From an uncultured Candidatus Saccharibacteria bacterium (GTDB lineage: Bacteria > Patescibacteriota > Minisyncoccia > Phycocordibacterales > CAIZLB01), in the NCBI GenBank assembly GCA_964607805.1, contig CAZSLF010000001.1, positions 12,811 to 76,810 on the forward strand: a stretch of 64,000 nt of DNA. Direction: 5' to 3'. The position numbers were made by a program, and so were the translations under genes. Shown here in pieces: positions 1 through 64,000 of this stretch. How positions within the stretch are numbered: position 1 is the first letter of the stretch; every line of letters begins with the position of its first letter. The notes under the pieces were generated by a model, which did not search any database, had not been told where the DNA came from, and was given only the letters and a program-made list of their open reading frames with translations.

Positions 1-633
1 ATTCATAAGGCCACCTGTCACTTTTTCTCTAAATTCTGAAAAGTCTTTCTTAGCTTGTTCAACTATTTTATCCAACTCAATACTATCTATCGGTGTACCA
101 TCATCTTTTGTAAGAGGTTCTCCATTTTCTTTCTCAGCCATCTTTAAATATCTTTTAACAATTGTATCGATTGAATCAGGACTATCTCTATTAATATAAT
201 ATCTCTTGTCGTCATCCGCATCTAACCAGCCCCTTGAGACATTATCATCTTTAAAACTATACTCAACTTCAAGCAACCTGTTCATGTCATAAATGATCTG
301 CAACGACTCTGGGACTTGATCAGAAATATCAACAATCTCAAGTTCCACCTTATATTTTTCTCCAGGACCTTCTTGGCCGAATGAATAATTTACAGCGCCA
401 ACAATCTCTCTCCTCTCCACTTTTTCTTTAGAATGAACATCTTCATTTGAGACATCTCCTGTCGGACGCTTCTTGTTATTCTGGCGTATAAAATCTTTTA
501 TATGTTGCGCTAATACATACTTCAGAGTCTTTTTCTTTTCTTCAAGCAAAGCCTTACGCTCTGACTTATCTGTATCCTTCAATTCTTCTGCGAGGTCATC
601 TCTGTGTTGTTGTGATTCGAAGCTAAATTTCAT
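1..633 (-). CDS. Hypothetical protein, truncated by the window edge (first 211 codons present)
   Basis: Manual reverse translation from the ATG at complement 631-633 gives MKFSFESQQHRDDLAEELKD...EFREKVTGGLMN with no stop down to position 1. It is absent from the ORF track because it runs off the window. No family motif recognised. Confidence 0.6.
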   Translation of the reverse strand, partial: MKFSFESQQHRDDLAEELKDTDKSERKALLEEKKKTLKYVLAQHIKDFIRQNNKKRPTGDVSNEDVHSKEKVERREIVGAVNYSFGQEGPGEKYKVELEIVDISDQVPESLQIIYDMNRLLEVEYSFKDDNVSRGWLDADDDKRYYINRDSPDSIDTIVKRYLKMAEKENGEPLTKDDGTPIDSIELDKIVEQAKKDFSEFREKVTGGLMN

Positions 634-714
634 GAGTCTGATTTATATTCAAATTATACCACATTTATATCTCCAGCACTTGAATCAGCTAGTTATTCCA
701 AAATAGCTCGAATT

Positions 715-840
715 GGCGGGCCCACGAGGACTCGGTCACGAGTTAAAATTGCTGCGCAATTTTCCTCTCGACCCCGCCTCCTCGTTTTGCTTCGTCGCTT
801 TGCTCCTCTTTGCAAAGCTTCGTCCGGCTTTCTCGTCCCA
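715..840 (-). repeat. tRNA-linked structured element, copy E1 (downstream of tRNA-Trp)
   Basis: Shares ordered blocks with 3036-3147. In RNA sense these are GAGAAAGCCGGAC, a variable hairpin (797-803/812-818), GGAGGCGGGGUCG, and the hairpin AAAAUUGC/GCAAUUUU (745-752/756-763). It ends with a 19-nt copy (716-734) of the tRNA-Trp 3' end (898-916). Confidence 0.7.
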
Positions 841-858
841 GTATTGCCCTTAGGTAAT

Positions 859-893
859 TAAAAAAGCCCATGCATTGCATGAGCTTTTTTAAT
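859..893 (-). terminator. Hairpin flanked by A and T runs, directly after tRNA-Trp (possibly bidirectional)
   Basis: ttaaaaaagcccatgca/ttgcatgagcttttttaa is an inverted repeat with a T-run on either strand. Confidence 0.6.
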
Positions 894-898
894 TACTG

Positions 899-970
899 CG
901 GGCCCACGAGGACTCGAACCTCGAACTGCGCGTTTGGAGTGCGATGTTTTACCATTGAAACTATAGGCCC
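899..970 (-). tRNA. tRNA-Trp (anticodon CCA)
   Basis: Hand-folded cloverleaf. Acceptor GGGCCTA/TGGGCCC, D arm GTTT..AAAC, anticodon loop CTCCAAA, T arm CGAGG-TTCGAGT-CCTCG, discriminator G. The anticodon stem has only 3 Watson-Crick pairs (TCGCA/CGCGC). No encoded CCA. Confidence 0.8.
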
Positions 971-1152
971 AAATTTTCCGCTCTTCTGCCCTGATGCCAG
1001 GTATTCTTCTCTGTCCTCATTCCCCATTTTCCAAACTTAAAAACGTGTCTACTATAGCAATTTAAAGCCTAAAAATCAAAAATACCGAGCCTTTTTGAGC
1101 TATCGGTACTTTTGTGCTTTTCGCCAGTTTTTTATGCCTCTAAGGCTTAAAA

Positions 1153-1305
1153 TTACTTAGATTCAGTAAAATCTACTCGCTTTCTAAGTTTAGCGCTGTA
1201 TTTTTTAAGGACGATTTTCTTCTCTACCTTCTTCTTATTCTTTCGAGTTCGGTAGATTTCGCCGGTCTTCTTATTGACCAATTTAATTAGTTTATCCTGT
1301 GCCAT
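1153..1305 (-). CDS. rpmG: 50S ribosomal protein L33
   Basis: A 50-aa ORF below the ORF-track cutoff: MAQDKLIKLVNKKTGEIYRTRKNKKKVEKKIVLKKYSAKLRKRVDFTESK. This fits the typical L33 pattern (..Y.T.KNK......L.KY......V.F.E.K). A hairpin plus T-run lies downstream at about 1081-1115. Confidence 0.85.
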   Translation of the reverse strand: MAQDKLIKLVNKKTGEIYRTRKNKKKVEKKIVLKKYSAKLRKRVDFTESK

Positions 1306-1350
1306 GGTGGCTATACTACCATATTTAGTTGTTTTGGCAAATGATAGTTA

Positions 1351-1381
1351 TTGACAAAATGCAAAATTGTGACACTATACA
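1351..1381 (+). promoter_or_regulatory. Sigma70-like promoter for the 1447 cassette
   Basis: TTGACA at 1351-1356 and an A/T-rich -10 candidate (ACTATA/TATACA) 17-19 nt downstream. Confidence 0.45.
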
Positions 1382-1446
1382 AATGGCTCTTTTCAACCAT
1401 TCAGAACGCTAGACACATTCAGTAAACTCTAACCACATATACGATC

Positions 1447-1812
1447 ATGAATACTATCTACGGAATCTATCAAGTGCTAGGTGGAGACCAGGCTACCCCT
1501 AAAATGCCCGGGTGGATGATTCTCTTCTTCATTTGCCTACTTATTAGCACGAGCAGACTATGCGCTGCGTGCTTCCTGGATGCAGCATCGATCAAACGAA
1601 ACACTTGGCTAACACGTTCGCTGGCCTTGCCAGCAGCGCTCGGGTTTATGTCATCTCTCTGTATACACGGGCTTGCTGCCTCGATGTTCCTTACATTGGT
1701 GTTGCTTCCGAGTGCAGGCGCTCCAATTGGAGCAGTCTTGCCGACATGTCTGTTTGGGATATTGAGCAATGCTATCTTCGTATCCAGGTTCTTTCGAGGC
1801 GTTTACGCCTAA
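1447..1812 (+). CDS. Hypothetical small membrane protein (GC-richer cassette)
   Basis: 121-aa ORF with several hydrophobic segments, bracketed by a promoter (1351) and a terminator (1839). Overlapping ORFs in other frames probably reflect local GC richness. See findings for the coding-versus-RNA ambiguity. Confidence 0.5.
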   Translation: MNTIYGIYQVLGGDQATPKMPGWMILFFICLLISTSRLCAACFLDAASIKRNTWLTRSLALPAALGFMSSLCIHGLAASMFLTLVLLPSAGAPIGAVLPTCLFGILSNAIFVSRFFRGVYA

Positions 1813-1838
1813 CTTATTACTCATTTTCATGAGTGCGA

Positions 1839-1873
1839 GCTCCGACCTGATTGGTTGGGGCTTTTTTATTTTT
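1839..1873 (+). terminator. Rho-independent terminator
   Basis: Stem gctccgacc (1839-1847) / ggttggggc (1853-1861) followed by ttttttattttt. Confidence 0.7.
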
Positions 1874-1882
1874 AAAATTTTC

Positions 1883-1910
1883 TTGACATACCCTACTTCC
1901 AATATATAGT
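1883..1910 (+). promoter_or_regulatory. Sigma70-like promoter for the 1948 gene
   Basis: TTGACA at 1883-1888, 16-nt spacer, TATAGT at 1905-1910. Confidence 0.45.
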
Positions 1911-1947
1911 TGCAGGAAAGTTCATAAACAACTATCCCCCCATTTTC

Positions 1948-2265
1948 ATGAAAAATCTAAAAGGAAATAAAAAGAGAGGAACGCACTCGACGGCTATTGA
2001 ATTAGCGGAGCGACTGGTTTTGATGATTCAGAAGAATACTTTGATAACAGGAGTTCAACTTGGGCAGATTAAGACTGGTGCGAAGGCAAATGGAATTCAT
2101 CGCATAAAAATTGAGAAGACAAGTATTGGATTTAAGTTGCAAATTAAGGAAGGACAAGCGGTGCAGATTGTGTATATTTATACGAAAGATTTTGAGGAAG
2201 TTTCTAAGGTGATTTCTGAAGCAGCGAAGGAGTTGCATGCGGAAGTTGTTTTGAGGAATGGGTAG
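1948..2265 (+). CDS. Hypothetical protein
   Basis: 105-aa ORF with its own promoter-like signal. No recognisable motif. Confidence 0.55.
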   Translation: MKNLKGNKKRGTHSTAIELAERLVLMIQKNTLITGVQLGQIKTGAKANGIHRIKIEKTSIGFKLQIKEGQAVQIVYIYTKDFEEVSKVISEAAKELHAEVVLRNG

Positions 2266-2402
2266 GTGTGGGATTTTAGATTAATGGCAACCCTTGAGCT
2301 CTTGCCAAATATACAATTCAATGTTACTTTCTCTGAGGTTAAGGTTCCCTACACCTCACAAAGTATGGCTGAGCTATCAGTGAATAGCTACCAGAACATC
2401 CA

Positions 2403-2693
2403 ATGGCTAATGAAATTGTGGCTGCAAATCGTATGCAGAAAAAAGAAATACTGAAGCGTCTCAAAGAGCTGCAGGTTGGTACCGTCGTTCGATTCCAAGG
2501 AACGTCATACGAGCAAGCGATCACCAGCGAAGAGTGTCAATTCTACATGATCTACGCGATTCAGCCTGCGCCGGCTGCCGGAAGAGTACGACTCGTCTCG
2601 CTTGACGGCAAATTGGCTATCGAGCGCGATGATTCGCACTTGGTGCACGCTCACAATGTCATGTTTCAAATCGAACCGTGCGCCAGTGAGTGA
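2403..2693 (+). CDS. Hypothetical protein (GC-richer cassette)
   Basis: 96-aa ORF followed by a strong terminator at 2713-2737. No recognisable motif. Confidence 0.55.
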   Translation: MANEIVAANRMQKKEILKRLKELQVGTVVRFQGTSYEQAITSEECQFYMIYAIQPAPAAGRVRLVSLDGKLAIERDDSHLVHAHNVMFQIEPCASE

Positions 2694-2712
2694 AAATGGC
2701 TATGCCATACGG

Positions 2713-2737
2713 GACCCCAAAGGTTGGGGTCTTTTTT
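2713..2737 (+). terminator. Rho-independent terminator
   Basis: GACCCCAA (2713-2720) / TTGGGGTC (2724-2731) followed by TTTTTT. Confidence 0.8.
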
Positions 2738-2744
2738 GTTATCC

Positions 2745-3020
2745 TTATATTCCAGCAAAATAAGTTACATAAACAGCAATAACAAAAAGAAAAATAGCAA
2801 ACACCAGAGGAAACCATAGAAAATACATAAATATTTTATGGTTATATTTTATGGCTATTAACATAAACCAGATAATTGTACCGAACACTAAAGCAAAAAA
2901 TATTGATCCGTAAATATTATTATTGTTAATATTCTTATTCAAACCAAAAATATCAGTCATATATGCGAAAGCAATGACACCAAGTGAGGCTGGTTTAATG
3001 TAGTCTAAAAATATTTTCAT
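2745..3020 (-). CDS. Small integral membrane protein
   Basis: ORF 2745..3128 trimmed to the internal start MKIFLDYIKPASLG (ATG at complement 3018-3020). The longer N-terminus would read through repeat element E2. Three hydrophobic segments; AT-rich. Confidence 0.6.
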   Translation of the reverse strand: MKIFLDYIKPASLGVIAFAYMTDIFGLNKNINNNNIYGSIFFALVFGTIIWFMLIAIKYNHKIFMYFLWFPLVFAIFLFVIAVYVTYFAGI

Positions 3021-3035
3021 GATTTTATTATATAT

Positions 3036-3147
3036 GGCGAGCAGGATTCGGTCACGCGTTAAAATTGCGATGCAATTTTCCGCGCGACCCCGCCTCCCAG
3101 ATTGCACTTCGCTTCGCTCACTGCGCAATCTGGTCCGGCTTTCTCAT
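3036..3147 (-). repeat. tRNA-linked structured element, copy E2 (downstream of tRNA-Tyr)
   Basis: Same block order as E1: GAGAAAGCCGGAC, hairpin CCAGAUUGC/GCAAUCUGG (3097-3105/3125-3133), GGAGGCGGGGUCG, and hairpin AAAAUUGC/GCAAUUUU (3061-3068/3072-3079). It ends with a 12-nt copy (3039-3050) of tRNA-Tyr T-arm sequence (3215-3226). Confidence 0.7.
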
Positions 3148-3161
3148 CAACTCAATACAGC

Positions 3162-3207
3162 AAAAAATTAAGACCTACATACTGTTGTATGTAGGTCTTA
3201 ATTTTTT
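3162..3207 (-). terminator. Long perfect hairpin with flanking A and T runs after tRNA-Tyr
   Basis: aaaaaattaagacctacata ctgt tgtatgtaggtcttaatttttt. Confidence 0.65.
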
Positions 3208-3208
3208 G

Positions 3209-3292
3209 TGCGTAGAGCAGGATTCGAACCTGCGTAGCCCAATGGGCGATTGATTTACAGTCAATTGCGATTGACCACTCCGCCATCTACGC
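3209..3292 (-). tRNA. tRNA-Tyr (anticodon GTA), long variable arm
   Basis: Hand fold. Acceptor GCGTAGA/TCTACGC, anticodon arm ATTGA-CTGTAAA-TCAAT, variable arm CGCCCATTGGGCTAC, T arm GCAGG-TTCGAAT-CCTGC, discriminator A. No encoded CCA. Confidence 0.9.
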
Positions 3293-3394
3293 ATAACCGA
3301 CTAAGTAGGCAAATCGGAGCAATTAGCTTTCGAATAACCCACCGGCCTCGGAACGGAAGCTATCCTAACATTTTTTTAAGCCACTGAAAAGGCT

Positions 3395-4087
3395 TTAAAT
3401 TTTAGTAAGTGAACCTCCTTCAAACTTAACTTTTATTGTTGATTCTGTATTCCACTCTGAATTGTCGAGGAAATTCATTCCAAAAAGAGTAATTATATTA
3501 TTACTGATTGAAGCGCTTTTAATTGTTGTGCGTAGGCCATTTCCAGCATAGAAATTATTGTTTGGCATAACAAGCGTAGCTTTTCCACTGGCTGAATTTA
3601 TTACAACATCCAAATTATATGAGCAATTGGGATCACAATATGTAGTTTCAAGAATTGCGTCCTGCAAACCGTCGCTATTCAAATCACCTCGAGCTAAAAC
3701 TTTTGCAGTTTGATATGTTCCTGATTTGTTTGATGCTTGCTTATTGCTAAAATTACCAGTACTTACCAATCTCATAGCCTGGTTAGCCTCAAGATTGGAA
3801 TTAAAAGCCTCGATAATTTTACTATCAACCATAACTCCAGCTGTAACAATTGTTTTATTTGCCGGAGAGGCTGGTTCGGTAGCTAATTTCGTAGAATCTA
3901 TTTTAGCGTCAACAACCTTGGAATTTGTAGAAGATGAATTTAATGTTGTAGTAGATGCGTTTGAATTTTCTTCTACACTATTATCAATATTAATATTAGC
4001 TGCACCTCTTGAATTAACTGCGAAGATAGTACCCACAACTAGCAGCAAGAACACTATTACTAATATAATTATATTTTGTTTTTTCAT
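3395..4087 (-). CDS. Secreted or membrane-anchored hypothetical protein
   Basis: 230-aa ORF. N-terminal hydrophobic anchor MKKQNIIILVIVFLLLVVGTIFAV and a Ser/Thr/Asn-rich linker. It carries a DxNxDGxxD-like segment (GDLNSDGLQDA). Confidence 0.7.
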   Translation of the reverse strand: MKKQNIIILVIVFLLLVVGTIFAVNSRGAANINIDNSVEENSNASTTTLNSSSTNSKVVDAKIDSTKLATEPASPANKTIVTAGVMVDSKIIEAFNSNLEANQAMRLVSTGNFSNKQASNKSGTYQTAKVLARGDLNSDGLQDAILETTYCDPNCSYNLDVVINSASGKATLVMPNNNFYAGNGLRTTIKSASISNNIITLFGMNFLDNSEWNTESTIKVKFEGGSLTKI

Positions 4088-4118
4088 TTTTGATGATTTA
4101 CTTATTTATTCAATTACT

Positions 4119-7100
4119 TTATCGCACTTTTGAGGTTTTTGGTTTTGAATTTGTCTTGACTACATCAAGGTTGTCAATATTGCTGTCTGAGTCATTGTCA
4201 ATATTATTTTCATCTTCACTTGGATTATTTGTTGCACCAGAGTTTGCGCCAATATTTTGGTTTCCACTAGCGTTGCCGTTGCCATGACTAATTAACTTTT
4301 TACCTTTCTTAACTTCGAAAATAAATTCAACTGGACTCTGAGATCCACCCTCTCGAGAGTAGCTAGCTCGAAGATCTGCAAATGTATTAACGCCAAATTC
4401 CATAGACTTGATAGGTGACTTAATTTTGCCAGAATTTTCGGCTGATGATTTGTCGCCTTTTCCATCGGAACCCTTACCCTCCTTTCCATTCTTCCCTTCC
4501 TTTCCGTTTTTCTTCACGCTAACAGAAACTGTCCCACCCTTAAGAACTCCTTCAGAAATTATGAGGGATGCCATCGGTGTCAAAATTTTGTTTTGAATCA
4601 AACGCTTGAGAGGACGTGCACCATAGTGAGGATCGTATCCTTCCTTCGCAAGATATGTAAGCACGTCTTCAGAAAGTTCAAGTGTAATTTCTTTTTCACT
4701 AAGTCTTGCTCGAACTTTTTGCAACTCAATATCAACAATATTTCTAATTGCTTCAGGACTTAGGATATCAAAGAGAACAATTTCATCGATTCGGTTCAAG
4801 AATTCAGGACGGAAATGATCTCGCAAAGCCTCCATAACTTTCTGCTTTGAGTTTTCATAGTTTTCTTTGTCGCGAGCGTTGCCATCTACACCCTTCAACT
4901 CATCTGCATCGGCGCCGACATTAGCATTGAAGCCAATTGATTGCATACGATCGATAAATTGTGCACCAATATTAGAAGTCATTATGATAATGGTGTTCTT
5001 GAAATTAATTGTTCGTCCCTTTGAATCTGTAAGACGACCGTTGTCCAAAACCTGAAGAAGGATATTGAAAATCTCCGGATGAGCTTTCTCAATTTCATCG
5101 AAAAGAATTACTGAATATGGTCTATGTTTTACAGTTTCAGTTAGAGATCCGCTGTCCTCATGGCCAACATATCCTGGTGGGGCACCAATTATCTTAGATA
5201 CTGCATGTTTTTCCATATACTCAGACATATCTACACGAATTAGTGCCTTCTCATCGTCGAACATGAATTTCGCAAGAGATTTTGTAAGCTCAGTTTTTCC
5301 AACTCCAGTTGGTCCAAGGAATATGAAAGATCCGATTGGTCTATTTGGATCGTTAATACCAGCACGTGATCGCTTAATTGTATCTGCAACTTTAGCAACT
5401 GCAGCATCTTGTCCAAGAATTGATTTCTTTAGATCTTCTTCAATTCGTGCCAACTTCTGAACCTCTTCTTCGAGCATCCGAGTAACTGGAATTCCAGTCC
5501 ATCGCGCAACAATTGTTGCAATATCATGCTCTGTAATTTCTTCTTTCAAAATTCTTCTTGAACTTTGTAGTTTTTTAAGTCTCTTTGTTTTGTTTTCCAA
5601 ATCTTTTTCAAGAGCAGGCAATTTTACATATCGAATTTCCGCAGCTTTTGATAAATCGGCATGTGCCTCCGCCCGATCTGCATCTAATCGCAAAGTCTCT
5701 AATTGCTTTTTGATATTTTTAATATCTGAAAGAGTTTCCTTTTCATTTATCCACTTAGCTTCTACTTCTGCGGTCTTCTGCTTAAGATCTGCAATTTGAG
5801 TCTCGATTTCTTTAATTCGAGTCTTTGTATTTTTATTTGTCTCAGACTCTTTCTTAAGCGCTTCACGCTCAATTTCAAGACGCATAACTTTTCGATGTAC
5901 ATCTTCAAGCTCTGGTGGTTTGTTTTCAAGTGCAATTTTAAGAGAAGATGCTGCTTCGTCGATCAAGTCCACTGCCTTATCTGGCAAAAATCTATCGCTA
6001 ATATATCGACTAGACAAAGAAACCGCTGCAATTATCGCATCGTCTGTAATTCGAACACCGTGATATAGCTCATATTTTTCTTTAAGTCCTCGCAAAATTG
6101 CTACAGCATCTTCAGTTGAAGGTTCTTGAACGTATACTGGTTGAAATCGTCGCTGTAGCGCTGGATCCTTTTCAATATGTTTCTGATATTCCTTTAGAGT
6201 TGTTGCACCAATTGCACGTAACTCGCCACGGGCTAACGCAGGCTTTAGCATATTTGAAGCATCGAGTGATCCTTCTGCAGCACCAGCACCTACAATTGTA
6301 TGAATTTCATCGATAAATAGAATAACTTTACCATCCGACTTCTCAATTTCTTTTAAAATATTCTTCAAACGCTCCTCAAATTCTCCACGATATTTAGTTC
6401 CAGCAATTAAAATTCCAAGATCGAGAGAAACAAGCTCTTTTTCTTTAAGAGATTCAGGAATATCACCCATTGCAATACGATTCGCCAATCCTTCTGCAAT
6501 TGCAGTCTTTCCAACACCTGCTTCACCAATTAATATTGGATTATTTTTAGTTCTTCGAGAAAGAATCTGAATTACACGATTAATTTCTGAATCACGACCG
6601 ATAACAGGATCTAATTTATTTTCACGAGCAAGAGCAGTAAGATTGCGAGTATATTTGACAATGGCCTTCATCTTTTTACTCCCCGTATTTTCAGCAGTTG
6701 GCTTTGCCGCTTTCAATTCAGAAATAGTTTCAGCAATTGCGCCCCGCTCCAATTTAAATTTTTGAGATAAAAGCTCACGCCCCGAGCTCGCAACGTCAAA
6801 GAATGCCAAGAACATATGTTCCACTGATACAAAATCATCTTTCAAAGTAGCCGCAACACGCGCCGATGTTTCAATAATCTGAGCAAGCTCAGGTGTAAGA
6901 TATAACTGGTATGAAGGTGACAAAGTCTGTCCGCCTTCACCTGTCTCAATAGCCTCCAAAACAGTGTCTGTGAGTAAAATAGTATCCACCTCAAGCTTAT
7001 CAAGCACAGAAAGCACCAAACTATCCTCCTGAACTAGCAAAGCAGTCAAAAGATGCAGAGGATTGACGTTGTTCTGTCCCCTTTCTATGGCTAATTCATG

Positions 7101-7154
7101 GGCTTTTTTAATCGCTTCTTTAGCTTTTGTCGTAAAATGGCTTAGTGGTGGCAT
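4119..7154 (-). CDS. clpB: ATP-dependent chaperone ClpB with a long low-complexity C-terminal extension
   Basis: Clp N-domain, NBD1 Walker A GEAGVGKT and Walker B ILFIDEIH, a long coiled-coil middle domain, NBD2 GPTGVGKT / [10 protein letters not shown], and sensor-2 GARPLKR. At 1011 aa it is about 150 aa longer than typical ClpB. Confidence 0.95.
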
Positions 7155-7197
7155 AATTCGATTATAGCAGATATCAGAGGTTATGGAATATCTAGCA

Positions 7198-7234
7198 AGT
7201 AAAAAGACCCGAGCGCTTAAAGCTACTCGGGTCT
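7198..7234 (-). terminator. Rho-independent terminator (minus sense; weaker on plus)
   Basis: agacccgag (7205-7213) / ctcgggtct (7226-7234). The minus-sense read is followed by UUUUU (complement of 7201-7205). Confidence 0.7.
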
Positions 7235-7244
7235 TGTTTGAAAA

Positions 7245-7813
7245 TACACGGTCCCCGGCGGTGGGGACACGTTTATAGATGGAAATCCGACGATAGGTTA
7301 CGTAACTATCATAGGCGGATGATCTGCTCTAGTGTCAGACCGATGACTTTAGGCTTCGTCAGTAGGTTCGAATGTTTCTACCCAGACCTCGCTTCAGTCA
7401 TACTCCCAAATGTTATTTCAGCATGGCGGTCAAGCCTTGCTGTTGATAATTGAGGTTGTCTCCTCATTGATGGCCGCGACTTGCGTTTAAGCCATTCATC
7501 GATTTTGTCTCTGAAGACTAAACAGGGTGAATCAGCCTATTCTCCCTGTCACTTCAGCAGACTGAACACGTCATATGATGGGTTTTGGGACCACATAGAG
7601 GACATCCGCCTTGTTACTGTCGATGGGAGCTACTTTGGCTTGCGCCATTTACGCATTCCGCGTTCAATTTGCCCCTCAAAATCCCCTAGAAGCTATATTT
7701 ATAGCCCTGCATTATTGCAGATTAGAAACTTTGAGGGACAAACTGAACATTTAAAGAACTTATGTCGAATACTGTACACTCTTTCCAGTATTAGTCAAGC
7801 ACGTCTCACCACC
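7245..7813 (-). ncRNA. Putative large structured non-coding RNA (~570 nt), class unknown
   Basis: No credible ORF, and GC is higher than in the flanks. Terminal inverted repeat 7260-7271 versus 7802-7813 (10/12). Nested helices: 7671-7680/7730-7739 enclosing perfect hairpins 7692-7705 and 7707-7720; 7511-7527/7544-7557; and 7286-7290/7316-7320 enclosing 7293-7297/7306-7310. Two hairpin plus U-run terminators read on the minus strand at its low-coordinate end. Strand is inferred. Confidence 0.55.
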
Positions 7814-7816
7814 TAA

Positions 7817-10039
7817 TTACTTATTACCAGAAGATTGTTCGAGCACGGCCTCACTCACCTTCTCCGCAATATTCCCTATATCCACCGTCGTAGTAAATCG
7901 TCCAAGTGAAATTCGAAGAGAACTCAACGCACAATTTGATCTTCCAAGAGCTTCGATAACATAAGAAGATGCATCTTCGTTCGTAGCGCGACAACTTGTA
8001 ACAGATGAAAGTTCAATTCCTAAAACATCGAGACGTAAAACTAGGAACTCTGCGTCAATTCCTGGGAAACAAATATTTAAATTATTAGGAAGTCTTTCTT
8101 CGAGAGTTCCATTTACCTTAATTCCTAAAACTTTATCTTGCAATTTACTCATAAGCATCTCAAGCAAAGTATCGCGGAACTCCAAAAGTTTTGCTGACTG
8201 ATCTTCCCTTTCGTTATGAGCTATATCGAGAGCATGCTTAAGACCAATAATTGCAGGGATATTTTCAGTTCCTGGCCGAAGACTACTTTCTTGATTGCCA
8301 CCTAGGAAAATTGGTGACAAATGAACATGTCGGCGTTTTACAAGCGCACCAACACCTCGTGGACCATAGACTTTTCCTCCATCAATAGTCATAAGATCAA
8401 TATTCAAAGTCATAATACGCATATCCTCATAAAGTGCTGCCTGACAAGCGTCTGTGTGGATATATGGATATCCAGTTCCCTCTCTTCCAAGACTTTTCTT
8501 AAAATGCCGCACTTCTCGCGCAATTTCTTTTAGCGGCTGAACGGTTCCAATTTCATTGTTCGCATAAATAATTGATATAAGAACAGTTTCTTCTCGCAAA
8601 ACTTTTTTAATATCTTTTGGATCTACTAGCCCATCTTCATTTACAGGAATAAAAGAAACATCTATACCTTTATTTATAAAATCAAGAGCGATTTCAATTA
8701 TAGAAGGATGTTCAATTGTAGAAATGATAAAGTGCGGACGAACTTTTTGTGGCTTATCGCCATTTTTCAATTTCTTTTCTAAAAGTTTATCACCTTCTGT
8801 CGTGCTACCTCTATCCACAAAACCTTTGAGAATCCCCTGAAAGACTAGATTATTTGTTTCAGTTCCTCCGGATGTGAAGAAAATTTCATTTTTATTTGCT
8901 CCGAAAAAAGCGGCCACTGACATGCGCGCATCCTCAAGAGCCTTTTTGGCCTGCACACCCTTCTTATATAGAGAAGATGGATTTGCCGGGAACTGATCCA
9001 TGGCCTCAAACATCACTTTTTTTACTCGAGGATCGATTGGAGTAAGTGAAGCATAGTCGGCGTATACGGGAGAGCTTAAGGGTTGGCCTGCAGTATTTGG
9101 TGCCAGCTGCGCTGTTGGAGTCGAAGTTTTAGTTGAAGGGAGAATGACAGAAGCTGGCGACACAGCTCCAGCAACTCTAGGAAAACTTTCCAAAATTTTT
9201 GGTTTTATGGCAGCGGCTGCAACGGCGGCTTCTGAAATTGCAGGCGGAACATCTTTGTCAAAATCCTCAGCAAACTTTTCTTCATCATGATGCAAATCCT
9301 GCAAATTTTTCTTGCGTCCTCGTCGAAAAGCTTCAAGTGCTGATTTAAAAATGTTTTTTGATTCTGTTGCTGGCGAGGGTTTTGGATCTTCTTTATGTTC
9401 GGGTAGCGCATTGTCAAATTCCTGATAATCAAATAAAACTGAATTTTCGTCTCTCTTTTCTTCATTTTCTAAATGAGACTCAGTCGCAATTAGAATCTCG
9501 TCTAACTTCTGAGCTAAATTTACTTTTTCTTCATCTTTTTCAGATTTCTCTGGAATTTCTGTCTCAATTTCCTTGACCTCCGCAATTTCTACTACACTTT
9601 CTTCAATTATTTTATTATGAATTTCGGTTTTTTCTGTTTTAGTTTGTTCTTCATTATCATCACCTACCTGAGCACTATTTTTAACACCTTTCAGTTTTTC
9701 TGAAAGTGAAGGTCGCCTATTGATATTCTTGTTTTCGCTTTTGTTTTCTCCGTCAAAACCTGTACTGGCGATCGCACCTTTCGAAAAACTTTTGCCAATA
9801 CCATTACTTAGACCATTACTCAAACCTTTACTAGTTTCAACAATTTTAGAATTTATTTGAGAAAATGAAGTTGTCAGAGAAGACTTAGCTTTTTCAGTTG
9901 CGCCTGTCACTTTCTTTTGAACTTTCTCCACAGAATTTCGAAAAGACTTAAAAGACTTCGATTCTTCCTTATCAATTGATTTTTTAAGTGCCCCAACAAT
10001 ATTTGAGGTCTTTTTAAGAAAATTTGAATCAAATTTCAT
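7817..10039 (-). CDS. Cysteine desulfurase (class V aminotransferase, IscS/NifS-like) with ~330-aa low-complexity N-terminal extension
   Basis: C-terminal ~400 aa carry the family pattern: YADYASLTPIDPRV, FTSGGTETNNLV, STIEHPSI, HTDACQA, GGNQESSLRPGTENIPAIIGL, and the active-site Cys region SSVTSCRA. Start taken at MKFDSNF (10039). The alternative upstream ATG at 10087 lies in an atypically GC-rich stretch. Confidence 0.85.
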   Translation of the reverse strand: MKFDSNFLKKTSNIVGALKKSIDKEESKSFKSFRNSVEKVQKKVTGATEKAKSSLTTSFSQINSKIVETSKGLSNGLSNGIGKSFSKGAIASTGFDGENKSENKNINRRPSLSEKLKGVKNSAQVGDDNEEQTKTEKTEIHNKIIEESVVEIAEVKEIETEIPEKSEKDEEKVNLAQKLDEILIATESHLENEEKRDENSVLFDYQEFDNALPEHKEDPKPSPATESKNIFKSALEAFRRGRKKNLQDLHHDEEKFAEDFDKDVPPAISEAAVAAAAIKPKILESFPRVAGAVSPASVILPSTKTSTPTAQLAPNTAGQPLSSPVYADYASLTPIDPRVKKVMFEAMDQFPANPSSLYKKGVQAKKALEDARMSVAAFFGANKNEIFFTSGGTETNNLVFQGILKGFVDRGSTTEGDKLLEKKLKNGDKPQKVRPHFIISTIEHPSIIEIALDFINKGIDVSFIPVNEDGLVDPKDIKKVLREETVLISIIYANNEIGTVQPLKEIAREVRHFKKSLGREGTGYPYIHTDACQAALYEDMRIMTLNIDLMTIDGGKVYGPRGVGALVKRRHVHLSPIFLGGNQESSLRPGTENIPAIIGLKHALDIAHNEREDQSAKLLEFRDTLLEMLMSKLQDKVLGIKVNGTLEERLPNNLNICFPGIDAEFLVLRLDVLGIELSSVTSCRATNEDASSYVIEALGRSNCALSSLRISLGRFTTTVDIGNIAEKVSEAVLEQSSGNK

Positions 10040-10150
10040 GTGGGTGTGGGGGTGGTCTTGCCGGCGCTTTGGGCGGGCCTCGGGCATAAATTAGTGCCTA
10101 GGCTATGGCGCCACTATACAAAAAAAAGAGCAATCTGTATACTTTGGAGC

Positions 10151-10666
10151 ATGAATATCGCAACTTCGTTCTCCGCCCTTTTTTCTTCATATCCATTTAA
10201 CCTAATTTTCACAATTTTTGTCGCAATCGCGCTAATCGTGTCAATTGTTTCTCTCATTATTTCTTTGAGGGCAAAAAATCGCATTTCTCAATTATTAAAT
10301 GGAAAAAATTCTAAAGATATTGATGAAGTGCTTATGCGCATTTATAAAAATATTTCTTCGCTGGATCAATTTCGCACAAAAATTCTTGCCGACATATCTG
10401 TGATGAATACAAAAATTTCTCGATCGGCGCAGAGTATCGAAACTGTACGATTTAATCCTTTCAAAGGTACTGGATCTGGTGGAAATCAAAGTTTTGCTAC
10501 TGCAATTTTAAATGAAAATGGTGACGGCGTAATTCTTTCAAGTTTATATTCAAGCGATCGAGTTAGTATTTTTGCAAAACCAATTTTGAAATTAGAGTCA
10601 ACATATGAATTAACTGAAGAAGAAATTCAGGCTCTGCATGCAGCTGCGACAAAATTAGGGCTCTAA
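10151..10666 (+). CDS. DUF4446-like membrane protein
   Basis: ORF trimmed to MNIATSF (ATG 10151). N-terminal TM helix; VRFNPFKGTGSGGNQSFATAILNENGDGVILSSLYSSDRVSIFAKPI...LTEEEIQAL matches my recollection of the DUF4446 pattern. Confidence 0.6.
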   Translation: MNIATSFSALFSSYPFNLIFTIFVAIALIVSIVSLIISLRAKNRISQLLNGKNSKDIDEVLMRIYKNISSLDQFRTKILADISVMNTKISRSAQSIETVRFNPFKGTGSGGNQSFATAILNENGDGVILSSLYSSDRVSIFAKPILKLESTYELTEEEIQALHAAATKLGL

Positions 10667-10760
10667 TTTTTGCGACTTTGCGATAATTCAAGCAAAAGGG
10701 CTTAGGCTAAGGCGCTCCTCATTGCTAAATGGCAAAAAATGATGTACATTCTATTGACAT

Positions 10761-12395
10761 ATGGCGTCATCCTCTGTTAAAACTTCACCCAAAAAACCTT
10801 TATCTGAGCCTTCGGATGCGGTTTCTGCACATCAGGGTGAAGGTCCTCGTGCACCAGTTGTTGTAGTTATGGGTCATATTGACCATGGAAAATCGACTCT
10901 TCTAGATTATATTCGAAGTACAAATATTGTAGATCGTGAAGTAGGTGGAATTACTCAACGTATGTCTGCATATGAAGTCGTGCATGATCAGGAAGGCATA
11001 AAAAAGCATATAACTTTTCTTGACACGCCAGGACATGAAAGTTTCAACGCTATGCGAGCTCGTGGTGCACTTGCTGCTGATATTGCAATTCTAATTGTTT
11101 CTGCTGAAGATGGTGTTAAGCCTCAAACTTTGGATGCATTCAATGCAATTAAAGTAGCTCGTCTTCCCTACATAGTTGGAATTAGTAAAATCGACAAACC
11201 AAACGCTTCAGTTGATCGTGTAAAACTTTCTCTGGCTGAAAATGAAATTTATGTTGAAGGATATGGTGGAGATATTCCATTTGTTCCCTTTTCAGGAAAA
11301 TCAGGTGAAGGTATAAACGATCTTTTAGACATGATTCTTTTAACTTCAGAAGTTGAAGGGTTCTCTGCAAATCCTGCTGAAGCCGCTGAGTGTATGGTTA
11401 TTGAATCTAATCAGGACAAGATTCGTGGTATTTCCGCTACTTTGATTATTAAAAATGGAACTCTCAACACTGGCGATGTTCTAGTTTCAGGAAGTGCAAT
11501 CTCCACAGTTCGAATTCTTGAGAATTTCCTTGGCAAACCAATTAAATCCGCTGGTCCGTCTACGCCGGTTAGAGTTGTTGGGTGGTCGGAGGCACCTGAA
11601 GTTGGAGGTCTTTGCTTTACATTCAAGAACAAGAAGGAAGCTGAAGAATTTGTATTAACTGAAAAAAATAGAATTGCTGAAGAAAGTTTGAAGAGTAGAA
11701 GTGTAAATGGTAACGGCACTAACGGCGGCAATGGTATGGGCGGAGGCACTAATATGGGAGGTATTGCAAAAGATGAGAATGGCGAAGAGATAGCCATTGT
11801 CCCAATTGTTCTAAAAGGAGATACAAATGGAACTCTTGAAGCAGTAAAATATGAAATTCAAAAACTAAAAATTGAACGTGTAATTTTGAAAACTGTTCAA
11901 GCTAGTGTTGGTGATATTAGTGAAAACGATGTAAAGCTTGCCTCAGGAAAAGCCGGAACAATAATTGTTGGATTTAATACAAAAGTTGATAATTCTGCAA
12001 AATCTTTAGCCCTTCGAACGGGGGTGCATATTGAAACATTTGATATCATTTACAAATTGACAGAATGGCTTGAAATTAAAGCAAAAGAATATACTCCTAA
12101 GCGACACGTCGAAGAAGAGAAAGGAACGCTTAAGGTTTTGAAAATTTTCAGTACAAATCGTGACAAACAAGTAATTGGAGGTCGTGTTGAAATCGGAACT
12201 GTTTCTCTTCACGATGAAGTAAAAATTATGCGACGCGAAAGCGAGATTGGAAAAGGACGAATCCGCGAATTGCAGCAGCAAAAAAACAAGGTTGGATCAG
12301 TGGAAGAAGGAAAAGAATGCGGACTTATGGTCGAATCAAAAATCGAATTGGCTCCTGGTGATAAATTAGTAGCATTTGAAGTTATTTTTAAGTAA
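10761..12395 (+). CDS. infB: Translation initiation factor IF-2 (short form)
   Basis: G1 [10 protein letters not shown]3 DTPGHESF, G4-like SKID; C-terminal domains. Followed by rbfA, as in many bacteria. Confidence 0.93.
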
Positions 12396-12435
12396 TGACC
12401 GATCGGCGGTCTTGCGACGATAAACAAAAACTACC

Positions 12436-12756
12436 ATGGTAAAAGGATATAAAGACGAAAAAATTGAACATATAATTAAACAACTCGCTTCTGAGTTTCT
12501 TTCTCGTGAATCAAATCGACAATCTCTCGTAACTGTTACCGATGTTATCTTCGGATACCGCTCAAAATCAGCGAAAATTTTGATTTCTGTTATGCCCGAT
12601 CATAAAGCTGAAGCCGCTCTTGATTTTGCTCAAAGAAAGCGAGGCGAACTCCGAGAATATCTTAAAGAGAAGAGTAAATTGTCTATAATCCCCTTTCTAA
12701 GTATCGAACTTGATATCGGCGAGAAGAATCGCCAGAACGTTGATAAGCTTATTTAA
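12436..12756 (+). CDS. rbfA: Ribosome-binding factor A
   Basis: 106 aa, immediately after infB. KH-like pattern (VTVTDV...SKSAKILISV...LREYL...PFLSIELD). Confidence 0.75.
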   Translation: MVKGYKDEKIEHIIKQLASEFLSRESNRQSLVTVTDVIFGYRSKSAKILISVMPDHKAEAALDFAQRKRGELREYLKEKSKLSIIPFLSIELDIGEKNRQNVDKLI

Positions 12757-12871
12757 GCGAACAATTTTGCAAGAATGAGTTTTAAGGCGACTTGTCCTAG
12801 GCCTTAGTTTTGTATAGAATCAAGCGGTAGAACTGTGGCAGATTTTTTATGTGCAGTCTATATATGTAAAT

Positions 12872-12944
12872 GGCGTAGTGGTGAAGTGGTTAACACCGCA
12901 GTTTGCAAAACTGCTATGCGCCGGTTCGATCCCGGCCTACGCCT
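12872..12944 (+). tRNA. tRNA-Cys (anticodon GCA)
   Basis: Acceptor GGCGTAG/CTACGCC, anticodon arm GCAGT-TTGCAAA-ACTGC, T arm GCCGG-TTCGATC-CCGGC, discriminator T. No CCA. Confidence 0.9.
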
Positions 12945-13006
12945 CAAAAAAAAATAAACTGGAAAATTCATCCAGAAGTGCTAGAATAGTCTCCGTATTA
13001 AACCCT

Positions 13007-13090
13007 GCCCGGGTGTCGGAATGGTAGACGACGAAGACTTAAAATTTTCTGGCCTTAACAGCCGTGTGGGTTCGAGTCCCACCCCGGGCA
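13007..13090 (+). tRNA. tRNA-Leu (anticodon TAA), long variable arm
   Basis: Acceptor GCCCGGG/CCCGGGC, anticodon arm GAAGA-CTTAAAA-TTTTC, a variable arm, T arm GTGGG-TTCGAGT-CCCAC, discriminator A. No CCA. Confidence 0.9.
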
Positions 13091-13155
13091 CAAATATAAA
13101 AGCCCCAAGCAGAATTTATTCTACTCGGGACTCGACTTTTCTTAGCTGATGTATT

Positions 13156-13338
13156 TCAGCTCGTCTCCTGGTTAGTAGGTTTTTTCTTTTTGCTTGCTTC
13201 CTTGATTGCCGCGCCAATACTAAGCAAAGCAAAGCAAATCGCTTTCAGAGCTGGCATATAGTTATCAGACTTATAATCAGTACCAGCCAATTGATTTCGA
13301 GACGCTGTCACGAAATCTTCGTATCTTGGTTTGTCCAT
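13156..13338 (-). CDS. Small hypothetical protein with a C-terminal hydrophobic helix
   Basis: ORF 13156..13413 trimmed to MDKPRYEDF, which is preceded by GGAGGATTTAAAA, a good SD at suitable spacing. Confidence 0.5.
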   Translation of the reverse strand: MDKPRYEDFVTASRNQLAGTDYKSDNYMPALKAICFALLSIGAAIKEASKKKKPTNQETS

Positions 13339-13455
13339 TTTTAAATCCTCCAATATTGTTACGGAGACACTCTCACCGTGGAGGCCGTGGATAGGAAATT
13401 CCAACGACACCAAAGTTTTCCATACTGCGGCAGAGAAGTCAATTTCGACTAAAAT

Positions 13456-14127
13456 ATGGTGTATAATTACCCCATGGCTAAAAAAGAGACTCTAAAGGCT
13501 GTTTTATATGTTTTGGCAGGGGTGATCATTGCCCTATTAATTTTCACTTTCTCTGGCATGGGTGAAAATAAAAAAGAAGTTTTGGATAATGAACCAAAGG
13601 ATACAATCGCAACAACAACTGATTCATCTAAAATTTGGGATGCGAGTTCAATCGCTAAAATCCGTGCTGCAGTAGGTGAGACATTCTTAGACATAAAAAC
13701 AGAGCAAAGCGAAAAAATTTCAATATATAAAAAGGCAGATATTACTGGCGATGGAATTGATGAAGCACTTGTTTCTCTAGGATCTGGTGGCGCTTATACT
13801 GGATATTATGCTCTCATGCAAGTTGATCCAAAAGATAAAACAAATACAAAAATTGTTTCTGCGAGATTTAAAACTGCTGAAGGAAAGATTGAAGATGTAA
13901 TGTTTGTCGAAGGAACTTCTGTTTCGCACGGTATGTCAGTCGAATTGGCCCCTTCAAAGCAAGCAATTTACGCTGAAAGCTGGCAAATTGATCCAATAAA
14001 TCCTGACACTGTTTCTTGTCAGATTGAAGCATATAAATGGAATAAAAATTCTGGGATTTTTGAGTTCAATGATGCGCTGGGTAAGAGTGCTACTGAGAGT
14101 TATTGTGAGGGGATTTTTGCGAGGTAA
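13456..14127 (+). CDS. Membrane-anchored or secreted hypothetical protein
   Basis: 223-aa ORF with an N-terminal TM helix (VLYVLAGVIIALLIFTF) and a DITGDGIDEA segment. The start could instead be MAKKETL at 13474. Confidence 0.7.
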   Translation: MVYNYPMAKKETLKAVLYVLAGVIIALLIFTFSGMGENKKEVLDNEPKDTIATTTDSSKIWDASSIAKIRAAVGETFLDIKTEQSEKISIYKKADITGDGIDEALVSLGSGGAYTGYYALMQVDPKDKTNTKIVSARFKTAEGKIEDVMFVEGTSVSHGMSVELAPSKQAIYAESWQIDPINPDTVSCQIEAYKWNKNSGIFEFNDALGKSATESYCEGIFAR

Positions 14128-14133
14128 ATTCAT

Positions 14134-14268
14134 GTGGTCAGGAATAATTTGTTCGTCGTCACTCACAAATTTTCCCGACCCTGACTCGCCTCTTTTTTCT
14201 ACTGAAAAAAGAGGGCTCCGTCTCGCACATGTATCGAGAAATTCAAAGCAGTTTGAATTTCTCACTCA
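14134..14268 (-). repeat. tRNA-linked structured element, copy E3 (downstream of tRNA-Lys)
   Basis: RNA sense, in order: tRNA-proximal hairpin (14226-14268); GGAGCC box; hairpin CCUCUUUUUU/AAAAAAGAGG (14189-14198/14205-14214); GAGGCGAG; closing helix GGUCG/UGACC (14176-14180/14136-14140); and hairpin GGAAAAUUUG/CAAAUU-A-UUCC (14166-14175/14141-14151). It aligns closely to E4. Confidence 0.65.
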
Positions 14269-14270
14269 TG

Positions 14271-14343
14271 TGCGCCTAGTAGGATTCGAACCTACGACCG
14301 TTCGCTTAAGAGGCGACTGCTCTACCAACTGAGCTATAAGCGC
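14271..14343 (-). tRNA. tRNA-Lys (anticodon CTT)
   Basis: Acceptor GCGCTTA/TAGGCGC, D arm GCTC..GAGC, anticodon loop CTCTTAA, T arm GTAGG-TTCGAAT-CCTAC, discriminator A. No CCA. Confidence 0.9.
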
Positions 14344-14491
14344 ATATATTTAATGCAGTCTCTATGGTATCAAAATCTGGCCATTATTCAACCTTTAATT
14401 AGACAATGGCAAAAACGACGCTGGAAAAATAATTAAATTCATGTATTATGATGGAGTTCAGATGTATCTGGACAGAAAACGAATATTAGCT

Positions 14492-14576
14492 GGGCGAGTG
14501 GTGGAATTGGTATACACGTACGCCTTAGGAGCGTATGCCGTAAGGCTTGGGAGTTCAAGTCTCCCCTCGCCCACCA
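14492..14576 (+). tRNA. tRNA-Leu (anticodon TAG), long variable arm, CCA encoded
   Basis: Acceptor GGGCGAG/CTCGCCC, anticodon arm TACGC-CTTAGGA-GCGTA, T arm GGGAG-TTCAAGT-CTCCC, then ACCA. This is the only tRNA in the window with a genomically encoded CCA. Confidence 0.9.
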
Positions 14577-14591
14577 GAATAGAATTTTGTT

Positions 14592-14619
14592 AAAAGACCC
14601 TTAAAAATAAGGGTCTTTT
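14592..14619 (+). terminator. Rho-independent terminator after tRNA-Leu(TAG)
   Basis: agaccctt (14595-14602) / aagggtct (14609-14616) followed by tttt. Confidence 0.7.
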
Positions 14620-14622
14620 AAC

Positions 14623-14651
14623 TTGACTTTATTTCATATATATTGTAAAAT
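14623..14651 (+). promoter_or_regulatory. Sigma70-like promoter
   Basis: TTGACT at 14623-14628, 17-nt spacer, TAAAAT at 14646-14651. Confidence 0.55.
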
Positions 14652-14714
14652 ATACCAAGACTGACACTCTGTCAGACGATCTCAAAAAACAAAAACTAAC
14701 CACGGAGGTTTCCA

Positions 14715-15374
14715 ATGTCTGCTACAACAAAGCAAACGATCGGAAACCTACTGTTTGGTTTCCAGATCATCTGTGCAGTTATTTTCTGCACCTCTCAAGC
14801 CTTGAAGATGCTTGAGAGCACACAAGGTGTGTCCTTTTCATTCTTCATTTGTCATGGCATCTTTTCACTTCTCAACTTGTCACTTTCTGTAGTCGCGGTA
14901 CGCGAATCAACAGACGGTGATCGGATGCTTAAGAAGCAAAGTGTTTTCATTTATACTTTGTGGACGTTAATTCTTTTGATTCACGTCTCAATTGCGATTT
15001 GGAAAATGCCGGATTTGTGGAAGTATTCCGACACTATCACTGTGTCGGTTGTCTCACTCGGTGTTGCTGCTACGGTGGCATTCGCTAAAGTGAAAAAACT
15101 TCCACTTCTCGACCCGTATGTAAAAGCGGGGCTGGCCATCTTCATCAAATCCATCCCTCAAGTCGCCCTTGCTTGGAGCATCTCGCTTTATGGCAAAGGT
15201 GGCCTGTCAGGAGTATGGATCTTGTTTGGACATATCACCATACTCACCCGTCTCGTACACCTTTGGATTTCTAACCGCGAACAGTGGAATCGAAATACTA
15301 AAGGATCGTTCGTCAGTGAAGTATGGAATGAATTAAGTTGGCTCGCTGCGACAATCGCTTGGCTAGCCTTCTAA
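14715..15374 (+). CDS. Polytopic membrane protein (about 6-7 TM), family not recognised
   Basis: 219-aa ORF, GGAGG SD 8 nt upstream, multiple hydrophobic helices, GC-richer composition. Confidence 0.7.
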   Translation: MSATTKQTIGNLLFGFQIICAVIFCTSQALKMLESTQGVSFSFFICHGIFSLLNLSLSVVAVRESTDGDRMLKKQSVFIYTLWTLILLIHVSIAIWKMPDLWKYSDTITVSVVSLGVAATVAFAKVKKLPLLDPYVKAGLAIFIKSIPQVALAWSISLYGKGGLSGVWILFGHITILTRLVHLWISNREQWNRNTKGSFVSEVWNELSWLAATIAWLAF

Positions 15375-15545
15375 GGGACCTCGTTAAGGAATTAATGGGG
15401 TCTTTTTATTTACTTTTAATTATGTTTATGCAATCATTTTCACCAGCTCTTTAAGCTCTGACCAAAGAACCATCTACCTTCAACTACCGCCGCTACTACC
15501 ACTCCGCCCTCACCTCAACAACTTCACACAGTCACCTCACAAAAT

Positions 15546-15986
15546 ATGAAAGCTATTCTGCTCTCCCTCGTCGCTGCAATCGGATTTGGACTGGCTGGTC
15601 CATTGGCCAAAATTGCCTTTAATAAAGGTCTTCAGGCAAATGGCCTAATCTACTCCTACTCTCTTTGCCTCATGCTTCTCACTTTCGTTGGAAATGGAAC
15701 ACAGAAAGGAATCGTCAGTGTTTTTCCAACAACCGGTTCGCTCGTCTGGGGACTTGTGGCAGGCCTAGTTGCGGCTATTGGTTTCAAGGCGACCTCGTCT
15801 GCTCTTGCAATTCCCGACTCGATGGTATCGATTGTCACTGTTCTTTCGGCCGCTTACCCCCTCATATCAATCGCGATTAGCATCCCGCTTTTCGATGAAA
15901 AGATGATAATGACTCGATTTCTCCCAGGATCGCTCATGATTATCGGAGGAGTATATCTGGTTTCAACTAGTACGAAATTGCCATAG
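15546..15986 (+). CDS. Small EamA/DMT-like membrane transporter (single-domain, 4-5 TM)
   Basis: 146 aa with Gly/Ala-rich TM helices ending ...LPGSLMIIGGVYLVS, typical of EamA-domain proteins. Family call is tentative. Confidence 0.55.
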   Translation: MKAILLSLVAAIGFGLAGPLAKIAFNKGLQANGLIYSYSLCLMLLTFVGNGTQKGIVSVFPTTGSLVWGLVAGLVAAIGFKATSSALAIPDSMVSIVTVLSAAYPLISIAISIPLFDEKMIMTRFLPGSLMIIGGVYLVSTSTKLP

Positions 15987-16139
15987 CATTATTCATAGCC
16001 ATGAATTGGCACTTTTAGTTGCTAGTAGCTTCTAATAGTTACTCGAACTTAGTTTTTTTCGAATGGCCCTTACAATTTGTTAAGGGTCATTTTGCTATTT
16101 TTAGGAGTGATTTTATTAATATTTTAGTAATATTTTGTA

Positions 16140-16168
16140 TTGACAAATACCCTCCCGTATGTTACTGT
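16140..16168 (+). promoter_or_regulatory. Candidate promoter of the 16330-18806 operon
   Basis: TTGACA at 16140-16145; the -10 is weak (TACTGT at 17 nt). Followed by a ~160-nt leader with three hairpins. Confidence 0.35.
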
Positions 16169-16329
16169 TTTTTGCAGTAACTGCCCGTCACAGTTTCCAT
16201 CATTCACAAACAAATTAGCGCCTTTAAAAAGCGCTAACAAACCAAAACACCGCAACCCAGCAACCTCAAAAGGGCAGTCTTTCCCCTGACGGAGGAAAGA
16301 GACTGTACTTTTACAACTTAATACTACTT

Positions 16330-17487
16330 ATGTTCACATTCTTTCTCTCGATCGTTCTTATTTTTGTGTGCTTGATGTGTCTTGCATACCTCTTGGGAAT
16401 ATTCATTTTCATTCCGAAAAATCACATCGTATGCCTTGTTCTCAAGGATAATTTGGTTCAATACCAGTCGCTTAGTCGCGACAAGGATAAAATCCTTGAA
16501 GCAATTAAAAGGATTCCGGATACAGAGCCAAGAAAAGTATTGGCATTGAAAGATGCTAACGGCATTGTAACCAGAGACACTGATAGGTTTTGGGGGTTAT
16601 TTGTCAAATTTTTCAATTTGCATTTTACAACCTTAAACCCTTTAGTCACTCTCAAACAAATTACAATTGAAAAAACACACGTCAATACAGAATGGAAGGA
16701 AACCGATAAATTCAAAGATAAAATAATTCGTAACGGTGCTGAAAAAACCCGTTTTTTGAGAATAAGCTGGCCACGTGACGGTGGAAATGAAGGAGTCGAC
16801 CTCAAAGGAGGTGTCTCCATTAATTTGATATGGAATGTAAGCGAATACACTGTATGGGATTTAGATTATCTATTTTTTGTCTCGACAAACGTCAGCCAAA
16901 AATTAGATGAGCAAACACGTCAGGGTGTCGCGACATTCTACGCTAATATGAGCATAGTCGAATTTCAAGGTTCTGTAAGAAGCTCAAACGCTGCCAGTCC
17001 ACTAAATCAGTCTATGCGTGATCTTGATGATCTGGGAAATTACAAATCTGGCGCTGGTATCTACCATGTTGGACTTGTTATGACCGGAACCATCGGTATT
17101 GGCGATTACCAAATTGACCCCAAAAGCCAACCAGTTATCGATGCTCAGCTTGAAGAGGTTGCAAGTCAATCAGCCCTGAAGACAGCTGAAAATAAAGGTG
17201 AGGCCCAGAAAACCTTACTTATCAAGGCTGGCGAAGGTGAAGCTGAAGCAATTAAACTCAAAGGTAAGGAAACCGCAATTGCAGAAGGTCTTAAAACAGC
17301 CGAAATTGCAAAAGCGGAAGCAGAAGGAGCAAGACTGCTTGGAGAACAAGTGAGAGACAACCCTGAGCTTGCTGGTTTACTCAAGCGGCAAGCATTAAAA
17401 GATGTTGGAACTTTGGTGCTCAACGAGACACCAAATCCAACACCTACACCAATGATCATCAACCCGAACGACCCACCGAAAAAATGA
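16330..17487 (+). CDS. SPFH/Band-7 (flotillin-like) membrane protein
   Basis: N-terminal TM helix. C-terminal Ala/Glu-rich heptad region AENKGEAQKTLLIKAGEGEAEAIKLKGKETAIAEGLKTAEIAKAEAEGARLLGEQ resembles flotillin/YqiK tails. The core domain call is tentative. Confidence 0.55.
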   Translation: MFTFFLSIVLIFVCLMCLAYLLGIFIFIPKNHIVCLVLKDNLVQYQSLSRDKDKILEAIKRIPDTEPRKVLALKDANGIVTRDTDRFWGLFVKFFNLHFTTLNPLVTLKQITIEKTHVNTEWKETDKFKDKIIRNGAEKTRFLRISWPRDGGNEGVDLKGGVSINLIWNVSEYTVWDLDYLFFVSTNVSQKLDEQTRQGVATFYANMSIVEFQGSVRSSNAASPLNQSMRDLDDLGNYKSGAGIYHVGLVMTGTIGIGDYQIDPKSQPVIDAQLEEVASQSALKTAENKGEAQKTLLIKAGEGEAEAIKLKGKETAIAEGLKTAEIAKAEAEGARLLGEQVRDNPELAGLLKRQALKDVGTLVLNETPNPTPTPMIINPNDPPKK

Positions 17488-18806
17488 ACGACTACGTAAA
17501 CCCGATAGTACTAGCTCTGGCTGTAATCACGACGTTCCTTATCCTGTTCGTCATAATCAAATGGTTATGGAATAAGTTGTGGCGTAGAACCCCTACACCC
17601 GCAGCGGCTGCTGCAGCAGCTGCGGCTGCCGGAGGAACACCTCCACCAGCACATACGACCCACGCCTCATCGTTTAGCTTCACCCTTGATTGGGTTGGCT
17701 TTGCTAAAGCAGTGGTTCTCGTGCTTATCATAGGCACGCTTCTATACTTCGCTTACGGGCTCTACGGTCCGTTTAAGGAGTTGGCGGCGAGGTTTATGAC
17801 AAGCATAACCCCTAGCACGACAGTCATCGACTGGAGTAGCTGGGACTACACGCAGCTGAAGTTTTGGATTGTGGTTGCGATTACCCTAGTGGTGATCTTC
17901 CTCATTTTCAAACTCCTGCTCGCCACGGTTACAGCGTTTGGAAGACATGCACCAGCCACCTCGACTCCCACAAACTGGGATTCGATATTCCGAGGGGTTT
18001 TTGCCCTTGCGGTAGTTGTTTGTGCGTTTTTCCTCTTGCGCGGATGCAGTGGGCCGGCTACGCAGATGTTTAAAACATTGGCCGACAAAATATCGAGTGG
18101 ATTCAATTCAGATTCTGACTCCGGAAAATCTTCTGCATCGTCGAAAGGCGGGCAGTCAGAGGATCAGGAGATCATGAAAATGGGTAGGATCGCACGTGAG
18201 AAGGACATAAAACTCCTTCAACAGCGACTCGAGCACGTTTGGCATATTCCGTTGAAGGAAACTAACGAAATACTTGCCGTATCCGGCAATATTCCAGGGG
18301 AAGTCTTCTGGCGGAACATGACTCGGGTGTACAGCTTCAAGCGGTTGCCCGAGTGGAAGTGGAACACTCTTCCCTCAAGCATTGTGGAAATTCAGGAAAC
18401 ATACCCCCACCCACAAACTAATGCTCCCGTGGAATACACATACACCCTCCCAGTAAAGCTTTGCAAGGACAGACCTAGTCGCCTAATCCCAGTTCGGGGT
18501 TGGGATGACAGGATTGTTCCTGCAGATCCGACTGTGGATGGGAGTTACTTACAAATATCCGACAGGGATGGATCGGCGCCTGTTGAGATTTACTTCTCGG
18601 GTAAAACCGGGCGGTACTACGTGTACAACTACAGTGGGAGAGCTATCCGCCAAGACAAAGGCTGGGTACCCACGACGATCAACCAGTACGAGTTGATGCT
18701 TGCGCCAAACCATCCAAGTTCGGGCGAGGTAAGGTTTCTGATCCATAGGACACGTCACTCGATGTCTCCTAGCGATCCGGATCCTCTGCCTACTCGAATT
18801 GACTGA
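17484..18806 (+). CDS. Membrane protein with poly-Ala tract and unknown C-terminal domain
   Basis: Start overlaps the upstream stop (ATGA), implying translational coupling. A run of 10 Ala then GGTPPP, 4-5 TM helices, and a ~230-aa soluble C-terminal domain with no recognised motif. Confidence 0.7.
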   Translation: MNDYVNPIVLALAVITTFLILFVIIKWLWNKLWRRTPTPAAAAAAAAAAGGTPPPAHTTHASSFSFTLDWVGFAKAVVLVLIIGTLLYFAYGLYGPFKELAARFMTSITPSTTVIDWSSWDYTQLKFWIVVAITLVVIFLIFKLLLATVTAFGRHAPATSTPTNWDSIFRGVFALAVVVCAFFLLRGCSGPATQMFKTLADKISSGFNSDSDSGKSSASSKGGQSEDQEIMKMGRIAREKDIKLLQQRLEHVWHIPLKETNEILAVSGNIPGEVFWRNMTRVYSFKRLPEWKWNTLPSSIVEIQETYPHPQTNAPVEYTYTLPVKLCKDRPSRLIPVRGWDDRIVPADPTVDGSYLQISDRDGSAPVEIYFSGKTGRYYVYNYSGRAIRQDKGWVPTTINQYELMLAPNHPSSGEVRFLIHRTRHSMSPSDPDPLPTRID

Positions 18807-18861
18807 TTGGTTTCAGGCGGGATGGTTCATAAGTAGAACGAAGTTACTGAGTTCTATACGC

Positions 18862-18890
18862 AAAGGCGCCCCGCTAGGGGCGCCTTTTTT
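18862..18890 (+). terminator. Rho-independent terminator
   Basis: aaaggcgcccc gcta ggggcgcctttttt. Confidence 0.85.
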
Positions 18891-19027
18891 GCATTTTATA
18901 CTTTGATATATTTCTATATCTCAATATTTATTTTATCTTCAAATCTTCAGTTTTTAGATCTCAAGTTTTAAGGCAACTTGAACCGCCTTTTTGGTTTTTT
19001 TATAACCTCCTAACCTTCCCTACCTAA

Positions 19028-19321
19028 TCAACGTTTAATCACTTGATTAAGATTGCTTTGGGTTGCTCCGTCGATTCCGAAAGTTCCGATTATGACATTT
19101 ATTATACCAAAAACCGAAACCATGATAAACATACCGAACAATCCCCAAATCATATGCTTACGCCCCGTTTCTCGCTCACCATCACTATCCGCCCCGCGAA
19201 CGTACGAGAATATTCCCCATAAAAATACAACAAGTGCAACGAGAAAGAGAAGTCTGATAATCGGATTAAGAATTATATCGTTTACTCTGTGTATAAATTG
19301 GATAATATTTGTATCGTTCAT
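19028..19321 (-). CDS. T4SS-pilin-like (TrbC/VirB2-like) small membrane protein, paralog 1
   Basis: 97 aa. Two hydrophobic helices around a charged loop: LFLVALVVFLWGIFSYVRGADSDGERETGRKHMIWGLFGMFIMVSVFGII. No signal peptide. Confidence 0.7.
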   Translation of the reverse strand: MNDTNIIQFIHRVNDIILNPIIRLLFLVALVVFLWGIFSYVRGADSDGERETGRKHMIWGLFGMFIMVSVFGIINVIIGTFGIDGATQSNLNQVIKR

Positions 19322-19352
19322 TGGGCGTGCTTTGAATGTGATTTGATACTGA

Positions 19353-19712
19353 TTACTGATTCAACCCTCCAATCGGTTGTGGCGGTTGAGGAGGCTTAAG
19401 ATCTGGGTTTAATGTCCTAACTAGTATATTGACCAGTCCCCAGACAGAAACCATTACAAAGAGAGCTATAAGTCCCCAAATAATATATCCTACTGCCTCT
19501 TTTCGCGCTGTTCCGTCCCCACCAGAAATTACATACTTTAATATTCCCCATAAAAATACGAGGAGAGTAAGTGTAATTACAAATGGTAACAATTGGTTTA
19601 TTAGTTTATTTGCTTGATCTAATAATCCAAAAAGTCCACTCTGACTTTGAGCATGCGCCAAAGCTGGCAATAAAGTGACTACAAACAATGATGCTATTGT
19701 CGCTTTTTTCAT
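19353..19712 (-). CDS. T4SS-pilin-like small membrane protein, paralog 2 (with signal peptide)
   Basis: 119 aa. Signal peptide ending ALAHAQ, then the LPFVITLTLLVFLWGILKYVISGGDGTARKEAVGYIIWGLIALFVMVSVWGLVN core and a Pro-rich tail. Confidence 0.75.
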   Translation of the reverse strand: MKKATIASLFVVTLLPALAHAQSQSGLFGLLDQANKLINQLLPFVITLTLLVFLWGILKYVISGGDGTARKEAVGYIIWGLIALFVMVSVWGLVNILVRTLNPDLKPPQPPQPIGGLNQ

Positions 19713-19723
19713 ATTATTTGTTC

Positions 19724-20086
19724 TTAATAAGTTCCTCCAGCTCTAGGCATCTGAGGTCCCGGAGGAGCAGCAACGTCTAGGTTGAAAGAACGAACCAAGA
19801 TATTTACCAATCCCCATACTGATACCATAACGAAGAGCGCAATAATACCCCAGATCATATAACCTTGAGCTTCTTTACGCGCTTCACCATCGGCACCAGA
19901 GATAACAAATTTGAATACTCCCCAAAGAAACACCAGTACCGTAAGGGCAATGATGAAAGGAATCACTTGATTAATCAATTGATTCGCTTGATTGAGAAGC
20001 GCAAAGATGCCACCAATATTTTGTGCATGAGCAATTGCTGGAAAGACTGAGAGAGCAAGTGCAGATACTGTTAACGCTTTTTTCAT
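19724..20086 (-). CDS. T4SS-pilin-like small membrane protein, paralog 3 (with signal peptide)
   Basis: 120 aa. Signal peptide ending AIAHAQ, with the same two-helix core as paralog 2. Confidence 0.75.
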   Translation of the reverse strand: MKKALTVSALALSVFPAIAHAQNIGGIFALLNQANQLINQVIPFIIALTVLVFLWGVFKFVISGADGEARKEAQGYMIWGIIALFVMVSVWGLVNILVRSFNLDVAAPPGPQMPRAGGTY

Positions 20087-20155
20087 TTTAAGTTGTTAAT
20101 TGTTTACGTAAACTTATAAGCGACCTGTTTGAAAAGTCACCCATATATTATACAA

Positions 20156-20446
20156 CTATTTAAAGCGAGGCACACCTGGACCCTGTGGAGCGCGCGATGC
20201 ATCAGTTCCAAATCCAATTGAGTATGAAAGGAAATTTACAAGTCCCCATACAGAAACCATTACAAAAAGTGCAACTACGCCAAAAGAAATAATTTGTATC
20301 CCCTGTTTTCTATCATCTTCACCACTAGATCTTACCAATCTAAAAACTCCAATTATAAAAAATAGTAAAGTTAGGGCAATTATAAATGGAATTAATCTAT
20401 TTATAAATTCTTTTATTAAATTTATTACTGCAGGAATATCTCTCAT
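20156..20446 (-). CDS. T4SS-pilin-like small membrane protein, paralog 4
   Basis: 96 aa, core LIPFIIALTLLFFIIGVFRLVRSSGEDDRKQGIQIISFGVVALFVMVSVWGLVN. No signal peptide. Confidence 0.7.
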   Translation of the reverse strand: MRDIPAVINLIKEFINRLIPFIIALTLLFFIIGVFRLVRSSGEDDRKQGIQIISFGVVALFVMVSVWGLVNFLSYSIGFGTDASRAPQGPGVPRFK

Positions 20447-20498
20447 TTTATTAAAATTATTTCATGATTTACACCCTAATAATTTGCAAAATTCGCAC

Positions 20499-20774
20499 CT
20501 ATCGAAGTTGTGGAATATATAATCCACCTCCACCGAAGAAAGTATTACTTAGAATTGCTACAAGTCCCCATACAGAAACCATTACAAAAAGTGCCACAAT
20601 TCCGAAAGTTATAATTTTAATAGCGTCTTTTCTAGAATCCTCACTATTACTTCGCACAAGCTGGAAAATACCCCATAAAAATACAATAAGTGTCAGAGAG
20701 ACAATTACAGGGACCAAACTTGCGATTATGCTGTATATTCTTCCCACCAATCCTTCAAATGTATTGATTTGCAT
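20499..20774 (-). CDS. T4SS-pilin-like small membrane protein, paralog 5
   Basis: 91 aa with the same core. It shares a 35-nt identical stretch with paralog 4 (20560-20594 versus 20238-20272). Confidence 0.7.
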   Translation of the reverse strand: MQINTFEGLVGRIYSIIASLVPVIVSLTLIVFLWGIFQLVRSNSEDSRKDAIKIITFGIVALFVMVSVWGLVAILSNTFFGGGGLYIPQLR

Positions 20775-20794
20775 ATATTTGTATTATAGCTCTA

Positions 20795-21343
20795 TTAACG
20801 CGATAAATCCCTTACTGTATTTGTAATAACCATTGAAATTACCTTTGCTCCTAGAAGGATTGCTGCACCGATAACTGTCCATGTTAATTGCTTATGTGCG
20901 GCTTGAATTTCAGAATCGTTGCCTCTAGCCATAACATATTTAAGACCAGCTAGAATAATCATAAAGACAATTACGATTGATCCGAGCATAATCAAAACAT
21001 CTAGAAGTTTATTCAAAAATCCTGCAAGTGTACCGTTGTTATTACCTAGTGGATTCTGAAGTCTTGCTGTACCTTGATTATTTGCCCCTGCCTGCGCTAA
21101 CAAAACACCTTCAATTGCACTGGCGCTGTCAGCACCAATATTCGTGCCTCCGCCCACACTCTCACTTTGAACACCTAAAATCTTGCCAACACTGGCACCC
21201 AATCCTGTTTGATTTACAAAATATGATCCACTTGGTGAAAATGCAAAATATGAAAGCACCAAACTAAGTCCAATTGCAAAACTAAGAACTGTAAAGAAGG
21301 ATTTTCTTTCTCGACCTTTTTTATTTTGAGATGGATTAGGCAT
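20795..21343 (-). CDS. TrbC/VirB2-like pilin, longer form, paralog 6
   Basis: 182 aa. N-terminal TM/signal anchor, a Gly/Asn/Ala-rich region, and a C-terminal two-helix module LLDVLIMLGSIVIVFMIILAGLKYVMARGNDSEIQAAHKQLTWTVIGAAILLGA. Confidence 0.65.
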   Translation of the reverse strand: MPNPSQNKKGRERKSFFTVLSFAIGLSLVLSYFAFSPSGSYFVNQTGLGASVGKILGVQSESVGGGTNIGADSASAIEGVLLAQAGANNQGTARLQNPLGNNNGTLAGFLNKLLDVLIMLGSIVIVFMIILAGLKYVMARGNDSEIQAAHKQLTWTVIGAAILLGAKVISMVITNTVRDLSR

Positions 21344-21384
21344 ATGATATTTATTGTTTGTATCTATTATATCTTATTAACCTT

Positions 21385-21867
21385 TTATTGTATAAATGTC
21401 CTAAACTCTGCACCAACACCCAAATTATCAAGAATAAAGTCAACAATTAACCATGCGCACAAAGTTATTACAAGACCAATCGCGGCTTTTGCCATAATTC
21501 CCTTTGCTTTTTCAATTTCTCCAGAATTTCCTTGATTCATCATCATCTTCCACCCTGCGACAACAAAAGAAACTGTGGCACCGAGCACCGCAAGATAAAT
21601 TGCGAATTGTAAAATCTCAGAACCAAGTGCTATTAAATCATTCCAACCACACTCTCTAGTGTTACAGTCGGCAGGTACTTTAAATCGTCCAAAATTTTGC
21701 GCATGTGCAAGCAGCGGCATACATAGCAGGAAAAGAGTTAGACCTATTTTTGCGCTAGCAGCACTTATTTTGCCTACTATTAATCCAATTTTAGTTACTG
21801 CTTTTTTAGCTTCTGCCTTGTCCGTTTTCTTTGAGAGATTCATTTTCATAATTTTCGCCATTTTCAT
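21385..21867 (-). CDS. TrbC/VirB2-like pilin, paralog 7
   Basis: ORF 21385..21942 trimmed to an internal Met so it does not overlap the upstream gene's stop at 21881. Signal peptide ending LLAHAQ. C-terminal two-helix module ILQFAIYLAVLGATVSFVVAGWKMMMNQGNSGEIEKAKGIMAKAAIGLVITLCAW. Confidence 0.65.
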   Translation of the reverse strand: MKMAKIMKMNLSKKTDKAEAKKAVTKIGLIVGKISAASAKIGLTLFLLCMPLLAHAQNFGRFKVPADCNTRECGWNDLIALGSEILQFAIYLAVLGATVSFVVAGWKMMMNQGNSGEIEKAKGIMAKAAIGLVITLCAWLIVDFILDNLGVGAEFRTFIQ

Positions 21868-21880
21868 AAAATTAAGACAA

Positions 21881-23248
21881 TTAAGACTTAGTTCCCTGCA
21901 ATAATAGATCCAATCTTTGCTTTGCAGTCGTGATTGCATCACTTGCAGAACTCAATCCTGTTGTTACTGATTCTATCATGTCCTGGAAAATCACACTTGA
22001 GTAAGCTGGATCTGGATCAAACCAAGTTTTTGACTGAATTGTTGCCTTGTAGAAAACCGAAAGGAATTTATCTGTCATAGGTACACTCAACAAATCTTTG
22101 CGAACTGGTGGCATCCTAGAAATATCTACCCATAATTTTTGTGATGGAGCTTCAGTTAGTTTTAGTATTACATCGAAGGCGGCTTGTGCGTCTTTAGGTC
22201 TTTTTACTATTGAAAATGCAGTAATCTTTCCATAAGTAACATTGTAAGATGCACTATTCTGTGGCACAGTCGCTACGTCAAAATCAAGATTCGGATTTTC
22301 AAGTCGAAGTCTTGCATATTCACTAGCATATCCAATATATATCGCTAAATCCCCTGCCAAGAAAGCCTGTTTTGAAGTCGGCATAGATCTACTCCATGTA
22401 TATAGAGGATCAGCAGGGTTTGAGAATGTAGTATAGAATCGCAAAACTGATTCGCCAGGTGAAGATTGCGATATGCCAGACTGAGACGAACCGGTTGTTT
22501 CAGAACCTCCAGACGACTGCGACGATTGATCTGTGCTTGGATTATCAATTACATTTCTAATTGTCTGCAACTTTTCATCGTATACAGTTACTGGATTTCC
22601 AGCTTGCATAAACATAGTTACAAGAATTTCTTTTGCATTTGTAACGTTTCGAGCTTCTCCTAGTGCAATTGCTGATCGAGTAATACCTTTCGTTTCGTTT
22701 ATATTTACAAGTTTGGGCACCATAGTCTCAAGTTCGCTCCACAATTTGGGCGGTTCAGCGATTCCTGCGGTAGATAGAAGCCGTCTATTGTAGTACATAA
22801 CAATCGGATCAGCTGTGAATGGCACCCCGAGCAACCCCTCAGGTGTCATAAAGTGATCAGCTGCGTTCAGATATGTATCTGAATATGATCTTTGGTCATA
22901 TGTAGTGTATGGAATAACCATTAGCTTTCCTTTCTGAGAATAAAGTAGGTCGTCAGATAGCAAAACAATATCAGGACCAGTTTCTTCCGCCAATGCATTT
23001 ACAAATTCCTCCTGAAATCGCTCAGGATTTTTTTGCACATAGGTTACGCTAACCTGAGGTTTTTCGGCATTTATAAGTCTAATCATTTCATTGAACTCGG
23101 GCGCAGGCACGGTTCCCCAAATAGTGGCTGTTGGAACTTTTTTAGCGTTCACGCCTCCTAGACCCGCAAAAACTATTACACCAGTGATTCCGAGCAGAAT
23201 AAATATTGCTATAACTACGAGTTGAAAAGTACTAGGTGATGATTTCAT
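21881..23248 (-). CDS. Extracellular solute-binding protein (ABC family-1 SBP-like), membrane-anchored
   Basis: 455 aa with an N-terminal TM anchor. Pattern GPDIVLLSDDLL...GLLGVPFTADPIVMYYNRRLLSTAGIAEPPKLWSEL is typical of sugar-type SBPs. No permease or ATPase partner is adjacent. Confidence 0.65.
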   Translation of the reverse strand: MKSSPSTFQLVVIAIFILLGITGVIVFAGLGGVNAKKVPTATIWGTVPAPEFNEMIRLINAEKPQVSVTYVQKNPERFQEEFVNALAEETGPDIVLLSDDLLYSQKGKLMVIPYTTYDQRSYSDTYLNAADHFMTPEGLLGVPFTADPIVMYYNRRLLSTAGIAEPPKLWSELETMVPKLVNINETKGITRSAIALGEARNVTNAKEILVTMFMQAGNPVTVYDEKLQTIRNVIDNPSTDQSSQSSGGSETTGSSQSGISQSSPGESVLRFYTTFSNPADPLYTWSRSMPTSKQAFLAGDLAIYIGYASEYARLRLENPNLDFDVATVPQNSASYNVTYGKITAFSIVKRPKDAQAAFDVILKLTEAPSQKLWVDISRMPPVRKDLLSVPMTDKFLSVFYKATIQSKTWFDPDPAYSSVIFQDMIESVTTGLSSASDAITTAKQRLDLLLQGTKS

Positions 23249-23322
23249 TTTTTATAATTTACAATTTATATATATTTTTTGGTCAATGGCTTAGTGTGCC
23301 GCGCTTAATATATGTGCGTTAG

Positions 23323-23865
23323 CTATATTGTAGCGTGTGGCAATTTAAAAAGAAACCCATAATGGTGTGAACCTGAATCCAGTCGTGATACAAATTCAAA
23401 TCCAGTGGCTTCAAATGCTTTCCTGACATTTTCATAATTAACAACTCTATCTTTATGCGGCCCAATTTGCTTAAAAGACTCAACCCAATCAATTACTGCC
23501 ACCATTCCGCTAGATTTCAGAACTCTTTTTGCTTCCTGTGCGATTAGAAAAATATCATCCACTTGAAAAAGGACATTTGAAACAATAACTCGATCAACTG
23601 AAGCTTTGAGGAGGCCCGAGCCTGCCGGAGCCTCAAGGTCTCCATGAATTATTTCAATATTTTTAAGCCCCCTATGTGCCGCCTCCGCTTTCAGCTTCGA
23701 AAGATGCTCCGGCTGAATATCAATTGCATAAATTTTACCCTTCGGGCCGACATGTTTTGCAAGAGCGAGTGAGTGAAATCCTACTCCACATCCAAAATCC
23801 GCAACTGTCATGCCCTCGGCAATATGCATTTGCTTTATATTTGATTCGGGATCAGAGAACTTCAT
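23323..23865 (-). CDS. Class I SAM-dependent methyltransferase
   Basis: Motif I VADFGCGVGFHS, motif II IYAIDIQ, post-I acidic residue. 180 aa. Confidence 0.8.
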   Translation of the reverse strand: MKFSDPESNIKQMHIAEGMTVADFGCGVGFHSLALAKHVGPKGKIYAIDIQPEHLSKLKAEAAHRGLKNIEIIHGDLEAPAGSGLLKASVDRVIVSNVLFQVDDIFLIAQEAKRVLKSSGMVAVIDWVESFKQIGPHKDRVVNYENVRKAFEATGFEFVSRLDSGSHHYGFLFKLPHATI

Positions 23866-23986
23866 AGTTTAATAATTTTGCGTGGCGCGGAATCCAATTG
23901 GGATTGCACACCAGGCTTTTAACTCCCACAATTATACATCAACATGAAGAATATATAAAATTCTATGTCACTACACTGCCACTAAA

Positions 23987-25768
23987 CTAAACTGTTTCAA
24001 AAGAATCCTTTTGTGCAGTAAACAACTCTTTGTACACCCCTTTCTTTTTTTCCATGAGTCTATCATGTGTATCGAACTCAATAATTTCACCATGTTCAAT
24101 AACCATAATTCGATCAGCGTTTTTAACTGTATTAAATCGATGAGAAATTAATATTACCGTCTTGTCATTTGGAAGATTTTCCAATTCTTCGAATATTTCC
24201 ATTTCTGCCACAGCATCTATCGAAGCCGTAGGCTCGTCGAGAATCCAAATCTGAGGATCACGGTAGAACAGGCGTGCCAGAGCAAGTTTTTGCCACTGAC
24301 CAACCGATGGCTCAACACCGTCTTCAAATTCCTTTCCTAAATATGAATTATATCCATCAGTCCATTCTTCAATAAAAGCATGAGCACCTGCTCTTTTTGC
24401 AGCCTTGACAACCCTTTCCATGTCAATCGGTTTACTTGTATCACCAACCGCAATCGCATCTTTTACAAGTATCTTATATTTGTCGTAATCTTGAGAAAGA
24501 TAACCCATTTTACTGAAATAAGTATCTTGATCTATCTCTTTCAGTTCGGTTCCACCTACAAATACAGAACCTTCACTAGGATCATAAAAACGCATAAGTA
24601 ATTTGGTAAGAGTGGTTTTTCCTGCACCATTTACACCAACAATTGCAATTTTTTCTCCTGCACTAATTTTAAAATTCAAATTTTTGAAAAGATACTTCTC
24701 TGTATCTGGATACTTAAAATTCACATCCTTAAATTCTATGTCGGGAGTTGCTTCAGGTAGTGAAATATGGCCATTTTTAAGGGCTTTATGAGTATCGAGA
24801 AACTTAAAGATATCCTTTACGAAAAGATTTTCTTCATTTAAATGACCTATGCTGGAGAAAAAATCCATAATACTAGACTGCATCCTAGTCATATTCATCA
24901 AAAGAAATGTAAATGTACCTATCGCTAAAGTCTTAGCAAGTACATCGTTCATAAAATATAGGATTACAAAAGTACTTGCTACATATGAAATGAGAATGGA
25001 AAAAACTTTCCCAGTCGTCTTATTACTCAGATTTTTATAAATTTCTAAATTAAAATCTGATGTTAATTGATTGATTATATTTCTGAAATATTTTTTAGTA
25101 CCTAAAACTTTCATCTCAATTAAAGCAGGTGTATTATCAAAATGCTTTTCAGCTTCATAATACTTCCTTTTTATAGATGCTTTTGCATCCCAAATACCCC
25201 ATGCTCTCTTTCCATATTTAAGTTCTAAGTATAATTCAGGAAAAAGCGCGATTATAAGAATTACCGCAATCCACCACTGGTATGATGCAAGGATAAATAT
25301 ACTCATAACCACTCTTATGATCTCTTTAATACTGCCGAAAATTGAATCTATGAATGCTAGACATTTCATAGAATTCCTTCTAGCCTTTTCCATAAGATTA
25401 TTAAACTTGGGATTCTCGTATGTCTGAATATCTACATCCGCCTTCTTTTCAGAAATAATATTTTCAACATACTGACCGTAGAAAATATAAAATGCATTCC
25501 ACTTTTTTCGTCTATAGAGTTGCTCTAAGGATATTACAAGTGGAATTCCTAAGTACGCGACCACAATATAAATCAAATCAGGATCAGTAATTGAAGTAAA
25601 ATTACCCTCAACTATTTTATTAATAAATTGGGCAGAGTACCAAGTGGCTAAAATCGGAAGTGCAGAGGCAACAATAGAAAATCCAATTTCAATAAACAAA
25701 TATGATCTGTCCATTTTCCAGACCAGCTTTAGTGATCTGATAATATTTTTTATCATATCGTTTTTCAT
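23987..25768 (-). CDS. ABC exporter, fused permease/ATPase (MsbA/type-1 exporter-like)
   Basis: N-terminal 6-TM domain, Walker A GVNGAGKTTL, signature SVGQWQKLALAR, Walker B ILDEPTASID, H-loop SHR. Confidence 0.9.
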   Translation of the reverse strand: MKNDMIKNIIRSLKLVWKMDRSYLFIEIGFSIVASALPILATWYSAQFINKIVEGNFTSITDPDLIYIVVAYLGIPLVISLEQLYRRKKWNAFYIFYGQYVENIISEKKADVDIQTYENPKFNNLMEKARRNSMKCLAFIDSIFGSIKEIIRVVMSIFILASYQWWIAVILIIALFPELYLELKYGKRAWGIWDAKASIKRKYYEAEKHFDNTPALIEMKVLGTKKYFRNIINQLTSDFNLEIYKNLSNKTTGKVFSILISYVASTFVILYFMNDVLAKTLAIGTFTFLLMNMTRMQSSIMDFFSSIGHLNEENLFVKDIFKFLDTHKALKNGHISLPEATPDIEFKDVNFKYPDTEKYLFKNLNFKISAGEKIAIVGVNGAGKTTLTKLLMRFYDPSEGSVFVGGTELKEIDQDTYFSKMGYLSQDYDKYKILVKDAIAVGDTSKPIDMERVVKAAKRAGAHAFIEEWTDGYNSYLGKEFEDGVEPSVGQWQKLALARLFYRDPQIWILDEPTASIDAVAEMEIFEELENLPNDKTVILISHRFNTVKNADRIMVIEHGEIIEFDTHDRLMEKKKGVYKELFTAQKDSFETV

Positions 25769-25843
25769 ATTATATAATTAGATAACTATACACCATACTC
25801 TGCAATTATACAGAGCATCGCACATAAACAAACTAAAGACAGA

Positions 25844-28360
25844 CTAAAGACAAATCAGAGAAGCAATCACATCCCCTTCACGCAATCGCATAATTCTCAC
25901 ACCTTGTGTATCACGTCCTAGAGTTGGAATTTCTCCAACACCACATCGGATTACCTGACTTTTCTTTGAGATCGCTACAACTTCTTCAGTTTCTTCAGTA
26001 ACAATTTGTGCAGAAATCAAATCGCCAGTTTTCTCAGTAACTTTTACAGTTTTAATTCCAGAACCGCCTCGGCCTTGAATCTTGTATTCACTAATTTCAG
26101 TTTTCTTACCGTAACCGTTTGCTGATACAATCAAAACCTGAGCCTTTGTAACACCTTTCTTTAGAGAATCCGCACCTACTACTGCGACTCCAGCGTCCAA
26201 TTTCATAACTCGAACTCCTCCGGCAGCTCGTCCCATCTCTCGAACATCGCCTTCGTCAAAACGAATTGATTGACCATCTGATGATACAACCATAACTGAA
26301 TCCCCTCGCTCTACAAAAGATGCAGATACCAATTCATCCTTTGCATCTAGTCTGATTGCAATAATTCCACTTCGGCGCACATCGTGGAAGCTCTCAGCAG
26401 CTACTTTCTTTCCTGTTCCCTGTTTAGTTACTAGGAATAGGGACAATGGACTTTCGTCTCCACTTCTCGCTTTCTTAATTTCCTTTGGCATAGGCAATAC
26501 TGAAGTCACTTTTTCGTCAGGTGACAAAGACAAGAAGTTCATAATACTCTTTCCTCGAGTCGCTCGCTTTCCTTCAGGAATTTCATACATCTTAATCTGG
26601 TATGCCTTTCCTTTATCAGTGAAGAATAGAAGATCACTATGTGTTGAAGCAGTAACAAAATGCGTAATAAAGTCCTCTTCCTTTGTATTTAAATCTACAA
26701 CACCAACACCTCCTCGCTTTTGCTTACGATATTCGTCTGGATCTGTTCGCTTAATATATCCACCCGACGTTAGAACAAGTACACTTTCTTCGTCTGGCAC
26801 AATATCTTCAATAGAGAAGTTCTTAGCAGCATGCTTAACAATTCTTGTTCGGCGATTATCCGCATATTTTGTTCGAATTTCAGCTAACTCATCTTTGATA
26901 ATTTGCAAAACTCGCTTAGCGTTCTTCAAAATATCTTCACACTCCTTAATAAATAGTTGAACTGCCTTCAATTCATCTTCAATTTTCTTTCTTTCAAGAC
27001 CAGCAAGCTTCTGAAGTCGCATTTCCAAAATTGCAGTTGCTTGTCTTTCAGAAAACTTAAACTCTTTCATCAAGTTTGCATGAGCAGTAGGTGTATCTTT
27101 TGAAGCTTTAATCAATTTGATAATAGCGTCAATATGATCCAACGCTTTTTTAAGACCAAGCAAAATATGTTCTCGGTCTTTCGCTTTTGCAAGATCAAAT
27201 TCTGTTCTTCGTCGGATAATTTCCTTTCTGTGCTTGATAAATTCTTCTAGAACTGTCTTTAGAGATACAGTTCGAGGCACACCGTCAACAAGTGCCACCA
27301 TATTGTAGTTGAAAGTGGCTTCTAGCTGCGTATGTTTATACAAAAAGTTCAGAATATTTTGAGGATATGCGCCATTTTTCAATTCAACAACAATTCGAAT
27401 ATCTCTTGTTGATTCATCTCTCAAATCTTTTATACCTTCAAGCTTCTTTTCCTGAACTAAAGCAGCAATATTTTCAATCAAAGAACTCTTATTTACCTTG
27501 TAAGGAATAGAAGTAATTATAATTTTAGACTGCCCTGCTTTTTCTTCAACAATTTCAGCTTCTCCTCGAACAACCACGCCTCCACGACCATGTGTATATG
27601 CATGAGCTATTTCAGCTGCACCATATGCAATACCTCCTGTTGGAAAATCTGGACCTTTTACAAATTCTAATAGATCAGAAGTTGTAGCCTCTTCGTTTTC
27701 AATCAAATGGTTTGTAGCATCAATAATTTCACCCAAGTTGTGAGGTGGAATATTTGTCGCCATACCTACGGCAATACCTAGTACACCGTTCAAAAGCAGG
27801 TTTGGAACAGCCGTCGGCAAAACACTAGGCTCGCGCTTCGATCCGTCATAGTTTGGAAGCATGTTTACTGTCTGCTTTTCCATATCTCGAAGAAGCTCGC
27901 TTGAAATTCGAGCCATCTTACACTCTGTATATCGCATAGCAGCTGGTGGATCACCGTCTATGTTACCGAAGTTACCTTGACCAAAGACTAAAGGATATCT
28001 GGTTGAGAAATCCTGAGCCATATTCACAAGAGCCATATATATAGATGAATCTCCGTGCGGGTGATAATTACCCATAACATCTCCAACTACTTTTGCAGAC
28101 TTTACGAATTTTGCGGACGAAGTAAGTCGAGCGTCATGCATGGCAAACAAAATACGTCGGTGCACAGGTTTCAGACCGTCACGAATATCAGGAAGGGCTC
28201 GATCTGTAATTACCGACATGGCATAGTCGATAAAAGATTCTCGCATCTCGGTTACGAGACTTCGAGAGACCATTTTGTCAGAATTAGATGGTACCGCTTG
28301 TGTCTCTTCTTTTTCGTTTGACCCACTATCTTTGCCAGTATTTTCTTTCTTTTTTGCCAT
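25844..28360 (-). CDS. gyrA: DNA gyrase subunit A
   Basis: [32 protein letters not shown]-type [10 protein letters not shown], active-site [10 protein letters not shown]-terminal beta-pinwheel repeats. gyrB is not adjacent. Confidence 0.95.
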
Positions 28361-28393
28361 AGGTTTTAATTAGTATTGGTATCTTATCAAAGA

Positions 28394-28675
28394 TTAATTA
28401 GTTTTTCCACCCTCATCGTCTGTACCAATTGAAAAATTCATTGCCTCGTTTTTAATATTATTGAATGTCTCCTTGATTTCATCCCAAGTTCCTGCCTTTT
28501 CAATCGCAACAGGCTCTGTTGTTGCAGCTGGAGCAGTGCCAAAACGGCTAATATTCGAGAAAAAACTAAAAAGGGCGATTATTGCAACTGCTAATGTCAA
28601 AACACTGCTTGCTATAATTGCAATTTTCTTTCTTTCAGCTTCAGATTTATTTTTTAATGAATCGATGAAACCCAT
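28394..28675 (-). CDS. Small membrane-anchored hypothetical protein
   Basis: 93-aa ORF with one TM helix (IAIIASSVLTLAVAIIALFSFF). Confidence 0.6.
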   Translation of the reverse strand: MGFIDSLKNKSEAERKKIAIIASSVLTLAVAIIALFSFFSNISRFGTAPAATTEPVAIEKAGTWDEIKETFNNIKNEAMNFSIGTDDEGGKTN

Positions 28676-28721
28676 TTTATAAATTTTTAATTTTAAACTT
28701 TAAAAAAATCTGCCGAATAAA

Positions 28722-29363
28722 CTATGCCTGAGGTTCAAGAATAATAATCTCCCCTTCCTTTCCTTCTATATCTTTCTTTTTGATTGTCAGTTTGTCTACT
28801 GTTGTCGCCTCGCCACCTGCTTCTTTAATAAATTGCTTAAGTTTTTCGTCTTTTGTAGATGAGAAGTGTATAGGAATAATGATCTTGGGTGATAAGTTCA
28901 TAGCAACTTTGTAGGCTTCCTTAGGTGAATACACTCCATCGTCTCCAATTGGAACAAAAAGAATATCAACTTCGTCAATTACATCTGAAAGATCTGATGG
29001 CAATTCTGTGCTCTGTGCACCCAGGAAAAGCATATTTATATTGTCCACAGGAAGTGAATATATAGTATTGATCAAATTTTCATCTTTAGCGTCGAGATCA
29101 TATCGAGAAGCACCAGCTACACCTTTGATAAACACTCCACCAGTCTCATATTCACCAGGACCAGTAATTACAAATGGCTTTTTATCCCCATATGAAAGTT
29201 CTTCACCTCCTGACATATCCTCATGCATGATTGTTTCAAGAACAATTCCAGCCCCAAACTTACTAGATTTATATTTTGAGTCTTTTGCAGGTGGATTAAA
29301 AGCAAGAGTTAAATCACCATATTGGACTTTGACGAATTCATGTCCTAAGTACGTAATAATCAT
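28722..29363 (-). CDS. MBL-fold metal-dependent hydrolase (UPF0173-like)
   Basis: MIITYLGHEFVKVQ...LAFNP start and the ...ILFVPIGDDGVYSPKEA...IIIPIHF pattern, typical of small MBL-fold hydrolases. Confidence 0.6.
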   Translation of the reverse strand: MIITYLGHEFVKVQYGDLTLAFNPPAKDSKYKSSKFGAGIVLETIMHEDMSGGEELSYGDKKPFVITGPGEYETGGVFIKGVAGASRYDLDAKDENLINTIYSLPVDNINMLFLGAQSTELPSDLSDVIDEVDILFVPIGDDGVYSPKEAYKVAMNLSPKIIIPIHFSSTKDEKLKQFIKEAGGEATTVDKLTIKKKDIEGKEGEIIILEPQA

Positions 29364-29399
29364 GAGAAATAGTATACGCTATTTTGTTAAAACATAAAA

Positions 29400-29428
29400 T
29401 TGACGCCCCTACATATGTATTGTATTAT
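29400..29428 (+). promoter_or_regulatory. Sigma70-like promoter
   Basis: TTGACG at 29400-29405, 17-nt spacer, TATTAT at 29423-29428. Confidence 0.55.
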
Positions 29429-29514
29429 TGCCAACCAGAAGTCCCTTAAAGTATGTGTGTGCTCTAAAGGTAGGCTTCCACTCAGCAAAAAACTCAGCTC
29501 TCCCACACCCCAAT

Positions 29515-30003
29515 ATGGCCACAACAATCCGCGAGCTTTGCTCGGGGCTGGTCGAGTTCGGTTCAATACCGGGCTCAAACGCTCCTCAGACGCCCTACGG
29601 GTATCTTTGGATTATCGAAGTCGCGTTCTTAACCTGGCTGTTTCTGACGGTCTGGTTCACAACAATTCCGATCAAGCCTTTCATTCTTGGAAGGAAGAAA
29701 TCGGATAGCGACATGTGGTTAGCTCTCGCGCTCGGTGTCCTGTCGGTAATATTCGGTATCCTTGTGTGCCACTGGTTTACGGTTCGAGTTACTTCGGACC
29801 TGATTCGTTGGAATATTCTGATATCCTGTGTTGTCGGCCTTTACCGAGGTGTACAAATCTGGGGTTATCGCAACCACCAGCAGACATATGACCACAAGCA
29901 TGGTCATTATCGTCAATACATATTCGTCATACCAGACCGCGTTCCGCGAGACAAAACAGTAGTCAGGGAGAGCTCGTCTCGACCTGATCACGCCGCATCC
30001 TAG
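29515..30003 (+). CDS. Hypothetical membrane protein (GC-richer cassette)
   Basis: ORF 29428..30003 trimmed to MATTIRELCSG (ATG 29515), because the upstream part overlaps the promoter. 3-4 TM helices. Confidence 0.55.
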   Translation: MATTIRELCSGLVEFGSIPGSNAPQTPYGYLWIIEVAFLTWLFLTVWFTTIPIKPFILGRKKSDSDMWLALALGVLSVIFGILVCHWFTVRVTSDLIRWNILISCVVGLYRGVQIWGYRNHQQTYDHKHGHYRQYIFVIPDRVPRDKTVVRESSSRPDHAAS

Positions 30004-30058
30004 GATGCGAATTCGTGCCCAAATCACGGAAGATGCCTCAAAAGCGTCAAATCAAAGT

Positions 30059-30087
30059 CGCTCCACCTTCGGGTGGGGCGCTTTTTT
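30059..30087 (+). terminator. Rho-independent terminator
   Basis: cgctccacc (30059-30067) ttcg ggtggggcg (30072-30080) followed by tttttt. Confidence 0.8.
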
Positions 30088-30253
30088 CTTTTTAATACGT
30101 ATCTAATTAGCTCAAATTAGTGCGGCTCAAATCCATTGCCAAAAGGCTTAAAATCAGTATACTTTCTCTACATATTTTATTAGCCAATTAGCGAATATGT
30201 AATCCCTGCTGTGCTCACTCGGAAATTCATGCAGAAGCGCATTCGCAAAAAAT

Positions 30254-31456
30254 ATGACAAAAACAACTAACGATGAAATAGAAGTTTCAACTGAACAAGT
30301 TGAAAAGCCCGCTAAAGTGGCAAAAGTTAAGATGACAAAAACAGAGGAAGAAATGGCAGCTGAAATTGCCAAATCTAACCATGTTATGACTGGTATTATT
30401 GCTGATTCTGCCAATCCTCCAAGTCTTGGAGATATTGTAGAAGGTCCAGTAATTGCTATCGATAAAAAAGGAGTATTCGTTGACCTGAAGCCTTATGGAA
30501 CAGGTATTATTTACGGTCGTGAATATATTGCTGCTCGAGATATTATCCGAAAGGTAAATATTGGCGATAGTATTGCAGCTAAAGTAGTTGATCTTGAAAA
30601 TGAAGATGGCTATGTAGAACTCTCTCTTAAAGAAGCTAAACAAGCTCTTATCTGGAGTGAAGCTGAAGCTGCTATCAAATCTAAAACTGTTTACGATGTA
30701 CCAGTTCTAGAAGCAAACAAAGGTGGTCTTCTTATGTCTTGGCAAGGTATCCAAGGTTTCCTTCCTGCGTCTCAGTTGAAGGCAGACCATTATCCAAGAG
30801 TAGAAGATGGTGATAAGGATAAAATTCTAGAAGAATTAAAGAAACTTGTAGGAGAAAAGCTATCTGTTTGTATTATCGGTGCCTCTCCAAAGGAAGGTAA
30901 ACTTATCTTCTCTGAAAAGAGTCCAGAATCTCGAGATAAAGAAAAGATTGTAAGCAAATACAATGTTGGTGAAGATATCGAAGGTACTGTTACTGGTGCT
31001 GTAGATTTCGGAATCTTCGTTAAACTAGAAGAAAATCTAGAAGGTCTAGTTCATATTTCAGAAATTGACTGGTCACTCGTTGAAGATCCACGAACTATGT
31101 TCAAGGTTGGAGAAAAAGTGAAAGTTAAGGTTATTGAAATCAAAGACGGAAAGATCTCTCTTTCAATCAAGGCTTTGAAAACTAATCCTTGGAAAGAAGC
31201 TGAGAAGAAATACAAGAAAGATGACACTGTTACAGGCATTGTTATCAAATTCAATAAGCACGGTGCACTTGCATCTATCGAAGAAGGTGTTGCAGGGCTA
31301 GTCCATGTTTCTGAATTCGGTAGTGAAGCTAAGCTAAAAGAAAAATTAGAACTTGGTAAGACATATACTTTCAAGATCAGTTTGTTTGATCCTAAGGATC
31401 AAAAGATGGCACTAAGCTTTATAGATAAGTCGGTCAAGACCCCTTCTAAAAGTTAA
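30254..31456 (+). CDS. rpsA: 30S ribosomal protein S1 (four S1 domains)
   Basis: Repeated S1/OB motifs: GDIVEGPVIAIDKKGVFVDL, GEDIEGTVTGAVDFGIFVKL, DDTVTGIVIKFNKHGALASI, each with GLVHISE/GLVHVSE. Confidence 0.9.
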   Translation: MTKTTNDEIEVSTEQVEKPAKVAKVKMTKTEEEMAAEIAKSNHVMTGIIADSANPPSLGDIVEGPVIAIDKKGVFVDLKPYGTGIIYGREYIAARDIIRKVNIGDSIAAKVVDLENEDGYVELSLKEAKQALIWSEAEAAIKSKTVYDVPVLEANKGGLLMSWQGIQGFLPASQLKADHYPRVEDGDKDKILEELKKLVGEKLSVCIIGASPKEGKLIFSEKSPESRDKEKIVSKYNVGEDIEGTVTGAVDFGIFVKLEENLEGLVHISEIDWSLVEDPRTMFKVGEKVKVKVIEIKDGKISLSIKALKTNPWKEAEKKYKKDDTVTGIVIKFNKHGALASIEEGVAGLVHVSEFGSEAKLKEKLELGKTYTFKISLFDPKDQKMALSFIDKSVKTPSKS

Positions 31457-31497
31457 GCATCATTAACTTTTAGAAGGAGCTTGCCCTCCTTGCTGGG

Positions 31498-31530
31498 AAA
31501 ATACCCACCGTATACTCGGTGGGTATTTTC
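31498..31530 (+). terminator. Rho-independent terminator after rpsA
   Basis: aaatacccaccg tatact cggtgggtattttcgttttt. Confidence 0.8.
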
Positions 31531-31564
31531 GTTTTTCCGAGTATATCCAGGCTTTTTGGCCATA

Positions 31565-31594
31565 TTGACGAATGTGCCTGAAGCGTGGTATAAA
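31565..31594 (+). promoter_or_regulatory. Sigma70-like promoter
   Basis: TTGACG at 31565-31570, ~18-nt spacer, TATAAA at 31589-31594. Confidence 0.55.
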
Positions 31595-31681
31595 TTTGTG
31601 CCTTAAGTAAGGCGAGTTCTGTTCAAAAATCTTTTAAACCAATCAGAAACCCAGACAAACAGTCTATATCCTGAAAACTAT

Positions 31682-32332
31682 ATGATTAAAGAATTGTTCA
31701 TGCGGCTTGTAAAAGCCATCTACTACCCCTTGTGTATGTTGTTTCCTCACAAATACGACAAAGCCACCGATATCAAGTGGTTTGAGGCAGATGCAATTGT
31801 TGGTATACCTTTTGGAGGACATGCCGACGGGAAGGAAATCGGTGCGAGCAATGCCGCTATTGCCCGAGTCATGATAAGACTCCATGAAAGTGGGACAATG
31901 TTCAGGGAAATTTTTGACAAAGCCCCTAAACCACTTCATATGGCAGCACAGTGGGAAATGACCGATGCTGATCCCAAACCTCGACTCGATGTTGTAATTG
32001 GCGAGCGTAATAACTTCCACATCTCTACTTTCGAATTCTTTTACGAGCTCAGTCGGAAGCGTCCGGAGTGGCGATATTTAATTGTGATCGCCCACCCCGA
32101 TCATATCTGGCGAGTTAAGAAAGTTGCTGAGAAGTTCGGATTTGTAGTACTGGTTTCTATGGCCAAAATTAAAACCATCCCCTACGACCTTGAATCCAGG
32201 CAACCCTGGTGCCGATACAAGTGGAAATTTCCCCTTGGTATCAAGGCAGCTTTCAGATCACCAGAGAACTGGCCTTTCATGTTATGGGAGCCATTTGCAC
32301 GAGTACACCACGCAATCAAAGGTTGGATCTAA
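31682..32332 (+). CDS. Hypothetical protein, possibly DUF218/YdcF-like (GC-richer cassette)
   Basis: 216 aa. DAIVGIPFGGHADG... and YLIVIAHPDHIWRVKKVAEKFGF loosely resemble the DUF218 pattern. Family call is weak. Confidence 0.5.
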   Translation: MIKELFMRLVKAIYYPLCMLFPHKYDKATDIKWFEADAIVGIPFGGHADGKEIGASNAAIARVMIRLHESGTMFREIFDKAPKPLHMAAQWEMTDADPKPRLDVVIGERNNFHISTFEFFYELSRKRPEWRYLIVIAHPDHIWRVKKVAEKFGFVVLVSMAKIKTIPYDLESRQPWCRYKWKFPLGIKAAFRSPENWPFMLWEPFARVHHAIKGWI

Positions 32333-32367
32333 TTGTTACCTCAAGCACAATCACCCAGCCCAAACCA

Positions 32368-32398
32368 CCCGTCTCGAACTTTGTTCGAGACGGGTTTT
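32368..32398 (+). terminator. Rho-independent terminator
   Basis: cccgtctcgaa (32368-32378) / ttcgagacggg (32384-32394) followed by tttt. Confidence 0.8.
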
Positions 32399-32431
32399 AG
32401 TTTTGGTGGATTATTTAATTTTTTCTAAGCT

Positions 32432-33565
32432 CTATGGTCTAGTAGTCGAAGCATTACCATCTACTTTCAAACCAAAAGCCAGTCTGAGTTCTGCTTTTGC
32501 GGTAGTGTAAACTGTTCTAAAAGCTTCACGTGCAGATTTAATTGAAGTATCTCGCTTTTGTGCTGCAGCTTTTAGTTCGAGTTTCATTGCACTTGTAGAA
32601 GATGCTTGAATATTTGCTGAGGATTTCATTGTACTCTTATAGTCATTTTTCAATTTCTCAAGTGATGCTTGGAAATTTTTCAAAATAACTTGCTGATCAG
32701 TACTTGTTGCGTTACAAGCTGTCTTTGCTTGTGCAATTGCTTCCTTGGCAGCTGCTTCAAGTTGAGCGGCAGTTGTCGAAGCAGGGTTTGTAGGTGGATA
32801 TTTTGCAATAATCGCATCTACATCTTTTCTATAAGTAGAAATTGCTAGATCTACAGCGGTTCGACGTGTCGTAATTGTGCCTTCCATAGTTGTTTTAAAC
32901 TTTGCTACGGCTGCAACTTGTGCATCTGTCTTTGCACCTGCTTCTAGTTTTTCATATCGAATGCTTTTGTTTTCGTCATGTTCATCTCGGCGTTCATCGA
33001 GCTTATTATCCTTGTCTTCTCGATTTTGGTTAATATTAACCTTGCGAGCACCACCCTTTTCTCTCAAAGATTTCGTAAGGTTGGCGAGGATTTGTGATTC
33101 ACTGCTTATAATTCGGCTGCAGATTGCTCCATTTCCCTGACCTTTGCCTCGCTCGTTACGATCATCATCATCTCTATCGTTTCTGTCTTCTATTTTTTTA
33201 TTTAGTCGTGTAGTAGCTGTAGATGATGCATTGTTTTTTAGTTGGCGCAAAGGCTGAGGTGGCACTTTTTTTGCCGAGGTTGAAGCTGTGGTACTGGCGC
33301 GCAGGCGTGGATCGATTTTAGCATCGAGTCGCGCACGCATATCTTGAGTCTTAATATTTTTTGCATTATTACTTTCAACTCTCGTCTTCTGTACGTTCTC
33401 AATTCTCTCCTTATCACGTTCTCTTTGCATCTCAAGCTGAGAATTCTCAGTCTCTGCTGAAATACTTCCAAAAGGTAATATTGATAATACTAAGGCACCA
33501 ATACCAACACCTAAACCGATTCTATATAGGAGTGCTGATTTTTTATGTTTAATCTTAATTTTCAT
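32432..33565 (-). CDS. Secreted coiled-coil / low-complexity protein
   Basis: 377 aa with an N-terminal anchor (LGVGIGALVLSILPF), charged D/R/E-rich tracts (DRNDRDDDDRNERGKG) and Ala/Lys/Thr-rich helical repeats. Confidence 0.7.
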   Translation of the reverse strand: MKIKIKHKKSALLYRIGLGVGIGALVLSILPFGSISAETENSQLEMQRERDKERIENVQKTRVESNNAKNIKTQDMRARLDAKIDPRLRASTTASTSAKKVPPQPLRQLKNNASSTATTRLNKKIEDRNDRDDDDRNERGKGQGNGAICSRIISSESQILANLTKSLREKGGARKVNINQNREDKDNKLDERRDEHDENKSIRYEKLEAGAKTDAQVAAVAKFKTTMEGTITTRRTAVDLAISTYRKDVDAIIAKYPPTNPASTTAAQLEAAAKEAIAQAKTACNATSTDQQVILKNFQASLEKLKNDYKSTMKSSANIQASSTSAMKLELKAAAQKRDTSIKSAREAFRTVYTTAKAELRLAFGLKVDGNASTTRP

Positions 33566-33604
33566 TTCTTTTCTTTGTTAATTCTTTATTATCTTAATTT
33601 TCTA

Positions 33605-33955
33605 TTAATACTCAAGTAGTAAGTCACCAGAAGCGTTTGAATCTTCTATGTAGGCATTTTCATCGTAATAATCACTGCTAGTTTCATTTTCAAGATCTGA
33701 TTCGAAAGAAGCAAGAGTCTTTTCAAATGATTCTGCTTGTATTTGATCCTTTGATAGAGCTGTCGAGTCATCGGTCAACGTATTTGATGTCTCTACGTTT
33801 GCGTTTTCACCTTGCTCATTCGTCATATCTGTCGGTATACCCCTTTCGTCTAAGTTTGGGGCAGTTTTACTAGAATATAGATAATATGTTAACCCAAAGA
33901 CAATAAGTACAATTAGCACTATTGTCGCAACCATTGTTTTTCCTGTTGTAGTCAT
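33605..33955 (-). CDS. Membrane-anchored acidic hypothetical protein
   Basis: 116 aa with an N-terminal TM helix and an acidic Ser/Glu/Asp-rich ectodomain. Confidence 0.6.
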   Translation of the reverse strand: MTTTGKTMVATIVLIVLIVFGLTYYLYSSKTAPNLDERGIPTDMTNEQGENANVETSNTLTDDSTALSKDQIQAESFEKTLASFESDLENETSSDYYDENAYIEDSNASGDLLLEY

Positions 33956-34058
33956 AATTAATATAATGATTAATTAGTAATAATCCTCTTAATTATTAAT
34001 TAATGTCTGATATAACGACCTATCATAATTTTAACCTATTATAAGAATAATGATAGTG

Positions 34059-34673
34059 CTAATTGAATTGATTGTAAGCAGTCACAAGTTCATCTTGCAC
34101 AATTAAAGCAACAGCATCTCTTACATCTTTCAAAGTTTTTTTGATAATGGCCTGCTCTGCCTTCTGAAACCCTCCTAGTATAAAATTATTGATTTTATCC
34201 TCTCCCTTAGGCTTTTTAGGTTTACCAGTTGGAGTTGTTGGCATGATGCCAATTTTGACACGGATAAATGCTTCAGTTTTTAATGCTTTTTTTATTGATT
34301 CGACGCCATTATGTCCTCCACTTCCGCGATTGAACAAAATACGAATTTTACCTAGAGGCAAATCTAGATCATCATGAATAACAATAATTTTTCCTGCTTT
34401 TTTAATTCCGGCTTCTTTTGAGAGGCCGTTTATGATTGGCGAGACGGATTGACCTGACTTATTCATAAAAGTATTTGGCTTTATCAACATAACAGGCTCG
34501 CCACTCCAAGATCCTTTTGCTTTATCTGCAACTAAAACTTTATCCACTTTAAAATTTTCAGCGATATCTAGGTGCTCAGCTATAACATCAACAGCCATAC
34601 GGCCAACATTGTGACGAGTGTTTTCATATTCCAATCCAGGATTTCCGAGTCCAACGATATAATACATTCGCAA
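34059..34673 (-). CDS. pth: Peptidyl-tRNA hydrolase
   Basis: YYIVGLGNPGLEYENTRHNVG, HDDLDLPLGKIR, and GSGGHNG (HNG motif). The start may be the third codon (MYYIV). Confidence 0.92.
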   Translation of the reverse strand: MRMYYIVGLGNPGLEYENTRHNVGRMAVDVIAEHLDIAENFKVDKVLVADKAKGSWSGEPVMLIKPNTFMNKSGQSVSPIINGLSKEAGIKKAGKIIVIHDDLDLPLGKIRILFNRGSGGHNGVESIKKALKTEAFIRVKIGIMPTTPTGKPKKPKGEDKINNFILGGFQKAEQAIIKKTLKDVRDAVALIVQDELVTAYNQFN

Positions 34674-34765
34674 ATTATATCAGAAAATTTCATAATAAAT
34701 AGCAAAAATTATAAAATTTATTAATAAATTTTAATATATATACTAGGTGTGTTATAATTTTCGCC

Positions 34766-35443
34766 ATGCAAGAACCCTCGGATAAACCTATAAATAAGCC
34801 TAAAAAAGATCATTTTTGGAGAACAATATCTATTTTCGTCTTCTTTGTAGCCATATTACGACTTTTCGTAATGGACCCTTTCCTCGTCCATGGCAGCTCT
34901 ATGGACCCCACTTTCGATGAAGGAAATTATGTAATTGTGGACAAGTTCACGTACAAAATATCCGATCCAAAACGTGGAGATGTAATTGTATTCGATGCTC
35001 CGACTGATGATAATCGATATTTTATCAAGCGAGTAATCGGACTTCCTGGCGAAAGAATTGTTGTCGACGGATCCATTGTCCAAATATTTAATACTGAATA
35101 TCCAAATGGTTTTGTGATTAATGAACCATATGTTGTGCACGAAAGCGAAAGAAAAGCGCAAGTCACTCTAAAGCCCGATGAATATTTTGTTATGGGTGAT
35201 AATCGTGAAGTGAGTTCTGATTCTAGAATCTGGGGACCGCTTAGCCGAGAAGCAATTACTGGAAGAGCCCTGGTCAGATTGCTACCAGTTCAAAATATAT
35301 CCGTTTTTCCTGGAAATATAAGCCATTTTCCAACAAAAATATATCCAGGAGACAATCCAGCCGATATGCGAAAGGAAAATACGTCCACCCAAGCCCCACT
35401 ACCATCGACCGACTCAACTTTAGAACCAAAAAAGACACTCTAG
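34766..35443 (+). CDS. lepB: Signal peptidase I
   Basis: Catalytic Ser box GSSMDPTF, Lys box KRVIGLPGE, GDNREVSSDSR, and an N-terminal TM anchor. Confidence 0.92.
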   Translation: MQEPSDKPINKPKKDHFWRTISIFVFFVAILRLFVMDPFLVHGSSMDPTFDEGNYVIVDKFTYKISDPKRGDVIVFDAPTDDNRYFIKRVIGLPGERIVVDGSIVQIFNTEYPNGFVINEPYVVHESERKAQVTLKPDEYFVMGDNREVSSDSRIWGPLSREAITGRALVRLLPVQNISVFPGNISHFPTKIYPGDNPADMRKENTSTQAPLPSTDSTLEPKKTL

Positions 35444-35563
35444 TCTCAGACAGCTAAAATAGGTATATTTATAGCCCTAAAACCACAATCCTTCAAAAAC
35501 TGACCAACCCTACCCCTTGCCCTTTAATGAAAACATGTTAATCTAACGGAAATTTGCTAATCT

Positions 35564-37030
35564 ATGGCTAAAAAACAAGATAAAAAAAGCTCAAAACCCA
35601 CTCAGTCTGTATCAACACCCCTAAAATCTGCCCATCCAACAAAACCTACAAAGACGACTAAATCTACGTCTAAAGCAGTAATTTCTGCCCCTGTTAAAGC
35701 TAAGAAAGCACCAAAACCACCTAAAAATGTTAAGAGTTCTCATCACGGAGAATCATCTAGTCACACAGTTGAAAGTGGAAAGATCGACATGCTTTCAACA
35801 AAAGTTGGTGGAAAGAAGTCGGGTAAAAAAGAGATCAAATTACCATCAAATATTTATAAAGGACATGTAAGTTGTGTTCGAACCGCAAAACATTATGGTT
35901 TTGTGCCTTTTGAATTTTCTGTTGAAAAATCTGATACTGCAAAGGCAAAAAATCTAAAAGATAAACATACAAAAACAAATACGGGCGATATTCTAAATTT
36001 TGATAATTTTATGGAGGAAAAAGTTTCTATCCTTCGAAATTATATTGATAAGAATATGTCAGAGATTCATCAGCCACCAACTATTTGTTATAGTGGACCG
36101 CTAAAAGGCAATTCCCTATCTGATAAAACAAAAGAACATGTTTTCAATATTGATAGTATTGGAAATAGTAAAAGTATTGCCGATGCTGTAGTAATAGAAA
36201 CAGCGTATGTAATTCTTAAGGAAAACCATGATATGGATCAATTTATCGTGGAAATTAACTCTGTGGGAGATAAGGATTCATTTGCAAGGTTTACTCGTGA
36301 ATTTGTTCAGTATTACAAGAAGCATCTTCCCGAATTACCAGCTGATTTGAGACAGATTTTCAAGAAAGATCCTTTTCTATTCGTAGGATCTGAACATGAA
36401 GCCCTGATTCCCTTTCGAGATGAAGCACCGAAGCCAATCGACTTTTTATCTGAGGATAGCAGAGCGCATTTTAGAGAAGTTTTAGAGTATCTTGAATCTT
36501 TAGGTCTTCCTTATTTTATAAATGAAGCTCTCGTTGGCACAAGAAATTGTTCAACAGGAACTGTATTCCAAATTATCGGTATCGAGGAGCGAGCTAAAGG
36601 TGAAAAAAGAACAACTCTAGCGATTGGTGAAAGATATAATAGCGTGGCAAGAAAAGCCTTTGGTAAAAAAGAAATTCCAGCAATTGGAGCGCATATTTTA
36701 GTAGATGATAAAGAAGCAAAAAAATCTGACACTGTTATTATGGAAGAAGATATTAAATTCTACTTTATTCACCTTGGATATGAAGCAAAACTTCGAAGTT
36801 TGTCTATTTTAGAGCTCCTTCGAACGGCTAAAATCTCAGTTCACCAGGCTTTGGCTAAAGACAAGATTACTGTTCAATTACAGGCTGCAGAAAAGCTTGC
36901 TGTGCCATATATCCTTCTAGTTGGTCAGAAAGAAGCTATTGAAAATAGCGTTACAGTGCGCCACGTAGAGACTAGAATCCAGGAAACTGTGCCAGTTGCC
37001 GCCCTTATTGAGTATCTTAAGAAACTGTGA
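35564..37030 (+). CDS. Histidyl-tRNA synthetase-like protein (HisS/HisZ family), divergent, with Lys/Pro/Thr/Ser-rich N-terminal extension
   Basis: C-terminal HGTP anticodon-binding-like domain (KFYFIHLGYEAK...VPYILLVGQKEAIENSVTVRHVET) and a motif-3-like GERYNSVARKAFGKKEIPAIGAHI. The motif-2 region lacks the expected R..E...GR.REF.Q residues. Confidence 0.6.
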   Translation: MAKKQDKKSSKPTQSVSTPLKSAHPTKPTKTTKSTSKAVISAPVKAKKAPKPPKNVKSSHHGESSSHTVESGKIDMLSTKVGGKKSGKKEIKLPSNIYKGHVSCVRTAKHYGFVPFEFSVEKSDTAKAKNLKDKHTKTNTGDILNFDNFMEEKVSILRNYIDKNMSEIHQPPTICYSGPLKGNSLSDKTKEHVFNIDSIGNSKSIADAVVIETAYVILKENHDMDQFIVEINSVGDKDSFARFTREFVQYYKKHLPELPADLRQIFKKDPFLFVGSEHEALIPFRDEAPKPIDFLSEDSRAHFREVLEYLESLGLPYFINEALVGTRNCSTGTVFQIIGIEERAKGEKRTTLAIGERYNSVARKAFGKKEIPAIGAHILVDDKEAKKSDTVIMEEDIKFYFIHLGYEAKLRSLSILELLRTAKISVHQALAKDKITVQLQAAEKLAVPYILLVGQKEAIENSVTVRHVETRIQETVPVAALIEYLKKL

Positions 37031-37043
37031 TAGAGTATCTGCC

Positions 37044-37283
37044 ATGATTAACGTATCAGTAGAACGAAACCAAAACGAAAGCGCATCCGCTGTGATTCGC
37101 CGATTTACAAAGCGAGTTCAGGACTCAGGGATTCTTCCTCGTGTTCGATCTCTAAAGAACGCTGAAAGAACTCTTTCTCATTACAAGAAAAAGAAAGCTA
37201 CTCTTGAAGTGTTGAAGCGACGAGCTGACACTATGAAGCTTATAAAGCTTGGAAAATTTGTAAAAGGTAGCAAAAAGCGATAA
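37044..37283 (+). CDS. rpsU: 30S ribosomal protein S21
   Basis: ORF trimmed to MINVSVERNQNESASAVIRRFTKRVQDSGIL..., the typical S21 pattern (...AL.RFKR.....G). 79 aa, basic. Confidence 0.8.
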   Translation: MINVSVERNQNESASAVIRRFTKRVQDSGILPRVRSLKNAERTLSHYKKKKATLEVLKRRADTMKLIKLGKFVKGSKKR

Positions 37284-37304
37284 TTCGCGAATCCTACTAT
37301 TTCT

Positions 37305-37751
37305 ATGAAGATTCTCTTCGAATCAGATTCATTTTCAATAGTATCGAGCCTTAAAAAGAAAAACACGCCTCAAATTGATGGCGTGTTTTTCCATTCTATA
37401 AAAAATTACGCCCTTGGAAAAAAATATAATCTAAGTCTTGTATTCGTTGGTCTTAAAAAGGCTAAAAAGTTGAATATTGCCTATCGTAAGAAGAATTATG
37501 CGCCTGATATTTTAAGTTTTGATTTAGATAAGGAAAATGGCGAAATCTACATATACCCCGCCAAAGTTAAAACTAAAGCGCACGAATTTGAAACGAGTGA
37601 GAAAAACTTTTTGAATTATCTTTTTGTGCATGGTCTTGCGCACTTGCAAGGTTTAGACCACCACACTGAAAAAGACACAACAAAAATGCAAAATTTTGAG
37701 AAAAAAGTGTGTAAAAATTTCAAAATAGACTGCGCAGGTATCCACAACTAA
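37305..37751 (+). CDS. ybeY: rRNA maturation endoribonuclease YbeY
   Basis: Zinc-binding motif HGLAHLQGLDH. 148 aa. Confidence 0.85.
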   Translation: MKILFESDSFSIVSSLKKKNTPQIDGVFFHSIKNYALGKKYNLSLVFVGLKKAKKLNIAYRKKNYAPDILSFDLDKENGEIYIYPAKVKTKAHEFETSEKNFLNYLFVHGLAHLQGLDHHTEKDTTKMQNFEKKVCKNFKIDCAGIHN

Positions 37752-37900
37752 GCTTTCATTGATATATCGGGTTTTAAGTAGTACAATATACTCAAAATAT
37801 TCAGTATTCTGGCTCTTATTTCAGAAATAAATAATTTTTTTATCTTTTCTTTTACTATTTTTAATCTGCGAGAAAATTCACCTCACTACAATATAAATCA

Positions 37901-39094
37901 ATGGCATTTGGTCGCACACATTCTGTAGGAATTGATATCGGTACCGATCAGGTTAAGGTTATTGTTGCTGAATTACCAGAAAAAAGTCATTCTCCTAGAA
38001 TCTTAGGTGCTGGAATTGCAAATATGCGTGGTATGCGCCATGGATATATTACAAATCCAAATGAAGCAGGAAAAAGTATTCGCGCCGCTGTTGAACAAGC
38101 CTCGAAAAATGCAGGAATTCCAATTAAAAAAGCTTTTGTTTCTGTGGGAGGAATTGGTCTTGGCGCGATTATTGCCACAGGATTAGTAAATACTACAAAA
38201 GCTGATTCTGAAATTACAGATCTAGATGTTCGTCGTGCAATTGAGGAAAGTGAAAAAGAATTACCTCATGCATATATACAAAATAGGAAAATAATTCAGA
38301 CGGTTCCGCTTGAATATCGTATTGATGGCAAAAAAGTATTGGGTAAACCACAAGGTTTAAGAGGAGTTCGCCTTGAAGTTCGTGTTTTATATATTACATG
38401 TCAGGCACATCACCTAAGTGATATTTTAGGCGCACTTGAGCATGCGGACGTCGAAGCAATTGATATTATTGCTTCCCCTATTGCATCGAGCATAGTTTCT
38501 TTAAATAAAACACAGAAAATTGCCGGATGTATTTTGGCAAATATTGGTGCCCAAACAACATCTATTATTGTATTCGAAGAAAATACACCAAAATCTTTGG
38601 AAGTTTTTCCTTTTGGTTCGAACGATGTGACAAATGATATTGCACTCGGTCTAAAAGTTGGTCTTGAAGATGCAGAACAAATTAAAATTGGTAATGATCG
38701 CGGTATCGCCTACTCAAAAAAGAAATTGGACGAAATTGTTATCGCCCGTCTTTCAGATATTTTTGATTTAATTGACGATCATTTGAGGAGAATGGATCGC
38801 AGCCGCATGCTCCCCGCAGGAATAGTCCTAACCGGAGGAGGGTCTGGTTTGGCAGATATAGAGGAGTTGGCACGTATGGCTCTCCACTTGCCTTCTAGTC
38901 GTGCAAGACTACCTTTAGAGGGCAATTTAAAGGCTATTAGTAAAGATTATGAATGGTCAGTAGCCTACGGCCTTGCTGTTTTAGGTCTTGGAAATGACGA
39001 TGGCTCTACCCTCGGTGGATTTATGTTTGACGGTGGTGTTGTAAAGAAATTCTTTAAGAGATTTTGGAGCTGGTTGAAGAAGTTTTTGCCTTAA
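37901..39094 (+). CDS. ftsA: Cell division protein FtsA
   Basis: Actin-fold phosphate-1 GIDIGTDQVKVIVAE, VLTGGGSGLADIEELA, and a C-terminal amphipathic tail (KKFFKRFWSWLKKFL). Confidence 0.9.
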   Translation: MAFGRTHSVGIDIGTDQVKVIVAELPEKSHSPRILGAGIANMRGMRHGYITNPNEAGKSIRAAVEQASKNAGIPIKKAFVSVGGIGLGAIIATGLVNTTKADSEITDLDVRRAIEESEKELPHAYIQNRKIIQTVPLEYRIDGKKVLGKPQGLRGVRLEVRVLYITCQAHHLSDILGALEHADVEAIDIIASPIASSIVSLNKTQKIAGCILANIGAQTTSIIVFEENTPKSLEVFPFGSNDVTNDIALGLKVGLEDAEQIKIGNDRGIAYSKKKLDEIVIARLSDIFDLIDDHLRRMDRSRMLPAGIVLTGGGSGLADIEELARMALHLPSSRARLPLEGNLKAISKDYEWSVAYGLAVLGLGNDDGSTLGGFMFDGGVVKKFFKRFWSWLKKFLP

Positions 39095-39096
39095 TA

Positions 39097-40008
39097 CTAA
39101 GCATCCCACTCAGTCCAAATCTTTCCATCAATAGAATACTCAACTTTTTCAATTGTTGGATATTGCAAAAGTGTAGCCTCAATTGGGCCTTTCACAGATC
39201 CTTGTATACATGCTGGGCCATTTAGATATTGCAAAGCACCTGAATCAAAATCAACTATAGCCACTTTATTTTTAATAACTACACTATTGTAAAATGGCAA
39301 AAGACCGTTTGAGTCCTCCGCAAAAATAGCTTTAAGAGATGCATCGGCAATTGCTGCAGTTTTTGGCACATTTCGCTTGAGTGCATAAGTTGCTCGGCAA
39401 TCATTGTTAATTTGTTCCAAATCATGAACAAAAATATTAATTGTCATCAATTCTTTAACAGAATTATCTCCAAGTAATGGTCCGTCAAAAGTTGCAGGAA
39501 TTTCCAAAGTATCAAATACTCCACTTCCTTGAACATCTTCTTCTGTAAATCTAATAATCAGCGGAGTTCCGATTGGAATTTCTCTACTAATTACTTGGAC
39601 CAATTCAGCGTGTACAGCTGTGGTTGTCGCCATCCAATTATCTGCCATAAGTGGAGTTTGAGTTGTTACAGGAATCCAACCAGAATTATTTATATTAGCC
39701 AAAACTTGAACTGTTCCCGCCTGCCCTTCAAATCGAATCCAATTACAGCCTAATTCTTGATATTTAGATACATCTGCAACTCCTGAAATTGTTAGTGGAA
39801 ATTTTACAGCATCACCTGATCGTACTGAAGTGATTTTAAGACCACATTTTTCTGAGAATGGTTTTGTGCTTGCACCATTTCCATCACCATTGCCATTTGG
39901 ATCTAAATTTGATGCTAGTCGCGACTTATTTAATGCGAATATTGCCGAGGCGATAATAATTAGCGCCAATATGCTTAATAATATAGTAGTTTTTTTCATA
40001 TTGTTCAT
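39097..40008 (-). CDS. Secreted protein, possible Gmad2 Ig-like plus GerMN domains
   Basis: 303 aa with an N-terminal anchor. The C-terminal pattern (...VAIVDFDSGALQYLNG...GPIEATLLQYPTIEKVEYSIDGK) resembles GerMN. Family call is tentative. Confidence 0.55.
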   Translation of the reverse strand: MNNMKKTTILLSILALIIIASAIFALNKSRLASNLDPNGNGDGNGASTKPFSEKCGLKITSVRSGDAVKFPLTISGVADVSKYQELGCNWIRFEGQAGTVQVLANINNSGWIPVTTQTPLMADNWMATTTAVHAELVQVISREIPIGTPLIIRFTEEDVQGSGVFDTLEIPATFDGPLLGDNSVKELMTINIFVHDLEQINNDCRATYALKRNVPKTAAIADASLKAIFAEDSNGLLPFYNSVVIKNKVAIVDFDSGALQYLNGPACIQGSVKGPIEATLLQYPTIEKVEYSIDGKIWTEWDA

Positions 40009-40011
40009 ATG

Positions 40012-40040
40012 TTGTCATTATACCATTTACAAAGTACTAT
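40012..40040 (+). promoter_or_regulatory. Sigma70-like promoter
   Basis: TTGTCA at 40012-40017, 17-nt spacer, TACTAT at 40035-40040. Confidence 0.5.
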
Positions 40041-40136
40041 GTCTGTGGCAAAACCGCCGATTCAGACAGAACCTTTCACCAGATTTGGGACCATCCCCCA
40101 TTATCTAAACCATACACACCGCTACCCAACTAAACC

Positions 40137-40937
40137 ATGAACAACGATACTCCTGACGATGCTTCACCAGAAACCCTATTTATAGGGAAAGAGATTCCAG
40201 AGGCCTTGTTCCGTAAACTCTTCCAGCCAATTAGGGACGCTGAAGGAAAACTTGATGTAGCAAAGAAAGCCATGGCTAACGAAATTGAGGCATTTCGACT
40301 CAAGGTAAACTATCAGATCAGTATTAACGGCCTTCCTTTTAGCCACAGGTTGCTATGTCCTCATGTGGCAACTTGCATTGATCAGAACCATCCCTTGATT
40401 TACATCACCCAACTTATTAATGCAGGAGAGTTTCTGTACAAGCTGGAGGAAGAAGGTACATTCGTTATTCTCCTTTTTCCATTTAAAACCAAAAGAATAT
40501 TATTGGGTAAACCGGAAGAAGTGGCTCGCTTCAGAATCACTCTTGGTATTACAAATGGAAAGAAAATAGAAGTCAGAGATGATTTGATTGAATTCCCGTT
40601 CTCTAATCACATGACTTTCGAGACAGGGAATAAATATACTGACTATCCAATGTTGGAAAATTACTCAATCACAGGTCCAGACGCAACCCTCTTTTGGAAG
40701 GCTGTTGGGGGCGGAAAGATTAAGGTACATGCCGAGGAAGCAAGACTTAGCATCGGAACCGAAGAAGGATGCTTGGAATTCGCAAAAGAGCACAAGCTCC
40801 GTACTGGATTACCGTATAACATCAAGGATTGCTTTGAAAGACTGAAATCTCTAGCAGCAGAGAAAGCGAAGGGAGCTTCGCCAAAACCTGGTACGATCGC
40901 GGCGCATATTGCAGCGTATCATCGGACTGCAGAGTAG
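40137..40937 (+). CDS. Hypothetical protein (GC-richer cassette between ftsA and ftsZ)
   Basis: 266-aa ORF with its own promoter, a ~95-nt C/A-rich leader and a terminator. No motif recognised. Confidence 0.65.
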   Translation: MNNDTPDDASPETLFIGKEIPEALFRKLFQPIRDAEGKLDVAKKAMANEIEAFRLKVNYQISINGLPFSHRLLCPHVATCIDQNHPLIYITQLINAGEFLYKLEEEGTFVILLFPFKTKRILLGKPEEVARFRITLGITNGKKIEVRDDLIEFPFSNHMTFETGNKYTDYPMLENYSITGPDATLFWKAVGGGKIKVHAEEARLSIGTEEGCLEFAKEHKLRTGLPYNIKDCFERLKSLAAEKAKGASPKPGTIAAHIAAYHRTAE

Positions 40938-40966
40938 TAGTTGAAATCTTGGCTTATCAGAGCGCG

Positions 40967-40995
40967 GCCGCCCCATGCAATTGGGGCGGCTTTTT
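40967..40995 (+). terminator. Rho-independent terminator
   Basis: gccgcccca (40967-40975) / tggggcggc (40982-40990) followed by ttttt. Confidence 0.8.
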
Positions 40996-41189
40996 GTTTA
41001 CATTAAAAATATAGCAAAACAAAAACACGAATTTAAGGCACGTCAACCCATTTTCTCTATTTCCTCCTCGGGAATTAGTGCTATAATACCTTCATACCCA
41101 CCGTACGCGGACAGAAGGAGTTACTTAGTAACCTTTCTGCTCTTTGCGCACAATTAGATAAACCGAACCCGTAATAACCCAAGAAAAAC

Positions 41190-42503
41190 ATGCCACAGGT
41201 AAAAACAGAAGTAGAAACATTTGCAAGAATTAAAGCTATCGGTGTTGGTGGTTCAGGAAAGAACGCCATTAACCATATGATAAATGCCAAAGTAAAAGGC
41301 ATCGATTTTATTGCTATCAATACAGATGCACAAGATCTGCATCACTCACTTGCAAAAAGAAAAATTCATATTGGAAAAAATCTTACACGTGGTTTAGGTG
41401 CGGGGATGAATCCTGATATTGGAAAAAAAGCTGCTGAAGAAACTAAAGAAGAAATTCAAGAAGCAATTAAAAACGCTGATATGGTTTTCGTAGCTGGTGG
41501 TCTTGGTGGTGGAACTTGTACTGGTGCTGGTCCTGTTGTTGCAAGAATTGCAAAAGAAATGGGTGCCTTAACTGTTGCTGTAGTTACTAAACCTTTTATC
41601 TTCGAAGGTCAGCAGCGTATGCGTCTTGCTGAACAAGGTCTTGAAGAATTGAGTAAAGCAGTTGATGCTCTTGTTGTTATTCCAAACGACAAGCTTTTAG
41701 CTGCAGTTACAAAAGACACTACTGCAAAACATGCTTTCGCTATGTCTGACGAAGTTTTAAAACAAGCAGTTGAAGGTATTTCAGATTTGATTACTACTCC
41801 TGGAGTTGTTGGAAACATTGACTTCGCTGATATTAGAGCAGTTTTGGAAAATGCAGGCTCTGCCCTTATGGGAGTTGGTGTCGCAAGTGGCGAAAAGAGA
41901 GCAGAAGAAGCCGCAAAAGCAGCAATCAGCTCGCCTCTTATCGATGTTTCAATTCATGGAGCCAAAGGTGTTCTATTCTCTATCGCTGGTGGCGATGATC
42001 TAACTATGTGGGAAATCCAAGAAGCAGCTAAGGTAATTACAGATTCAGTTGATCCAAACGCTCGTATTATCTTCGGTACAGTTCGTGACGAACACCTTAA
42101 GAAGAACGAAATCCGAATTACTGTTATTGCTGCAAACTTCCCTCAAGCAGAATTTCGTAGAACTCTTTTTGGTGACGGACGTGGTCCTTCAGCTTTTGGT
42201 CAGCGAGACGAGGATTCAAACTCAGGTTCTACATCAAATATCGGTGGTGGCACTATTACAAGTGGCCAGCAAAGTTCATCTACTCAAATTATTGATCGAG
42301 AAAGAAATCAAATGCCGACTCAAAGCAGCCGCTCTGAATCTCAATCTTCACAAGACAGTGATACTCGTGGAAAGATCTTCAATACTATGTCTCCAAATAG
42401 AATTGATGAAAAGAAAATAGAAGAACCAAAGCCTATTGAAGCTTCACAGGACGATGACTGGAGTGCTGTTCCAGCCTTCCTCCGACGATCTAAGCTTAAG
42501 TAA
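41190..42503 (+). CDS. ftsZ: Cell division protein FtsZ with extended Ser/Gln-rich C-terminal linker
   Basis: [13 protein letters not shown], the tubulin signature [16 protein letters not shown], and a conserved C-terminal peptide [13 protein letters not shown]. Confidence 0.95.
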
Positions 42504-42533
42504 CAAAAAAATCCCCGGCCTTAGCGAGGGATT

Positions 42534-42986
42534 TCACTCTTCTTTGTAAAATGGCGCTCTGCCAATTACCTGGAAGCCAACTATATCGATCATATATGGG
42601 ATTATGTGATCTGTAATTCTACTTTTTGCACGTTCTATTGCATATGCAACTTCCCATGGGGTTTTACCATATTCAAGCTCTATCATAGACATGAGTTGAA
42701 TAGCGTATTCTGCAATTTTATTTCCCCGCTTAGACAATGGAATTTTTCTCACTTCAGCAATTACAAGCGAACCTCTACCGCATTCGTTCCTTAAAAGCGG
42801 CGGAACGATTGCAAATCTATGCTCAGAATCTACTTTTGGTTCGAAATCAAGCTCTTGTAACCCTTTAAAGCAAACAATTAAAGAGCTAAGCATCCTGGTA
42901 TTACCCATGAAATCTGGAGTGGCGAACAAGTTAAAAACATAGTTAACCCGCAGGTCAACAGTATAACTTTGATTTAAACTCTTCAT
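42534..42986 (-). CDS. Hypothetical protein
   Basis: ORF 42534..43043 trimmed to MKSLNQSY (ATG at complement 42984-42986). No motif recognised. Confidence 0.5.
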   Translation of the reverse strand: MKSLNQSYTVDLRVNYVFNLFATPDFMGNTRMLSSLIVCFKGLQELDFEPKVDSEHRFAIVPPLLRNECGRGSLVIAEVRKIPLSKRGNKIAEYAIQLMSMIELEYGKTPWEVAYAIERAKSRITDHIIPYMIDIVGFQVIGRAPFYKEE

Positions 42987-43158
42987 ATGGAAAAAATGTT
43001 TGAGTGAAAATGGGTTGAAAAGGTTGGAAATACAAATATTCAATCATTGATCTGCCAGATGACAGGTAATTAGAAAGAACAGCTATGTATAACGGTACAA
43101 CATTATCATAATTAAAGTCAATAACAGCTAACTTCCATAGTTTGATATAATTTTCCTC

Positions 43159-44184
43159 ATGTACGATCTAATCATAATTGGTGGTGGACCTGCTGGCGTT
43201 GCTGCAGGTGTCTATGCCAGCCGAAAAAAATTAAAAACTCTTTTTGTAACGGAGGGCTTTGGTGGCCAAAGTATTGTTTCAGAAGGAATCGAGAATTGGA
43301 TTGGAACAGTTAAAATTTCAGGAGAAGATTTAGCTAAAAATCTCGAGACTCATCTTCGTGCATACGCTGCCGATATTGTTGATATTAAAACTGGTTTTAG
43401 AGTATCTACAGTAGAAAAATTACATATTGAAGGCACTGAAAGTTATGTTTTTAAAGTTACAAAGCAAAAAGGAAAAGGCATGTTGGTAAATGGCACTTGG
43501 ACTATTCTCCCGCCTAAACCAGCCGCAGACGGCTCACCTGCTCCAGAAGCACCAGATGAATCATACCTAGGACGAACAGTATTGATTACTACCGGAAGTT
43601 TGAGACGAAAACTTGAAGCAAAGGGTGCAGATATTTTTGAACATAAAGGAGTGACATATTGTGCCACTTGTGACGGACCGATGTTTACTGATCAAGACGT
43701 AGTAGTGGTTGGTGGTGGAAACGCCGCTTTTGAAAGTGCAGCACAGCTAGCTGCGTACTGTAAATCAGTAACAATTATAAATCGAAGCAAAGTTTTTCGC
43801 GCTGATCCAGTAACAGTTGAAAAAATATTAGCAAAACCAAACGTCAAAGCAATTACAGAAGCTGTAATCGAGGAAGTAAAAGGTTCAACTTTTGTTGAAG
43901 GAATTACATACAAGGATTTATCCGACGATACAATCAAACACCTCGATACAACAGGAATTTTCGTTGAAATTGGTATGCTTCCAAATACTGGTTATGTAAA
44001 AGATTTAGTTGAACTCGATGAATATAACAAAGTAAAAATTGATCACAGAACTCAGGCCACATCTCTACCAGGTGTTTGGGCGGCTGGAGACTGTACTGAC
44101 GGTTTATATCACCAGAACAATATTGCGGCAGGAGACGCTGTTAAGGCCTTGGAGGATATATATGTATATTTGAGTAAGAAGTAG
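43159..44184 (+). CDS. trxB: Thioredoxin-disulfide reductase
   Basis: FAD motif IIIGGGPAGVAAGVYASR, redox-active CATCDG, NADPH motif VVVVGGGNAAFESA, and GVWAAGDC. It has a ~35-aa insertion (KGKGMLVNGTWTILPPKPAADGSPAPEAPDE) relative to typical TrxB. Confidence 0.9.
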   Translation: MYDLIIIGGGPAGVAAGVYASRKKLKTLFVTEGFGGQSIVSEGIENWIGTVKISGEDLAKNLETHLRAYAADIVDIKTGFRVSTVEKLHIEGTESYVFKVTKQKGKGMLVNGTWTILPPKPAADGSPAPEAPDESYLGRTVLITTGSLRRKLEAKGADIFEHKGVTYCATCDGPMFTDQDVVVVGGGNAAFESAAQLAAYCKSVTIINRSKVFRADPVTVEKILAKPNVKAITEAVIEEVKGSTFVEGITYKDLSDDTIKHLDTTGIFVEIGMLPNTGYVKDLVELDEYNKVKIDHRTQATSLPGVWAAGDCTDGLYHQNNIAAGDAVKALEDIYVYLSKK

Positions 44185-44226
44185 ACCTGTTGTCATATAG
44201 ACAAAACAGGTATAGAGTGGTGGTAT

Positions 44227-46149
44227 ATGAAAAATAGACAAATTCCTCTCGTAACAGGCGGACTGTTTATATTCCTCTTTGCTGTTGTACTTACCCTTTC
44301 TTTTACCCTATTCTTCCCTATTTCAAATACAGAAGCAGCGACAACACCCACACTAAGTTCCCCTATTCCCGTTCGAAAATTTATACTTGACCTCGATGCC
44401 AATACCACCGATTTAAAAACTCTCACTTCTGGCCAAAAAGTTGAAGGTCGTTTTAAAGAATATCCAAGCACACAAGTCACACCGCCAATGAACAGAAATG
44501 AAACGATAATTAAGGATTGGAAAATTAAAATTGAGAAAAAAGGAAATAGCCGAAAGATTTGTGAGCCCCTCATGTTCAATATGACATTTGATAAATTTGA
44601 TAGTAGTGGTAATAAAAAACCGCTATTCAATGGCCGTTCAACATATCCAGGATACGCAGGAAATACGACTTTAGAATATCAAGAACTCCGATTTATTCCC
44701 GATTGTGATGTTTGGAATGACTATGCTCTGTCTTTCGATGTAGGTTTCGGTGGTGCACTAAGTCCGCATATGCGTGAAGGTTTTACTCATACAATGTTTA
44801 GAAATTTTGGAATTGCAACACCCGAAATTGTAGGCTTTGCGGATATAACATTTAAATCAGCTGATCCAAAATATCACGGAAAGACTTTTAGATATATGAT
44901 TTTGCAGCGAGCAGATGAACAAGACGACCAAGTACCATTTACAAAACAATTTAACCTAAAATTACCAGTTTATGAAGAAAATTTAGACGGCCCCTATTAT
45001 AGAAGCGATTCAGGCAGCGATAGATTGAATAAAATAGTGATAATGGACAGCCTAGGAAATATCCCAGTAAACCTCAATCTAGACACGGTGAATTCTTCAA
45101 AATTGCTCATGCTTTCAGAACTAATTGGACTAAGTGATGTTTGGTTTTTAACAAATGAAAGCTATGCTACAAAAATTTCAGACAATAAAACTTTGATTAT
45201 TCCGCATAGTTTGGATTCTTCTTTTCCTTGTAGCACAGCAGCGCCCGATCATACTTGGGGCGGATATCGTAAAGGTTTAGTTAGTCCATACGACGCGGGA
45301 GTCGAGTTAGCTAGCAAAAAAATATATTATGAAGAATTTCAGAAGTTTTTTGGTGATATAAATAATTTATATGCAATGGAGCGAATTGTGAATTCCCTTC
45401 CCGGAACTCTTTCTGAAAAGAATCAAATGCAAAATTATTTGCGAATTAGATTCTATCAATTTGCTTTGTACTCAAACAGTCCGGAATTTGCCACTGTTAT
45501 GAACCAATCTTTTAAAAGTCGAACTCTCACTTTGCCGTTCGCTAGTGCCACAGATTTTCAAAGAATTTACAACTCATATTCAAAATCTTGTGATCGAAAA
45601 ATTAGTAGAAATGATGTTCAGGTCAAAGTAACTCCAACTTCTAAACTAAAATTCAATAAAGTTTTACAAGATTATTATGATTTTGGCAGTGAAAACACAG
45701 CAACGGGCGAATATGGTCTTGAAATAAGCGGCAAAGCAGAAGTTAAAATTATTAACAATGGCCCAGATCTAAAACTCAGAAAATTTAGTGTGCTTAATTT
45801 TAAACTTAAAGATAAAAATGGAAAAGTGCTAGGTTCCATGAGCAATACTTCTCGTAATACAAAACCTACAGGAACAAATGGCGAAGTTGGTATATATTAT
45901 ATTCTCCCTGCAGGAACTACTGCCACTTACCAAGTTGATCTTATCACCCAAATCCCTGGCAAATCCGCACCATACGGTACCGATATCTACATGTCCCTAG
46001 AATCCCTCGACGCGAACAACGATACAAATCTTATTATTGCTCAGCCAAATATCTCTTCGCGATTGTTTATTGCGTATCCGGCACCTGTAACTCCGACACC
46101 TGCACCGAGTATTAGTGGTGGGGTGAATAATTTGATTTTGCAGAATTAG
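44227..46149 (+). CDS. Large secreted hypothetical protein, possibly CotH-like
   Basis: 640 aa with an N-terminal signal/anchor. The segment ...LSPHMREGFTHTMFRNFGIATPEIVGFADITF...YMILQRADE loosely resembles the CotH family pattern. The ORF is solid; the family call is weak. Confidence 0.6.
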   Translation: MKNRQIPLVTGGLFIFLFAVVLTLSFTLFFPISNTEAATTPTLSSPIPVRKFILDLDANTTDLKTLTSGQKVEGRFKEYPSTQVTPPMNRNETIIKDWKIKIEKKGNSRKICEPLMFNMTFDKFDSSGNKKPLFNGRSTYPGYAGNTTLEYQELRFIPDCDVWNDYALSFDVGFGGALSPHMREGFTHTMFRNFGIATPEIVGFADITFKSADPKYHGKTFRYMILQRADEQDDQVPFTKQFNLKLPVYEENLDGPYYRSDSGSDRLNKIVIMDSLGNIPVNLNLDTVNSSKLLMLSELIGLSDVWFLTNESYATKISDNKTLIIPHSLDSSFPCSTAAPDHTWGGYRKGLVSPYDAGVELASKKIYYEEFQKFFGDINNLYAMERIVNSLPGTLSEKNQMQNYLRIRFYQFALYSNSPEFATVMNQSFKSRTLTLPFASATDFQRIYNSYSKSCDRKISRNDVQVKVTPTSKLKFNKVLQDYYDFGSENTATGEYGLEISGKAEVKIINNGPDLKLRKFSVLNFKLKDKNGKVLGSMSNTSRNTKPTGTNGEVGIYYILPAGTTATYQVDLITQIPGKSAPYGTDIYMSLESLDANNDTNLIIAQPNISSRLFIAYPAPVTPTPAPSISGGVNNLILQN

Positions 46150-46706
46150 TCTTTTAAAGACTCAGCAAACTCCTCCAAATTACTTCCCACCAGTACCGCA
46201 TTCGCTCCTTCCTTAATATCCCCAACTGTACGAATATTACTAGCCTGGCATAACCAACCTTTAAATATTTGACGGGCATCCTCAAATTTTTCTTCTTTCA
46301 CACTTCCATCCGACAAATCCCTACTATTCCAAACTACTTTAATATTTTCTTTAATATTTTTTATCTCATTAAGCTCAGCCAAATTTAAAACTTCAATTAA
46401 ACATTTTTCTAAATGAACAGCAGGAACTCTACCAACAACTAAAACAAGATCTGCACCATTATCAATAGCTTTTACAATTTCTTCATCTGAAGCATGAATC
46501 CCTTTTGCCAGAATTGGCTTGTCAGTCAGCGACCGAGCTTTTTTAATTAAATCAAAAGATCCTCCCCATCGCGGATCTGTGTGAATAGAAATTACATCTC
46601 CAATTTCATTTGCAATATTAAAAAGTTCGTCCCAATTTTTTTCAGATTTATATCCAAAAGGAGAATGTGTTTTCACCTCCGCAAATATTTGAGTATTCTT
46701 ATACAT
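46146..46706 (-). CDS. Indole-3-glycerol-phosphate synthase-like (TrpC family) TIM-barrel protein, short
   Basis: Aligns by eye to E. coli TrpC(IGPS) blocks: IFAEVKTHSPFG (EFKKASPSKG), ISIHTDPRWGGSF (ISVLTDEKYFQGSF), PILAKG (PILCKDF), IEV (TEV), NSRDL (NNRDL), AVLVGSNL (GFLIGSAL). 186 aa. Its stop overlaps the convergent gene by 4 nt. Confidence 0.55.
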   Translation of the reverse strand: MYKNTQIFAEVKTHSPFGYKSEKNWDELFNIANEIGDVISIHTDPRWGGSFDLIKKARSLTDKPILAKGIHASDEEIVKAIDNGADLVLVVGRVPAVHLEKCLIEVLNLAELNEIKNIKENIKVVWNSRDLSDGSVKEEKFEDARQIFKGWLCQASNIRTVGDIKEGANAVLVGSNLEEFAESLKD

Positions 46707-46752
46707 GTATTTGGATAATGGAACCTAGGCAAGCTAGGTCATTTTAAAACTG

Positions 46753-46825
46753 TGGGCGATACAGGATTCGAACCTGTGACCTTGCGAACGTCAATCGAAC
46801 GCTCTACCAACTGAGCTAATCGCCC
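46753..46825 (-). tRNA. tRNA-Val (anticodon GAC)
   Basis: Acceptor GGGCGAT/ATCGCCC, D arm GCTC-AGTTGGTA-GAGC, anticodon arm TTCGA-TTGACGT-TCGCA (one T/C mismatch), T arm ACAGG-TTCGAAT-CCTGT, discriminator A. No CCA. Confidence 0.85.
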
Positions 46826-46908
46826 CTTTGTGCACGAAATTATACTACCAAATTATTCTAATCTTGCCACGCAAGACCATTCTCAAAATTTTGACGCGTA
46901 TATAGCTT

Positions 46909-47859
46909 TTACCACCCACCACTACTTCCTCCTCCACCTGAAGATCCTCCTCCAAATCCTCCACCTCCACCGAAACCTCCGCTACCTCCTCCACCCCAAT
47001 TTGTTCCTGTGCCACCTCCTACCCACCATGGGTGATTGCTCCCTTTCTTTTTACTTGCTTGATATGTTTTTGATACAACAAAATCAAAGAGGAAACCAAA
47101 GACAGTTAGGAGAGCCGTGATAATTGCACCAACTAAAAGTGTCATTCCAAAAACTGAAATTACTGTTAGTACAGCACCAACTACAAAACCAAGTATTCCA
47201 CCAAACCACCAAGATTTAGATCGTCCAAGAATAGATGCTACCCACTGAATTGCAATTACACCGAAGAAAAATATGAATCCGAGAATTGGTTCATTCAAGG
47301 GAATTCCAAAACCTTTTTTCTCTGCTTCTGGAGTTGCGACATATTCACCTTTTGTTGCGGCGATAATTCCCTCGGCACCAAGTGAAATTCCTTCATAATA
47401 ATTTCCACTTTGAAAAGCTGGAGTAATATCGCGACGAATAATATATGCCGCAGTTGCGTCGGGTAGTGCACCCTCAAGACCATAACCAGTTTCAATTCGC
47501 ATCTTTCTATCGTCGAGTGCGATTAGTAGAAGCACACCATTGTCTTTTACGCTATCACCAATTCCCCATTCTTTAAATAACTTTTCTGCATAAGTTTCAA
47601 TTGTCTCGTCTCCAAGAGTTTTAATTGTGACAATGGCGATCTCGTTTGTAGTCTCAGTCTTAAACTGCGACAATCTATTTTCCAGAGATGTTTTTTCATC
47701 CCACTTTAGGATATTTGCAAAGTCATTTACATATCCTGTTGCAACTCCTGGTGAAGTATATGCTTCCGCCGTCTTTATATTTAGCGATCCAATTCCGCCA
47801 AAAAATCCTAAAATTGTCGCGAGTGATGCAAGTACAATTCCGGTCGCAATTACTTTCAT
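46909..47859 (-). CDS. TPM-domain protein (YgcG-like) with C-terminal TM helices and a Gly-rich tail
   Basis: YVNDFANIL...EIAIVTIKTLGDETIETYAEKLFKEWGIGDSVKDNGVLLLIALDDRKMRIETGYGLEGALPD is the TPM pattern. The tail is GGGGSGGFGGGGGFGGGSSGGGGSSGGW. Confidence 0.8.
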   Translation of the reverse strand: MKVIATGIVLASLATILGFFGGIGSLNIKTAEAYTSPGVATGYVNDFANILKWDEKTSLENRLSQFKTETTNEIAIVTIKTLGDETIETYAEKLFKEWGIGDSVKDNGVLLLIALDDRKMRIETGYGLEGALPDATAAYIIRRDITPAFQSGNYYEGISLGAEGIIAATKGEYVATPEAEKKGFGIPLNEPILGFIFFFGVIAIQWVASILGRSKSWWFGGILGFVVGAVLTVISVFGMTLLVGAIITALLTVFGFLFDFVVSKTYQASKKKGSNHPWWVGGGTGTNWGGGGSGGFGGGGGFGGGSSGGGGSSGGW

Positions 47860-47891
47860 ATATATTTTATCTATATTTGATCAGAATTTGA

Positions 47892-48476
47892 TTAAAACTT
47901 AACCGATGGAGCTGTGTCAGACCCTTCAACTGCATCGAACTGATTTTTAGCATCGAAGCCAAAAACACCAGCGAACAAGCTATTTGGAAATGTCTTTACT
48001 TTCAAGTTATATGACATAACCGCTTCATTGTAACGACCTCTTTCAGTTGAGATTCTGTTTTCAGTGCCTTCAAGCTGAGCCATGAGAGTTTGCATAGTTT
48101 CACTAGATCGGAGTTGTGGGTAGTTTTCTACAATAGCCAAAAGCCGGCCAAGAGAAGTTTCCACTTGCCCTGCAGCTGCAATCTTTTCATCTACAGTTTG
48201 AGCTCCTGCATATCCTGAACGAGCGTTTGCAAGTGCAATAAATATTTCTTGCTCCTGATTTAGCACACCTTTTACAGATTCAACCAAGTTAGGAATTAGA
48301 TCAAAACGTCGCTGATATTGCGTTTCAACCTGAGACCACTGTGTTGCAACAGCTTCGTTTGATCGTACAAGTGAGTTGTAAGATGCGATAGCCCAGAATC
48401 CCAAGATAACGGCGATGACGATAATAATCCAGATAATCTTGGCAACCCCAGCTTGTGTGTTTTTGTGCATGTACAT
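47892..48476 (-). CDS. LemA family protein
   Basis: N-terminal TM helix, then YNSLV...QVETQYQRRFDLIPNLVESVKG...ARSGY...NYPQLRS...E, the LemA pattern. Paired with the downstream TPM gene, as is common. Confidence 0.85.
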   Translation of the reverse strand: MYMHKNTQAGVAKIIWIIIVIAVILGFWAIASYNSLVRSNEAVATQWSQVETQYQRRFDLIPNLVESVKGVLNQEQEIFIALANARSGYAGAQTVDEKIAAAGQVETSLGRLLAIVENYPQLRSSETMQTLMAQLEGTENRISTERGRYNEAVMSYNLKVKTFPNSLFAGVFGFDAKNQFDAVEGSDTAPSVKF

Positions 48477-48545
48477 AGTTTTAGTTAATTTAAGTTATTT
48501 TTGGTAAATGGCTTCTAAATAGCTTTAGAGGGTTATTATATCTCA

Positions 48546-49145
48546 TTACTTAAAGTTTTGGAATTGGGCGTTTTGGGGTTTTGTGAGATCAGTCCAGATA
48601 AAGTTTATGCCCATTTCCCTTAATATTTCAACAGGATTATCAATCCTCTCAATTTTATACGGAATGATATTTTCCATGATGATCACTTCCAAATCTCCTA
48701 ATCCTTCTTTATGTGAGAATTTCTCTTTTTCAAAATAAAATAAATATCCCCCATCGCCATACAATTTTTCAAGGCTTTCTTCAAGGCTACTATGACCCAT
48801 TATCTCAATTTCCTTTTTATTTTCATATAAACTAACGCCCATATTGTAATAACATAGCTTGTCACCTAGCTCGAAAGTTTTTGGTGCATATGTATATGCC
48901 AGAGCTATCCACTTATATGGCGTCGCATGGAAAGATACTTTATCAAAAGTCACATTTTTAGTTCCATCCTTTTGCACTTTTATTCGTCTATTTCTTTTCG
49001 GCTGGACAAGATCGAATTTCTCATGAGAACCATGAAAAACGTATTTTTCATCTTGCTCCCCGTCGTCTAATTTATCGAGTTTATGCATATACATATAATA
49101 TGCTAAATATTGATTTTTGCCCAAAATTATGTAGAATTTAGCCAT
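48546..49145 (-). CDS. Hypothetical protein
   Basis: 199-aa AT-rich ORF with no secure motif. The start may be an internal Met (MYMHKLDKL). Confidence 0.6.
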   Translation of the reverse strand: MAKFYIILGKNQYLAYYMYMHKLDKLDDGEQDEKYVFHGSHEKFDLVQPKRNRRIKVQKDGTKNVTFDKVSFHATPYKWIALAYTYAPKTFELGDKLCYYNMGVSLYENKKEIEIMGHSSLEESLEKLYGDGGYLFYFEKEKFSHKEGLGDLEVIIMENIIPYKIERIDNPVEILREMGINFIWTDLTKPQNAQFQNFK

Positions 49146-49191
49146 TCAGTCATATTTATAGCTTTTAAGGCTTAAATAAGCCCGGATACTT

Positions 49192-49263
49192 GGCCCTATC
49201 GTCTATCGGTTAGGACATCACGTTTTCAATGTGAGAAGCAGGGTTCGACTCCCTGTAGGGTCA
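49192..49263 (+). tRNA. tRNA-Glu (anticodon TTC)
   Basis: Acceptor GGCCCTA/TAGGGTC, anticodon arm TCACG-TTTTCAA-TGTGA, T arm CAGGG-TTCGACT-CCCTG, discriminator A. No CCA. Confidence 0.88.
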
Positions 49264-49309
49264 CACAAATAAAAAACACCAACCTGCGTTGGTGTTTTTT
49301 ATTTGTGTG
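49264..49309 (+). terminator. Long perfect hairpin with a T-run after tRNA-Glu
   Basis: cacacaaataaaaaacaccaac (49262-49283) / gttggtgttttttatttgtgtg (49288-49309). It overlaps the last 2 nt of the tRNA. Confidence 0.7.
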
Positions 49310-49311
49310 AC

Positions 49312-49402
49312 GGCCGGAGCCATGTTTTTTCAGCAGAAAAAACGGGCGAGGCGGTGTCGCGGAAATTTCTGAGCGACGGCGAGGAAATTATCTGTGACCA
49401 CA
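49312..49402 (+). repeat. tRNA-linked structured element, copy E4 (downstream of tRNA-Glu)
   Basis: GGCCGGAGCC box, hairpin UUUUUU/AAAAAA (49325-49330/49337-49342), GGGCGAGGCGG, helix GUCGC/GUGAC (49356-49360/49394-49398), and hairpin GGAAAUUUC/GAAAUU-A-UCU (49361-49369/49384-49393). It is nearly colinear with E3. Confidence 0.65.
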
Positions 49403-49490
49403 AAGGTATAAAGCCCATTTTTCAAACCTAAACGAAATTTAGCGTTTATTCTTCCGCCTATTTTTGAAAAGTAAAAGTTCTAAAAAATAC

Positions 49491-49519
49491 TGGACAATGA
49501 CACAAATATATTGTATTAT
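49491..49519 (+). promoter_or_regulatory. Sigma70-like promoter
   Basis: TGGACA at 49491-49496, 17-nt spacer, TATTAT at 49514-49519. Confidence 0.5.
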
Positions 49520-49602
49520 TCTTTTCAGAAGCTCTCTAAAGTATTGGTTGAAACCGATCAGCTTCTCGTCAGAGAAACCTAAATTACGAAGGAATTACCA
49601 CA

Positions 49603-50067
49603 ATGACCACAGAAGACCAAGAAATGCTTGAGCAACTGAGTGATCAGAACATGCTCCATATGCAGCAAGGTGAGCAGCTCCGCTACATCCTCGAGTGGCT
49701 CTTCAAGGATACAGATATGCTTGTTGACGGCACCACTAAGGCGCAAGTTGACAAGATGACCCAATTCAAGAAGATCGAACTCCTCGAGCGGCTGTGGGAG
49801 CACCCCGATATGATTGGCCACCCTATGCTGCGCGACATCGGCCAATTCGTAGAGGAAATCAAACCCCACAAGGACGGTTTCCGCACAGCTGACGACTATG
49901 AGTCACCCTCAACTGAGTTGATGCTCGGACAATGTCTCCATTGCAACTGGAGTCAGCTGATTCACTACTGTCCTGGCAACGAGGAGAGCGAACGTCAAGC
50001 GGTCGAAAATCTCCAGCAAGCCCACAACGATCGCGGCGTATGCAACAACATCATCACCTACTCTTGA
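49603..50067 (+). CDS. Hypothetical acidic protein with a C-terminal Cys cluster (GC-richer cassette)
   Basis: 154 aa. CLHCNWSQLIHYCPGN...GVCNN could be a metal-binding cluster. Overlapping ORFs on other frames are attributed to local GC richness. Confidence 0.6.
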   Translation: MTTEDQEMLEQLSDQNMLHMQQGEQLRYILEWLFKDTDMLVDGTTKAQVDKMTQFKKIELLERLWEHPDMIGHPMLRDIGQFVEEIKPHKDGFRTADDYESPSTELMLGQCLHCNWSQLIHYCPGNEESERQAVENLQQAHNDRGVCNNIITYS

Positions 50068-50232
50068 TTCAGGAAGGTGAGCAGCGATTACTACAGCTCG
50101 CCCCAGTGCGACCAACGAAAACTCGTTCGTCGACATTGGTGGCGGGTTTTTCTTTTAATAAATTATTTCTGATGACTGTTGAATCGATAGTTCTATATAA
50201 TTTCACTCTCAATTAGTATATAATTTACTCAA

Positions 50233-50595
50233 ATGAATATAGCAAATATTGCACTCCTACTATCCCCTTTCTTAGCATCTCTTGCTTTATCTTTTTATTG
50301 GTCAAGAAAACTCATTAAAGAGAAAGTATTTAAGAAAATACTTTGGAAGTTCCCTTTGTATACATTAGGTTCATCTTTAATTGTGATATTGGTTGGTGAA
50401 ATAATATTTTATTCCTTGCTGTTTTTAGATCTACTTGGATCAAGCCCTTTAGAAGGAGGCCCTCTTGAGATCGTATGGATACCATTTCTGTTTTGGAATA
50501 TTATATTGAGTATTATTATTGCAATAATTACTTCAAGCATTTTATACTTTAAAACCAAGAAGAGAGATGTGAATGTTGTGAACATCACACATTAA
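50233..50595 (+). CDS. Small membrane protein
   Basis: 120 aa, 3-4 TM helices, AT-rich. Confidence 0.6.
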   Translation: MNIANIALLLSPFLASLALSFYWSRKLIKEKVFKKILWKFPLYTLGSSLIVILVGEIIFYSLLFLDLLGSSPLEGGPLEIVWIPFLFWNIILSIIIAIITSSILYFKTKKRDVNVVNITH

Positions 50596-50609
50596 GTTAT
50601 AATTTAGCC

Positions 50610-50927
50610 ATGAATAAATCATCTTCTCAATATTGGTTATGGGGTGGAATTAGCGGACTTGTTATTGGCGCAGTCCTCTCCGGAATATTATTTGTCATAG
50701 CTTTTGCTGTGCATGATATTAGCGACGCCTTTGGGCCATTAGCAGAAAATATATTTGACTTCTTTGCATATGCGCTTCTGATTACGCCATTATCAAATGA
50801 AGGATTCTCTTTCAACATATCCTTGGTGATTTCAGCAGCTTGGGTCTTTTTAATTGGAGCAGTTCTGGGTTGGATATATGGAAAATTGTATAACCGAGTG
50901 AAGATTGTAAAGAAGAATGTGAACTAG
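50610..50927 (+). CDS. Small membrane protein
   Basis: 105 aa, 3 TM helices, AT-rich. Confidence 0.6.
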   Translation: MNKSSSQYWLWGGISGLVIGAVLSGILFVIAFAVHDISDAFGPLAENIFDFFAYALLITPLSNEGFSFNISLVISAAWVFLIGAVLGWIYGKLYNRVKIVKKNVN

Positions 50928-50960
50928 TAGCTATTCTAGAAATATATTAAAATTAGCAAT

Positions 50961-51353
50961 ATGAAAAAAAATCTATCATTTGCGAAGATAATATCCATCT
51001 TTGCAATATTCACACTGATTAACACCAGCTCCGCTTTTGCTTGCAGTCCACCGTACCGTGAACCTGGATATGTTGAGCCTCGACCTTCAGTAATAGATAT
51101 GCTTTTAACAGCGAAATTCGTTGACCAAGCTACATGTAGTTCATTCGGTACTAATCTTACACTTCTCAGCCGAGGTATTTTAATTGCTTTAGCAATTGCG
51201 TTATTCTTTAGCTTTAGGCATTTCAAAAAGAAAATTATAGGAAATGCAATTAGAAGAATAATACTAACTTTTCATATTATATTTATAGCACTGCTTCTTG
51301 TATTAGCATTGTTACCTTTAGACTTAGATTCTCTATACTATTTATTTTTTTAA
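50961..51353 (+). CDS. Small secreted/membrane protein
   Basis: 130 aa with a signal-like N-terminus (IFAIFTLINTSSAFAC, possible lipobox-like Cys) and two C-terminal TM helices. Confidence 0.55.
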   Translation: MKKNLSFAKIISIFAIFTLINTSSAFACSPPYREPGYVEPRPSVIDMLLTAKFVDQATCSSFGTNLTLLSRGILIALAIALFFSFRHFKKKIIGNAIRRIILTFHIIFIALLLVLALLPLDLDSLYYLFF

Positions 51354-51367
51354 ATTCTAAGTAAACC

Positions 51368-51393
51368 TTGACATGTCTCAATCCGTGTATTAT
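51368..51393 (+). promoter_or_regulatory. Candidate promoter
   Basis: TTGACA at 51368-51373 and TATTAT at 51388-51393, but the spacer is only 14 nt, so geometry is suboptimal. Confidence 0.35.
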
Positions 51394-51487
51394 CGTACCC
51401 TCAGATTAATTTCAGCAAATCACCCCAAAGTACCACACAAACCACAACCACGCTGCCAAACAGCAAAACAGAAAAAGAAACTGAACC

Positions 51488-52375
51488 ATGAGCACCACCC
51501 TAGCACCCGCGCCTACCAGCACCCTGGTCACCTACCCAATAGTCGCAGCCCTTATCGGCGCTGAAAAGGAACTTGGAAAGGATCGAATCTGGAGGATAAT
51601 CAATGATCAACAGGGAGAGTTTCTCAGGAAATTCTTCCTTGGAAGTCGAGGAGAAGTCGAAACAATTCCCGAAATTGAAACGAGGGTTTCCAGAGAAGCC
51701 GAGACACTGAATGATTTCCTCCGCGAACGTGGATTTTCAATTCAACTGGATAAATTCACTGCACCCGACGATTTTGGGGTTGTTAGCATCCTCGAACTTG
51801 TTTTGGACTGGCTGACTCCTGGTTGGAAGACGTCTGTCCGCTCTCAAACCGACAACAAGGATTACCCTGCTGTTGAGATGAGGGAAAGTATTTCCTTCTT
51901 TACTGTCGCGGGGTTCAATGATCCTGTGGCAGCAATCCAAACCAAAACTGAAGATGTAGTCTATCTCACCGTACCAAGAAACGACGTGACCGAGACAGAA
52001 CTGGACAGCGTAGCTGAGACTACTCTGAGATTAATGACTCCCTGCTTCAACTATGACAAGCTGGTATTCCCCATGATCGATCTTGACATGGAATTGGATA
52101 TCACCTGGCTCCAAGGAATGTTCACTTTTGATGAAGATGACGTGATAGCAGTTATCAGGCAGGCTCTCCAGCAAACCCTTTTCAAAATGGACGAGATTGG
52201 AGCAATTGTCAAAAGCGCCGTCGCCATCAGCGCTGTACGATGCAGCATAAGTCAACCGAAGGAAACGTTCACCATCGACAAACCTTTCCTCGCAATCGTT
52301 GTGAGGCCAAGTCTCAAAAAGCCACTTTTCGTTGGCTATCTCAATACCGATTGCTGGGCCAAGCCGAATCGGTAA
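51488..52375 (+). CDS. Short serpin-like protein (GC-richer cassette)
   Basis: The C-terminus MDEIGAIVKSAVAISAVRCSISQPKETFTIDKPFLAIVVRPSLKKPLFVGYLN matches the serpin hinge / reactive-loop / F..D.PFLF.I......LF.G pattern. At 295 aa it is ~100 aa shorter than canonical serpins. Confidence 0.5.
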   Translation: MSTTLAPAPTSTLVTYPIVAALIGAEKELGKDRIWRIINDQQGEFLRKFFLGSRGEVETIPEIETRVSREAETLNDFLRERGFSIQLDKFTAPDDFGVVSILELVLDWLTPGWKTSVRSQTDNKDYPAVEMRESISFFTVAGFNDPVAAIQTKTEDVVYLTVPRNDVTETELDSVAETTLRLMTPCFNYDKLVFPMIDLDMELDITWLQGMFTFDEDDVIAVIRQALQQTLFKMDEIGAIVKSAVAISAVRCSISQPKETFTIDKPFLAIVVRPSLKKPLFVGYLNTDCWAKPNR

Positions 52376-52495
52376 GGTAAGCCAATTGGCCCTGCCAAAC
52401 CCACGACCCTACGCGCTCCCCCTATTTTTAGGGGGGAGAGATGCGGGGGTTTTTGTTTTTTTAAATTCAACCACGAATTTTGATATACTACCCAT

Positions 52496-52936
52496 ATGGA
52501 AACTAAAAAGATGGGTTGTGGCTTCGGAGTCATGATACTCAAAGATAATAAAATTTTGCTTGGTCAGCGACATGTTGATCCAGAAAAAGCCAGTAGTCTT
52601 ATGAATGGCGAAGGCACGTGGACAATGCCCGGAGGTAAATTAGATTTTGGTGAAAGTTTCGAGGAAGGTGCCATGCGCGAAGTTATGGAAGAAACCGGAA
52701 TTGAAATTAAAAAAGAAGATTTAAAAGTGATAAGTCTGACTAACGATATTGTGCCAACCGCGCATTTTGTAACCATCGGACTTCTATGCACAAATTTTAA
52801 AGGCGATGCAAAAGTTATGGAACCCGACGAGATCACACAGTGGCAGTGGTTCGATTTGGAAAATTTACCTACGCCTCTTTTTAAACCTAGTGAAAAGATA
52901 GTTAAGAATTATTTAGATAATGTATTTTATCGATAG
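52496..52936 (+). CDS. NUDIX hydrolase
   Basis: Nudix box GGKLDFGESFEEGAMREVMEETGIE. The start may be the internal MGCGFGV. Confidence 0.88.
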   Translation: METKKMGCGFGVMILKDNKILLGQRHVDPEKASSLMNGEGTWTMPGGKLDFGESFEEGAMREVMEETGIEIKKEDLKVISLTNDIVPTAHFVTIGLLCTNFKGDAKVMEPDEITQWQWFDLENLPTPLFKPSEKIVKNYLDNVFYR

Positions 52937-52945
52937 CACAAAATC

Positions 52946-52975
52946 TTGACACTGTGTCACAAAACGTGATATATA
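52946..52975 (+). promoter_or_regulatory. Sigma70-like promoter
   Basis: TTGACA at 52946-52951, 17-18 nt spacer, ATATAT/TATATA at 52969-52975. Confidence 0.55.
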
Positions 52976-53032
52976 AATAACAGACCCCCACAACGAAACA
53001 ACAAACCAGACATACAGTCGATTAGAATACGA

Positions 53033-53800
53033 ATGAAATTCAGTCCATACACCCAGTCGTTTCAACTCGCGCCCTTAAATCGCAAGTTGATAAAAGTTCT
53101 TTTGCACTTGTTGCAAGCAAATATCAAAAGTTTGATTGCAATCATGGCAATTCAATTGGTAGCTTATTCCCTTTCCGATGTGGCACAAGCACAAAGCACT
53201 CCCGCTTTGCGTCAAAACGTGAAGGAAACAAACCCCCAATTGCGTCGGCCAAGTCGACCTACTGTTATTGCACCAAGCAAAACATCCAAACCGCAACCAA
53301 GACCAGCTTGGCGTCAGGTCTATGCTCGTAGCACTTATTATAATGCTAACGAATCAATATCCGACTCAGACACCAGAGCGAAGAAAACCTCTTCGCTTGT
53401 CCGTATCGACACAATCCAAAACCTCGGTTTAGGTGTTGTAGCTGTTGATCCGAGCATAATCCCTTACGGCTCGCAAGTTATCACGCCTGACGGCAGGATA
53501 TACATTGCAGCCGATCGTGGTGGCGATGTCATCACAAGAAAAGCAGCCACAGAGCTCGCAACGCTAAAAGGTTTAGGAGAAGACAGTGCAGAATACCGCG
53601 CTCTCGTCCTAGACTTTTACTCAAAGAGTCAGGTCGGTGGATATTGGGATACATTTATTGTCATTCCTTACACCAACCCTGATAGTCCTGAGGGCTTCAG
53701 AGAACTTCCTTATGCGAGTAAAATTGCATATCTGAAGAATGTTGCGCAATCTCATGGTCGCTATCAAGGTGGCAATAGCTACACTGCAAACAACCTATAG
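53033..53800 (+). CDS. Secreted 3D-domain protein (MltA/Rpf-type DPBB lytic transglycosylase-like)
   Basis: GVVAVDPSIIPYGSQVITPDGRIYIAADRGGDV matches the 3D-domain pattern (vAvDp..iP.Gs.v.....G...A.DtGg.i). N-terminal hydrophobic anchor. Confidence 0.65.
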   Translation: MKFSPYTQSFQLAPLNRKLIKVLLHLLQANIKSLIAIMAIQLVAYSLSDVAQAQSTPALRQNVKETNPQLRRPSRPTVIAPSKTSKPQPRPAWRQVYARSTYYNANESISDSDTRAKKTSSLVRIDTIQNLGLGVVAVDPSIIPYGSQVITPDGRIYIAADRGGDVITRKAATELATLKGLGEDSAEYRALVLDFYSKSQVGGYWDTFIVIPYTNPDSPEGFRELPYASKIAYLKNVAQSHGRYQGGNSYTANNL

Positions 53801-53863
53801 CCTATAGCGAACTAGCTGCAAGCCACCTGTAGCAAGTCAGAAGCGAACACAAAGCGAAAATAT

Positions 53864-53929
53864 GCGCCAGCCATACACGTGCCCGGTTTCTAACCGAGTC
53901 ACGACATGGCTGGTGCTTTTCTATTTCCT
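53864..53929 (+). repeat. 66-bp direct repeat, copy 1 (also the terminator hairpin of the 53033 gene)
   Basis: gcgccagccatacacgtgcccggtttctaaccgagtcacgacatggctggtgcttttctatttcct is identical to 54539-54604 except for one base. The outer stem is GCGCCAGCCAT/ATGGCTGGTGC, followed by TTTTC. Confidence 0.85.
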
Positions 53930-53967
53930 CACCAAAATAATTATCAAAATCGAAATTTTAGCAAAAA

Positions 53968-53996
53968 TTGACTATTCCTAATATATATCATATAGT
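53968..53996 (+). promoter_or_regulatory. Sigma70-like promoter
   Basis: TTGACT at 53968-53973, 17-nt spacer, TATAGT at 53991-53996. Confidence 0.55.
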
Positions 53997-54074
53997 TTTT
54001 CACGGAACCATGCCTGTTTGCATGGCTTTTGCCACCTTAGAAAACCCTGAAAAACTCAACCCAGATTCAGAACC

Positions 54075-54527
54075 ATGATACCCACTTTGCCCGCCGGACA
54101 TCCAGGTAATCGTCCAAGCATTAAACGACTGCACACTGCTATTTACGAAAAATACCCCTGGCTGAATTTTCACTTCCCCGAAAGGGACAAGGAAAATTTC
54201 GATGAAGTAGTCTTGGATATTTCGCATCTCGACGATGAGCCATATTCAAGCGACTATAATTCAGAAAACATCTTCATTCTCGACGCTTCAGGAAAAACTA
54301 TCCACACCGTTGGTTACCTACCAAACTTTGCTTGGTGGAAAATCTGGCTCTGGTTAAGACAGGTCAATCATAGAGAGACTATCGGCGAGGCACTACTTCA
54401 CAAAAAATGTGTCAATGCCGCATACGTTCTTTCTGACGACGGTCTTCGTACAATTACGATATTCTCGCCGCGTGCCCGTGAGTCTCTGCATGAACTTGCC
54501 ACAAGGCATAGTCTAGACGTGCTTTGA
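54075..54527 (+). CDS. Hypothetical protein (GC-richer cassette bracketed by 66-bp repeats)
   Basis: 150-aa ORF with its own promoter and repeat-terminator. No motif recognised. Confidence 0.6.
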   Translation: MIPTLPAGHPGNRPSIKRLHTAIYEKYPWLNFHFPERDKENFDEVVLDISHLDDEPYSSDYNSENIFILDASGKTIHTVGYLPNFAWWKIWLWLRQVNHRETIGEALLHKKCVNAAYVLSDDGLRTITIFSPRARESLHELATRHSLDVL

Positions 54528-54538
54528 GGTCGTCTTTC

Positions 54539-54604
54539 GCGCCAGCCATACACGTGCCCGGTTTCTAACCGAGTCACGACATGGCTGGCGCTTTTCTATT
54601 TCCT
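54539..54604 (+). repeat. 66-bp direct repeat, copy 2 (terminator hairpin of the 54075 gene)
   Basis: 65/66 identical to 53864-53929 (T to C in the stem, GGCTGGTGC versus GGCTGGCGC). Confidence 0.85.
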
Positions 54605-54640
54605 GGTCTATATTCTATACATATATATGAGCGAAATAAC

Positions 54641-56029
54641 ATGAACGAAATTCACGCAGCAACACAAACAAAAAAACCAAATATCCTTGCAATAGAAACA
54701 AGCTGTGACGAAACAGCTATTTCGTTTTTATCTGGTCTTGAGACTAAGTCGCACCACGTTCACACCCAGGCCGCCATGCATGCAGAATACGGCGGAGTTT
54801 TTCCAAATCTTGCAAAGCGTGAGCATACGAAAAATTTGGTTCCCGTTCTTTCTTTAGTTTTTAAAGATATTTTTGATAATGAAATTTGGAGCGCAGCTTC
54901 AAATATTCACCCAGATGCAGATGTTCAAAAAAATAATTCTAATGAAAACTCGTCAAATAATGTATCCGCCGAAACTCAAAAAATTGTAACCGAACTCCTC
55001 GCTCGTGAAGGAAATCTCGGCGCTGACCTACTAGCATATATAGGATTAATTCCTCATCAAACTTTTCTAAAGATAAAATCAAATTTAGATGCAATTGCTG
55101 TCACATACGGACCAGGACTTGAACCTGCTCTTTGGGTAGGAATTTCATTTGCCAAATCCTTAGCTGTAATTTTCGACAAACCCCTCATGCCAATTAATCA
55201 CATGGAGGGACATATCGCGTCTGTTCTCGCAATAGCAAACGAGTTGAAGACGACCGAAGACAATAAATCTGAGACCAAAACAGAAACCCAAATCGAATTC
55301 CCTGCCATCGCACTTTTAATTTCTGGAGGACATACGGAATTGGTGCTTGTGAATTCTTGGCATCATTATCAAATTATTGGGCAAACTGTAGACGATGCTG
55401 TCGGCGAAGCATATGACAAGGTTGCACGCGTGCTTGGACTTCCATATCCTGGCGGGCCTGAGATTTCAAAACTTGCTGAGGCATGGCGCTCACAAAAACC
55501 TACAGAAAATTCAGAAGAATCAGGGAAGGTGGAAAAAATATTCAATCTCCCCCGCCCTATGATACACAGCAAGGATCTGAACTTTTCATTTTCAGGATTA
55601 AAAACTGCGGTGCTTTATGCCGTGAGAGACAGACTGCGAGATAAACTTAAAGAAAAACCGACAGAGGATAATAGTTCGGACAACACACAATTAAACGATA
55701 CAGAAAAAATTGCTCTTGCAGGAGAATTCGAAGAGGCTGTTATCGAAGTTCTCATTTCTAAAACTAAAAAAGCTATTTTGGAAAATGGCGCTCGCACGCT
55801 TCTAATCGGCGGTGGCGTGATTGCAAATACTGAAATTAGAAAAGCATTTGGAGAGTTAACAGACGAACTTGCCATATCACTTTTCCTCCCAGAAAAAAAT
55901 CTTTCTACTGACAATGCGACGATGATCGGAATTGTTGCTGCGCTTCAATATATTGGCGGCAAAAAAGGATTTGATCCAATGACGCCTGATTTTAATAATG
56001 TGAAGGCTGAGGGTAATTTGGTTTTGTAA
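54641..56029 (+). CDS. tsaD: tRNA N6-adenosine threonylcarbamoyltransferase TsaD (Kae1/YgjD family) with insertions
   Basis: ILAIETSCDETAIS, INHMEGHI, ISGGHTELV, DDAVGEAYDKVARVLGLPYPGGPEI, IGGGVIAN. The ORF is trimmed to MNEIHAAT because the upstream codons overlap the repeat/terminator. Confidence 0.88.
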   Translation: MNEIHAATQTKKPNILAIETSCDETAISFLSGLETKSHHVHTQAAMHAEYGGVFPNLAKREHTKNLVPVLSLVFKDIFDNEIWSAASNIHPDADVQKNNSNENSSNNVSAETQKIVTELLAREGNLGADLLAYIGLIPHQTFLKIKSNLDAIAVTYGPGLEPALWVGISFAKSLAVIFDKPLMPINHMEGHIASVLAIANELKTTEDNKSETKTETQIEFPAIALLISGGHTELVLVNSWHHYQIIGQTVDDAVGEAYDKVARVLGLPYPGGPEISKLAEAWRSQKPTENSEESGKVEKIFNLPRPMIHSKDLNFSFSGLKTAVLYAVRDRLRDKLKEKPTEDNSSDNTQLNDTEKIALAGEFEEAVIEVLISKTKKAILENGARTLLIGGGVIANTEIRKAFGELTDELAISLFLPEKNLSTDNATMIGIVAALQYIGGKKGFDPMTPDFNNVKAEGNLVL

Positions 56030-56071
56030 CCCCTTCAAAAACCCCTAAAAACATGTTAAATTAGGCATACT

Positions 56072-58603
56072 ATGCCCGATAAAGATTCGTCCCCTATCCC
56101 CGAAAAACTCCTCAAACCATATGACCCAGCTGAAACTGAACCTAGAATTCAGGCTCTTGAGCTTGGCGAGAACCCAGCTGATTCAATTTATAATCCCGAC
56201 AATTCAAGCGCGAATTCTGCCGCGAATGCTGGCAATTCTGCCTCAGAAAAATTCTCCCTCATCCTCCCTCCACCAAACGTAACAGGTGTACTTCACCTAG
56301 GCCACGGCCTCATGCTTACAATCCAAGATATTCTTGCAAGAAAAGCACGCATGGAAGGGAAAAAAGTTCTTTGGATTCCAGGAACAGATCACGCTGCAAT
56401 TGCCACGCAATCAGTAGTTGAAAAAGAAATTTCAAAGAAAGAAGGAAAAAGTCGATACGATATTGGGCGCGAACCTCTTCTTGAAAGAATCCATGACTTT
56501 GCATCAACAAGCCGAAAAACAATTGTCTCTCAAGTAAAACGTCTGGGAGCATCTTTGGATTGGTCGAGAGAAGCATTTACTTTGGACGAATCACGATCAC
56601 ATGCAGTTCGGACAATGTTTAAAAAAATGTATGACGATGGACTTATCTATCGCGGTTTTAGAATTGTAAACTGGGATCCAAAAGGTCAGACGACAATTTC
56701 AGATGATGAAATAGTATATGAGGAAAGAACTTCAAAGTTTTATTATTTCAAGTATGGGCCATTTACAATTGGAACTGCTCGACCTGAAACAAAATTTGGC
56801 GATAAATATGTAGTTATGCACCCTGAAGACTCTAGGTATGCACAGTATTCTCATGGAGATAAATTAACTGTGGAATGGATAAACGGTCCTCTCGAAGCGA
56901 CAATCATAAAAGATGACAGTGTCGATATGGAATTCGGAACTGGTGTTATGACAATTACTCCTTGGCACTCAGGAGTAGACTTTGCGCTTGCCGAAAAATA
57001 TAATCTTGAAAAAGAACAGATAATTGATAAGTATGGAAAACTGCTTCCTGTTGCTGGTGAATTTGCTGGCATGAAAATTACAGAAGCTCGAGAAAAAATT
57101 GTTGAAAAACTTCAATCAAAAGGTTTGGTTGAAAAAATTGAGGAAAATTATGTTCACAATATTGCAACCGCTGAGAGAACTGGTGGCACAATTGAACCTC
57201 AGGTTATGCACCAATGGTTCGTTGCGGTAAACAAAGAGTTTACAATTCCCTACTCTGAAATTCGCGGCATAGAAACTGGCTCAAAAACAACTCTAAAAGA
57301 AATTATGCGAAAGGCAGTTGACCCAGAATTTGGTCACAATACACTAGGACCTGTAAATATTTTGCCTGAGCATTTTAATAAAATATATTTCCACTGGATT
57401 GATAATCTAAACGACTGGTGTATTTCAAGACAAATTTGGTATGGGCACCGAATTCCTGTTTGGTATAAAAGTAAATCTGGTCGCACGCTTGAAAAAAGTG
57501 GCGAACTCTCTCCTGCTGATCCAGATTTGGAAATTTACAATGGTATTGAAGCGCCCGAAGGTGCATCGGCGGATGGCGAAAATTCAGGCACTTCAAAGTG
57601 GCTCCAAGATGAGGATACACTCGACACATGGTTCTCATCTGCCCTTTGGACTTTCTCGACTCTTGGCTGGCCAGACAATATTGGACCAGATTCTGATTTT
57701 GCAAAGTATCACCCAACAGACATCTTGGTTACTGGCCATGAAATTCTATTCTTCTGGGTTGCTCGTATGATTCTCATGACTGGATATGGTCTGGGCACTA
57801 TTCCTTTCAAATCTGTATACATAACTGGTATGGTTCGCGATAGCAAAGGTCAAAAGATGTCAAAAAGTTTGGGCAATGGAGGCGATCCTGTTGAAATTTC
57901 AAATAAATATGGAGCTGACGCACTGCGTATGTTCTATGCCATGAGCACAACTCCAGGCACAGATACAAGAATTTATGAAGATAAGATCAAGGGATACAAA
58001 CATTTTGGAAATAAGTTGTGGAATATTACAAGGTTTGTTCTTTCTGCCGTAAGTGAGAATCCTCACACCGCTTCACTAAAATTTGATCAAAACTTCATGA
58101 ATTCTTCTTCAATTACAGATCAAGACCGTGTAGTTTATGAAGAATGGCGCACACATTTCACAAATATTTCTGAAAATTTGAGTGAACCTTCATATAAAAT
58201 TCATCTTGCAGCAGAAGAACTCTATCACTATATCTGGCATACATTTGCAGACCAAATTCTTGAAGCAAGTAAGCCAATTCTAAAACCAGAATTTGCAAAA
58301 GCAATTGTTGGTGACACTGAATCTGAGGCGGATAAAATTATAGACGCAAGTCTTCAGGATCCTGACGACAAAGCCGAACTCGCTGCGGCCGCAATTTCTC
58401 GTGCACAAACACTTCTTCATATCCTTAGAGAAATTCTTTTGACCACTCATCCTTTCATGCCACATATTACTCAAGAACTTTGGTCTCTCCTTCCAACCGA
58501 CATGCGTGATCCACAGCCGAACACAGCGACAGGATCAAAAAACTCAAACGAACATGATATGATAGCTATTGAAAGATGGCCGACTCAATCACATCACTCT
58601 TAG
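56072..58603 (+). CDS. valS: Valyl-tRNA synthetase
   Basis: HIGH-type PPPNVTGVLHLGH, KMSKS (KMSKSLGN), and an editing-domain block GTGVMTITPWHS. It lacks the long C-terminal coiled coil of many ValRS. Confidence 0.92.
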   Translation: MPDKDSSPIPEKLLKPYDPAETEPRIQALELGENPADSIYNPDNSSANSAANAGNSASEKFSLILPPPNVTGVLHLGHGLMLTIQDILARKARMEGKKVLWIPGTDHAAIATQSVVEKEISKKEGKSRYDIGREPLLERIHDFASTSRKTIVSQVKRLGASLDWSREAFTLDESRSHAVRTMFKKMYDDGLIYRGFRIVNWDPKGQTTISDDEIVYEERTSKFYYFKYGPFTIGTARPETKFGDKYVVMHPEDSRYAQYSHGDKLTVEWINGPLEATIIKDDSVDMEFGTGVMTITPWHSGVDFALAEKYNLEKEQIIDKYGKLLPVAGEFAGMKITEAREKIVEKLQSKGLVEKIEENYVHNIATAERTGGTIEPQVMHQWFVAVNKEFTIPYSEIRGIETGSKTTLKEIMRKAVDPEFGHNTLGPVNILPEHFNKIYFHWIDNLNDWCISRQIWYGHRIPVWYKSKSGRTLEKSGELSPADPDLEIYNGIEAPEGASADGENSGTSKWLQDEDTLDTWFSSALWTFSTLGWPDNIGPDSDFAKYHPTDILVTGHEILFFWVARMILMTGYGLGTIPFKSVYITGMVRDSKGQKMSKSLGNGGDPVEISNKYGADALRMFYAMSTTPGTDTRIYEDKIKGYKHFGNKLWNITRFVLSAVSENPHTASLKFDQNFMNSSSITDQDRVVYEEWRTHFTNISENLSEPSYKIHLAAEELYHYIWHTFADQILEASKPILKPEFAKAIVGDTESEADKIIDASLQDPDDKAELAAAAISRAQTLLHILREILLTTHPFMPHITQELWSLLPTDMRDPQPNTATGSKNSNEHDMIAIERWPTQSHHS

Positions 58604-59319
58604 GACTTTCCAATTCTCCTTACTTTGTAATCGAGATGTTTGTTTATGCTTTGCTTGGCGGTGTTCTTCCTTCACTTCTATGGATGTGGTTTTGGATGCA
58701 TGAAAATTACAAGCACAATGAACCAAAAGGTGTCATCACTCTCACTTTTTTTGTTGGTATGTGCGCAGTTTTCTTCGTTTTTCCATTTCAAAAAATACTT
58801 CCTCAATTTTTAGGCTTAGAAATTGGTAGTTTTTGGACACTCACGCTCTGGGCCTTCCTCGAAGAACTTTTCAAATTCGCCGCCGCATGGTTCTGTGCAC
58901 TCCGACTCAAACAAGTTTTCAACGAACCAATTGACGCCTTCATATATATGATGACAGCCGCTTTAGGATTTGTGGCAATGGAGAACACTTTCTATCTTCT
59001 CGCCCCTTTGCTTCAAGGCGACACAGTCGGATCTATCATGACTGGAAACCTAAGATTCATGGGAGCAAGTCTTCTTCATGTAGTCGCATCTGGAACTATG
59101 GCCGTATTTATCGGATATGCATTTTATAGAAATATGAAAATGAAAGAAATCTTTTGGATCCTTGGTCTTATAATTGCAACAATAATTCACACAGCTTTCA
59201 ACTTTTTCATTATCGAACTTGCTAGCGAACATACATTTATCATCTTCTCTTTTGTTTGGATGACTACTGTACTCCTCATAATCGCCCTAGAACGCGTCAA
59301 AATGATTAAGAAATTTTAA
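58576..59319 (+). CDS. PrsW-family intramembrane metalloprotease
   Basis: Polytopic. The EELFKF motif and later His-containing helices (LLHVVASG, HTAFNF) fit the PrsW pattern. It overlaps the valS end by 28 nt. Confidence 0.7.
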   Translation: MADSITSLLGLSNSPYFVIEMFVYALLGGVLPSLLWMWFWMHENYKHNEPKGVITLTFFVGMCAVFFVFPFQKILPQFLGLEIGSFWTLTLWAFLEELFKFAAAWFCALRLKQVFNEPIDAFIYMMTAALGFVAMENTFYLLAPLLQGDTVGSIMTGNLRFMGASLLHVVASGTMAVFIGYAFYRNMKMKEIFWILGLIIATIIHTAFNFFIIELASEHTFIIFSFVWMTTVLLIIALERVKMIKKF

Positions 59320-59411
59320 TCAAGTTTACATAAAATTTAATTCATAATATAATTCACTACATAACTACTGAATGCAGAAAGTGCAATTAGCGAGTATTTA
59401 ACCCACCAAAT

Positions 59412-59984
59412 ATGAACCTTAAGAAAAAACGATCTTTTTTTGATAAATTAACTGGACGCGATGCTTACGATGAGCACGAGCATGATGATTTCGAGGAGCT
59501 AGAACTTTCTGAATATGATGAAGAAGAGATTCATCCTGAAATTAAAAGTAAAGGTTTTTTCAATTCCAAAGATGTAAAATCTTCTCGCGCAAAGCGAATG
59601 ACTGTTGCTACCCCAAAAGATGATCGTTCTACTTGGATGGATGAACAAGGTGATGAAGGTGAACTTTCAATTGATATGTATCAAACTACAGAAAGTATAA
59701 TTGTCCGCGCAATGATTCCTGGTGTTAAAAAAGAGGATCTTGATATTGTTTTGACTCGTGATTCACTTACACTAAAAGGAAAGAGGGTTGAAGAAACAAA
59801 GATTGCAGACCAAGATTATTTTCATCGTGAATTGTACTGGGGTTCATTTACAAGAAAAGTTGAATTCCCTCATGAAATCGATATTGAACAATCTGAAGCA
59901 ACTGAAAAAGCTGGTATGTTAACTCTAGTTCTTCCTAGAATTGATAAAGGACGACAAGCGAAATTGAAGATTAAGTCGGTTTAG
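59412..59984 (+). CDS. Hsp20/alpha-crystallin family small heat-shock protein
   Basis: Alpha-crystallin domain ELSIDMYQTTESIIVRAMIPGVKKEDLDIVLTRDSLTLKGKR...GSFTRKVEFPHEID...ATEKAGMLTLVLPRI. Confidence 0.88.
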   Translation: MNLKKKRSFFDKLTGRDAYDEHEHDDFEELELSEYDEEEIHPEIKSKGFFNSKDVKSSRAKRMTVATPKDDRSTWMDEQGDEGELSIDMYQTTESIIVRAMIPGVKKEDLDIVLTRDSLTLKGKRVEETKIADQDYFHRELYWGSFTRKVEFPHEIDIEQSEATEKAGMLTLVLPRIDKGRQAKLKIKSV

Positions 59985-60028
59985 TTTGAGCTGTCAGAGG
60001 AACACTTAAACAGCAGATCCAGACGCTG

Positions 60029-60056
60029 AAAAAGCCACGTACTCGACGTGGCTTTT
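60029..60056. terminator. Bidirectional terminator between convergent genes
   Basis: aaaagccacgt actcg acgtggctttt, flanked by an A-run and a T-run. Confidence 0.75.
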
Positions 60057-60104
60057 GTGTTGTGATTGTATTATCTTGCGAGCTTGTCGCTAAGCAGACT
60101 TGGA

Positions 60105-60452
60105 TTATTCATTGTCCGTTTCGGCGGCTGCAGCTGCGGCGCCTTTTTCTTCGGCTGTGAGATCGACATCAAGATCAGAAGCGTCTTCTTCCAACTTATC
60201 AGCTTCTGCTTCAAGCTTATCAAGCTTATCGTCAGTAGCCCTAGCTGTCTCTGCATGCGCTCCTGTACTTGCCTCCAAAGCAGTCATCTGATCTCGGATA
60301 GCGGCCGCTTCTGCAAGCTGTCGGGCGTTCTCCTCTTCGGAAGTAATTGAGTCGTCAGAATTATCGTCGGTTTTCATGATGTTTTGTGCTGTTGTATCAG
60401 AATCAGCAGAATTGCCTGCAGAATCTGATAATTTGTGGTTATGACCTGTCAT
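60105..60452 (-). CDS. Small acidic coiled-coil protein
   Basis: 115 aa, Asp/Glu/Ala-rich, 16 nt downstream of the 829-aa gene on the same strand (likely an operon). The antisense ORFs here are probably GC/repeat artefacts. Confidence 0.6.
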   Translation of the reverse strand: MTGHNHKLSDSAGNSADSDTTAQNIMKTDDNSDDSITSEEENARQLAEAAAIRDQMTALEASTGAHAETARATDDKLDKLEAEADKLEEDASDLDVDLTAEEKGAAAAAAETDNE

Positions 60453-60468
60453 TTTATATCATATTATA

Positions 60469-62958
60469 TTATTTTTGTAAATCCTTTAGCACCTGTGCAA
60501 ATTCATTGCCATTTATTTTTCCTTTATTAGGATCCTTGCTTGCTCTGTGAGCGTTTCTGACTAAAACTGAAAACTGATTAATACCTAAAGGCTTATCAAT
60601 TTCAATTTGACCAGTGAACATTCTTGGTTCGATTTTTATTTTTGATCCGTATAATCTATTCCATTCCTTTGACCATTTATCCAATGTATACTCTCCTATC
60701 TTTTCTTTATCTTCAGGACTACCGGTAGTGTCTGCCGTATTGGAATCTGGCATACTACTATCTTCTTCCGCAGAAGCGCTTGTTACATCTGGTATAGCAG
60801 TACCGGTTGGATCACGATATTGCTGAGGGTTTGGTGCTACTTTTTTAACACCATCATATGGCTTGAAAGATTCTTTAGCGTAACGATTATATGCCTGCTT
60901 TTTATTATCCCATATATCCAATACAGTCTTAACTTTTACTATCCTGGCATCAAGTTTAGAGAGTCTTTCTTTTGCACTTTTAATATCTGAGTATGCTTGT
61001 GCCATACTATTTTCAATTGCTTTAACTCTGGCTTTATCAGTAGAAGTATTCAAATACCTATTTGTCTTCATTGCCTCTTTTACCACCTTCAATTGTTCAG
61101 TCTCGCTAGCTAATTTCTCTGACCAAATTGTAATTTCATTATTCAAATCTGCCTTCTTTTCCATGAAACTATCAAACTTTTCTTGAACTGGAGAAAGTCT
61201 TTCGTTAACAATATGCGCGAAATTTTCTGCAATATTTTTCTTTTTGTTCTCTTGAACCATTGCTTTACCTTCATGAAATTGAACTTTACGATACGCTTCA
61301 GCTCTTCTCTCCTGAGCACTCGTAAGTTGTTTTCTTAGATTTTGAGAATCTTTCTCTGCCCGCTTTGCTTGTCTTGGAGATAATTGATTAGTATTTCTAT
61401 ATTCATTTATACTATTCATCGCTGCTAAGATTTGATTTACATCGTTATCTGCAATTTTATGTTCAGCAATAAAACCCTCTCTTTTTACAAGTTGGCGATT
61501 TCCTAAAAATTCTGCTTTTATTATTCCTCCAAATGAAGCAACTCTTTCAGCTTGGAAAGCTGCGTATTTTTTTGTTCCTTCAGAAATCGGTCTCCATATT
61601 TTATCTACAATCCAATTCCCTGCTCGTGCAAAAATACCCTTAGGTTCAACATATGGTTGCTGTTCTTGAGCAGGTCTTGCTCGAGATTCGGGTGATGGAG
61701 TTGCGACTGGTGTTGGTGTTGGTTCTGCAGGTTTATTACCTATAACCTCCGCATCTATATCAATAGTTGGAGCATCTTTAGGTGCTCTTCGTGCTTTATC
61801 CTTATCGACTTTGGGAGTTTTCCCATTTTCGATACTATCGAAATGAATCACTCTCGCTGCAGGAGCTTTTGGTTTTGGAGTTGGTTCTGGTGTTGCCTCT
61901 GGAGCCTTAGGTTTAGGGGTAGGTGCCGAGTCAGGAGTAGCGGGTTTTGGAGCTGGTGTTGGCTTAGGCGCTGAAGTAGGAGCTTTATCAGGTGCAGAAG
62001 GTCGTGTTTGCTCGTTTCTTGTAACCTGAGCGTCAACATTGATTATTGGTCTATTTCTTTGTGCTTTATCCTTATCGACTTTAGGAGGTTTTCCATTTTC
62101 AATAACATCAAAATGAATTTCTTTTGCTACGGGAGATGCTGGTTTTATCACTTCTCCTTGTCCGCTCAACTCGCTATTTTCCATCAATCGCAAAACCTCT
62201 GCACTTTTTGCAGCTACTTTTTTTGCTCTTTCAATTTCTCTTGCTCTTTTATCTTCTTGATTTTTACGTTCTTCTTCATCTTTTTCTTCTGCAAATGTTT
62301 CTGGGTACTTATCATTTAAAATCTCTTGAAGGCTATCGAATCCTTTAGTACGTCTTGGTCTAACATTCTCATCTTCATCAAAAACTTCCGTTGCTAAAGC
62401 ATTCGCAACAGCTTTAACAACCATGTGATCTTCAGGATATTCCTTATTAACAAGAAACTTTCTTGGTCTTGTAGGTGGTTTTCTTCCAGGTCTTTCTATC
62501 GGGGGACGAACTGCAGGATTTACAGTTCGAGCTTCGTTTTGATTATCTGTTCTATTTTTAGTTCCAATTCCTGGTGCTTTTCCTTTATTAAAATCACTAT
62601 CCATACCTTGTCGATATTGATCGGAGTTAAAATCGGGTATAACTACTGGCTCTGCTTTTGTCTCTGACTCTAATCTTCCTTCCGGATCTACTACAATTTC
62701 TTTTGGCGGACGAGGAGTATATCTTTTATTTTTACTTTTATCATCTCCTAGATATGGCTTATGCTCCTCATCACTATCTAATACATCTGTAATTTCTACT
62801 GATTCACTCGGGGTTATTTCCTCTACTTCAACGGGAGGCAGAACATTTTCTAATGTTTTTTCTGGCGCATCATTATCTACAATCAATTCTCCATTTTCAC
62901 CACGTTTCAAAGCTTCAAAACTATTTGCTTGTCCACCTACAAATCTTTCTCGAGGCAT
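60469..62958 (-). CDS. Large hypothetical protein with internal ~90-aa repeat, Pro/Thr/Ala/Lys linkers and a C-terminal coiled-coil region
   Basis: 829 aa. The repeat unit IHFD(V/S)IENGK(P/T)PKVDKDKA(Q/R)R...(V/I)D(A)(Q/E)V occurs twice (DNA about 61797-61853 and 62063-62120), separated by PTPAPKP-type tracts. Confidence 0.8.
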   Translation of the reverse strand: MPRERFVGGQANSFEALKRGENGELIVDNDAPEKTLENVLPPVEVEEITPSESVEITDVLDSDEEHKPYLGDDKSKNKRYTPRPPKEIVVDPEGRLESETKAEPVVIPDFNSDQYRQGMDSDFNKGKAPGIGTKNRTDNQNEARTVNPAVRPPIERPGRKPPTRPRKFLVNKEYPEDHMVVKAVANALATEVFDEDENVRPRRTKGFDSLQEILNDKYPETFAEEKDEEERKNQEDKRAREIERAKKVAAKSAEVLRLMENSELSGQGEVIKPASPVAKEIHFDVIENGKPPKVDKDKAQRNRPIINVDAQVTRNEQTRPSAPDKAPTSAPKPTPAPKPATPDSAPTPKPKAPEATPEPTPKPKAPAARVIHFDSIENGKTPKVDKDKARRAPKDAPTIDIDAEVIGNKPAEPTPTPVATPSPESRARPAQEQQPYVEPKGIFARAGNWIVDKIWRPISEGTKKYAAFQAERVASFGGIIKAEFLGNRQLVKREGFIAEHKIADNDVNQILAAMNSINEYRNTNQLSPRQAKRAEKDSQNLRKQLTSAQERRAEAYRKVQFHEGKAMVQENKKKNIAENFAHIVNERLSPVQEKFDSFMEKKADLNNEITIWSEKLASETEQLKVVKEAMKTNRYLNTSTDKARVKAIENSMAQAYSDIKSAKERLSKLDARIVKVKTVLDIWDNKKQAYNRYAKESFKPYDGVKKVAPNPQQYRDPTGTAIPDVTSASAEEDSSMPDSNTADTTGSPEDKEKIGEYTLDKWSKEWNRLYGSKIKIEPRMFTGQIEIDKPLGINQFSVLVRNAHRASKDPNKGKINGNEFAQVLKDLQK

Positions 62959-63017
62959 ATTAAATAATATTAGAAATTAATGCATATATTATACCACATG
63001 ATATTATAAGTAATACA

Positions 63018-63989
63018 ATGACAATAAAATTTAACGAAGTTACTTGGTATTCTAAATTATTAGCCGTTATTTTGGCATTAGCAATATTTGGAATCGCCTT
63101 TTATTTAGGTAAAAGTTATGAAAATGTGAATTCTGGGCAAGATAGCCATTTGCCAAATAATAACTTGGAAAATGCAAATACTACTGGGACAGAAACAGCT
63201 ACTGCAACTGAAGATTGCGGAAACGAACCAAATCAATTGGGCATGAATGAATGCGCAGCTAGACAATTGGTATTGGCCAATAAGGTTATGAATGACAATT
63301 ACCAGCTCAATATTTCAAACACGACAAGATCGCAGGCAGAAAAGGATGAATTTGCTAAAAATCAATCAAATTGGGAAAAGAAAATGAATACAGACTGTAC
63401 AGCAGAAGGTGCAGCATTTGAAGGCGGTAGTATCCAGCCATACATAATAACAATGTGCAAAGTGAAAATGACAAATGAGAGAGCAAAATTCCTCGCACCA
63501 GTAAGTACGACAGACAAATTAACTACAGTTTCAGTTGGAAATAATATTCTTAGCTTTAAATTAAGTCCAAATTTAAAATATGAAGAAGTCGAGAATTTAA
63601 ACAAAATTACAAATACCAAAGAAATTGGTCTAGTATTTTATGATAATGGAAAAGATGAAGGCTCAATAATTAGTAACTGTACAAATATTAGTCCGCTTCC
63701 AATTGGGATAGAAATTACATCAGACGGGAGCATTAAAAATGTAGAGGATTTTAAAGAACATTGGAATAATACAAAGCCATATTTTGGCACTGCGCAATTC
63801 GGCATCAATAAATTCGATGTATTCAAAGGTTGGGATGATAGAAAACCCGACACTCGATACTATATAACATATAATAAAAACTCGGCTCTAGATATTTCAT
63901 TTAGACCCGACGAAAGTTGCATAAAAAGTGAAAAAGCTAAGGAGAGTTTAAATCTTCTTTTGTCTACACTTAAATACACGAGTAAATAG
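63018..63989 (+). CDS. Membrane-anchored protein with DUF1311 (LprI-like) domain
   Basis: N-terminal TM helix. CGNEPNQLGMNECAARQLVLANKVMNDNYQ...QSNWEKKMNTDC fits the DUF1311 pattern (C....tq.em..C...........Y......Q..W...r...C). Confidence 0.65.
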   Translation: MTIKFNEVTWYSKLLAVILALAIFGIAFYLGKSYENVNSGQDSHLPNNNLENANTTGTETATATEDCGNEPNQLGMNECAARQLVLANKVMNDNYQLNISNTTRSQAEKDEFAKNQSNWEKKMNTDCTAEGAAFEGGSIQPYIITMCKVKMTNERAKFLAPVSTTDKLTTVSVGNNILSFKLSPNLKYEEVENLNKITNTKEIGLVFYDNGKDEGSIISNCTNISPLPIGIEITSDGSIKNVEDFKEHWNNTKPYFGTAQFGINKFDVFKGWDDRKPDTRYYITYNKNSALDISFRPDESCIKSEKAKESLNLLLSTLKYTSK

Positions 63990-64000
63990 CAAACAAATTT

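Follow-up and report, generated by a model that had tools for sequence, protein, structure and literature searches.

The window analyzed here, that is, the whole 64-kb stretch of DNA, contains eight tRNA genes detected with ARAGORN and Rfam, and four of the eight are followed by a copy of a small structured element (E1 to E4). As claimed in the initial annotation, the partner genes are those for tRNA-Trp, tRNA-Tyr, and tRNA-Lys on the minus strand and tRNA-Glu on the plus strand, with each copy oriented as its tRNA. The four copies do exist, but the functional unit exceeds the extents originally assigned to them because the 3' part of the tRNA gene, a hairpin, an antisense arm, and a flanking repeat also belong to it. 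The key feature that had been overlooked lies right after the GTGACC motif that ends the element, where the 3' part of the upstream gene recurs as a direct repeat. Thus, a unit begins with gene-end copy A, continues through a hairpin and an arm (X') that is antisense to the gene end and pairs with it, and closes with the core and gene-end copy B. The repeat starts either at C56 of the T-loop (type I; E1 and E2) or at the discriminator or in the trailer (type II; E3 and E4).

The E1 unit, on the minus strand, starts within the tRNA-Trp(CCA) gene (898..970; ARAGORN and Rfam), the last 19 nt of which, from T-loop C56, constitute copy A (898-916). The hairpin GCUCAUGCAAUGCAUGGGC that follows, with its U run (860..884), is terminator-like and lies within the inserted block; both the hairpin and the U run are missing at the empty site of a related locus, L126. 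The antisense arm X' (829..849; GGGC ... GGGAC GAG AAA), delineated from the fold and the family-wide statistics of the outer helix P1, is complementary to the 3' strands of the acceptor and T-stem. The conserved core, GCCGGA...GTGACC (734..828), matches the sequence pattern, scores 67.2 bits with the covariance model, and comprises helix P2 with hairpin A and helix P3 with hairpin B. Copy B, CGAGTCCTCGTGGGCCCGC followed by CA (714..734), is identical to 898-916 at 19 of 19 positions (LCS 19, period 182) and, judging by its sequence, is the displaced original end of tRNA-Trp with its CCA.

In E2, also on the minus strand, copy A (3215-3226) lies within the tRNA-Tyr(GTA) gene (3208..3292; ARAGORN) and is followed by a long, terminator-like trailer hairpin with a U run (3162..3207), the sequence of which varies among orthologous copies while the hairpin itself is kept. 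The arm X' with the AAA junction (3140..3160), recognized from sequence and fold, is degenerate, and the core (3050..3139) matches the pattern and scores 75.6 bits. Copy B, CGAATCCTGCTC (3036..3050), is identical to the T-loop and T-stem of tRNA-Tyr at 12 of 12 positions, the remainder being decayed (GCCA). Read as a -35 box, GTGACC of E2 is followed by a perfect TATAAT 17 nt on; this promoter reading fits E2 alone, not the family, and was rejected.

The other two units are of type II. E3, on the minus strand, adjoins tRNA-Lys(CTT) (14270..14343; ARAGORN) and consists of copy A, formed by the tRNA-Lys end and the trailer CACATGA (14266-14272), a hairpin with a CUGC loop (14236-14263), the antisense arm CAUGUGCG (14224-14231), these two defined by sequence and fold, and a core with the P2 base GAC/GUC (14136..14222; 63.1 bits). 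Copy B (CACATGA, 14130..14136) has 7 nt, and a repeat this short is weak evidence when taken alone. E4, on the plus strand next to tRNA-Glu(TTC) (49192..49264; ARAGORN), carries a fold-back hairpin (49260..49311) with a 24-nt arm (the tRNA end GTCA and the trailer), a CTGC loop, and a perfect 24-nt antisense arm. The core that follows (49313..49399) matches the pattern and scores 72.8 bits, and the stretch 49262-49408, folded as DNA, has a z score of -8.8. Here copy B, CACAAA (49399..49404), is identical to 49264-49269 and, with 6 nt, is likewise weak evidence alone. The window neighbours of the four copies are mutually unrelated.

The boxes that the copies were said to share read as described in E1, E2, and E4, but in E3, they read GACGGA, GAGUCAG, and CUGACC; this deviation is compensatory, with P2 GAC/GUC replacing GCC/GGC. 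Hairpins A and B, the swap of an A-U pair in E1 for a C-G pair in E2, and the bulged A were all found in the sequences and folds as previously reported.

Fold, covariation, and distribution of the core

All four window copies are much more stably folded than dinucleotide shuffles, both as RNA (z -4.6 to -7.0) and with DNA parameters (z -3.9 to -6.4). The combined sequence pattern has 3 matches in the window versus 0 expected, and a covariance model derived from 71 members of the family identifies exactly E1 to E4 in the 64 kb (E values of 1e-21 to 1e-25), without any further match at E<=1.

The alignment of the 71 copies, for which a fixed pattern served as the seed, shows an invariant 3' end (GTGACC), the 5' box GCCGGA, and a three-helix junction as the fold. 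RNAalifold predicts 21 pairs on this alignment, 14 of them with compensatory changes. Pairing is retained in 93.9% of the cells of the core, compared with 70.5% after shuffling and 33-43% with slid partners, and the covariation score of 0.586 (0.156 for shuffles) was attained by none of the 500 shuffles. Among the copies that were matched by the model and missed by the pattern, the base of P2 occurs in the compensatory variants GCC/GGC, GGC/GCC, GAC/GUC, ACC/GGU, and AGC/GCU, and that of P3 changes from GGUCG/UGACC to GGCUG/UAGCC. Thus, the P2 and P3 structure proposed in the initial annotation holds, as does the notion of an element that conserves structure rather than sequence and acts single-stranded, but an outer helix, P1, which joins the 5' and 3' flanks, had been missed. 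P1 is paired in 70% of the cells versus 50% after shuffling, with a covariation score of 0.518 versus 0.204, and its duplex energies beat mismatched-locus controls (p 5e-11), including in the copies with a flank not derived from a T-loop (p 8e-6).

The joints of the junction are conserved and purine-rich (GAAA, GGA/GA, and GG); an A is bulged, and a G-U located four pairs in from the junction is invariant. Readings of the junction as a hammerhead, HDV, or K-turn motif were rejected because the lengths and sequences of the joints misfit when compared by eye, and Rfam agrees. The CUGC loop of the upstream hairpin recurs across the family; kissing between this loop and a GCAG loop of hairpin A fits E3, E4, and L073 and was discarded given that no consistent partner was found in 69 copies.

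The single-strand structure is confirmed, and its active form may be either RNA or single-stranded DNA. The G-U pair at the base of P3 is invariant, and G-U is frequent at one other P3 pair (29/71); the functional strand is that of the tRNA sense because these pairs would be A-C on the other strand. In DNA, the G-U pairs of the core would be G-T mismatches, which counts against a DNA form. Natural RNA tetraloops are dominated by GNRA and UNCG loops, and d(GCGNAGC) minihairpins are exceptionally stable in DNA. Among the 365 hairpin tips predicted in 180 distinct copies, 122 are triloops, 61 of these being C-GNA-G, and the 192 tetraloops include only 13 GNRA and 1 UNCG. These loop types, together with the good folds under DNA parameters, hint at a single-stranded DNA form and are no proof of it.

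Strong structural covariation, the orientation that is always that of the tRNA, G-U pairs at fixed positions, and the G+C content of the model matches (0.44-0.56 versus 39% in the window), typical of structured RNAs, all speak, in line with the functional RNA of the initial annotation, for a host-serving, cis-acting RNA module that resides on tRNA genes and spreads only by local duplication and gene conversion. Upon read-through of the tRNA, the transcript of such a module could fold into the three-way junction or, in type I, into a tRNA-like shape with an acceptor-like helix, P1 as a T-stem-like helix, and the CUGC hairpin, and might act in processing, termination, or stability, or as a decoy for a tRNA-binding factor; indeed, the type I arm is predicted to be capable of forming the acceptor-like and T-stem-like helices (L107, L071). 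We nevertheless consider this unlikely: in E1, E2, and E4, the core is separated from the tRNA by a terminator-like hairpin with a U run, the tetraloops typical of RNA are rare, and Rfam holds no such family.

With Rfam 15 at the gathering threshold, the only matches in the window are the tRNAs, in agreement with the earlier statement that the element belongs to no known RNA class. A search of positions 650-3300 at E<=10 gave no convincing match on the core of E1 or E2 and no ribozyme, intron, or retron-related match; two chance-level matches, sX4 and sR18, touch the 5' part of the core far below their gathering scores, and the other weak matches in this region fall on tRNAs or the terminator hairpin. 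No description of the element was found in the literature searched, literal sequence strings included, and the family is apparently undescribed.

The scan of one genome per species with the pattern GCCGGA-N-GAGGCGGNGTCG-N-GTGACC yielded at least 120 loci. About half of the genome matches listed are GC-rich chance matches in coding DNA, and at least 66 loci lie in CPR-like DNA (<60% G+C), all with the same architecture. Most of the latter come from assemblies of Saccharibacteria, Paceibacteria, Parcubacteria, Moranbacteria, Taylorbacteria, WWE3, and 'Patescibacteria group', the remainder being from MAGs that are unclassified or bear other labels. Metagenomes contributed at least 110 real loci. 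So far, the family has been seen only in Patescibacteria (CPR), where it is widespread. The 2.9 million viral contigs of IMG/VR contain one real match, and the core is absent from the phage and plasmid collections scanned; on this evidence, a phage or plasmid origin was rejected.

Duplicated gene ends and their targets

A tRNA gene detected by ARAGORN lies just upstream, on the same strand, in 40 of the at least 66 genome loci, with many anticodons represented, and of the 93 elements among all model matches, 59 directly follow a tRNA. The linkage to tRNA genes noticed originally is therefore real, but it is not mere co-location of RNA genes, because insertion into the 3' part of a tRNA gene duplicates that part. 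In about 20 genome loci among the matches listed, the 3' flank reproduces the tRNA exactly from C56 to its end, followed by CA or CCA (19-27 nt), and in some other tRNA-linked loci, this copy is partly decayed. When the flank was compared with the upstream 400 nt, repeats of at least 12 nt were found for 42 of 87 elements, as against 1 of 258 mismatched-locus controls. The flank repeats begin at the last C of GTGACC, and the unit period in the genome loci is 124-201 nt; in metagenomes, 56 of 110 copies among the matches listed have repeats of at least 12 nt, with a period of 119-280 nt. About half of the copies show no detectable repeat of at least 12 nt, and those of E3 and E4 have just 6-7 nt. 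Across the family, the flank repeat measures 6-58 nt and the antisense arm 7-34 nt, and no gene was found inside the repeat-bounded units of 119-280 nt.

The targets span at least 15 tRNA types as well as non-tRNA sites, and the bases 5' of the insertion points vary (GGTT, GTCA, GCGCA, GGGA). Such breadth goes beyond what a single sequence-specific integrase would accommodate. Copies not linked to tRNA genes thus exist, a finding that could have spoken against a functional structure, yet covariation is strong in these copies as well. In L008 and L045, the element is located within the 3' end of topA (a 738-aa ORF), with a repeat of up to 33 nt; the upstream copy provides an alternative C-terminus, a stop codon, and a hairpin, and the downstream copy is a diverged version of the old C-terminal coding end. 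In L054, a 42-nt repeat that includes a terminator is present on both sides of the core. A topA coding end and bare terminators as targets are difficult to square with a host-serving RNA module of tRNA genes, and so is the finding that only 61 of 129 tRNAs in the sampled loci carry the element, that is, about half lack it.

Other loci bear signs of repeated insertion. Diverged units are arranged in tandem in L007, L049, and L055, and the two units of L197 are 100% identical. In a mirror-like Saccharibacteria subtype (L016, L027, L050, and probably L068), a 5' fragment of a tRNA, ending in the D-arm or the anticodon loop, is followed by the core, the decayed remainder of the tRNA, and an intact copy of the same tRNA. 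In L068, a scaffold gap directly follows an element.

Among the 9 cases with differing copies A and B, the better pairing partner of X' is copy A, the real tRNA end, in 7 (of the other two, one is a tie and one a mis-registered row), and copy B retains only the first 7-11 nt. This pattern is compatible with a long stem made up of the arm and the carried gene end, capped by the core on one side and by a small loop on the other; it also fits arms that, as the sequences suggest, would be exact when new and decay later. In a cis-acting RNA, an arm matched to the real tRNA end would misfold the tRNA.

A P1 helix made of flanking target sequence, the variable length of the repeat, reminiscent of target-primed events, and a three-way junction that conserves purine-rich joints and includes a bulged A and an invariant G-U could all be reconciled with a retroelement or ribozyme-based element that moves via an RNA intermediate. 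One option would make the core a new ribozyme with a cut site defined by P1, self-cleaving or self-ligating by analogy with R2-type HDV-like ribozymes; another would be a retron-like unit in which P1 would correspond to a2/a1, P2 to msr, and P3 to msd, with the reverse transcriptase encoded elsewhere. The architecture of the element is similar to that of retron ncRNAs. We regard movement through RNA as improbable. Apart from the absence of ribozyme, intron, and retron-related Rfam matches at E<=10, no reverse transcriptase adjoins any copy, and terminators lie upstream of the core. Furthermore, the copies carry genomic trailers rather than a post-transcriptional CCA, so that a mature tRNA was not the template.

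Empty site and turnover in related genomes

By its ClpB protein, the window belongs among Paceibacteria/Parcubacteria, and four loci from relatives were retrieved through ClpB (83-84% identity). L128 and L129 share the tRNA-Trp element with the window, but it is missing from L126, where the tRNA-Trp gene ends ...GGGCCCGCCAATTAGAGCTAG / ...GTGGGCCCGCCAATTAGAGCTAGT. This empty site matches window copy B and its flank (GGGCCCGCCAATTCGAGCTA / GTGGGCCCGCCAATTCGAGCTATT), not the trailer of copy A; in the window, copy A continues into an unrelated trailer and the terminator hairpin. In L128, the same original tRNA-Trp flank, matching copy B of E1, is found at the distal end, beyond two insertion layers, with layered remnants in between. 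Read most simply, these sequences suggest that the incoming element brought its own tRNA end and terminator and shifted the original CCA-bearing end downstream. Conversely, the empty site of L126 could be secondary, resulting from loss via recombination between the repeats, and not ancestral. Simple local duplication, as required for the spread of a cis-acting RNA module, fails to explain the two repeat copies, given that their trailers differ completely, and the presence of the element varies between relatives.

The copies at tRNA-Tyr and tRNA-Lys are common to the window, L126, and L128, with recognizably similar cores, whereas the hairpins between the tRNA and the arm show no sequence similarity across the three. 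At tRNA-Tyr, the arm of L126 is a perfect 34-nt complement of the tRNA end, the trailer, and the terminator stem, whereas the arms in the window and L128 are decayed; in L129, the core at this tRNA is divergent and was missed by the model. Cores at the same tRNA in related genomes differ by compensatory changes that keep the structure (GAC/GUC in E3, GGC/GCC in L126, and GCC/GGC in L046). Unless the copies are younger than their hosts, such changes fit a function kept in place, for example, that of an RNA, and this is a further point for the cis-acting module, the main rival of a mobile element.

Possible mode of movement and known systems

Taken together, these observations make it probable, in our assessment, that E1 to E4 are copies of a non-autonomous, gene-less small insertion element that resides in the tails of tRNA genes and moves as a folded strand with the help of an enzyme acting in trans. 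The inserted block would consist of a replacement gene 3' part, often a terminator-like hairpin, the antisense arm X', and the core with its two covarying hairpins, P2 and P3, ending in GTGACC, directly after which the displaced original gene end would follow. Because such a block carries a copy of the gene end and displaces the original, it is bounded by direct repeats and leaves the tRNA intact. Past or present movement presumably involves a folded single strand, which may be DNA and in which X' would pair with the copy of the target beside the core; this pairing would place the break-and-join point at the boundary of P3 and P1 (GTGACC|). An enzyme acting in trans would recognize the core, and excision between the repeats would yield a rod-shaped or tRNA-shaped molecule of ~120-280 nt, perhaps circular.

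A bolder version of this scheme, which we offer tentatively and consider doubtful on balance, is that the family represents a new class of gene-less mobile elements that choose their target by means of a built-in antisense arm, with strand exchange at the arm-target pairing and a core that either recruits a host or trans-acting enzyme or is itself catalytic. A change of the arm and the carried gene end would then amount to retargeting, which would explain the occurrence at 15 or more tRNA types, topA, and terminators across the phylum.

The search for a mobilizing enzyme covered the neighbourhoods of the copies. No protein recurs next to the element in 67 loci, the commonest cluster (6/67) being housekeeping, no TnpA or RAYT gene was found near the copies, and no excised or circular form of the unit was observed among the loci analyzed. 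Genes are present between the repeats in just two loci, compared with 98 repeat-bounded units of 119-280 nt. In L117, the repeats are 1.66 kb apart and enclose a GIY-YIG nuclease, which was dismissed as a partner because it occurs at this single locus. In L243, they are 5.4 kb apart and enclose a large serine recombinase. Four relatives of this recombinase (L250-L253) abut the 3' end of tRNA-Val or tRNA-Gly with a conserved junction, and their islands contain neither the core nor a long repeat; one unrelated partial match lies at the edge of L250, outside the island. Accordingly, the large serine recombinase was rejected as the mobilizer, and L243 is best described as a mini-element split by a later, unrelated island.

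These two loci, along with direct repeats of tRNA 3' ends and restored genes such as integrase-driven islands reportedly leave, are what could be expected if the elements were scars of larger integrative elements or prophages, that is, fused attL-attR remnants in which the core is an arm of the attP region. We consider this highly improbable. Independent deletions are unlikely to have produced the same endpoints in the 98 short units, and the island in L243 is a large-serine-recombinase element at the very 3' end of a tRNA, with relatives that lack the core. Moreover, the 2.9 million viral contigs yielded the core a single time, the phage and plasmid collections did not contain it, and a double-stranded att arm would not give intra-strand covariation.

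Patescibacteria account for a large share of bacterial diversity, have genomes of ~1 Mb, and had been considered poor in mobile elements; here, half of the tRNA genes in the window carry one such copy. An insertion element of this kind would achieve harmless insertion into essential genes at ~120-280 nt, far below the size of integrase-bearing elements and, if it is true that the arm directs insertion, would constitute a naturally retargetable system. In practical terms, displaced tRNA ends and tRNA-like folds can mislead the annotation of tRNAs and pseudogenes, the repeats may break assemblies, and the presence or absence of copies could serve as a strain-level marker in lineages that are hard to culture.

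Tyrosine-integrase islands and prophages reportedly enter tRNA genes at sublocations in the T-loop, the anticodon loop, and the 3' end. The elements described here similarly insert in the T-loop or 3' end and, in the one Saccharibacteria subtype, in the D-arm or anticodon loop; they also share with tRNA islands the replacement of the gene end, the displaced end that persists as a repeat, tandem accretion, and the occasional use of the 3' ends of protein-coding genes. As in islands, the unit is bounded by repeats with the gene restored, but no integrase lies within it: unlike islands, the units measure 119-280 nt, carry no gene, possess a core that covaries as a single strand, and contain an antisense copy of the target.

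With attC sites and CTX-phage attP(+), the substrate of XerCD, the element shares the primacy of structure over sequence, a single active strand, a bulged base, and, in the scheme proposed here, a recombination point at the edge of the fold, and its topology (target copy ... folded site / target copy) is like that of an integron cassette array. Unlike attC and attP(+), the element lacks R''/R' boxes (RYYYAAC/GTTRRRY) and dif-like boxes, forms a three-helix junction and not a single imperfect hairpin, and has a junction-side stem that copies the target instead of a fixed protein site; unlike integrons, the copies follow tRNA genes, with no intI or platform. The IS200/IS605 elements with PATEs and the REP/REPIN sequences with RAYTs, which HUH enzymes mobilize as single-stranded DNA, are likewise small, gene-less, hairpin-rich, strand-specific, and located at gene 3' ends and terminators, and they employ a short internal guide that pairs with the cleavage or target site. 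However, they lack flanking repeats and recognize tetra- or pentanucleotide targets or a 5' GTAG, whereas here the repeats are 6-58 nt and the arm 7-34 nt long. Like MITEs, the elements are short, non-autonomous, multi-copy, and structured; unlike MITEs, they have no terminal inverted repeats, X and X' being internal, and they start on the left with a tRNA 3' copy and finish on the right with GTGACC, while the duplication varies in length and a functional replacement of the gene end is carried along.

The similarity to retron msr/msd, in which P1 closes P2 and P3, is architectural only, and in contrast to retrons, no reverse transcriptase is adjacent to the copies. Type I copies resemble tRNA-like RNAs (the tmRNA domain, YrlA, and viral TLS) in their acceptor-like and T-stem-like helices, but here the helices copy the neighbouring tRNA through insertion, and no tmRNA or TLS was called. 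Group I introns occur in tRNA genes of Patescibacteria (CPR) (PMC13011429). Unlike these introns, the core is far smaller (~90 nt), has no Rfam intron match, and follows an intact, uninterrupted tRNA, and in the mirror-like Saccharibacteria subtype, what is interrupted is a decayed pseudogene lying next to an intact tRNA. Overall, the family is closest in behaviour to tRNA-integrating islands and in form to attC, CTX attP, and the HUH hairpin elements, but it lacks the defining features of each of these.

Variation in the arrangement and composition of the element

In the Saccharibacteria loci L016, L027, L050, and, probably, L068, the small, gene-less, tRNA-linked element appears in a mirror arrangement, in which a tRNA 5' fragment is followed by a GCCAGUGGC hairpin, the core, the decayed rest of the tRNA, and, finally, an intact tRNA. 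The 5' fragment, which consists of the acceptor and D-arm portions or extends to the anticodon loop, matches the beginning of the downstream tRNA at 100% identity. In L068, a scaffold gap directly follows the element.

A divergent element was found after tRNA-Tyr in L129, a locus from a relative (4559-4730, +), with the P2 base AGG/CCU, a short P3, and the terminus AAGGAC|CGAATCC. This element was not detected by the covariance model built from 71 family members; the family therefore extends beyond what the model and the search pattern capture. After a short element in another locus, L012 (3087-3230, +), whose hairpin A is only GCGCGACGGCGC, come the 3' half of the hairpin B of another element, its GTGACC, and a T-arm copy; one element looks to have been inserted into or beside another. 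A 1.3-kb metagenome contig (L197) begins with two tandem units (1-300) that have 100% identical cores and a period of 171 nt; they could represent a concatemer or have arisen by a very recent duplication.

Surroundings of the window copies

The tRNA-Trp gene linked to the window copy E1 (898-970, -) lies just downstream of rpmG, the gene for ribosomal protein L33 (1153-1305, -), and because this synteny is conserved in the relative L126, the window can be compared with the empty site, that is, the L126 tRNA-Trp that lacks the element. Among the eight tRNA genes of the window (3' ends at 898, 3208, 12945, 13091, 14270, 14576, 46752, and 49264), Leu(TAG) alone encodes CCA; C nevertheless comes after the discriminator in all eight, and CA in seven. 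Two further tRNA-Trp ends encode CCA, namely the displaced one in E1 and that of the empty site in L126.

The sequence GGAAAATT, with which hairpin B starts in E1-E3, is additionally present immediately 5' of tRNA-Trp (972-979, -) and between tRNA-Cys and tRNA-Leu (12961-12968, +); altogether, the window contains 14 matches, against about 8 expected.

At the copy linked to tRNA-Tyr, E2, the conserved element end GTGACC is followed by 17 nt of tRNA copy, now decayed, and then by a perfect TATAAT. Together, they make up a promoter-like site (3027-3055, -), directly downstream of which is a small membrane-protein ORF (ATG at 3036). The element end may have been exapted here as a -35 box; such promoter-like use was not seen in the family at large. 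The ClpB homolog of the window (4119-7154, -) ends in a low-complexity C-terminal extension that spans about 130 aa and is enriched in G, K, S, and N; its closest relatives are 83-88% identical and 934-977 aa long, and these length differences suggest that the extension varies.

Genes between the repeats

In L117 (1-1710), the 19-nt repeats of an element associated with tRNA-Asp are separated by 1.66 kb, which contain two unknown ORFs and a gene for a stand-alone GIY-YIG nuclease of 87 aa. The tRNA end is also present there as a decayed copy in the middle, which suggests two successive insertions.

Large serine recombinases that belong to one family and measure about 590-620 aa are encoded on Parcubacteria-type contigs (L243, 7303-12812; L250-L253, around 10001-11900). 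The 3' end of the recombinase gene overlaps that of tRNA-Val or tRNA-Gly, where the junction is conserved as ...CCAG(N)A(N)(N)AGATTT(C/G)TGCCC(C/G)GAAC. These are probably small integrated islands, and in L243, where the repeats are 5.4 kb apart, a repeat-bounded mini-element was split by one of them.

Follow-up and report, generated by a model that had tools for sequence, protein, structure and literature searches.

A candidate RNA-structured insertion element that copies gene 3′ ends in Patescibacteria

The DNA described here raises the question of why the 3′ end of a tRNA gene should occur a second time behind the gene itself, and what the sequence between the two copies is. In the 64-kb window, which is the whole stretch of DNA that was analysed, the 19-mer GCGGGCCCACGAGGACTCG from the end of tRNA-Trp occurs exactly twice (716–734 and 898–916), where shuffles predict no second occurrence even with two mismatches. 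Likewise, the 12-mer GAGCAGGATTCG from tRNA-Tyr occurs exactly twice (3039–3050 and 3215–3226), with 0 expected by chance. The segments enclosed by these repeats (E1 and E2) and two related segments behind tRNA-Lys and tRNA-Glu (E3 and E4) are listed in Table 1. Our analysis indicates, with a probability of roughly 60%, that E1–E4 represent a small, non-coding, RNA-structured insertion element found across Patescibacteria, which duplicates its target and resides at gene 3′ ends.

Tails copied from neighbouring genes

The first-pass annotation placed the start of both repeats at the same point of the T-loop, and the tRNA limits given by ARAGORN and Rfam agree, with C56 as the first base in the RNA sense. 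It also noted correctly that the distal copy of E1 runs into CCA (..GGGCCCG-CCA-AUU), while the tRNA gene itself reads ..GGGCCCG-CAG. The shorter match of E2 had been regarded as the weaker case, which it is, but T-loop conservation alone is insufficient to produce it. The best non-cognate tRNA reaches 11 nt (n=123), and among the 123 tRNAs of the fetched loci a 12-nt match to the E2 tail from C56 is confined to the tRNA-Tyr of the window and that of its L120 orthologue. In contrast to the earlier view that E3 and E4 lack such a copy, duplicated stretches of 7 nt (CACAUGA) and 6 nt (CACAAA), respectively, are present in their tails, beginning at the last bases of tRNA-Lys or tRNA-Glu and extending into the trailer. 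The 11-mer ACATGAATTTA, found both in the E3 tail and at a site before tRNA-Lys on its upstream side, was rejected as a chance match, being absent from the other copies of the 3′-end type.

Table 1. Positions in the window of the tRNA genes, the elements E1–E4 and their tails
Feature	Position	Strand	Basis
tRNA-Trp(CCA) gene	898–970 (start 898/899)	-	ARAGORN, Rfam
Proximal repeat copy, last 19 nt of tRNA-Trp (C56 to C74)	898–916	-	exact repeat
E1 inserted unit, 163 nt	735–897	-	absent from empty tRNA-Trp site of L204
E1 terminator-like hairpin	854–896	-	
E1 spacer and 5′ arm (GGGAC-GAG-AAAG)	828–853	-	
E1 core (CGGAC ... GUGAC)	735–826	-	
E1 distal copy of tRNA-Trp C56–C74, the original tRNA 3′ end	716–734	-	exact repeat, L204 trailer
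tRNA-Tyr(GTA) gene; proximal 12-nt copy 3215–3226	3208–3292 (start 3208/3209)	-	ARAGORN, Rfam, repeat
E2 unit	3051–3207	-	CM 63.9 bits
E2 hairpin	3161–3207	-	
E2 spacer and 5′ arm (..UUGAGUUGAUGAGAAAGC)	3138–3160	-	
E2 core	3051–3137	-	
E2 tail, 12 nt of tRNA-Tyr from C56 (CGAAUCCUGCUC), then decaying to GCCA	3039–3050	-	
tRNA-Lys(CTT)	14270–14343	-	
E3 unit behind tRNA-Lys(CTT)	14137–14269	-	CM 100 bits
E3 hairpin and 5′ arm; core	14221–14269; 14137–14220	-	
E3 tail CACAUGA, tRNA-Lys C72-A73 and first trailer bases	14130–14136	-	7-nt prefix match at -3
tRNA-Glu(TTC)	49192–49264	+	
E4 unit behind tRNA-Glu(TTC)	49265–49398	+	CM 106.9 bits
E4 hairpin and 5′ arm; core	49265–49314; 49315–49398	+	
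E4 tail CACAAA, copy starting at tRNA-Glu 3′ end	49399–49404	+	6-nt prefix match at -1

The family extends well beyond the window, with 93 CM matches in 68 Patescibacteria loci and none in 52 non-Patescibacteria loci, and it is kept across Saccharibacteria, Paceibacteria and other classes. Its alignment comprises 64 sequences; MAFFT applied to E1–E4 alone misaligned the two subtypes. Copies follow directly on a tRNA, a tmRNA or the topA 3′ end and share the orientation of that upstream gene, and for most of them an upstream tRNA or tmRNA end on the same strand is found at a distance of 33–85 nt. Further copies ending in other tRNA 3′ segments, which the first-pass annotation had suggested searching for, are plentiful: a start at C56 of the adjacent tRNA or tmRNA is seen in more than 30 independent members, with tails of 18–27 nt in about 20 copies and of 8–14 nt in another 13 or so; tmRNA and over 15 tRNA species are represented. 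The right-hand junction is at C56 of the T-loop in one subtype and at C72/A73 in the other. A terminator or another element often followed the element, and its position appeared tied to the 3′ end of the upstream gene. A promoter scan gave no clear promoter for the element itself. A viral origin was considered and rejected, as a pattern scan of IMG/VR returned a single chance match that the CM rejected, leaving no viral contig with the element.

At the gathering threshold, Rfam recognised only tRNA, tmRNA, 16S and one LOOT RNA in the window and 36 family loci, with nothing on the element, and at E<=10 the element in E1 and in one canonical copy remained without a match. In addition, the full-text literature that we searched holds no description of the family, which is apparently both widespread and undescribed in Patescibacteria.

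Empty sites and displaced gene ends

At locus L204, the corresponding tRNA-Trp site is empty, with GGGCCCGC running directly into CAATTCGAGCTA. The window differs by 182 extra bases placed exactly at this point, which consist of the 163-nt unit and the 19-nt duplication. Behind the distal copy follow CA (715–714) and the original trailer AUUCGAGCUA, identical to the trailer of the intact tRNA-Trp in L204. What now stands downstream as the distal copy, CCA and trailer included, is therefore the displaced original end of the tRNA, and the proximal copy keeps the tRNA intact. Insertion is accompanied by direct duplication of a target segment that reaches from the right-hand junction to about the gene end. 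A fixed duplication with no empty sites anywhere, which the first-pass annotation had named as grounds for refutation, is not what is seen: tRNA-Trp has its empty site in L204, and 74 of 80 topA ends are empty. Exact-protein look-ups of near relatives yielded no insertion-polymorphism information: L33 led to L120, whose contig ends inside tRNA-Trp, a 154-aa ORF to an identical strain (L202), and a 230-aa ORF to a short contig.

Of 80 metagenomic relatives, only 6 carry the element at the topA 3′ end, and those most closely related to the carriers lack it. Here the duplications can take in over 60 nt of the coding region. The distal copy in L140 has synonymous states in common with L141, an empty relative, and the syntenic relA/spoT gene comes next; this copy is apparently the displaced original 3′ end, and it looks resident where the proximal copy looks imported or foreign. 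The two topA copies differ almost only at synonymous positions (in L073, about 13 synonymous versus 1–2 non-synonymous differences), and distal copies from different genomes show equal constraint. To account for this pattern, one must assume that sequence was imported from relatives or that both copies are genuinely in use. A template and variable repeat of the DGR type was rejected for these copies, as the differences are not adenine-specific.

This layout bears on the suggestion that the repeats are an attL/attR-like scar. The empty site in a relative and the composition of the insert bear that suggestion out in substance, but no integrase, IS110-like, TnpB-like or RT gene was found by Pfam among the 20 candidate ORFs of the 64-kb window, so that "att" describes the layout without a demonstrated mechanism. 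Classical site-specific integration would involve a tiny circle carrying the unit and an attP copy, which a tyrosine or serine integrase acting in trans (CIME-like) inserts by crossover in the T-loop, making the proximal copy element-borne and the distal copy original. Flanking target repeats and empty relatives, as expected of integrative elements, are both observed, and the targets and the repeat from crossover to gene end match the layout that is well established for integrated islands, such as the ssrA islands of Dehalococcoides. The foreign-looking proximal and resident-looking distal topA copies of L140 would fit as well, and so do tandem arrays: L096 carries a tandem pair of elements, and in L036 one tRNA is followed by copies of both the T-loop type and the 3′-end type. 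However, a tyrosine or serine recombinase is neither encoded by the 163-nt non-coding insert nor found among the 20 window ORFs, and more than 20 target sequences would require more than 20 specificities. L068 also seems at odds with integration: the units behind its two different tRNA-Ser genes are 100% identical, and each ends in a tail from its own tRNA; this identity, like the tandem copies of L096 and L036, suggests recent copying or gene conversion, and gene conversion could also produce the combination of identical units and different target copies. Furthermore, a double-stranded att site needs no RNA-type covariation with strand-specific G.U pairs, and for recombinase synapsis, a circle of only some 185 bp would be very small. 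Taken together, we consider integration of this kind unlikely.

A conserved core, probably closed by the copied target

The element is ordered as a hairpin, a 5′ arm and a three-way-junction core, followed by the second copy of the target 3′ segment. The inserted unit, about 95–165 nt across the family and non-coding, consists of the variable hairpin, the 5′ arm and the conserved core of about 60–90 nt, which is supported by covariation. The core contains an invariant GGCGGGG, in which G-K-C is paired with G-N-C (helix P1a; CG 34 and AU 28, plus GU and UG, across the family), followed by the start of helix P2; P2 has an invariant G.U. Double changes occur in 17 of 24 predicted pairs, and fold z-scores range from -3.5 to -5 (E1: CM R1 59.5 bits, z-score -4.2). 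The G.U pairs mark the folded strand as the sense strand of the upstream gene.

The first 5–14 nt of the distal copy would pair with the 5′ arm to form a closing helix, P0. Consistent with this, duplexes of the 5′ flank with the tail of the same copy average -14.6 kcal/mol versus -10.5 for swapped partners (p = 4e-9), reaching -19.2 kcal/mol in E1, where the distal copy is the 3′ strand of P0. The arms that pair vary with the target tRNA, and in L012, compared with L095, a G-to-U change in the tail restores a pair with the arm. In many copies, the 5′ arm complements the particular tRNA almost perfectly over a long stretch, up to 13–14 bp, for which a simple target-site duplication is not enough. 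Within the distal copy, the P0-paired part appears to be retained as the remainder decays. The E2 tail, for example, ceases to be identical at about the end of its predicted P0 pairing, and the diverged E2 orthologue behind tRNA-Tyr in L120 has just 9 nt of tail left. The core ends in an invariant GAC/C (slash marking the junction), and the sequence 3′ of both junctions is identical. Pairs near the junction are probably constrained, ..U-Y-G/AAAG.. facing ..GAC/C-R-A.., and because the universal C56-R57-A58 meets this constraint, it would explain why all T-loop copies share their start base.

We favour an insertion element of which each copy would be benign and selfish, preserving the host gene. 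Spread among relatives may proceed through recombination in the flanking gene homology, with new targets rarely reached. No recombinase, transposase or RT had a Pfam match among the 20 candidate ORFs of the window, a screen that is not exhaustive. No known transposition chemistry fits a unit whose left end lacks sequence conservation and whose duplications differ so much in length (4–7, 18–22, 27–40 and >60 nt). It also counts against this reading that cores from the same genome are mostly not each other's nearest relatives (6 of 36). That the element is conserved throughout a superphylum with compact genomes speaks for a function at the level of the host over pure selfishness.

Such a function is at the centre of a second explanation, in which the element is a host-beneficial, cis-acting RNA co-transcribed by read-through and serving 3′-end processing, stabilisation, insulation or regulation. 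The 5′ arm would pair with the 3′ segment of its own gene or with the tail as a switch, and selection or gene conversion would keep the tail identical. The constant orientation along the upstream gene, the strong covariation, the compensatory change that maintains P0, and the old tails that keep only their paired part (E2, L120) are all in its favour. It also agrees with the retention of the family across classes, with a copy inside a 16S-tRNA-tRNA spacer (L105), and with the alternative pairing that three mutually complementary or identical segments allow. Yet occupancy is patchy between close relatives with clean empty sites, the duplications far exceed the paired region at topA, and in many loci a strong terminator-like hairpin stands ahead of the fold. 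No consistent class of downstream gene was apparent on casual inspection, and tRNA, tmRNA and topA have no obvious regulatory need in common. We consider a cis-acting role improbable.

We give similarly little weight to the idea of a self-mobilising core, acting as a catalytic or guide RNA, with the 5′ arm choosing the target and an RNA-level or RNA-guided strand exchange at N/C-R-A inserting or excising the unit, perhaps in the form of a circle of about 185 nt. Were this true, it would represent a new, intron-like class of mobile RNA element in which 3′-end duplication keeps the host gene intact. A purely intron-like reading is very unlikely. Here the 5′ arm would hold either target copy beside the core, and cleavage and ligation at N/C (proximal) and GAC/C (distal) would excise the unit, possibly circular, and join the gene body to the distal copy, leaving both copies as functional 3′ ends. 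The open, almost only synonymously different topA copies, the same sequence after both junctions, the invariant end of the core, and a pseudo-tRNA-Glu in L095 with the element directly in its T-loop and no proximal copy would all suit such an exchange. Against it, the core resembles no Rfam ribozyme or intron family, group II D5/D6 included, the distal topA copy is frameshifted or truncated in L010, L089 and L014, and tail decay beyond P0 (E2, L120, L030) often makes the distal copy unusable as a tRNA end.

The first-pass annotation also proposed a tRNA-like acceptor and T-arm mimic built with GGCGGG, or a tail acting as guide; a substrate mimic for RNase P, RNase Z or the CCA-adding enzyme, or a guide for an RNA-guided enzyme, is scarcely credible, even though P0 in long-arm copies is a continuous, minihelix-like helix of 12–14 bp (L068, L080) with acceptor and T-stem 3′ strand as its own 3′ strand, several distal copies end in CCA (E1, L036, L068 twice), and tails of 19–22 nt are about as long as guides, because the original gene end accounts for the CCA and trailer, the core sequence GGCGGGG is invariant, paired elsewhere and the same whatever tRNA the tail copies, T-loop bases 56–60 are paired in P0 and form no loop, the 3′-end subtype and topA copies have no tRNA-like tail, and tRNA and TLS models match only genuine tRNAs, with no HEARO or CRISPR-repeat match on the element. 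As for guides (omega RNA, bridge RNA or crRNA), the tail is target-derived and paired rather than single-stranded, complementarity to the target lies in the 5′ arm only, which may conceivably act as a guide, and no TnpB, IscB, IS110 or Cas effector was found by Pfam among the 20 window ORFs.

Significance and comparison with known systems

If the reading as an insertion element holds, Patescibacteria, which make up a large share of bacterial diversity and have very small genomes, harbour numerous copies of a genetic element of a kind not recognised so far: a non-coding, RNA-structured insertion at 3′ ends, both of tRNA and tmRNA genes and of some protein genes, that makes a copy of its target part of the element's fold. 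The odd duplicated tRNA ends of Patescibacteria genomes would then have an explanation, and RNA catalogues would gain a phylum-wide family. A mechanistic question also arises: what inserts a unit of 100–160 nt together with a 19-nt duplication whose limits are the T-loop and the CCA end? For population studies, alleles of both kinds, occupied and empty, are at hand, and the family is testable in cultured Saccharibacteria and in vitro.

Among known systems, islands and prophages at tRNA and tmRNA genes use the same targets, namely the T-loop, the extreme 3′ end, tmRNA and the 3′ ends of protein genes. They share with the element the direct repeat from junction to gene end, the intact host gene with its original end displaced downstream, and tandem accretion. 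They differ in that the element is only about 95–165 nt and non-coding, with no integrase found among the window ORFs, that a single family uses more than 20 targets, and that its displaced copy becomes a strand of a conserved RNA helix.

MITEs, Correia/NEMIS, RUP, REP/REPIN and the Rickettsia palindromic elements are of similar size, non-coding, present in many copies per small genome, stably folded when transcribed, and tolerated in or beside essential genes. In contrast, the inverted arms of the element are target-specific, its duplication is variable and long, its core is a three-way junction with superphylum-wide covariation instead of a simple palindrome, and copies within a genome are mostly old and diverged. 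A MITE or IS-derived transposon was rejected, as there are neither element-specific terminal inverted repeats (the arms change with the target tRNA) nor a target-site duplication of fixed length.

Class C group II introns are likewise sense-oriented and placed right after a terminator-like hairpin, and P2 superficially resembles domain V/VI in its invariant G.U beside CGC and its bulged A, which lies 9 nt from a 3′ end reading AC. A group II intron was rejected, since RF00029 and D1–D4 have no match at the gathering threshold or at E<=10 and the core has only 60–90 nt. In addition, the element has no IEP or RT and makes a target duplication, which introns do not; group II introns are roughly five to twenty times larger.

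Viral TLS, mascRNA and the tRNA-like domain of tmRNA recall the closing helix of long-arm copies, with its acceptor and T-stem 3′ strand and a possible CCA, but the element has no T-loop, the bases being paired, and no match to their models, and its other subtypes have no tRNA-derived tail. Finally, Thermoproteales archaea carry transposed non-canonical tRNA introns, in which related short sequences occupy the T-loop and other positions of many tRNA genes. These introns interrupt the tRNA and are removed by the archaeal endonuclease via bulge-helix-bulge motifs, whereas the tRNA here is intact and the duplicated 3′ segment stands behind it.

Repeated tRNA ends and empty sites

The four non-coding elements of the window, E1 to E4, lie 3′ of tRNA-Trp, tRNA-Tyr, tRNA-Lys and tRNA-Glu, respectively, all in tRNA sense and directly behind a long terminator-like hairpin, and fold much more stably than shuffled sequences (z = −3.5 to −5). 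As the first-pass annotation had reported, E1 and E2 end in exact repeats of the 3′ portion of their neighbouring tRNA: the 19-mer and the 12-mer each have exactly two exact occurrences, none being expected by chance, and both start, in RNA sense, at T-loop C56. The concern that the E2 match reflects mere T-loop conservation can be set aside, as only the window tRNA-Tyr and its orthologue among 123 tRNAs compared match the E2 tail over a 12-nt prefix, the best non-cognate match being 11 nt. E3 and E4, previously thought to lack a copy, carry short ones starting at the last tRNA bases (CACAUGA and CACAAA).

Coordinates of the features discussed, in the window unless another genome's locus (L-number) is named
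Feature	Position	Strand
E1 distal 19-mer	716-734	
E1 insert	735-897	
19-mer in tRNA-Trp (proximal copy)	898-916	
tRNA-Trp	898-970	minus
Small membrane-protein ORF, start	3020	
Promoter-like site	3027-3055	minus
E2 distal 12-mer	3039-3050	
tRNA-Tyr	3208-3292	minus
12-mer in tRNA-Tyr	3215-3226	
Region compared with L120	1150-4090	
ClpB-like ORF	4119-7154	minus
YbjQ	12436-12756	
ACATGAATTTA, two sites	14125-14135, 14434-14444	minus
E3	14137-14269	
E3 hairpin	14225-14269	
E4	49265-49398	
66-nt repeat, two copies	53864-53929, 54539-54604	
150-aa ORF	54075-54527	
TsaD-family ORF	54581-56029	
L095, tRNA-Glu-like locus	1190-1350	
L072, antisense tRNA-Ile(gat) site	621-738	
L054, antisense tRNA-Ile(gat) site	1598-1717	
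L105, locus with two elements in an rRNA operon spacer	4434-6763	

The E1 distal copy, which lies beyond the element, is followed by CA to give ..G73-C-C-A, whereas the tRNA-Trp gene itself reads ..G73-C-A-G. The empty-site comparison proposed for this locus was provided by L204, which was found by way of a homologue of E1's downstream ORF. Here, tRNA-Trp is without an element and reads ..GGUUCGAGUCCUGGUGGGCCCG-CCA-AUUCGAGCUA, and pairwise alignment gives the window a 182-nt insertion exactly between ..GGGCCCGC and CAATTCGAGCTA. This empty site indicates that the distal 19-mer, CCA and trailer are the original tRNA-Trp end, which accounts for the CCA seen in the first pass, and that the insert comprises 163 nt, with the 19 nt of the proximal copy being a new copy that keeps tRNA-Trp whole. 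A proximal C-A/U versus a distal C-C-A is also found in L036 and twice in L068. We consider it highly probable that E1 is an insertion with target duplication, and the earlier reading of the repeats as an att-like scar was essentially right.

Among 80 metagenomic topA 3′ ends, an element lies directly behind the gene in six, and the KTIPERC motif occurs twice in exactly those occupied loci with an intact distal copy. The nearest relatives of each occupied locus are empty (L189 versus L192, 83%; L140 versus L141, 82%; L014 versus L170, 84%). In L140, the distal copy, behind which the syntenic relA/spoT gene lies, has synonymous states in common with the empty L141, and the proximal copy differs. 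Here the distal copy is apparently the resident one; the proximal copy looks imported together with the unit of hairpin, 5′ arm and three-way-junction core. The last ~20 topA codons are doubled in L003, L034, L073, L082, L140 and L189, with lineage-specific residues in both copies per genome. The distal copy is in open frame in these six, differing from the proximal one almost only synonymously; in L010, L089 and L014 it has been frameshifted, truncated or lost. We infer that the synonymous pattern stems mainly from import of occupied alleles out of related lineages, by recombination via flanking gene homology; real use of both topA ends is a possible alternative.

A conserved RNA-type fold closed by the duplicate

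A 64-sequence alignment (A2) and RNAalifold yielded the order, 5′ to 3′, of 5′ arm, junction AAA(G), P1a, internal loop, P1b, RGG, P2 and tail, the tail being the distal copy. In P1a, G-N-C pairs with G-K-C and N:K covaries (CG 34, AU 28, GU 1, UG 1); the internal loop places GGA opposite GA, which would form tandem sheared G·A pairs; P1b is a variable hairpin; and in P2, GUCGCGGAAAUUU... pairs with ...AAAUU(A)UCYGUGAC, with an invariant G·U and covarying upper pairs. Double compensatory changes occur at 17 of the 24 predicted pairs. The G·U pairs would become C·A on the opposite strand, which identifies the strand in the sense of the upstream gene as the folded one.

The 5′ arm and tail are predicted to pair as a closing helix, P0. 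Flank and tail of the same copy give a mean duplex energy of −14.6 kcal/mol, versus −10.5 for swapped partners (p = 4e-9), a conservative control since CGAAUCC is common to all T-loop-derived tails. Pairs close to the junction are constrained, with ..U-Y-G or G-A-G preceding AAAG and facing GAC followed directly by C-R-A, and in L012, compared with L095, a tail G-to-U change restores a pair with the 5′ arm. Loss in old copies falls outside P0: E2 retains 12 nt, about the paired part, and its L120 orthologue 9 nt.

L120, a relative encoding an identical L33 protein, matches the window in gene order apart from several small-ORF indels and the position of YbjQ, which in L120 lies between tRNA-Tyr and the 230-aa gene; the L120 tRNA-Tyr element is strongly diverged despite a nearly identical tRNA and hairpin. 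The E2 region also holds a promoter-like site (−35, the core's GTGACC; −10, TATAAT 17 nt downstream) just upstream of a small membrane-protein ORF; the E2 tail may have a second role as a promoter. One copy of the 11-mer ACATGAATTTA lies in the E3 tail and another ~90 nt upstream of tRNA-Lys, so enclosing tRNA-Lys and E3; it was not seen in other copies of E3's subtype, and the pair may be chance. Many hairpins preceding or following elements (E3, L036, L054, L072, L028, L097, L111, L095, L031 and L064) have stems unrelated in sequence but a common loop motif, AAACUGCUUU or ..CUGC.., which could be an additional conserved module or else a general trait of Patescibacteria terminators.

Targets, copying and distribution

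Most copies have a same-strand tRNA end 33-85 nt upstream, and three are preceded by tmRNA. The tail starts exactly at C56 of the neighbouring tRNA or tmRNA in more than 30 copies, about 20 of which are identical over 18-27 nt (Ser, Thr, Arg, Val, Tyr, Glu, Ile, Ala, Leu, Cys, Trp). In this T-loop subtype, the segment between the two junctions, C56 to C74, is precisely the 3′ strand of the acceptor/T-arm helix, a hint that a tRNA-shaped nucleic acid is recognised. In a second subtype, to which E3 and E4 belong, the right junction falls at C72/A73 and the copy is only 4-7 nt long (CACA..). In L108, the duplicated segment (at least 27 nt) is pure trailer. The third context is the topA 3′ end (terminus ..MMEGTKTIPERCS..HK..stop), where hairpin, 5′ arm and core are followed by a repeat of the final ~20 codons, beginning at C-A-A-A-A-A-C.

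Several sites are unusual. In L095, a tRNA-Glu-like 5′ part (acceptor, D arm, CUC anticodon arm, T-stem 5′ strand) runs straight into an element with a decayed tail and no proximal 3′ copy, and appears to be a tRNA pseudogene whose T-loop holds the element. In L072 and L054, a 3′-end-type element abuts the antisense of the tRNA-Ile(gat) 5′ end, where the reverse complement of the acceptor 5′ strand resembles an acceptor 3′ end, suggesting that the target may be recognised as sequence and not as a transcript or RNA 3′ end. L105 carries two elements in an rRNA operon spacer (16S, tRNA-Ala, element, tRNA-Ile, element), which should therefore belong to the pre-rRNA transcript.

Units also occur together. 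L096 has two identical units in tandem, and L036 a T-loop-type copy followed by a 3′-end-type copy targeting the displaced tRNA end. In L068, two units, 100% identical from 2-4 nt past the tRNA end to ..GUGACCGAAUC, lie behind tRNA-Ser(cga) and tRNA-Ser(tga), each followed by its own tRNA's 19 nt. Of the two tRNAs, tga is the better fit to the common 5′ arm. The pair would reflect recent copying to a new target with fresh duplication, or else gene conversion of the interior.

A degenerate pattern fitting E1-E4 matched at least 119 loci in species-representative genomes, about 68 of those listed being true relatives. These are nearly all Patescibacteria MAGs (Saccharibacteria, Paceibacteria, Lloyd-, Zambryski-, Kaiser-, Yonath-, Nomura- and Taylorbacteria); a few are labelled only 'bacterium', and L059, on a 5.4-kb contig, is labelled Nitrospira. 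A covariance model trained on 64 copies detected four copies, and no more, in the window (filters off) and at least 93 in the 68 listed loci (maximum three per 8 kb), and none in viral contigs or in 52 non-Patescibacteria chance loci among the matches listed. Rfam 15 has no family covering the element at the gathering threshold (36 loci) or E<=10, and full-text literature searches found no description of it. We take these elements to be a hitherto undescribed RNA-structured family of insertion elements, found in Patescibacteria.

Two further window features were noted. A 66-nt repeat (98% identity, copies 675 nt apart) flanks a 150-aa ORF with no Pfam match, its second copy overlapping the start of a TsaD-family ORF; both copies fold stably (z = −6.4) as a long hairpin with a U run behind it, and the repeat is unrelated to the tRNA-linked elements. 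A 1011-aa ClpB-like ORF has, from its translation, a long C-terminal extension of low complexity in which G, K, N and S are abundant.

Mode of insertion and known systems

Our comparisons demonstrate gene 3′-end insertion with target duplication, a conserved RNA-type fold, patchy distribution and a closing helix built from the duplicate. The account as a whole, to which we give a probability of roughly 60%, is that the element is a benign selfish insertion whose layout would preserve the host gene: the proximal copy would complete the gene, with the hairpin, often terminator-like, coming next. The T-loop preference would arise because C56-R57-A58 meets the P0 junction requirement.

Insertion itself might proceed by a trans-acting recombinase, by replication template switching at T-loop and 3′-end microhomology, or by an RNA-mediated or RNA-guided process. 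Duplications that vary in length and a 5′ arm specific to the target are at odds with transposases as well as with simple att recombination, and a screen of 20 candidate window ORFs yielded no integrase, transposase, TnpB, IS110 or RT domain. The other first-pass proposals, a tRNA mimic closed by GGCGGG and a tail acting as guide, are not supported. The element does not pass the defining tests of tRNA-like structures, of guide RNAs or of group II introns.

Integrative elements are defined by a recombinase, and none was found for this element among the 20 window ORFs. Unlike MITEs, it has neither element-specific inverted repeats nor a fixed duplication. Its layout works in the same way as integration into tRNA and tmRNA genes.

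Follow-up and report, generated by a model that had tools for sequence, protein, structure and literature searches.

Composition and orientation of the GC-richer genes

The stretch analysed here (64,000 nt; the window) belongs to a genome described as 39% GC and assigned to the Patescibacteria (Parcubacteria/Paceibacteria-like). Its + strand carries a set of 13 GC-richer ORFs, grouped into 12 predicted transcription units, and the 46 core genes of the window served as the comparison set for composition and strand. The GC content of the cassette genes was 0.41–0.52 (mean 0.47), compared with 0.31–0.48 (mean 0.377) for the core genes, and GC3 was 0.37–0.66 (mean 0.495) compared with 0.16–0.40 (mean 0.280; Mann–Whitney p = 6e-8). 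The weak outliers were 16330 (GC 0.41, GC3 0.37) and 40137 (0.43, 0.42). The preliminary description had put these genes at 48–55% GC, which is correct in direction but somewhat high as a figure; its ORFs were all present at their coordinates, with additional, spurious-looking ORFs stacked over them. Its all-plus claim also held, with 13/13 cassette genes on the + strand and the core genes split 21 + / 25 −, and no real gene with GC3 >0.40 was found on the − strand of the window. This + strand bias (10/10 transcription starts, and 8/8 where the slot leaves orientation free) is not explained by the accessory-gene model given below. A close relative carries one GC-rich unit on the opposite strand, indicating that the strand rule is not general.

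Independent Logan assemblies matched 4,658 nt of the window at 100% identity, covering three units, part of a fourth and core genes, and a relative with syntenic units was also seen. The units are therefore real genomic features and not assembly artefacts. Their ORFs are real coding genes, as shown by a serpin-like family and fold, SNPs that are exclusively synonymous, and dN/dS values below 1.

Organization of the individual units

For comparison, we used two close relatives whose core proteins are 90–99% identical to those of the window. Relative A comprises short contigs (L029–L034) from one sample series, assumed to represent one organism; its core dS is 0.1–0.8.

Unit 1 (1351–1863, +) has a TTGACA −35 box at 1351, a leader of approximately 61 nt, a putative ORF at 1447–1812 (121 aa, membrane-like, GC 0.50, GC3 0.52) without homologs or Pfam, PHROG or PADLOC matches, and a terminator at 1837–1863. 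Unit 2 (2302–2733, +) contains ORF 2403–2693 (96 aa, GC 0.50, GC3 0.55), likewise without a family match in Pfam, PHROG and PADLOC searches, and a terminator at 2711–2733; only a weak candidate promoter, TTGCCA-17-TACTTT at approximately 2302–2330, could be read off the sequence. Unit 7 (31565–32395, +) has TTGACG at 31565, a leader of approximately 82 nt, ORF 31682–32332 (216 aa, GC3 0.49) and a terminator at 32367–32395; this ORF had no match in Pfam, PHROG, PADLOC or PDB and no homolog in 80 syntenic loci.

Units 3 and 4 form a 1.56-kb segment (14577–16139, +) that starts directly after tRNA-Leu (14492–14576). Relative A lacks this segment: position 1163 of L029 corresponds to window position 14576 and position 1238 to 16140, so that the insertion starts precisely at the 3′ end of the tRNA. 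Unit 3 (+) consists of a promoter at 14623–14651, ORF 14715–15374, encoding a multi-pass membrane protein (219 aa, GC3 0.49) and bearing a GGAGG SD motif (SD energy −10.2 kcal/mol), and a terminator at 15373–15406. Unit 4 (+) has a very C-rich leader (C 0.44), ORF 15546–15986 (146 aa, GC3 0.46), with a weak EamA match (E 2e-4) below the Pfam cut-off, and a terminator at 16061–16092. Unit 5 (16140–18887, +) is a two-gene operon with TTGACA at 16140, a structured leader of approximately 155 nt, ORF 16330–17487 (385 aa) overlapping ORF 17484–18806 (440 aa, N-terminal transmembrane segments), and a terminator at 18862–18887. Its promoter and leader are 86% identical to L029, but CDS 16330 shows no nucleotide similarity and approximately 30% amino acid identity (29.6% by BLASTP, 33% by global alignment), while CDS 17484 is 58–62% identical (dS 1.3, dN/dS 0.2). 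Only one non-identical homolog of 17484 was detected among 5.8 billion proteins.

Unit 6 (29400–30080, +) comprises promoter TTGACG-17-TATTAT (29400–29428), a leader of approximately 80 nt bearing a 5′ hairpin, ORF 29515–30003 (162 aa, about four transmembrane segments) and a terminator at 30059–30080. Its promoter and 5′ leader are approximately 96% conserved in L029, whereas the protein is 75% identical, with a core-like dS of 0.63 and dN/dS of 0.26. Over 55 related metagenome loci, the slot that separates rpsA from the lactamase-B-fold gene varied from 190 to 2,262 nt, and its ORFs differed among these loci and occurred on either strand. In AT-rich genomes, the slot ORFs mostly had GC3 of 0.45–0.68 compared with 0.25–0.37 for rpsA, the exceptions being two slots without an ORF and one with an additional AT-rich ORF; in GC-rich genomes, GC3 of the slot ORF was equal to or below that of rpsA.

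Unit 8 (40012–40991, +) lies between ftsA (37901–39094) and ftsZ (41190–42503), which in relative L038 are adjacent with a 210-nt gap. It carries promoter TTGTCA-17-TACTAT at 40012, a leader of approximately 90 nt (C 0.37), ORF 40137–40937 (266 aa), with only three distant homologs in 1.8 billion representative proteins, and a terminator at 40966–40991. In relative B (L032), the product is 96% identical with dS 0.07, beside dS 0.49 for the neighbouring ftsZ, a difference that shows a recent exchange of this unit. Unit 9 (49491–50147, +) is located approximately 230 nt downstream of tRNA-Glu (49192–49264), the second of the two tRNA neighbours correctly noted before. It has promoter TGGACA-17-TATTAT, a leader of approximately 77 nt that includes the SD-like sequence GAAGGA, ORF 49603–50067 (154 aa, acidic), whose GC3 of 0.66 is the maximum of the window, and a long hairpin terminator ending at 50147. 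Relative A lacks it, the similarity to L033 ending at 49404 and restarting at 51123.

The payload of unit 10 (51346–52393, +) includes promoter TTGACA-17-TATCGT at 51368, a leader of approximately 85 nt (A+C 0.79) and ORF 51488–52375; the terminator (approximately 52406–52460) lies outside the swapped segment. In relative A, the slot flanks and terminator are 97% conserved, and the place of ORF 51488 is taken by an unrelated + strand ORF of 174 aa (GC3 0.49), which has a TTGACA promoter and a C/A-rich leader of its own. Profile and structure comparisons confirmed ORF 51488 as a compact serpin-fold protein of 295 aa: its profile matched PAI-1 in PDB (E 5e-8), the model reached pLDDT 86.8, and all 50 top Foldseek matches listed were serpins. 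The family has 104 members, and all four SNPs relative to L024 are synonymous. The 3D domain claimed for unit 11 was marginal (E 3.5e-5, barely past the Pfam cut-off), and family and structure searches gave no support to the proposed 'SPFH pair' and 'DUF218-like' protein.

Unit 11 (52946–53929, +) consists of TTGACA at 52946, a C/A-rich leader of 52 nt, ORF 53033–53800 (255 aa, with a transmembrane segment or signal at the N terminus) and a 66-nt terminator element at 53864–53929. The protein is 80% identical to its L033 ortholog, compared with 92–95% for core genes; at the nucleotide level, the leader is 91%, the CDS 83%, and the 3′ UTR plus terminator 95% identical. Unit 12 (53930–54604, +; 675 nt) has promoter TTGACT-17-TATAGT (53968–53996) and ORF 54075–54527 (150 aa), and is closed by a second copy of the 66-nt element (54539–54604), forming a direct repeat of 98% identity. 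Relative A has a single copy followed directly by tsaD, and unit 12 is absent.

Promoters, leaders and terminators

TTGAC-type −35 boxes were located at 1351, 14623, 29400, 31565, 40012, 49491, 51368, 52946 and 53968, and also at 16140, in agreement with the near-consensus promoters described before; none was found for 2403 or 15546. The −35 boxes of the units scored 5.0/6 and those of leaderless core promoters 3.0/6 (p = 3e-4), while the −10 boxes of the units scored lower (4.3 versus 5.2, p = 0.009). Approximately half of the core genes appear leaderless: their −35 box is poor, and a strong −10 box, often TG-extended, lies 5–12 nt ahead of the ATG. The window thus contains two promoter architectures, leadered and leaderless.

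The predicted leaders span 52–90 nt, or 155 nt for 16330 (50–155 nt as the wider range). The 60 nt upstream of the units had C 0.30 compared with 0.16 for core genes (p = 1e-5) and T 0.20 compared with 0.32, and the start regions (−40 to +20) folded weakly (−4.5 versus −11.9 kcal/mol for windows of their own CDS, p = 5e-4). The leaders are long, C/A-rich and mostly without SD, as proposed, but neither low G (0.13 versus 0.15 upstream of core genes) nor SD absence is distinctive, since SD-like matches occur in only about 4 of 59 genes and the absence is genome-wide. Unstructured start regions, together with 95–97% conservation of leaders, promoters and terminators, above that of the payloads, indicate that the leaders are functional. 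Every unit ends in a predicted hairpin; strong terminators also follow core genes such as rpsA, so that a private terminator is no peculiarity of the units.

C/A-rich leaders also precede core genes of normal GC3, namely ftsZ and, on the − strand, lemA and 32432. In relatives, the format was found on both strands (L027) and at purF- and purO-like genes (L046, L078 and L040). Over 69 independent loci, C/A-leadered genes lay 0.04 above the locus-median GC3 and leaderless genes 0.01 below (p = 7e-7), the link being small outside this genome (+0.03 to +0.08). The 'uniform expression format' is the ordinary clade-wide format of leadered genes.

Variation among relatives and origin of the units

As judged from the alignments, the GC-richer units vary between close relatives, being absent, replaced or diverged. 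Four (14715, 15546, 49603 and 54075) are absent from relative A and the slot of unit 10 is swapped; 17484, 29515 and 53033 are 58–80% identical to their counterparts there. dN/dS was 0.2–0.26 for 17484 and 29515 compared with 0.01–0.24, mostly <0.13, for core genes, and some units had dN 5–30 times that of the core. Along with the low dS of 40137 relative to ftsZ, these observations uphold the proposal of acquired accessory genes. More distant relatives carried no unit at any of the 22 + 80 syntenic loci, and ftsA–ftsZ and other flanking genes keep their order there. No donor was identified, the closest non-self homologs being 32–58% identical.

A 'uniform insertion format' was not borne out. 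The window contains no integrase, transposase or reverse transcriptase; att-like sites and phage or defence signatures were not found; and the unit ends share no sequence except for the single 66-nt terminator duplication. T runs lie downstream of the hairpins, a feature of ordinary terminators, and the format occurs on core genes too.

We favour, with a probability of roughly 0.65, the view that the units are flexible genome: moron-like accessory modules in intergenic slots flanked by conserved core genes, exchanged by recombination and drawn from a clade-wide pool of intermediate GC. Transcription would start from a predicted sigma-70-type promoter dependent on the near-consensus −35 box. 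The C/A-rich leader of 50–155 nt, nearly unstructured at the start codon, may then allow ribosomes to initiate without SD, probably with the help of protein S1, which is encoded in the window. One or two predicted ORFs, many for membrane or exported proteins, would be followed by an intrinsic terminator. Such modules may be gained, lost, replaced and re-exchanged among related lineages, presumably by homologous recombination within the conserved flanks, and the duplicated 66-nt terminator would be the expected remnant of a single crossover or copy-in.

The higher GC would reflect a gene pool at GC3 of approximately 0.45–0.7, not yet decayed to the AT-drifted composition of the host, and the average GC of Parcubacteria, approximately 44% (PMC11188291), fits such a pool. 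GC-richness could instead be a property of the gene family rather than of a donor pool: three further genomes also show high GC3 for the serpin-like family (0.62 versus approximately 0.47), one of them with shared TPM and NUDIX neighbours. ORF 29515 combines core-like dS with a GC3 that is as high in one lineage as in the other (0.56 and 0.57), indicating that its composition has persisted since the split, which requires a donor GC3 of approximately 0.75 or some GC-maintaining force.

As moron-like modules, the units would represent horizontal gene flow of the ordinary kind, neatly packaged, rather than a novel insertion machine, and would make up the exchangeable portion of a very small CPR (Patescibacteria) genome, specific to the strain. 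Each of them, a small and self-contained gene module, is comparable to the 'morons' of phages.

Genomic context of the GC-richer units

The window, of 39.2 % GC and with eight tRNA genes, carries the core genes clpB, infB, rbfA, gyrA, rpsA, pth, lepB, ybeY, ftsA, ftsZ, trxB, tsaD, valS and prsW, encodes a multi-domain S1 protein and includes a row of small T4SS-type pilin genes of the kind typical of candidate-phyla-radiation bacteria. The closest GTDB species representatives were Patescibacteria/Parcubacteria-group MAGs, with a TsaD identity of only 41–49 %. All 13 GC-richer ORFs listed in the preliminary description exist, with additional overlapping ORFs stacked over them. We grouped them into 12 predicted transcription units, hereafter 'units', and each ORF is named by its start position (1447, 2403, 14715, 15546, 16330 and 17484 in one operon, 29515, 31682, 40137, 49603, 51488, 53033 and 54075). 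The window sequence recurs in an NCBI contig of 143 kb and was assembled independently twice in Logan; one of the two Logan assemblies is an exact match over 4,658 nt that include three units, part of a fourth and core genes. These recurrences indicate that the GC-rich patches are not assembly chimeras. Rfam searches of the window, at gathering thresholds and at E up to 1, detected tRNAs only, and the units are therefore not known ncRNAs or riboswitch leaders.

Two possible RNA elements were observed in the same stretch. An ORF-free patch of about 0.45 GC at 7245–7816, between clpB and the gene for a 756-aa aminotransferase-fusion protein, folded more stably than shuffled sequences (z −6.3 on the minus strand and −4.1 on the plus strand), had no Rfam match at E up to 1, and, judging by its sequence, may be a large structured ncRNA. 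A 55-nt element is present in two copies, 727–781 and 3043–3097 (minus strand), which are 87 % identical and bracket tRNA-Trp, units 1447 and 2403, gene 1948 and a small minus-strand ORF. The two copies, called by neither ARAGORN nor Rfam, differ by compensatory changes in the stem (GAGAG..CTC versus GCGCG..GCG).

Composition and orientation of the units

The higher GC content ascribed to the units was confirmed (0.41–0.52, compared with 0.31–0.48 for 46 core genes), and their distinctness was clear at the third codon position. GC3 was 0.37–0.66 (mean 0.495) in the units and 0.16–0.40 (mean 0.280) in the core genes (n=46; Mann–Whitney P=6e-8), with the excess contributed by C3 and G3 alike, while GC1 and GC2 were ordinary. 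The DUF2103 gene at 1948–2265, which has a consensus TTGACA-16-TATAGT promoter and a 37-nt leader, showed extreme third positions (G3 0.38, C3 0.02) that resemble neither the core genes nor the units.

The description of the units as co-oriented was also correct: all 13 genes are on the plus strand, compared with 21 plus-strand and 25 minus-strand core genes. Eight units occupy slots, that is, intergenic places between conserved core genes, which would fit either orientation, and all eight are on the plus strand (about 1 in 256, judged post hoc). The plus strand is C-rich, with a third-position skew of −0.05 for plus-strand core genes and −0.18 for minus-strand core genes, and with an intergenic skew of −0.12. 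Because of this C-richness (about −0.12), the plus strand would be the lagging strand by the usual rule, and the units would be transcribed head-on, the direction of replication being deduced from the skew. The essential genes infB, rpsA, ftsZ and valS are likewise on the plus strand. In the close relative A (see below), a GC-rich gene of 215 aa is located on the minus strand between tsaD and valS, which are adjacent in the window, and its upstream region is AT-rich, not C/A-rich. This minus-strand unit, together with the mixed orientations over 55 loci of one slot, argues against a strand rule.

Promoters, leaders and terminators

A TTGAC-type −35 box correctly spaced from a TAnnnT box was found in 10 of the 12 predicted units, as claimed beforehand. 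The other parts of the proposed format were upheld only in part. The predicted leaders were 52–90 nt long (155 nt for 16330) and C-rich, but G was no lower than upstream of core genes (0.13 versus 0.15); in the 60 nt upstream of units, C was 0.30, compared with 0.16 for core genes (P=1e-5), with T reduced in exchange. Few unit leaders contain a Shine–Dalgarno (SD) sequence, but this property is not unit-specific, as an SD-like match was present in only about 4 of 59 genes window-wide, two of which are the units 14715 and 49603. Similarly, a T-tailed hairpin is predicted after each unit, but such terminators are not distinctive, because core genes such as rpsA also have strong ones. Some core genes with ordinary GC3 have C/A-rich leaders as well, namely, ftsZ (0.23), 32432 (0.25, minus strand) and lemA (0.34, minus strand). 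The predicted promoters and terminators of the units were 95–97 % conserved in relatives; no further copies of the regulatory pieces of the units, including a 66-nt terminator element, were found in 1.3 Mb of related loci.

The region from −40 to +20 of every unit was predicted to be nearly structure-free, with a mean of −4.5 kcal/mol, compared with −11.9 kcal/mol for 60-nt windows of its own coding sequence (Wilcoxon P=5e-4). An unstructured start region of this kind would be required for SD-independent initiation on leadered mRNAs, the mechanism that we infer for the units. No 16S rRNA 3′ end, which would carry the anti-SD, was present in the window or in any related locus examined. The 155-nt leader of 16330 (within 16140–16329) has three predicted hairpins, one of which sequesters a GGAGG that lies some 45 nt upstream of the start codon. 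This leader may be regulatory, since it is 86 % conserved in relative A despite replacement of the coding sequence; Rfam gave no significant match to it, the sole one (Xist_exon1, E 0.18) being below threshold and implausible.

The core genes showed a different promoter signature. A TATAAT-like box ending 5–12 nt before the ATG was present in 21 of 46 core genes, with a TG extension in 10 of these 21 and with poor −35 boxes (for example, 4119–7154, 34766–35443, 39097–40008, 43159–44184 and 52496–52936). About half of the core genes thus appear, by this signature, to be leaderless. The −35 score was 5.0/6 in the units and 3.0/6 in leaderless-type core genes (P=3e-4), and the −10 score was 4.3/6 and 5.2/6, respectively (P=0.009). 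A literature search returned no paper that connects Patescibacteria with leaderless genes or with SD usage.

Turnover of the units between close relatives

For the product of 17484, only one non-identical homologue was detected in 5.8 billion proteins, on the Logan contigs L029–L031, which are fully syntenic with window 13.4–30.8 kb. A NUDIX homologue led to L033 and L034, from the same sample series and syntenic with window 49.2–56.6 kb, and we treated these contigs together as one organism, relative A, represented by the runs SRR21621035–43. Its core proteins are 90–99 % identical to those of the window (GyrA 99.2 %, S1 99.0 %), with core dS of 0.1–0.8 and dN/dS of 0.01–0.24, mostly below 0.13.

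Several units are absent from relative A. The segment 14577–16139, which carries 14715 and 15546 on the plus strand, begins exactly at the 3′ end of tRNA-Leu (14576/14577) and is missing as a whole. Unit 49603, adjoined by tRNA-Glu (ending at 49264), is absent along with two AT-rich small genes. At both of these tRNA sites, neither a tRNA-derived repeat nor an integrase was found, and the remaining unit sites have no tRNA gene. Unit 54075 is a 675-nt unit that ends in a second copy of the preceding 66-nt terminator element; relative A lacks the unit and has a single copy of this element after the 53033 unit, followed directly by tsaD. A tRNA-Lys segment (window 14133–14398, L029 731–996) is inverted between the window and relative A.

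Other units have been replaced or have diverged. In the 51488 slot, relative A holds an unrelated plus-strand ORF of 174 aa (GC3 0.49) with its own TTGACA promoter and C/A-rich leader; this swap covers window 51346–52393 and L033 1032–1664, and the terminator downstream is 97 % conserved. The coding sequence of 16330 has no nucleotide similarity to that of relative A and about 30 % amino acid identity (29.6 % by BLASTP, 33 % globally), between a 190-nt promoter and leader that is 86 % identical and a downstream region, 81 % identical, in which similarity returns about 135 nt into 17484. The product of 17484 is 58–62 % identical (dS 1.3, dN/dS 0.2), and that of 29515 is 75 % identical with a core-like dS of 0.63 and dN/dS of 0.26, its promoter and 5′ leader being nearly invariant. 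The 53033 protein is 80 % identical, while neighbouring core genes reach 92–95 %; its leader, coding sequence and 3′ UTR with terminator are 91, 83 and 95 % identical, respectively. GC3 of two of these orthologous units is the same in both genomes (29515, 0.56 in the window and 0.57 in relative A; 53033, 0.41 in both).

In a second relative, B (contig L032), the genome of which has the accession GCA_020049755.1, 40137 is 96 % identical at the amino acid level with dS of 0.07, while the adjoining ftsZ has dS of 0.49. The dS of 40137 is far below that of ftsZ, which points to a recent exchange either of 40137 alone or of a longer tract around it. Some AT-rich genes also vary between the strains, namely, the ABC-transporter gene 23987–25768 (minus strand, GC 0.33), absent from relative A, and L033 198–794 (198 aa, GC 0.30), present only in relative A and not in the window, and therefore the flexible genome is not GC-rich alone.

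Slots and leadered genes in more distant relatives

The order of the flanking core genes is kept in 22 GTDB loci around tsaD and 80 metagenome loci around rpsA, and none of these loci encodes a unit protein; ftsA and ftsZ are adjacent, with a gap of 210 nt in locus L038. The slot of 29515, between the gene for a lactamase-B-fold protein and rpsA, ranges from 190 to 2,262 nt over 55 loci and holds differing ORFs on either strand. In most AT-rich genomes, GC3 of the slot ORF is 0.45–0.68, compared with 0.25–0.37 for rpsA, the exceptions being two loci without an ORF and one that also has an AT-rich ORF; in GC-rich genomes, GC3 of the slot ORF is equal to or below that of rpsA. These values are consistent with a common gene pool that is intermediate in composition; in Parcubacteria, GC averages about 44 % (PMC11188291).

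The TTGACA and C/A-leader format is not peculiar to the window. It is used on both strands of the metagenome locus L027, and by purF-, purO- and MGS-like genes in three other loci (L046, L078 and L040), while the corresponding genes in L025 and L028 have GGAGG in place of the C/A leader. Pooled over 69 loci, with the window and its close relatives left out, GC3 relative to the locus median was +0.04 for genes with a C/A leader, +0.03 for SD-led genes and −0.01 for leaderless genes (P=7e-7 and P=1e-4), a genuine trend, though far smaller than that of the window.

Gene products of the units

Most unit products had no match in Pfam, PHROG, PADLOC or PDB sequence searches, and an exact-protein look-up for 31682 returned nothing; for 31682, 54075 and the putative genes 1447 and 2403, no homologues were detected outside this genome. 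About 7 of the 13 products have transmembrane segments, as judged by eye, and 15546 showed a weak match to EamA. Among the products named in the preliminary description, the serpin-like protein proved correct, as the product of 51488. This product (295 aa) belongs to a family of 104 proteins (P0001–P0104) of about 290–300 aa from Patescibacteria and some DPANN and Thorarchaeota MAGs, and the family profile matches PAI-1 and about 100 other serpin chains, with E down to 5e-8. In its AlphaFold model (pLDDT 86.8), residues 242–254 are disordered at the site of the reactive-centre loop, and the top matches of a Foldseek search of the PDB (all 50 listed) were serpins (E 1e-10, TM 0.5–0.6). The modelled protein is a compact serpin fold, about 80 residues shorter than classical serpins, and any inhibitory function is putative. 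SNPs in 51488 are all synonymous. The family is GC3-rich relative to its own genome in all four genomes examined (the window and three others of different background), and in one of these three the neighbours are partly conserved. On the 44.5 % GC Patescibacteria contig L027, an AT-rich reverse-transcriptase gene (6520–7866, GC 0.27, RVT_1) was observed near the serpin-like gene.

For 53033, the 3D domain was recovered as a marginal Pfam match, and any lytic activity is putative. The proposed 'SPFH pair' and 'DUF218-like' protein received no support from Pfam or PDB sequence searches. A phage origin of the units was considered and rejected: PHROGs gave one weak match (16330, 'lipoprotein', E 3e-5), and nothing was found in IMG/VR with three unit proteins or by tblastn against GenBank phages with two. 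Defence systems were likewise discarded, as PADLOC returned nothing for the unit proteins.

Discussion

We conclude, with a probability of roughly 0.65, that the units make up this lineage's flexible genome, a set of small self-expressed modules which occupy fixed intergenic slots and which related lineages acquire, lose, replace by others and exchange anew. The absence, replacement and low-dS exchange observed in close relatives bear out the original proposal of acquired, exchangeable accessory genes. The uniform insertion format or device proposed with it is not borne out, as Pfam detected no recombinase genes among nearly all proteins of the window and the unit borders, one 66-nt pair apart, have no common sequence. 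The promoter and leader format is the clade's ordinary means of expressing leadered genes, and it travels with the units; it is conspicuous in the window against a core that is mostly leaderless and has drifted towards AT. Transfer would take place by homologous recombination in the conserved flanks, as suggested by three observations: the boundaries are sharp, dS is low in the tract around 40137, and dS is heterogeneous in the core. The 66-nt duplication shows that, in one insertion or more, copying or crossing-over took place within a terminator. GC3 has been high in both lineages since their split, and the serpin-like family is GC3-rich in three other genomes; a force that maintains GC in the units, such as GC-biased gene conversion, may contribute. 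No donor lineage of the units was found.

Four other explanations were weighed against this reading. It is unlikely that the units are long-resident native genes, the GC3 of which is kept high by GC-biased gene conversion in recombination-prone slots or by codon or mRNA selection in leadered genes. The GC3 of orthologous units (29515 and 53033) has held in both lineages over a dS of about 0.6, high GC3 marks the serpin-like family in four genomes of differing background, recent recombination is evident over 40137, and leadered genes exceed leaderless genes in GC3 over 69 loci; however, presence or absence and replacement by unrelated genes constitute real turnover. Moreover, ftsZ, 32432 and lemA have the same kind of leader with ordinary GC3, the highly expressed core genes rpsA and infB are not GC3-rich, AT-rich variable genes exist, and slot ORFs in GC-rich relatives are no GC-richer than rpsA, which fits an intermediate pool better than an always-raising force. 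A dedicated cassette system, integron-like or site-specific, in which the uniform promoter–leader–ORF–hairpin order and single orientation would reflect recombination at the hairpins or promoter boxes, is very unlikely. The location of all units on one strand would suit such a system, but the GC-rich unit of relative A is on the other strand with a different upstream region, and slot ORFs occur on either strand in the 55 loci. Unit 54075 lies between 66-nt direct repeats with a hairpin, as integration of a circular cassette would leave, but an all-against-all comparison of unit flanks (blastn-short) identified this pair as the only common sequence, and it has no further copies in 1.3 Mb of related loci. 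At the 51488 slot, the exchanged segment stops immediately ahead of a hairpin that both genomes share, and both payloads (the alternative contents of the slot) start with TTGACA, but the hairpins are T-tailed like ordinary terminators and present on core genes too, and the format is also used by core and metabolic genes. One insertion adjoins the tRNA-Leu 3′ end, yet no integrase, transposase or reverse transcriptase was detected in Pfam searches that covered nearly all proteins of the window, and the units are scattered over 54 kb, not arrayed.

Hypermutation, by which strong promoters oriented head-on to replication would speed evolution of the units and explain both their divergence and the strand bias, is highly improbable. 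It was suggested by the 58 % and 30 % identities found against 99 % for the core, and rejected on the ordinary or lower dS of 29515 and 40137. The plus strand is the lagging strand by the usual skew rule, the units have near-consensus −35 boxes, and they diverge several-fold faster than core genes, but dS of 29515 equals that of the core and dS of 40137 is below that of its neighbour, and mutation rates are therefore not raised in general. Most of the excess divergence is non-synonymous, indicating relaxed or diversifying selection; absence and unrelated replacement are impossible by point mutation; promoters and leaders, although in the transcribed region, are better kept than the coding sequences; and the direction of replication is only deduced, with the essential genes infB, rpsA, ftsZ and valS also on the plus strand. 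Finally, that the GC-rich patches are assembly chimeras or non-coding sequence with chance ORFs is scarcely credible. GC1, GC2 and GC3 are almost flat in some units (0.48, 0.49 and 0.52 in 1447), several frames are open, and four units (1447, 2403, 31682 and 54075) have no detected homologues outside this genome. Nevertheless, the junctions of core and unit sequence are reproduced base for base by assemblies of other sequencing runs, orthologous units with intact ORFs and dN/dS below 1 occur at the same places in relatives, the serpin fold of 51488 is confirmed and its SNPs are synonymous, and no Rfam match was found; the artefact is already largely refuted for 8 of the 13 genes.

A more far-reaching version of the flexible-genome reading, which we regard as quite unlikely, though less so than a dedicated cassette system, would be an integrase-free 'plug-in' system of the clade, in which self-expressing modules, each made of a promoter driven by its −35 box, an SD-free C/A-rich leader and a payload, are exchanged among lineages at fixed intergenic slots, with conserved promoter-proximal and terminator sequences as crossover handles and with preferential installation or retention on the lagging strand, beside an ancestral core of leaderless genes with −10 boxes only. 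If this were true, core and flexible genes would have two separate expression codes.

The genomes of candidate-phyla-radiation bacteria are tiny, a host-attached life is presumed for these organisms, and their routes to new functions are poorly known. The window provides a base-level picture of a flexible genome, in which single-gene modules turn over at fixed slots without visible mobile-element machinery, and many of the modules encode membrane or exported proteins, including a miniature serpin shared with DPANN archaea. Because about half of the core genes appear to be leaderless, SD sequences are nearly absent and accessory leaders are long and C-rich, gene finders tuned to SD will misplace start codons in this lineage. 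If the promoter split between core and accessory genes holds genome-wide, genes that such genomes have recently acquired could be recognized by a simple feature of the sequence.

Comparison with known systems

The units resemble integron cassettes in that they are single-gene and co-oriented, each ends in an imperfect hairpin, and one is flanked by a repeated hairpin element. They differ in that intI, attI and Pc are absent from the window (Pfam on essentially all of its proteins, with no recombinase, integrase or transposase), the hairpins have no shared R″/R′ core sites and are followed by T runs, and the units have their own promoters and are dispersed over 54 kb. A diversity-generating retroelement was rejected as well: a reverse transcriptase was not detected by Pfam in the window, none of the repeat pairs matches a coding sequence of a unit, and divergence extends over entire genes.

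Leadered mRNAs of the Bacteroidota type, the CA-repeat translational enhancers of Escherichia coli and the CAA-rich omega leader of TMV are examples in which initiation on an unstructured leader rich in A or CA is SD-independent. By analogy, the unit leaders, which are mostly SD-free, have few G and little predicted structure and are conserved in sequence or composition between relatives, with S1 encoded in the window, may act in a similar manner. They differ in being C-rich, not simply A-rich, and in standing alongside a largely leaderless core.

A phage moron is an extra single gene with its own promoter and terminator, located between genes that are adjacent in related phages (PMC4378225). 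Likewise, the units, one of them an operon of two genes, are single coding regions with their own predicted promoter (of consensus type in 10 of 12 units) and predicted factor-independent terminator, and several separate genes that are direct neighbours in relatives: 54075 separates the 53033 unit from tsaD, and 40137 separates ftsA from ftsZ. The segment 14577–16139 is a further insertion of this kind. The units also differ from their neighbours in composition (GC3 0.495 versus 0.280, P=6e-8), and their borders carry no recognizable recombinase target. In contrast to morons, they are located in a cellular chromosome (with gyrA, rpsA, ftsA/ftsZ, infB, tsaD, valS and tRNA genes) and not in a phage or prophage, phage relatives were absent from PHROG, IMG/VR and GenBank searches save one weak PHROG match, and 12 units occur in 54 kb in the same direction throughout the window.

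Additive and replacement flexible genomic islands are known from free-living bacteria, as in the Alteromonas pangenome (PMC4898812). The units share with them a conserved core order, hotspots with cassettes varying in number and kind, and tRNA genes at some sites. As in additive islands, units are present or absent at the same site among close relatives, and one slot is variable over 55 loci; as in replacement islands, the content between conserved flanks is unrelated in the 51488 slot and deeply diverged for 16330. In addition, 40137 is more similar between lineages than the core, and many unit products are membrane or exported proteins. The units differ from such islands in size (one gene or a short operon, 0.4–2.7 kb, compared with several to tens of kilobases), in the lack of an integrase or tRNA-derived repeat at the tRNA-Leu insertion and of glycosylation clusters, and in being set apart from the core by promoter and leader architecture. 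To our knowledge, such a split between core and accessory promoters and leaders is undescribed for flexible islands, and it is a useful side result of this analysis. The units are a new example of known genome dynamics, in a group in which these have hardly been described.
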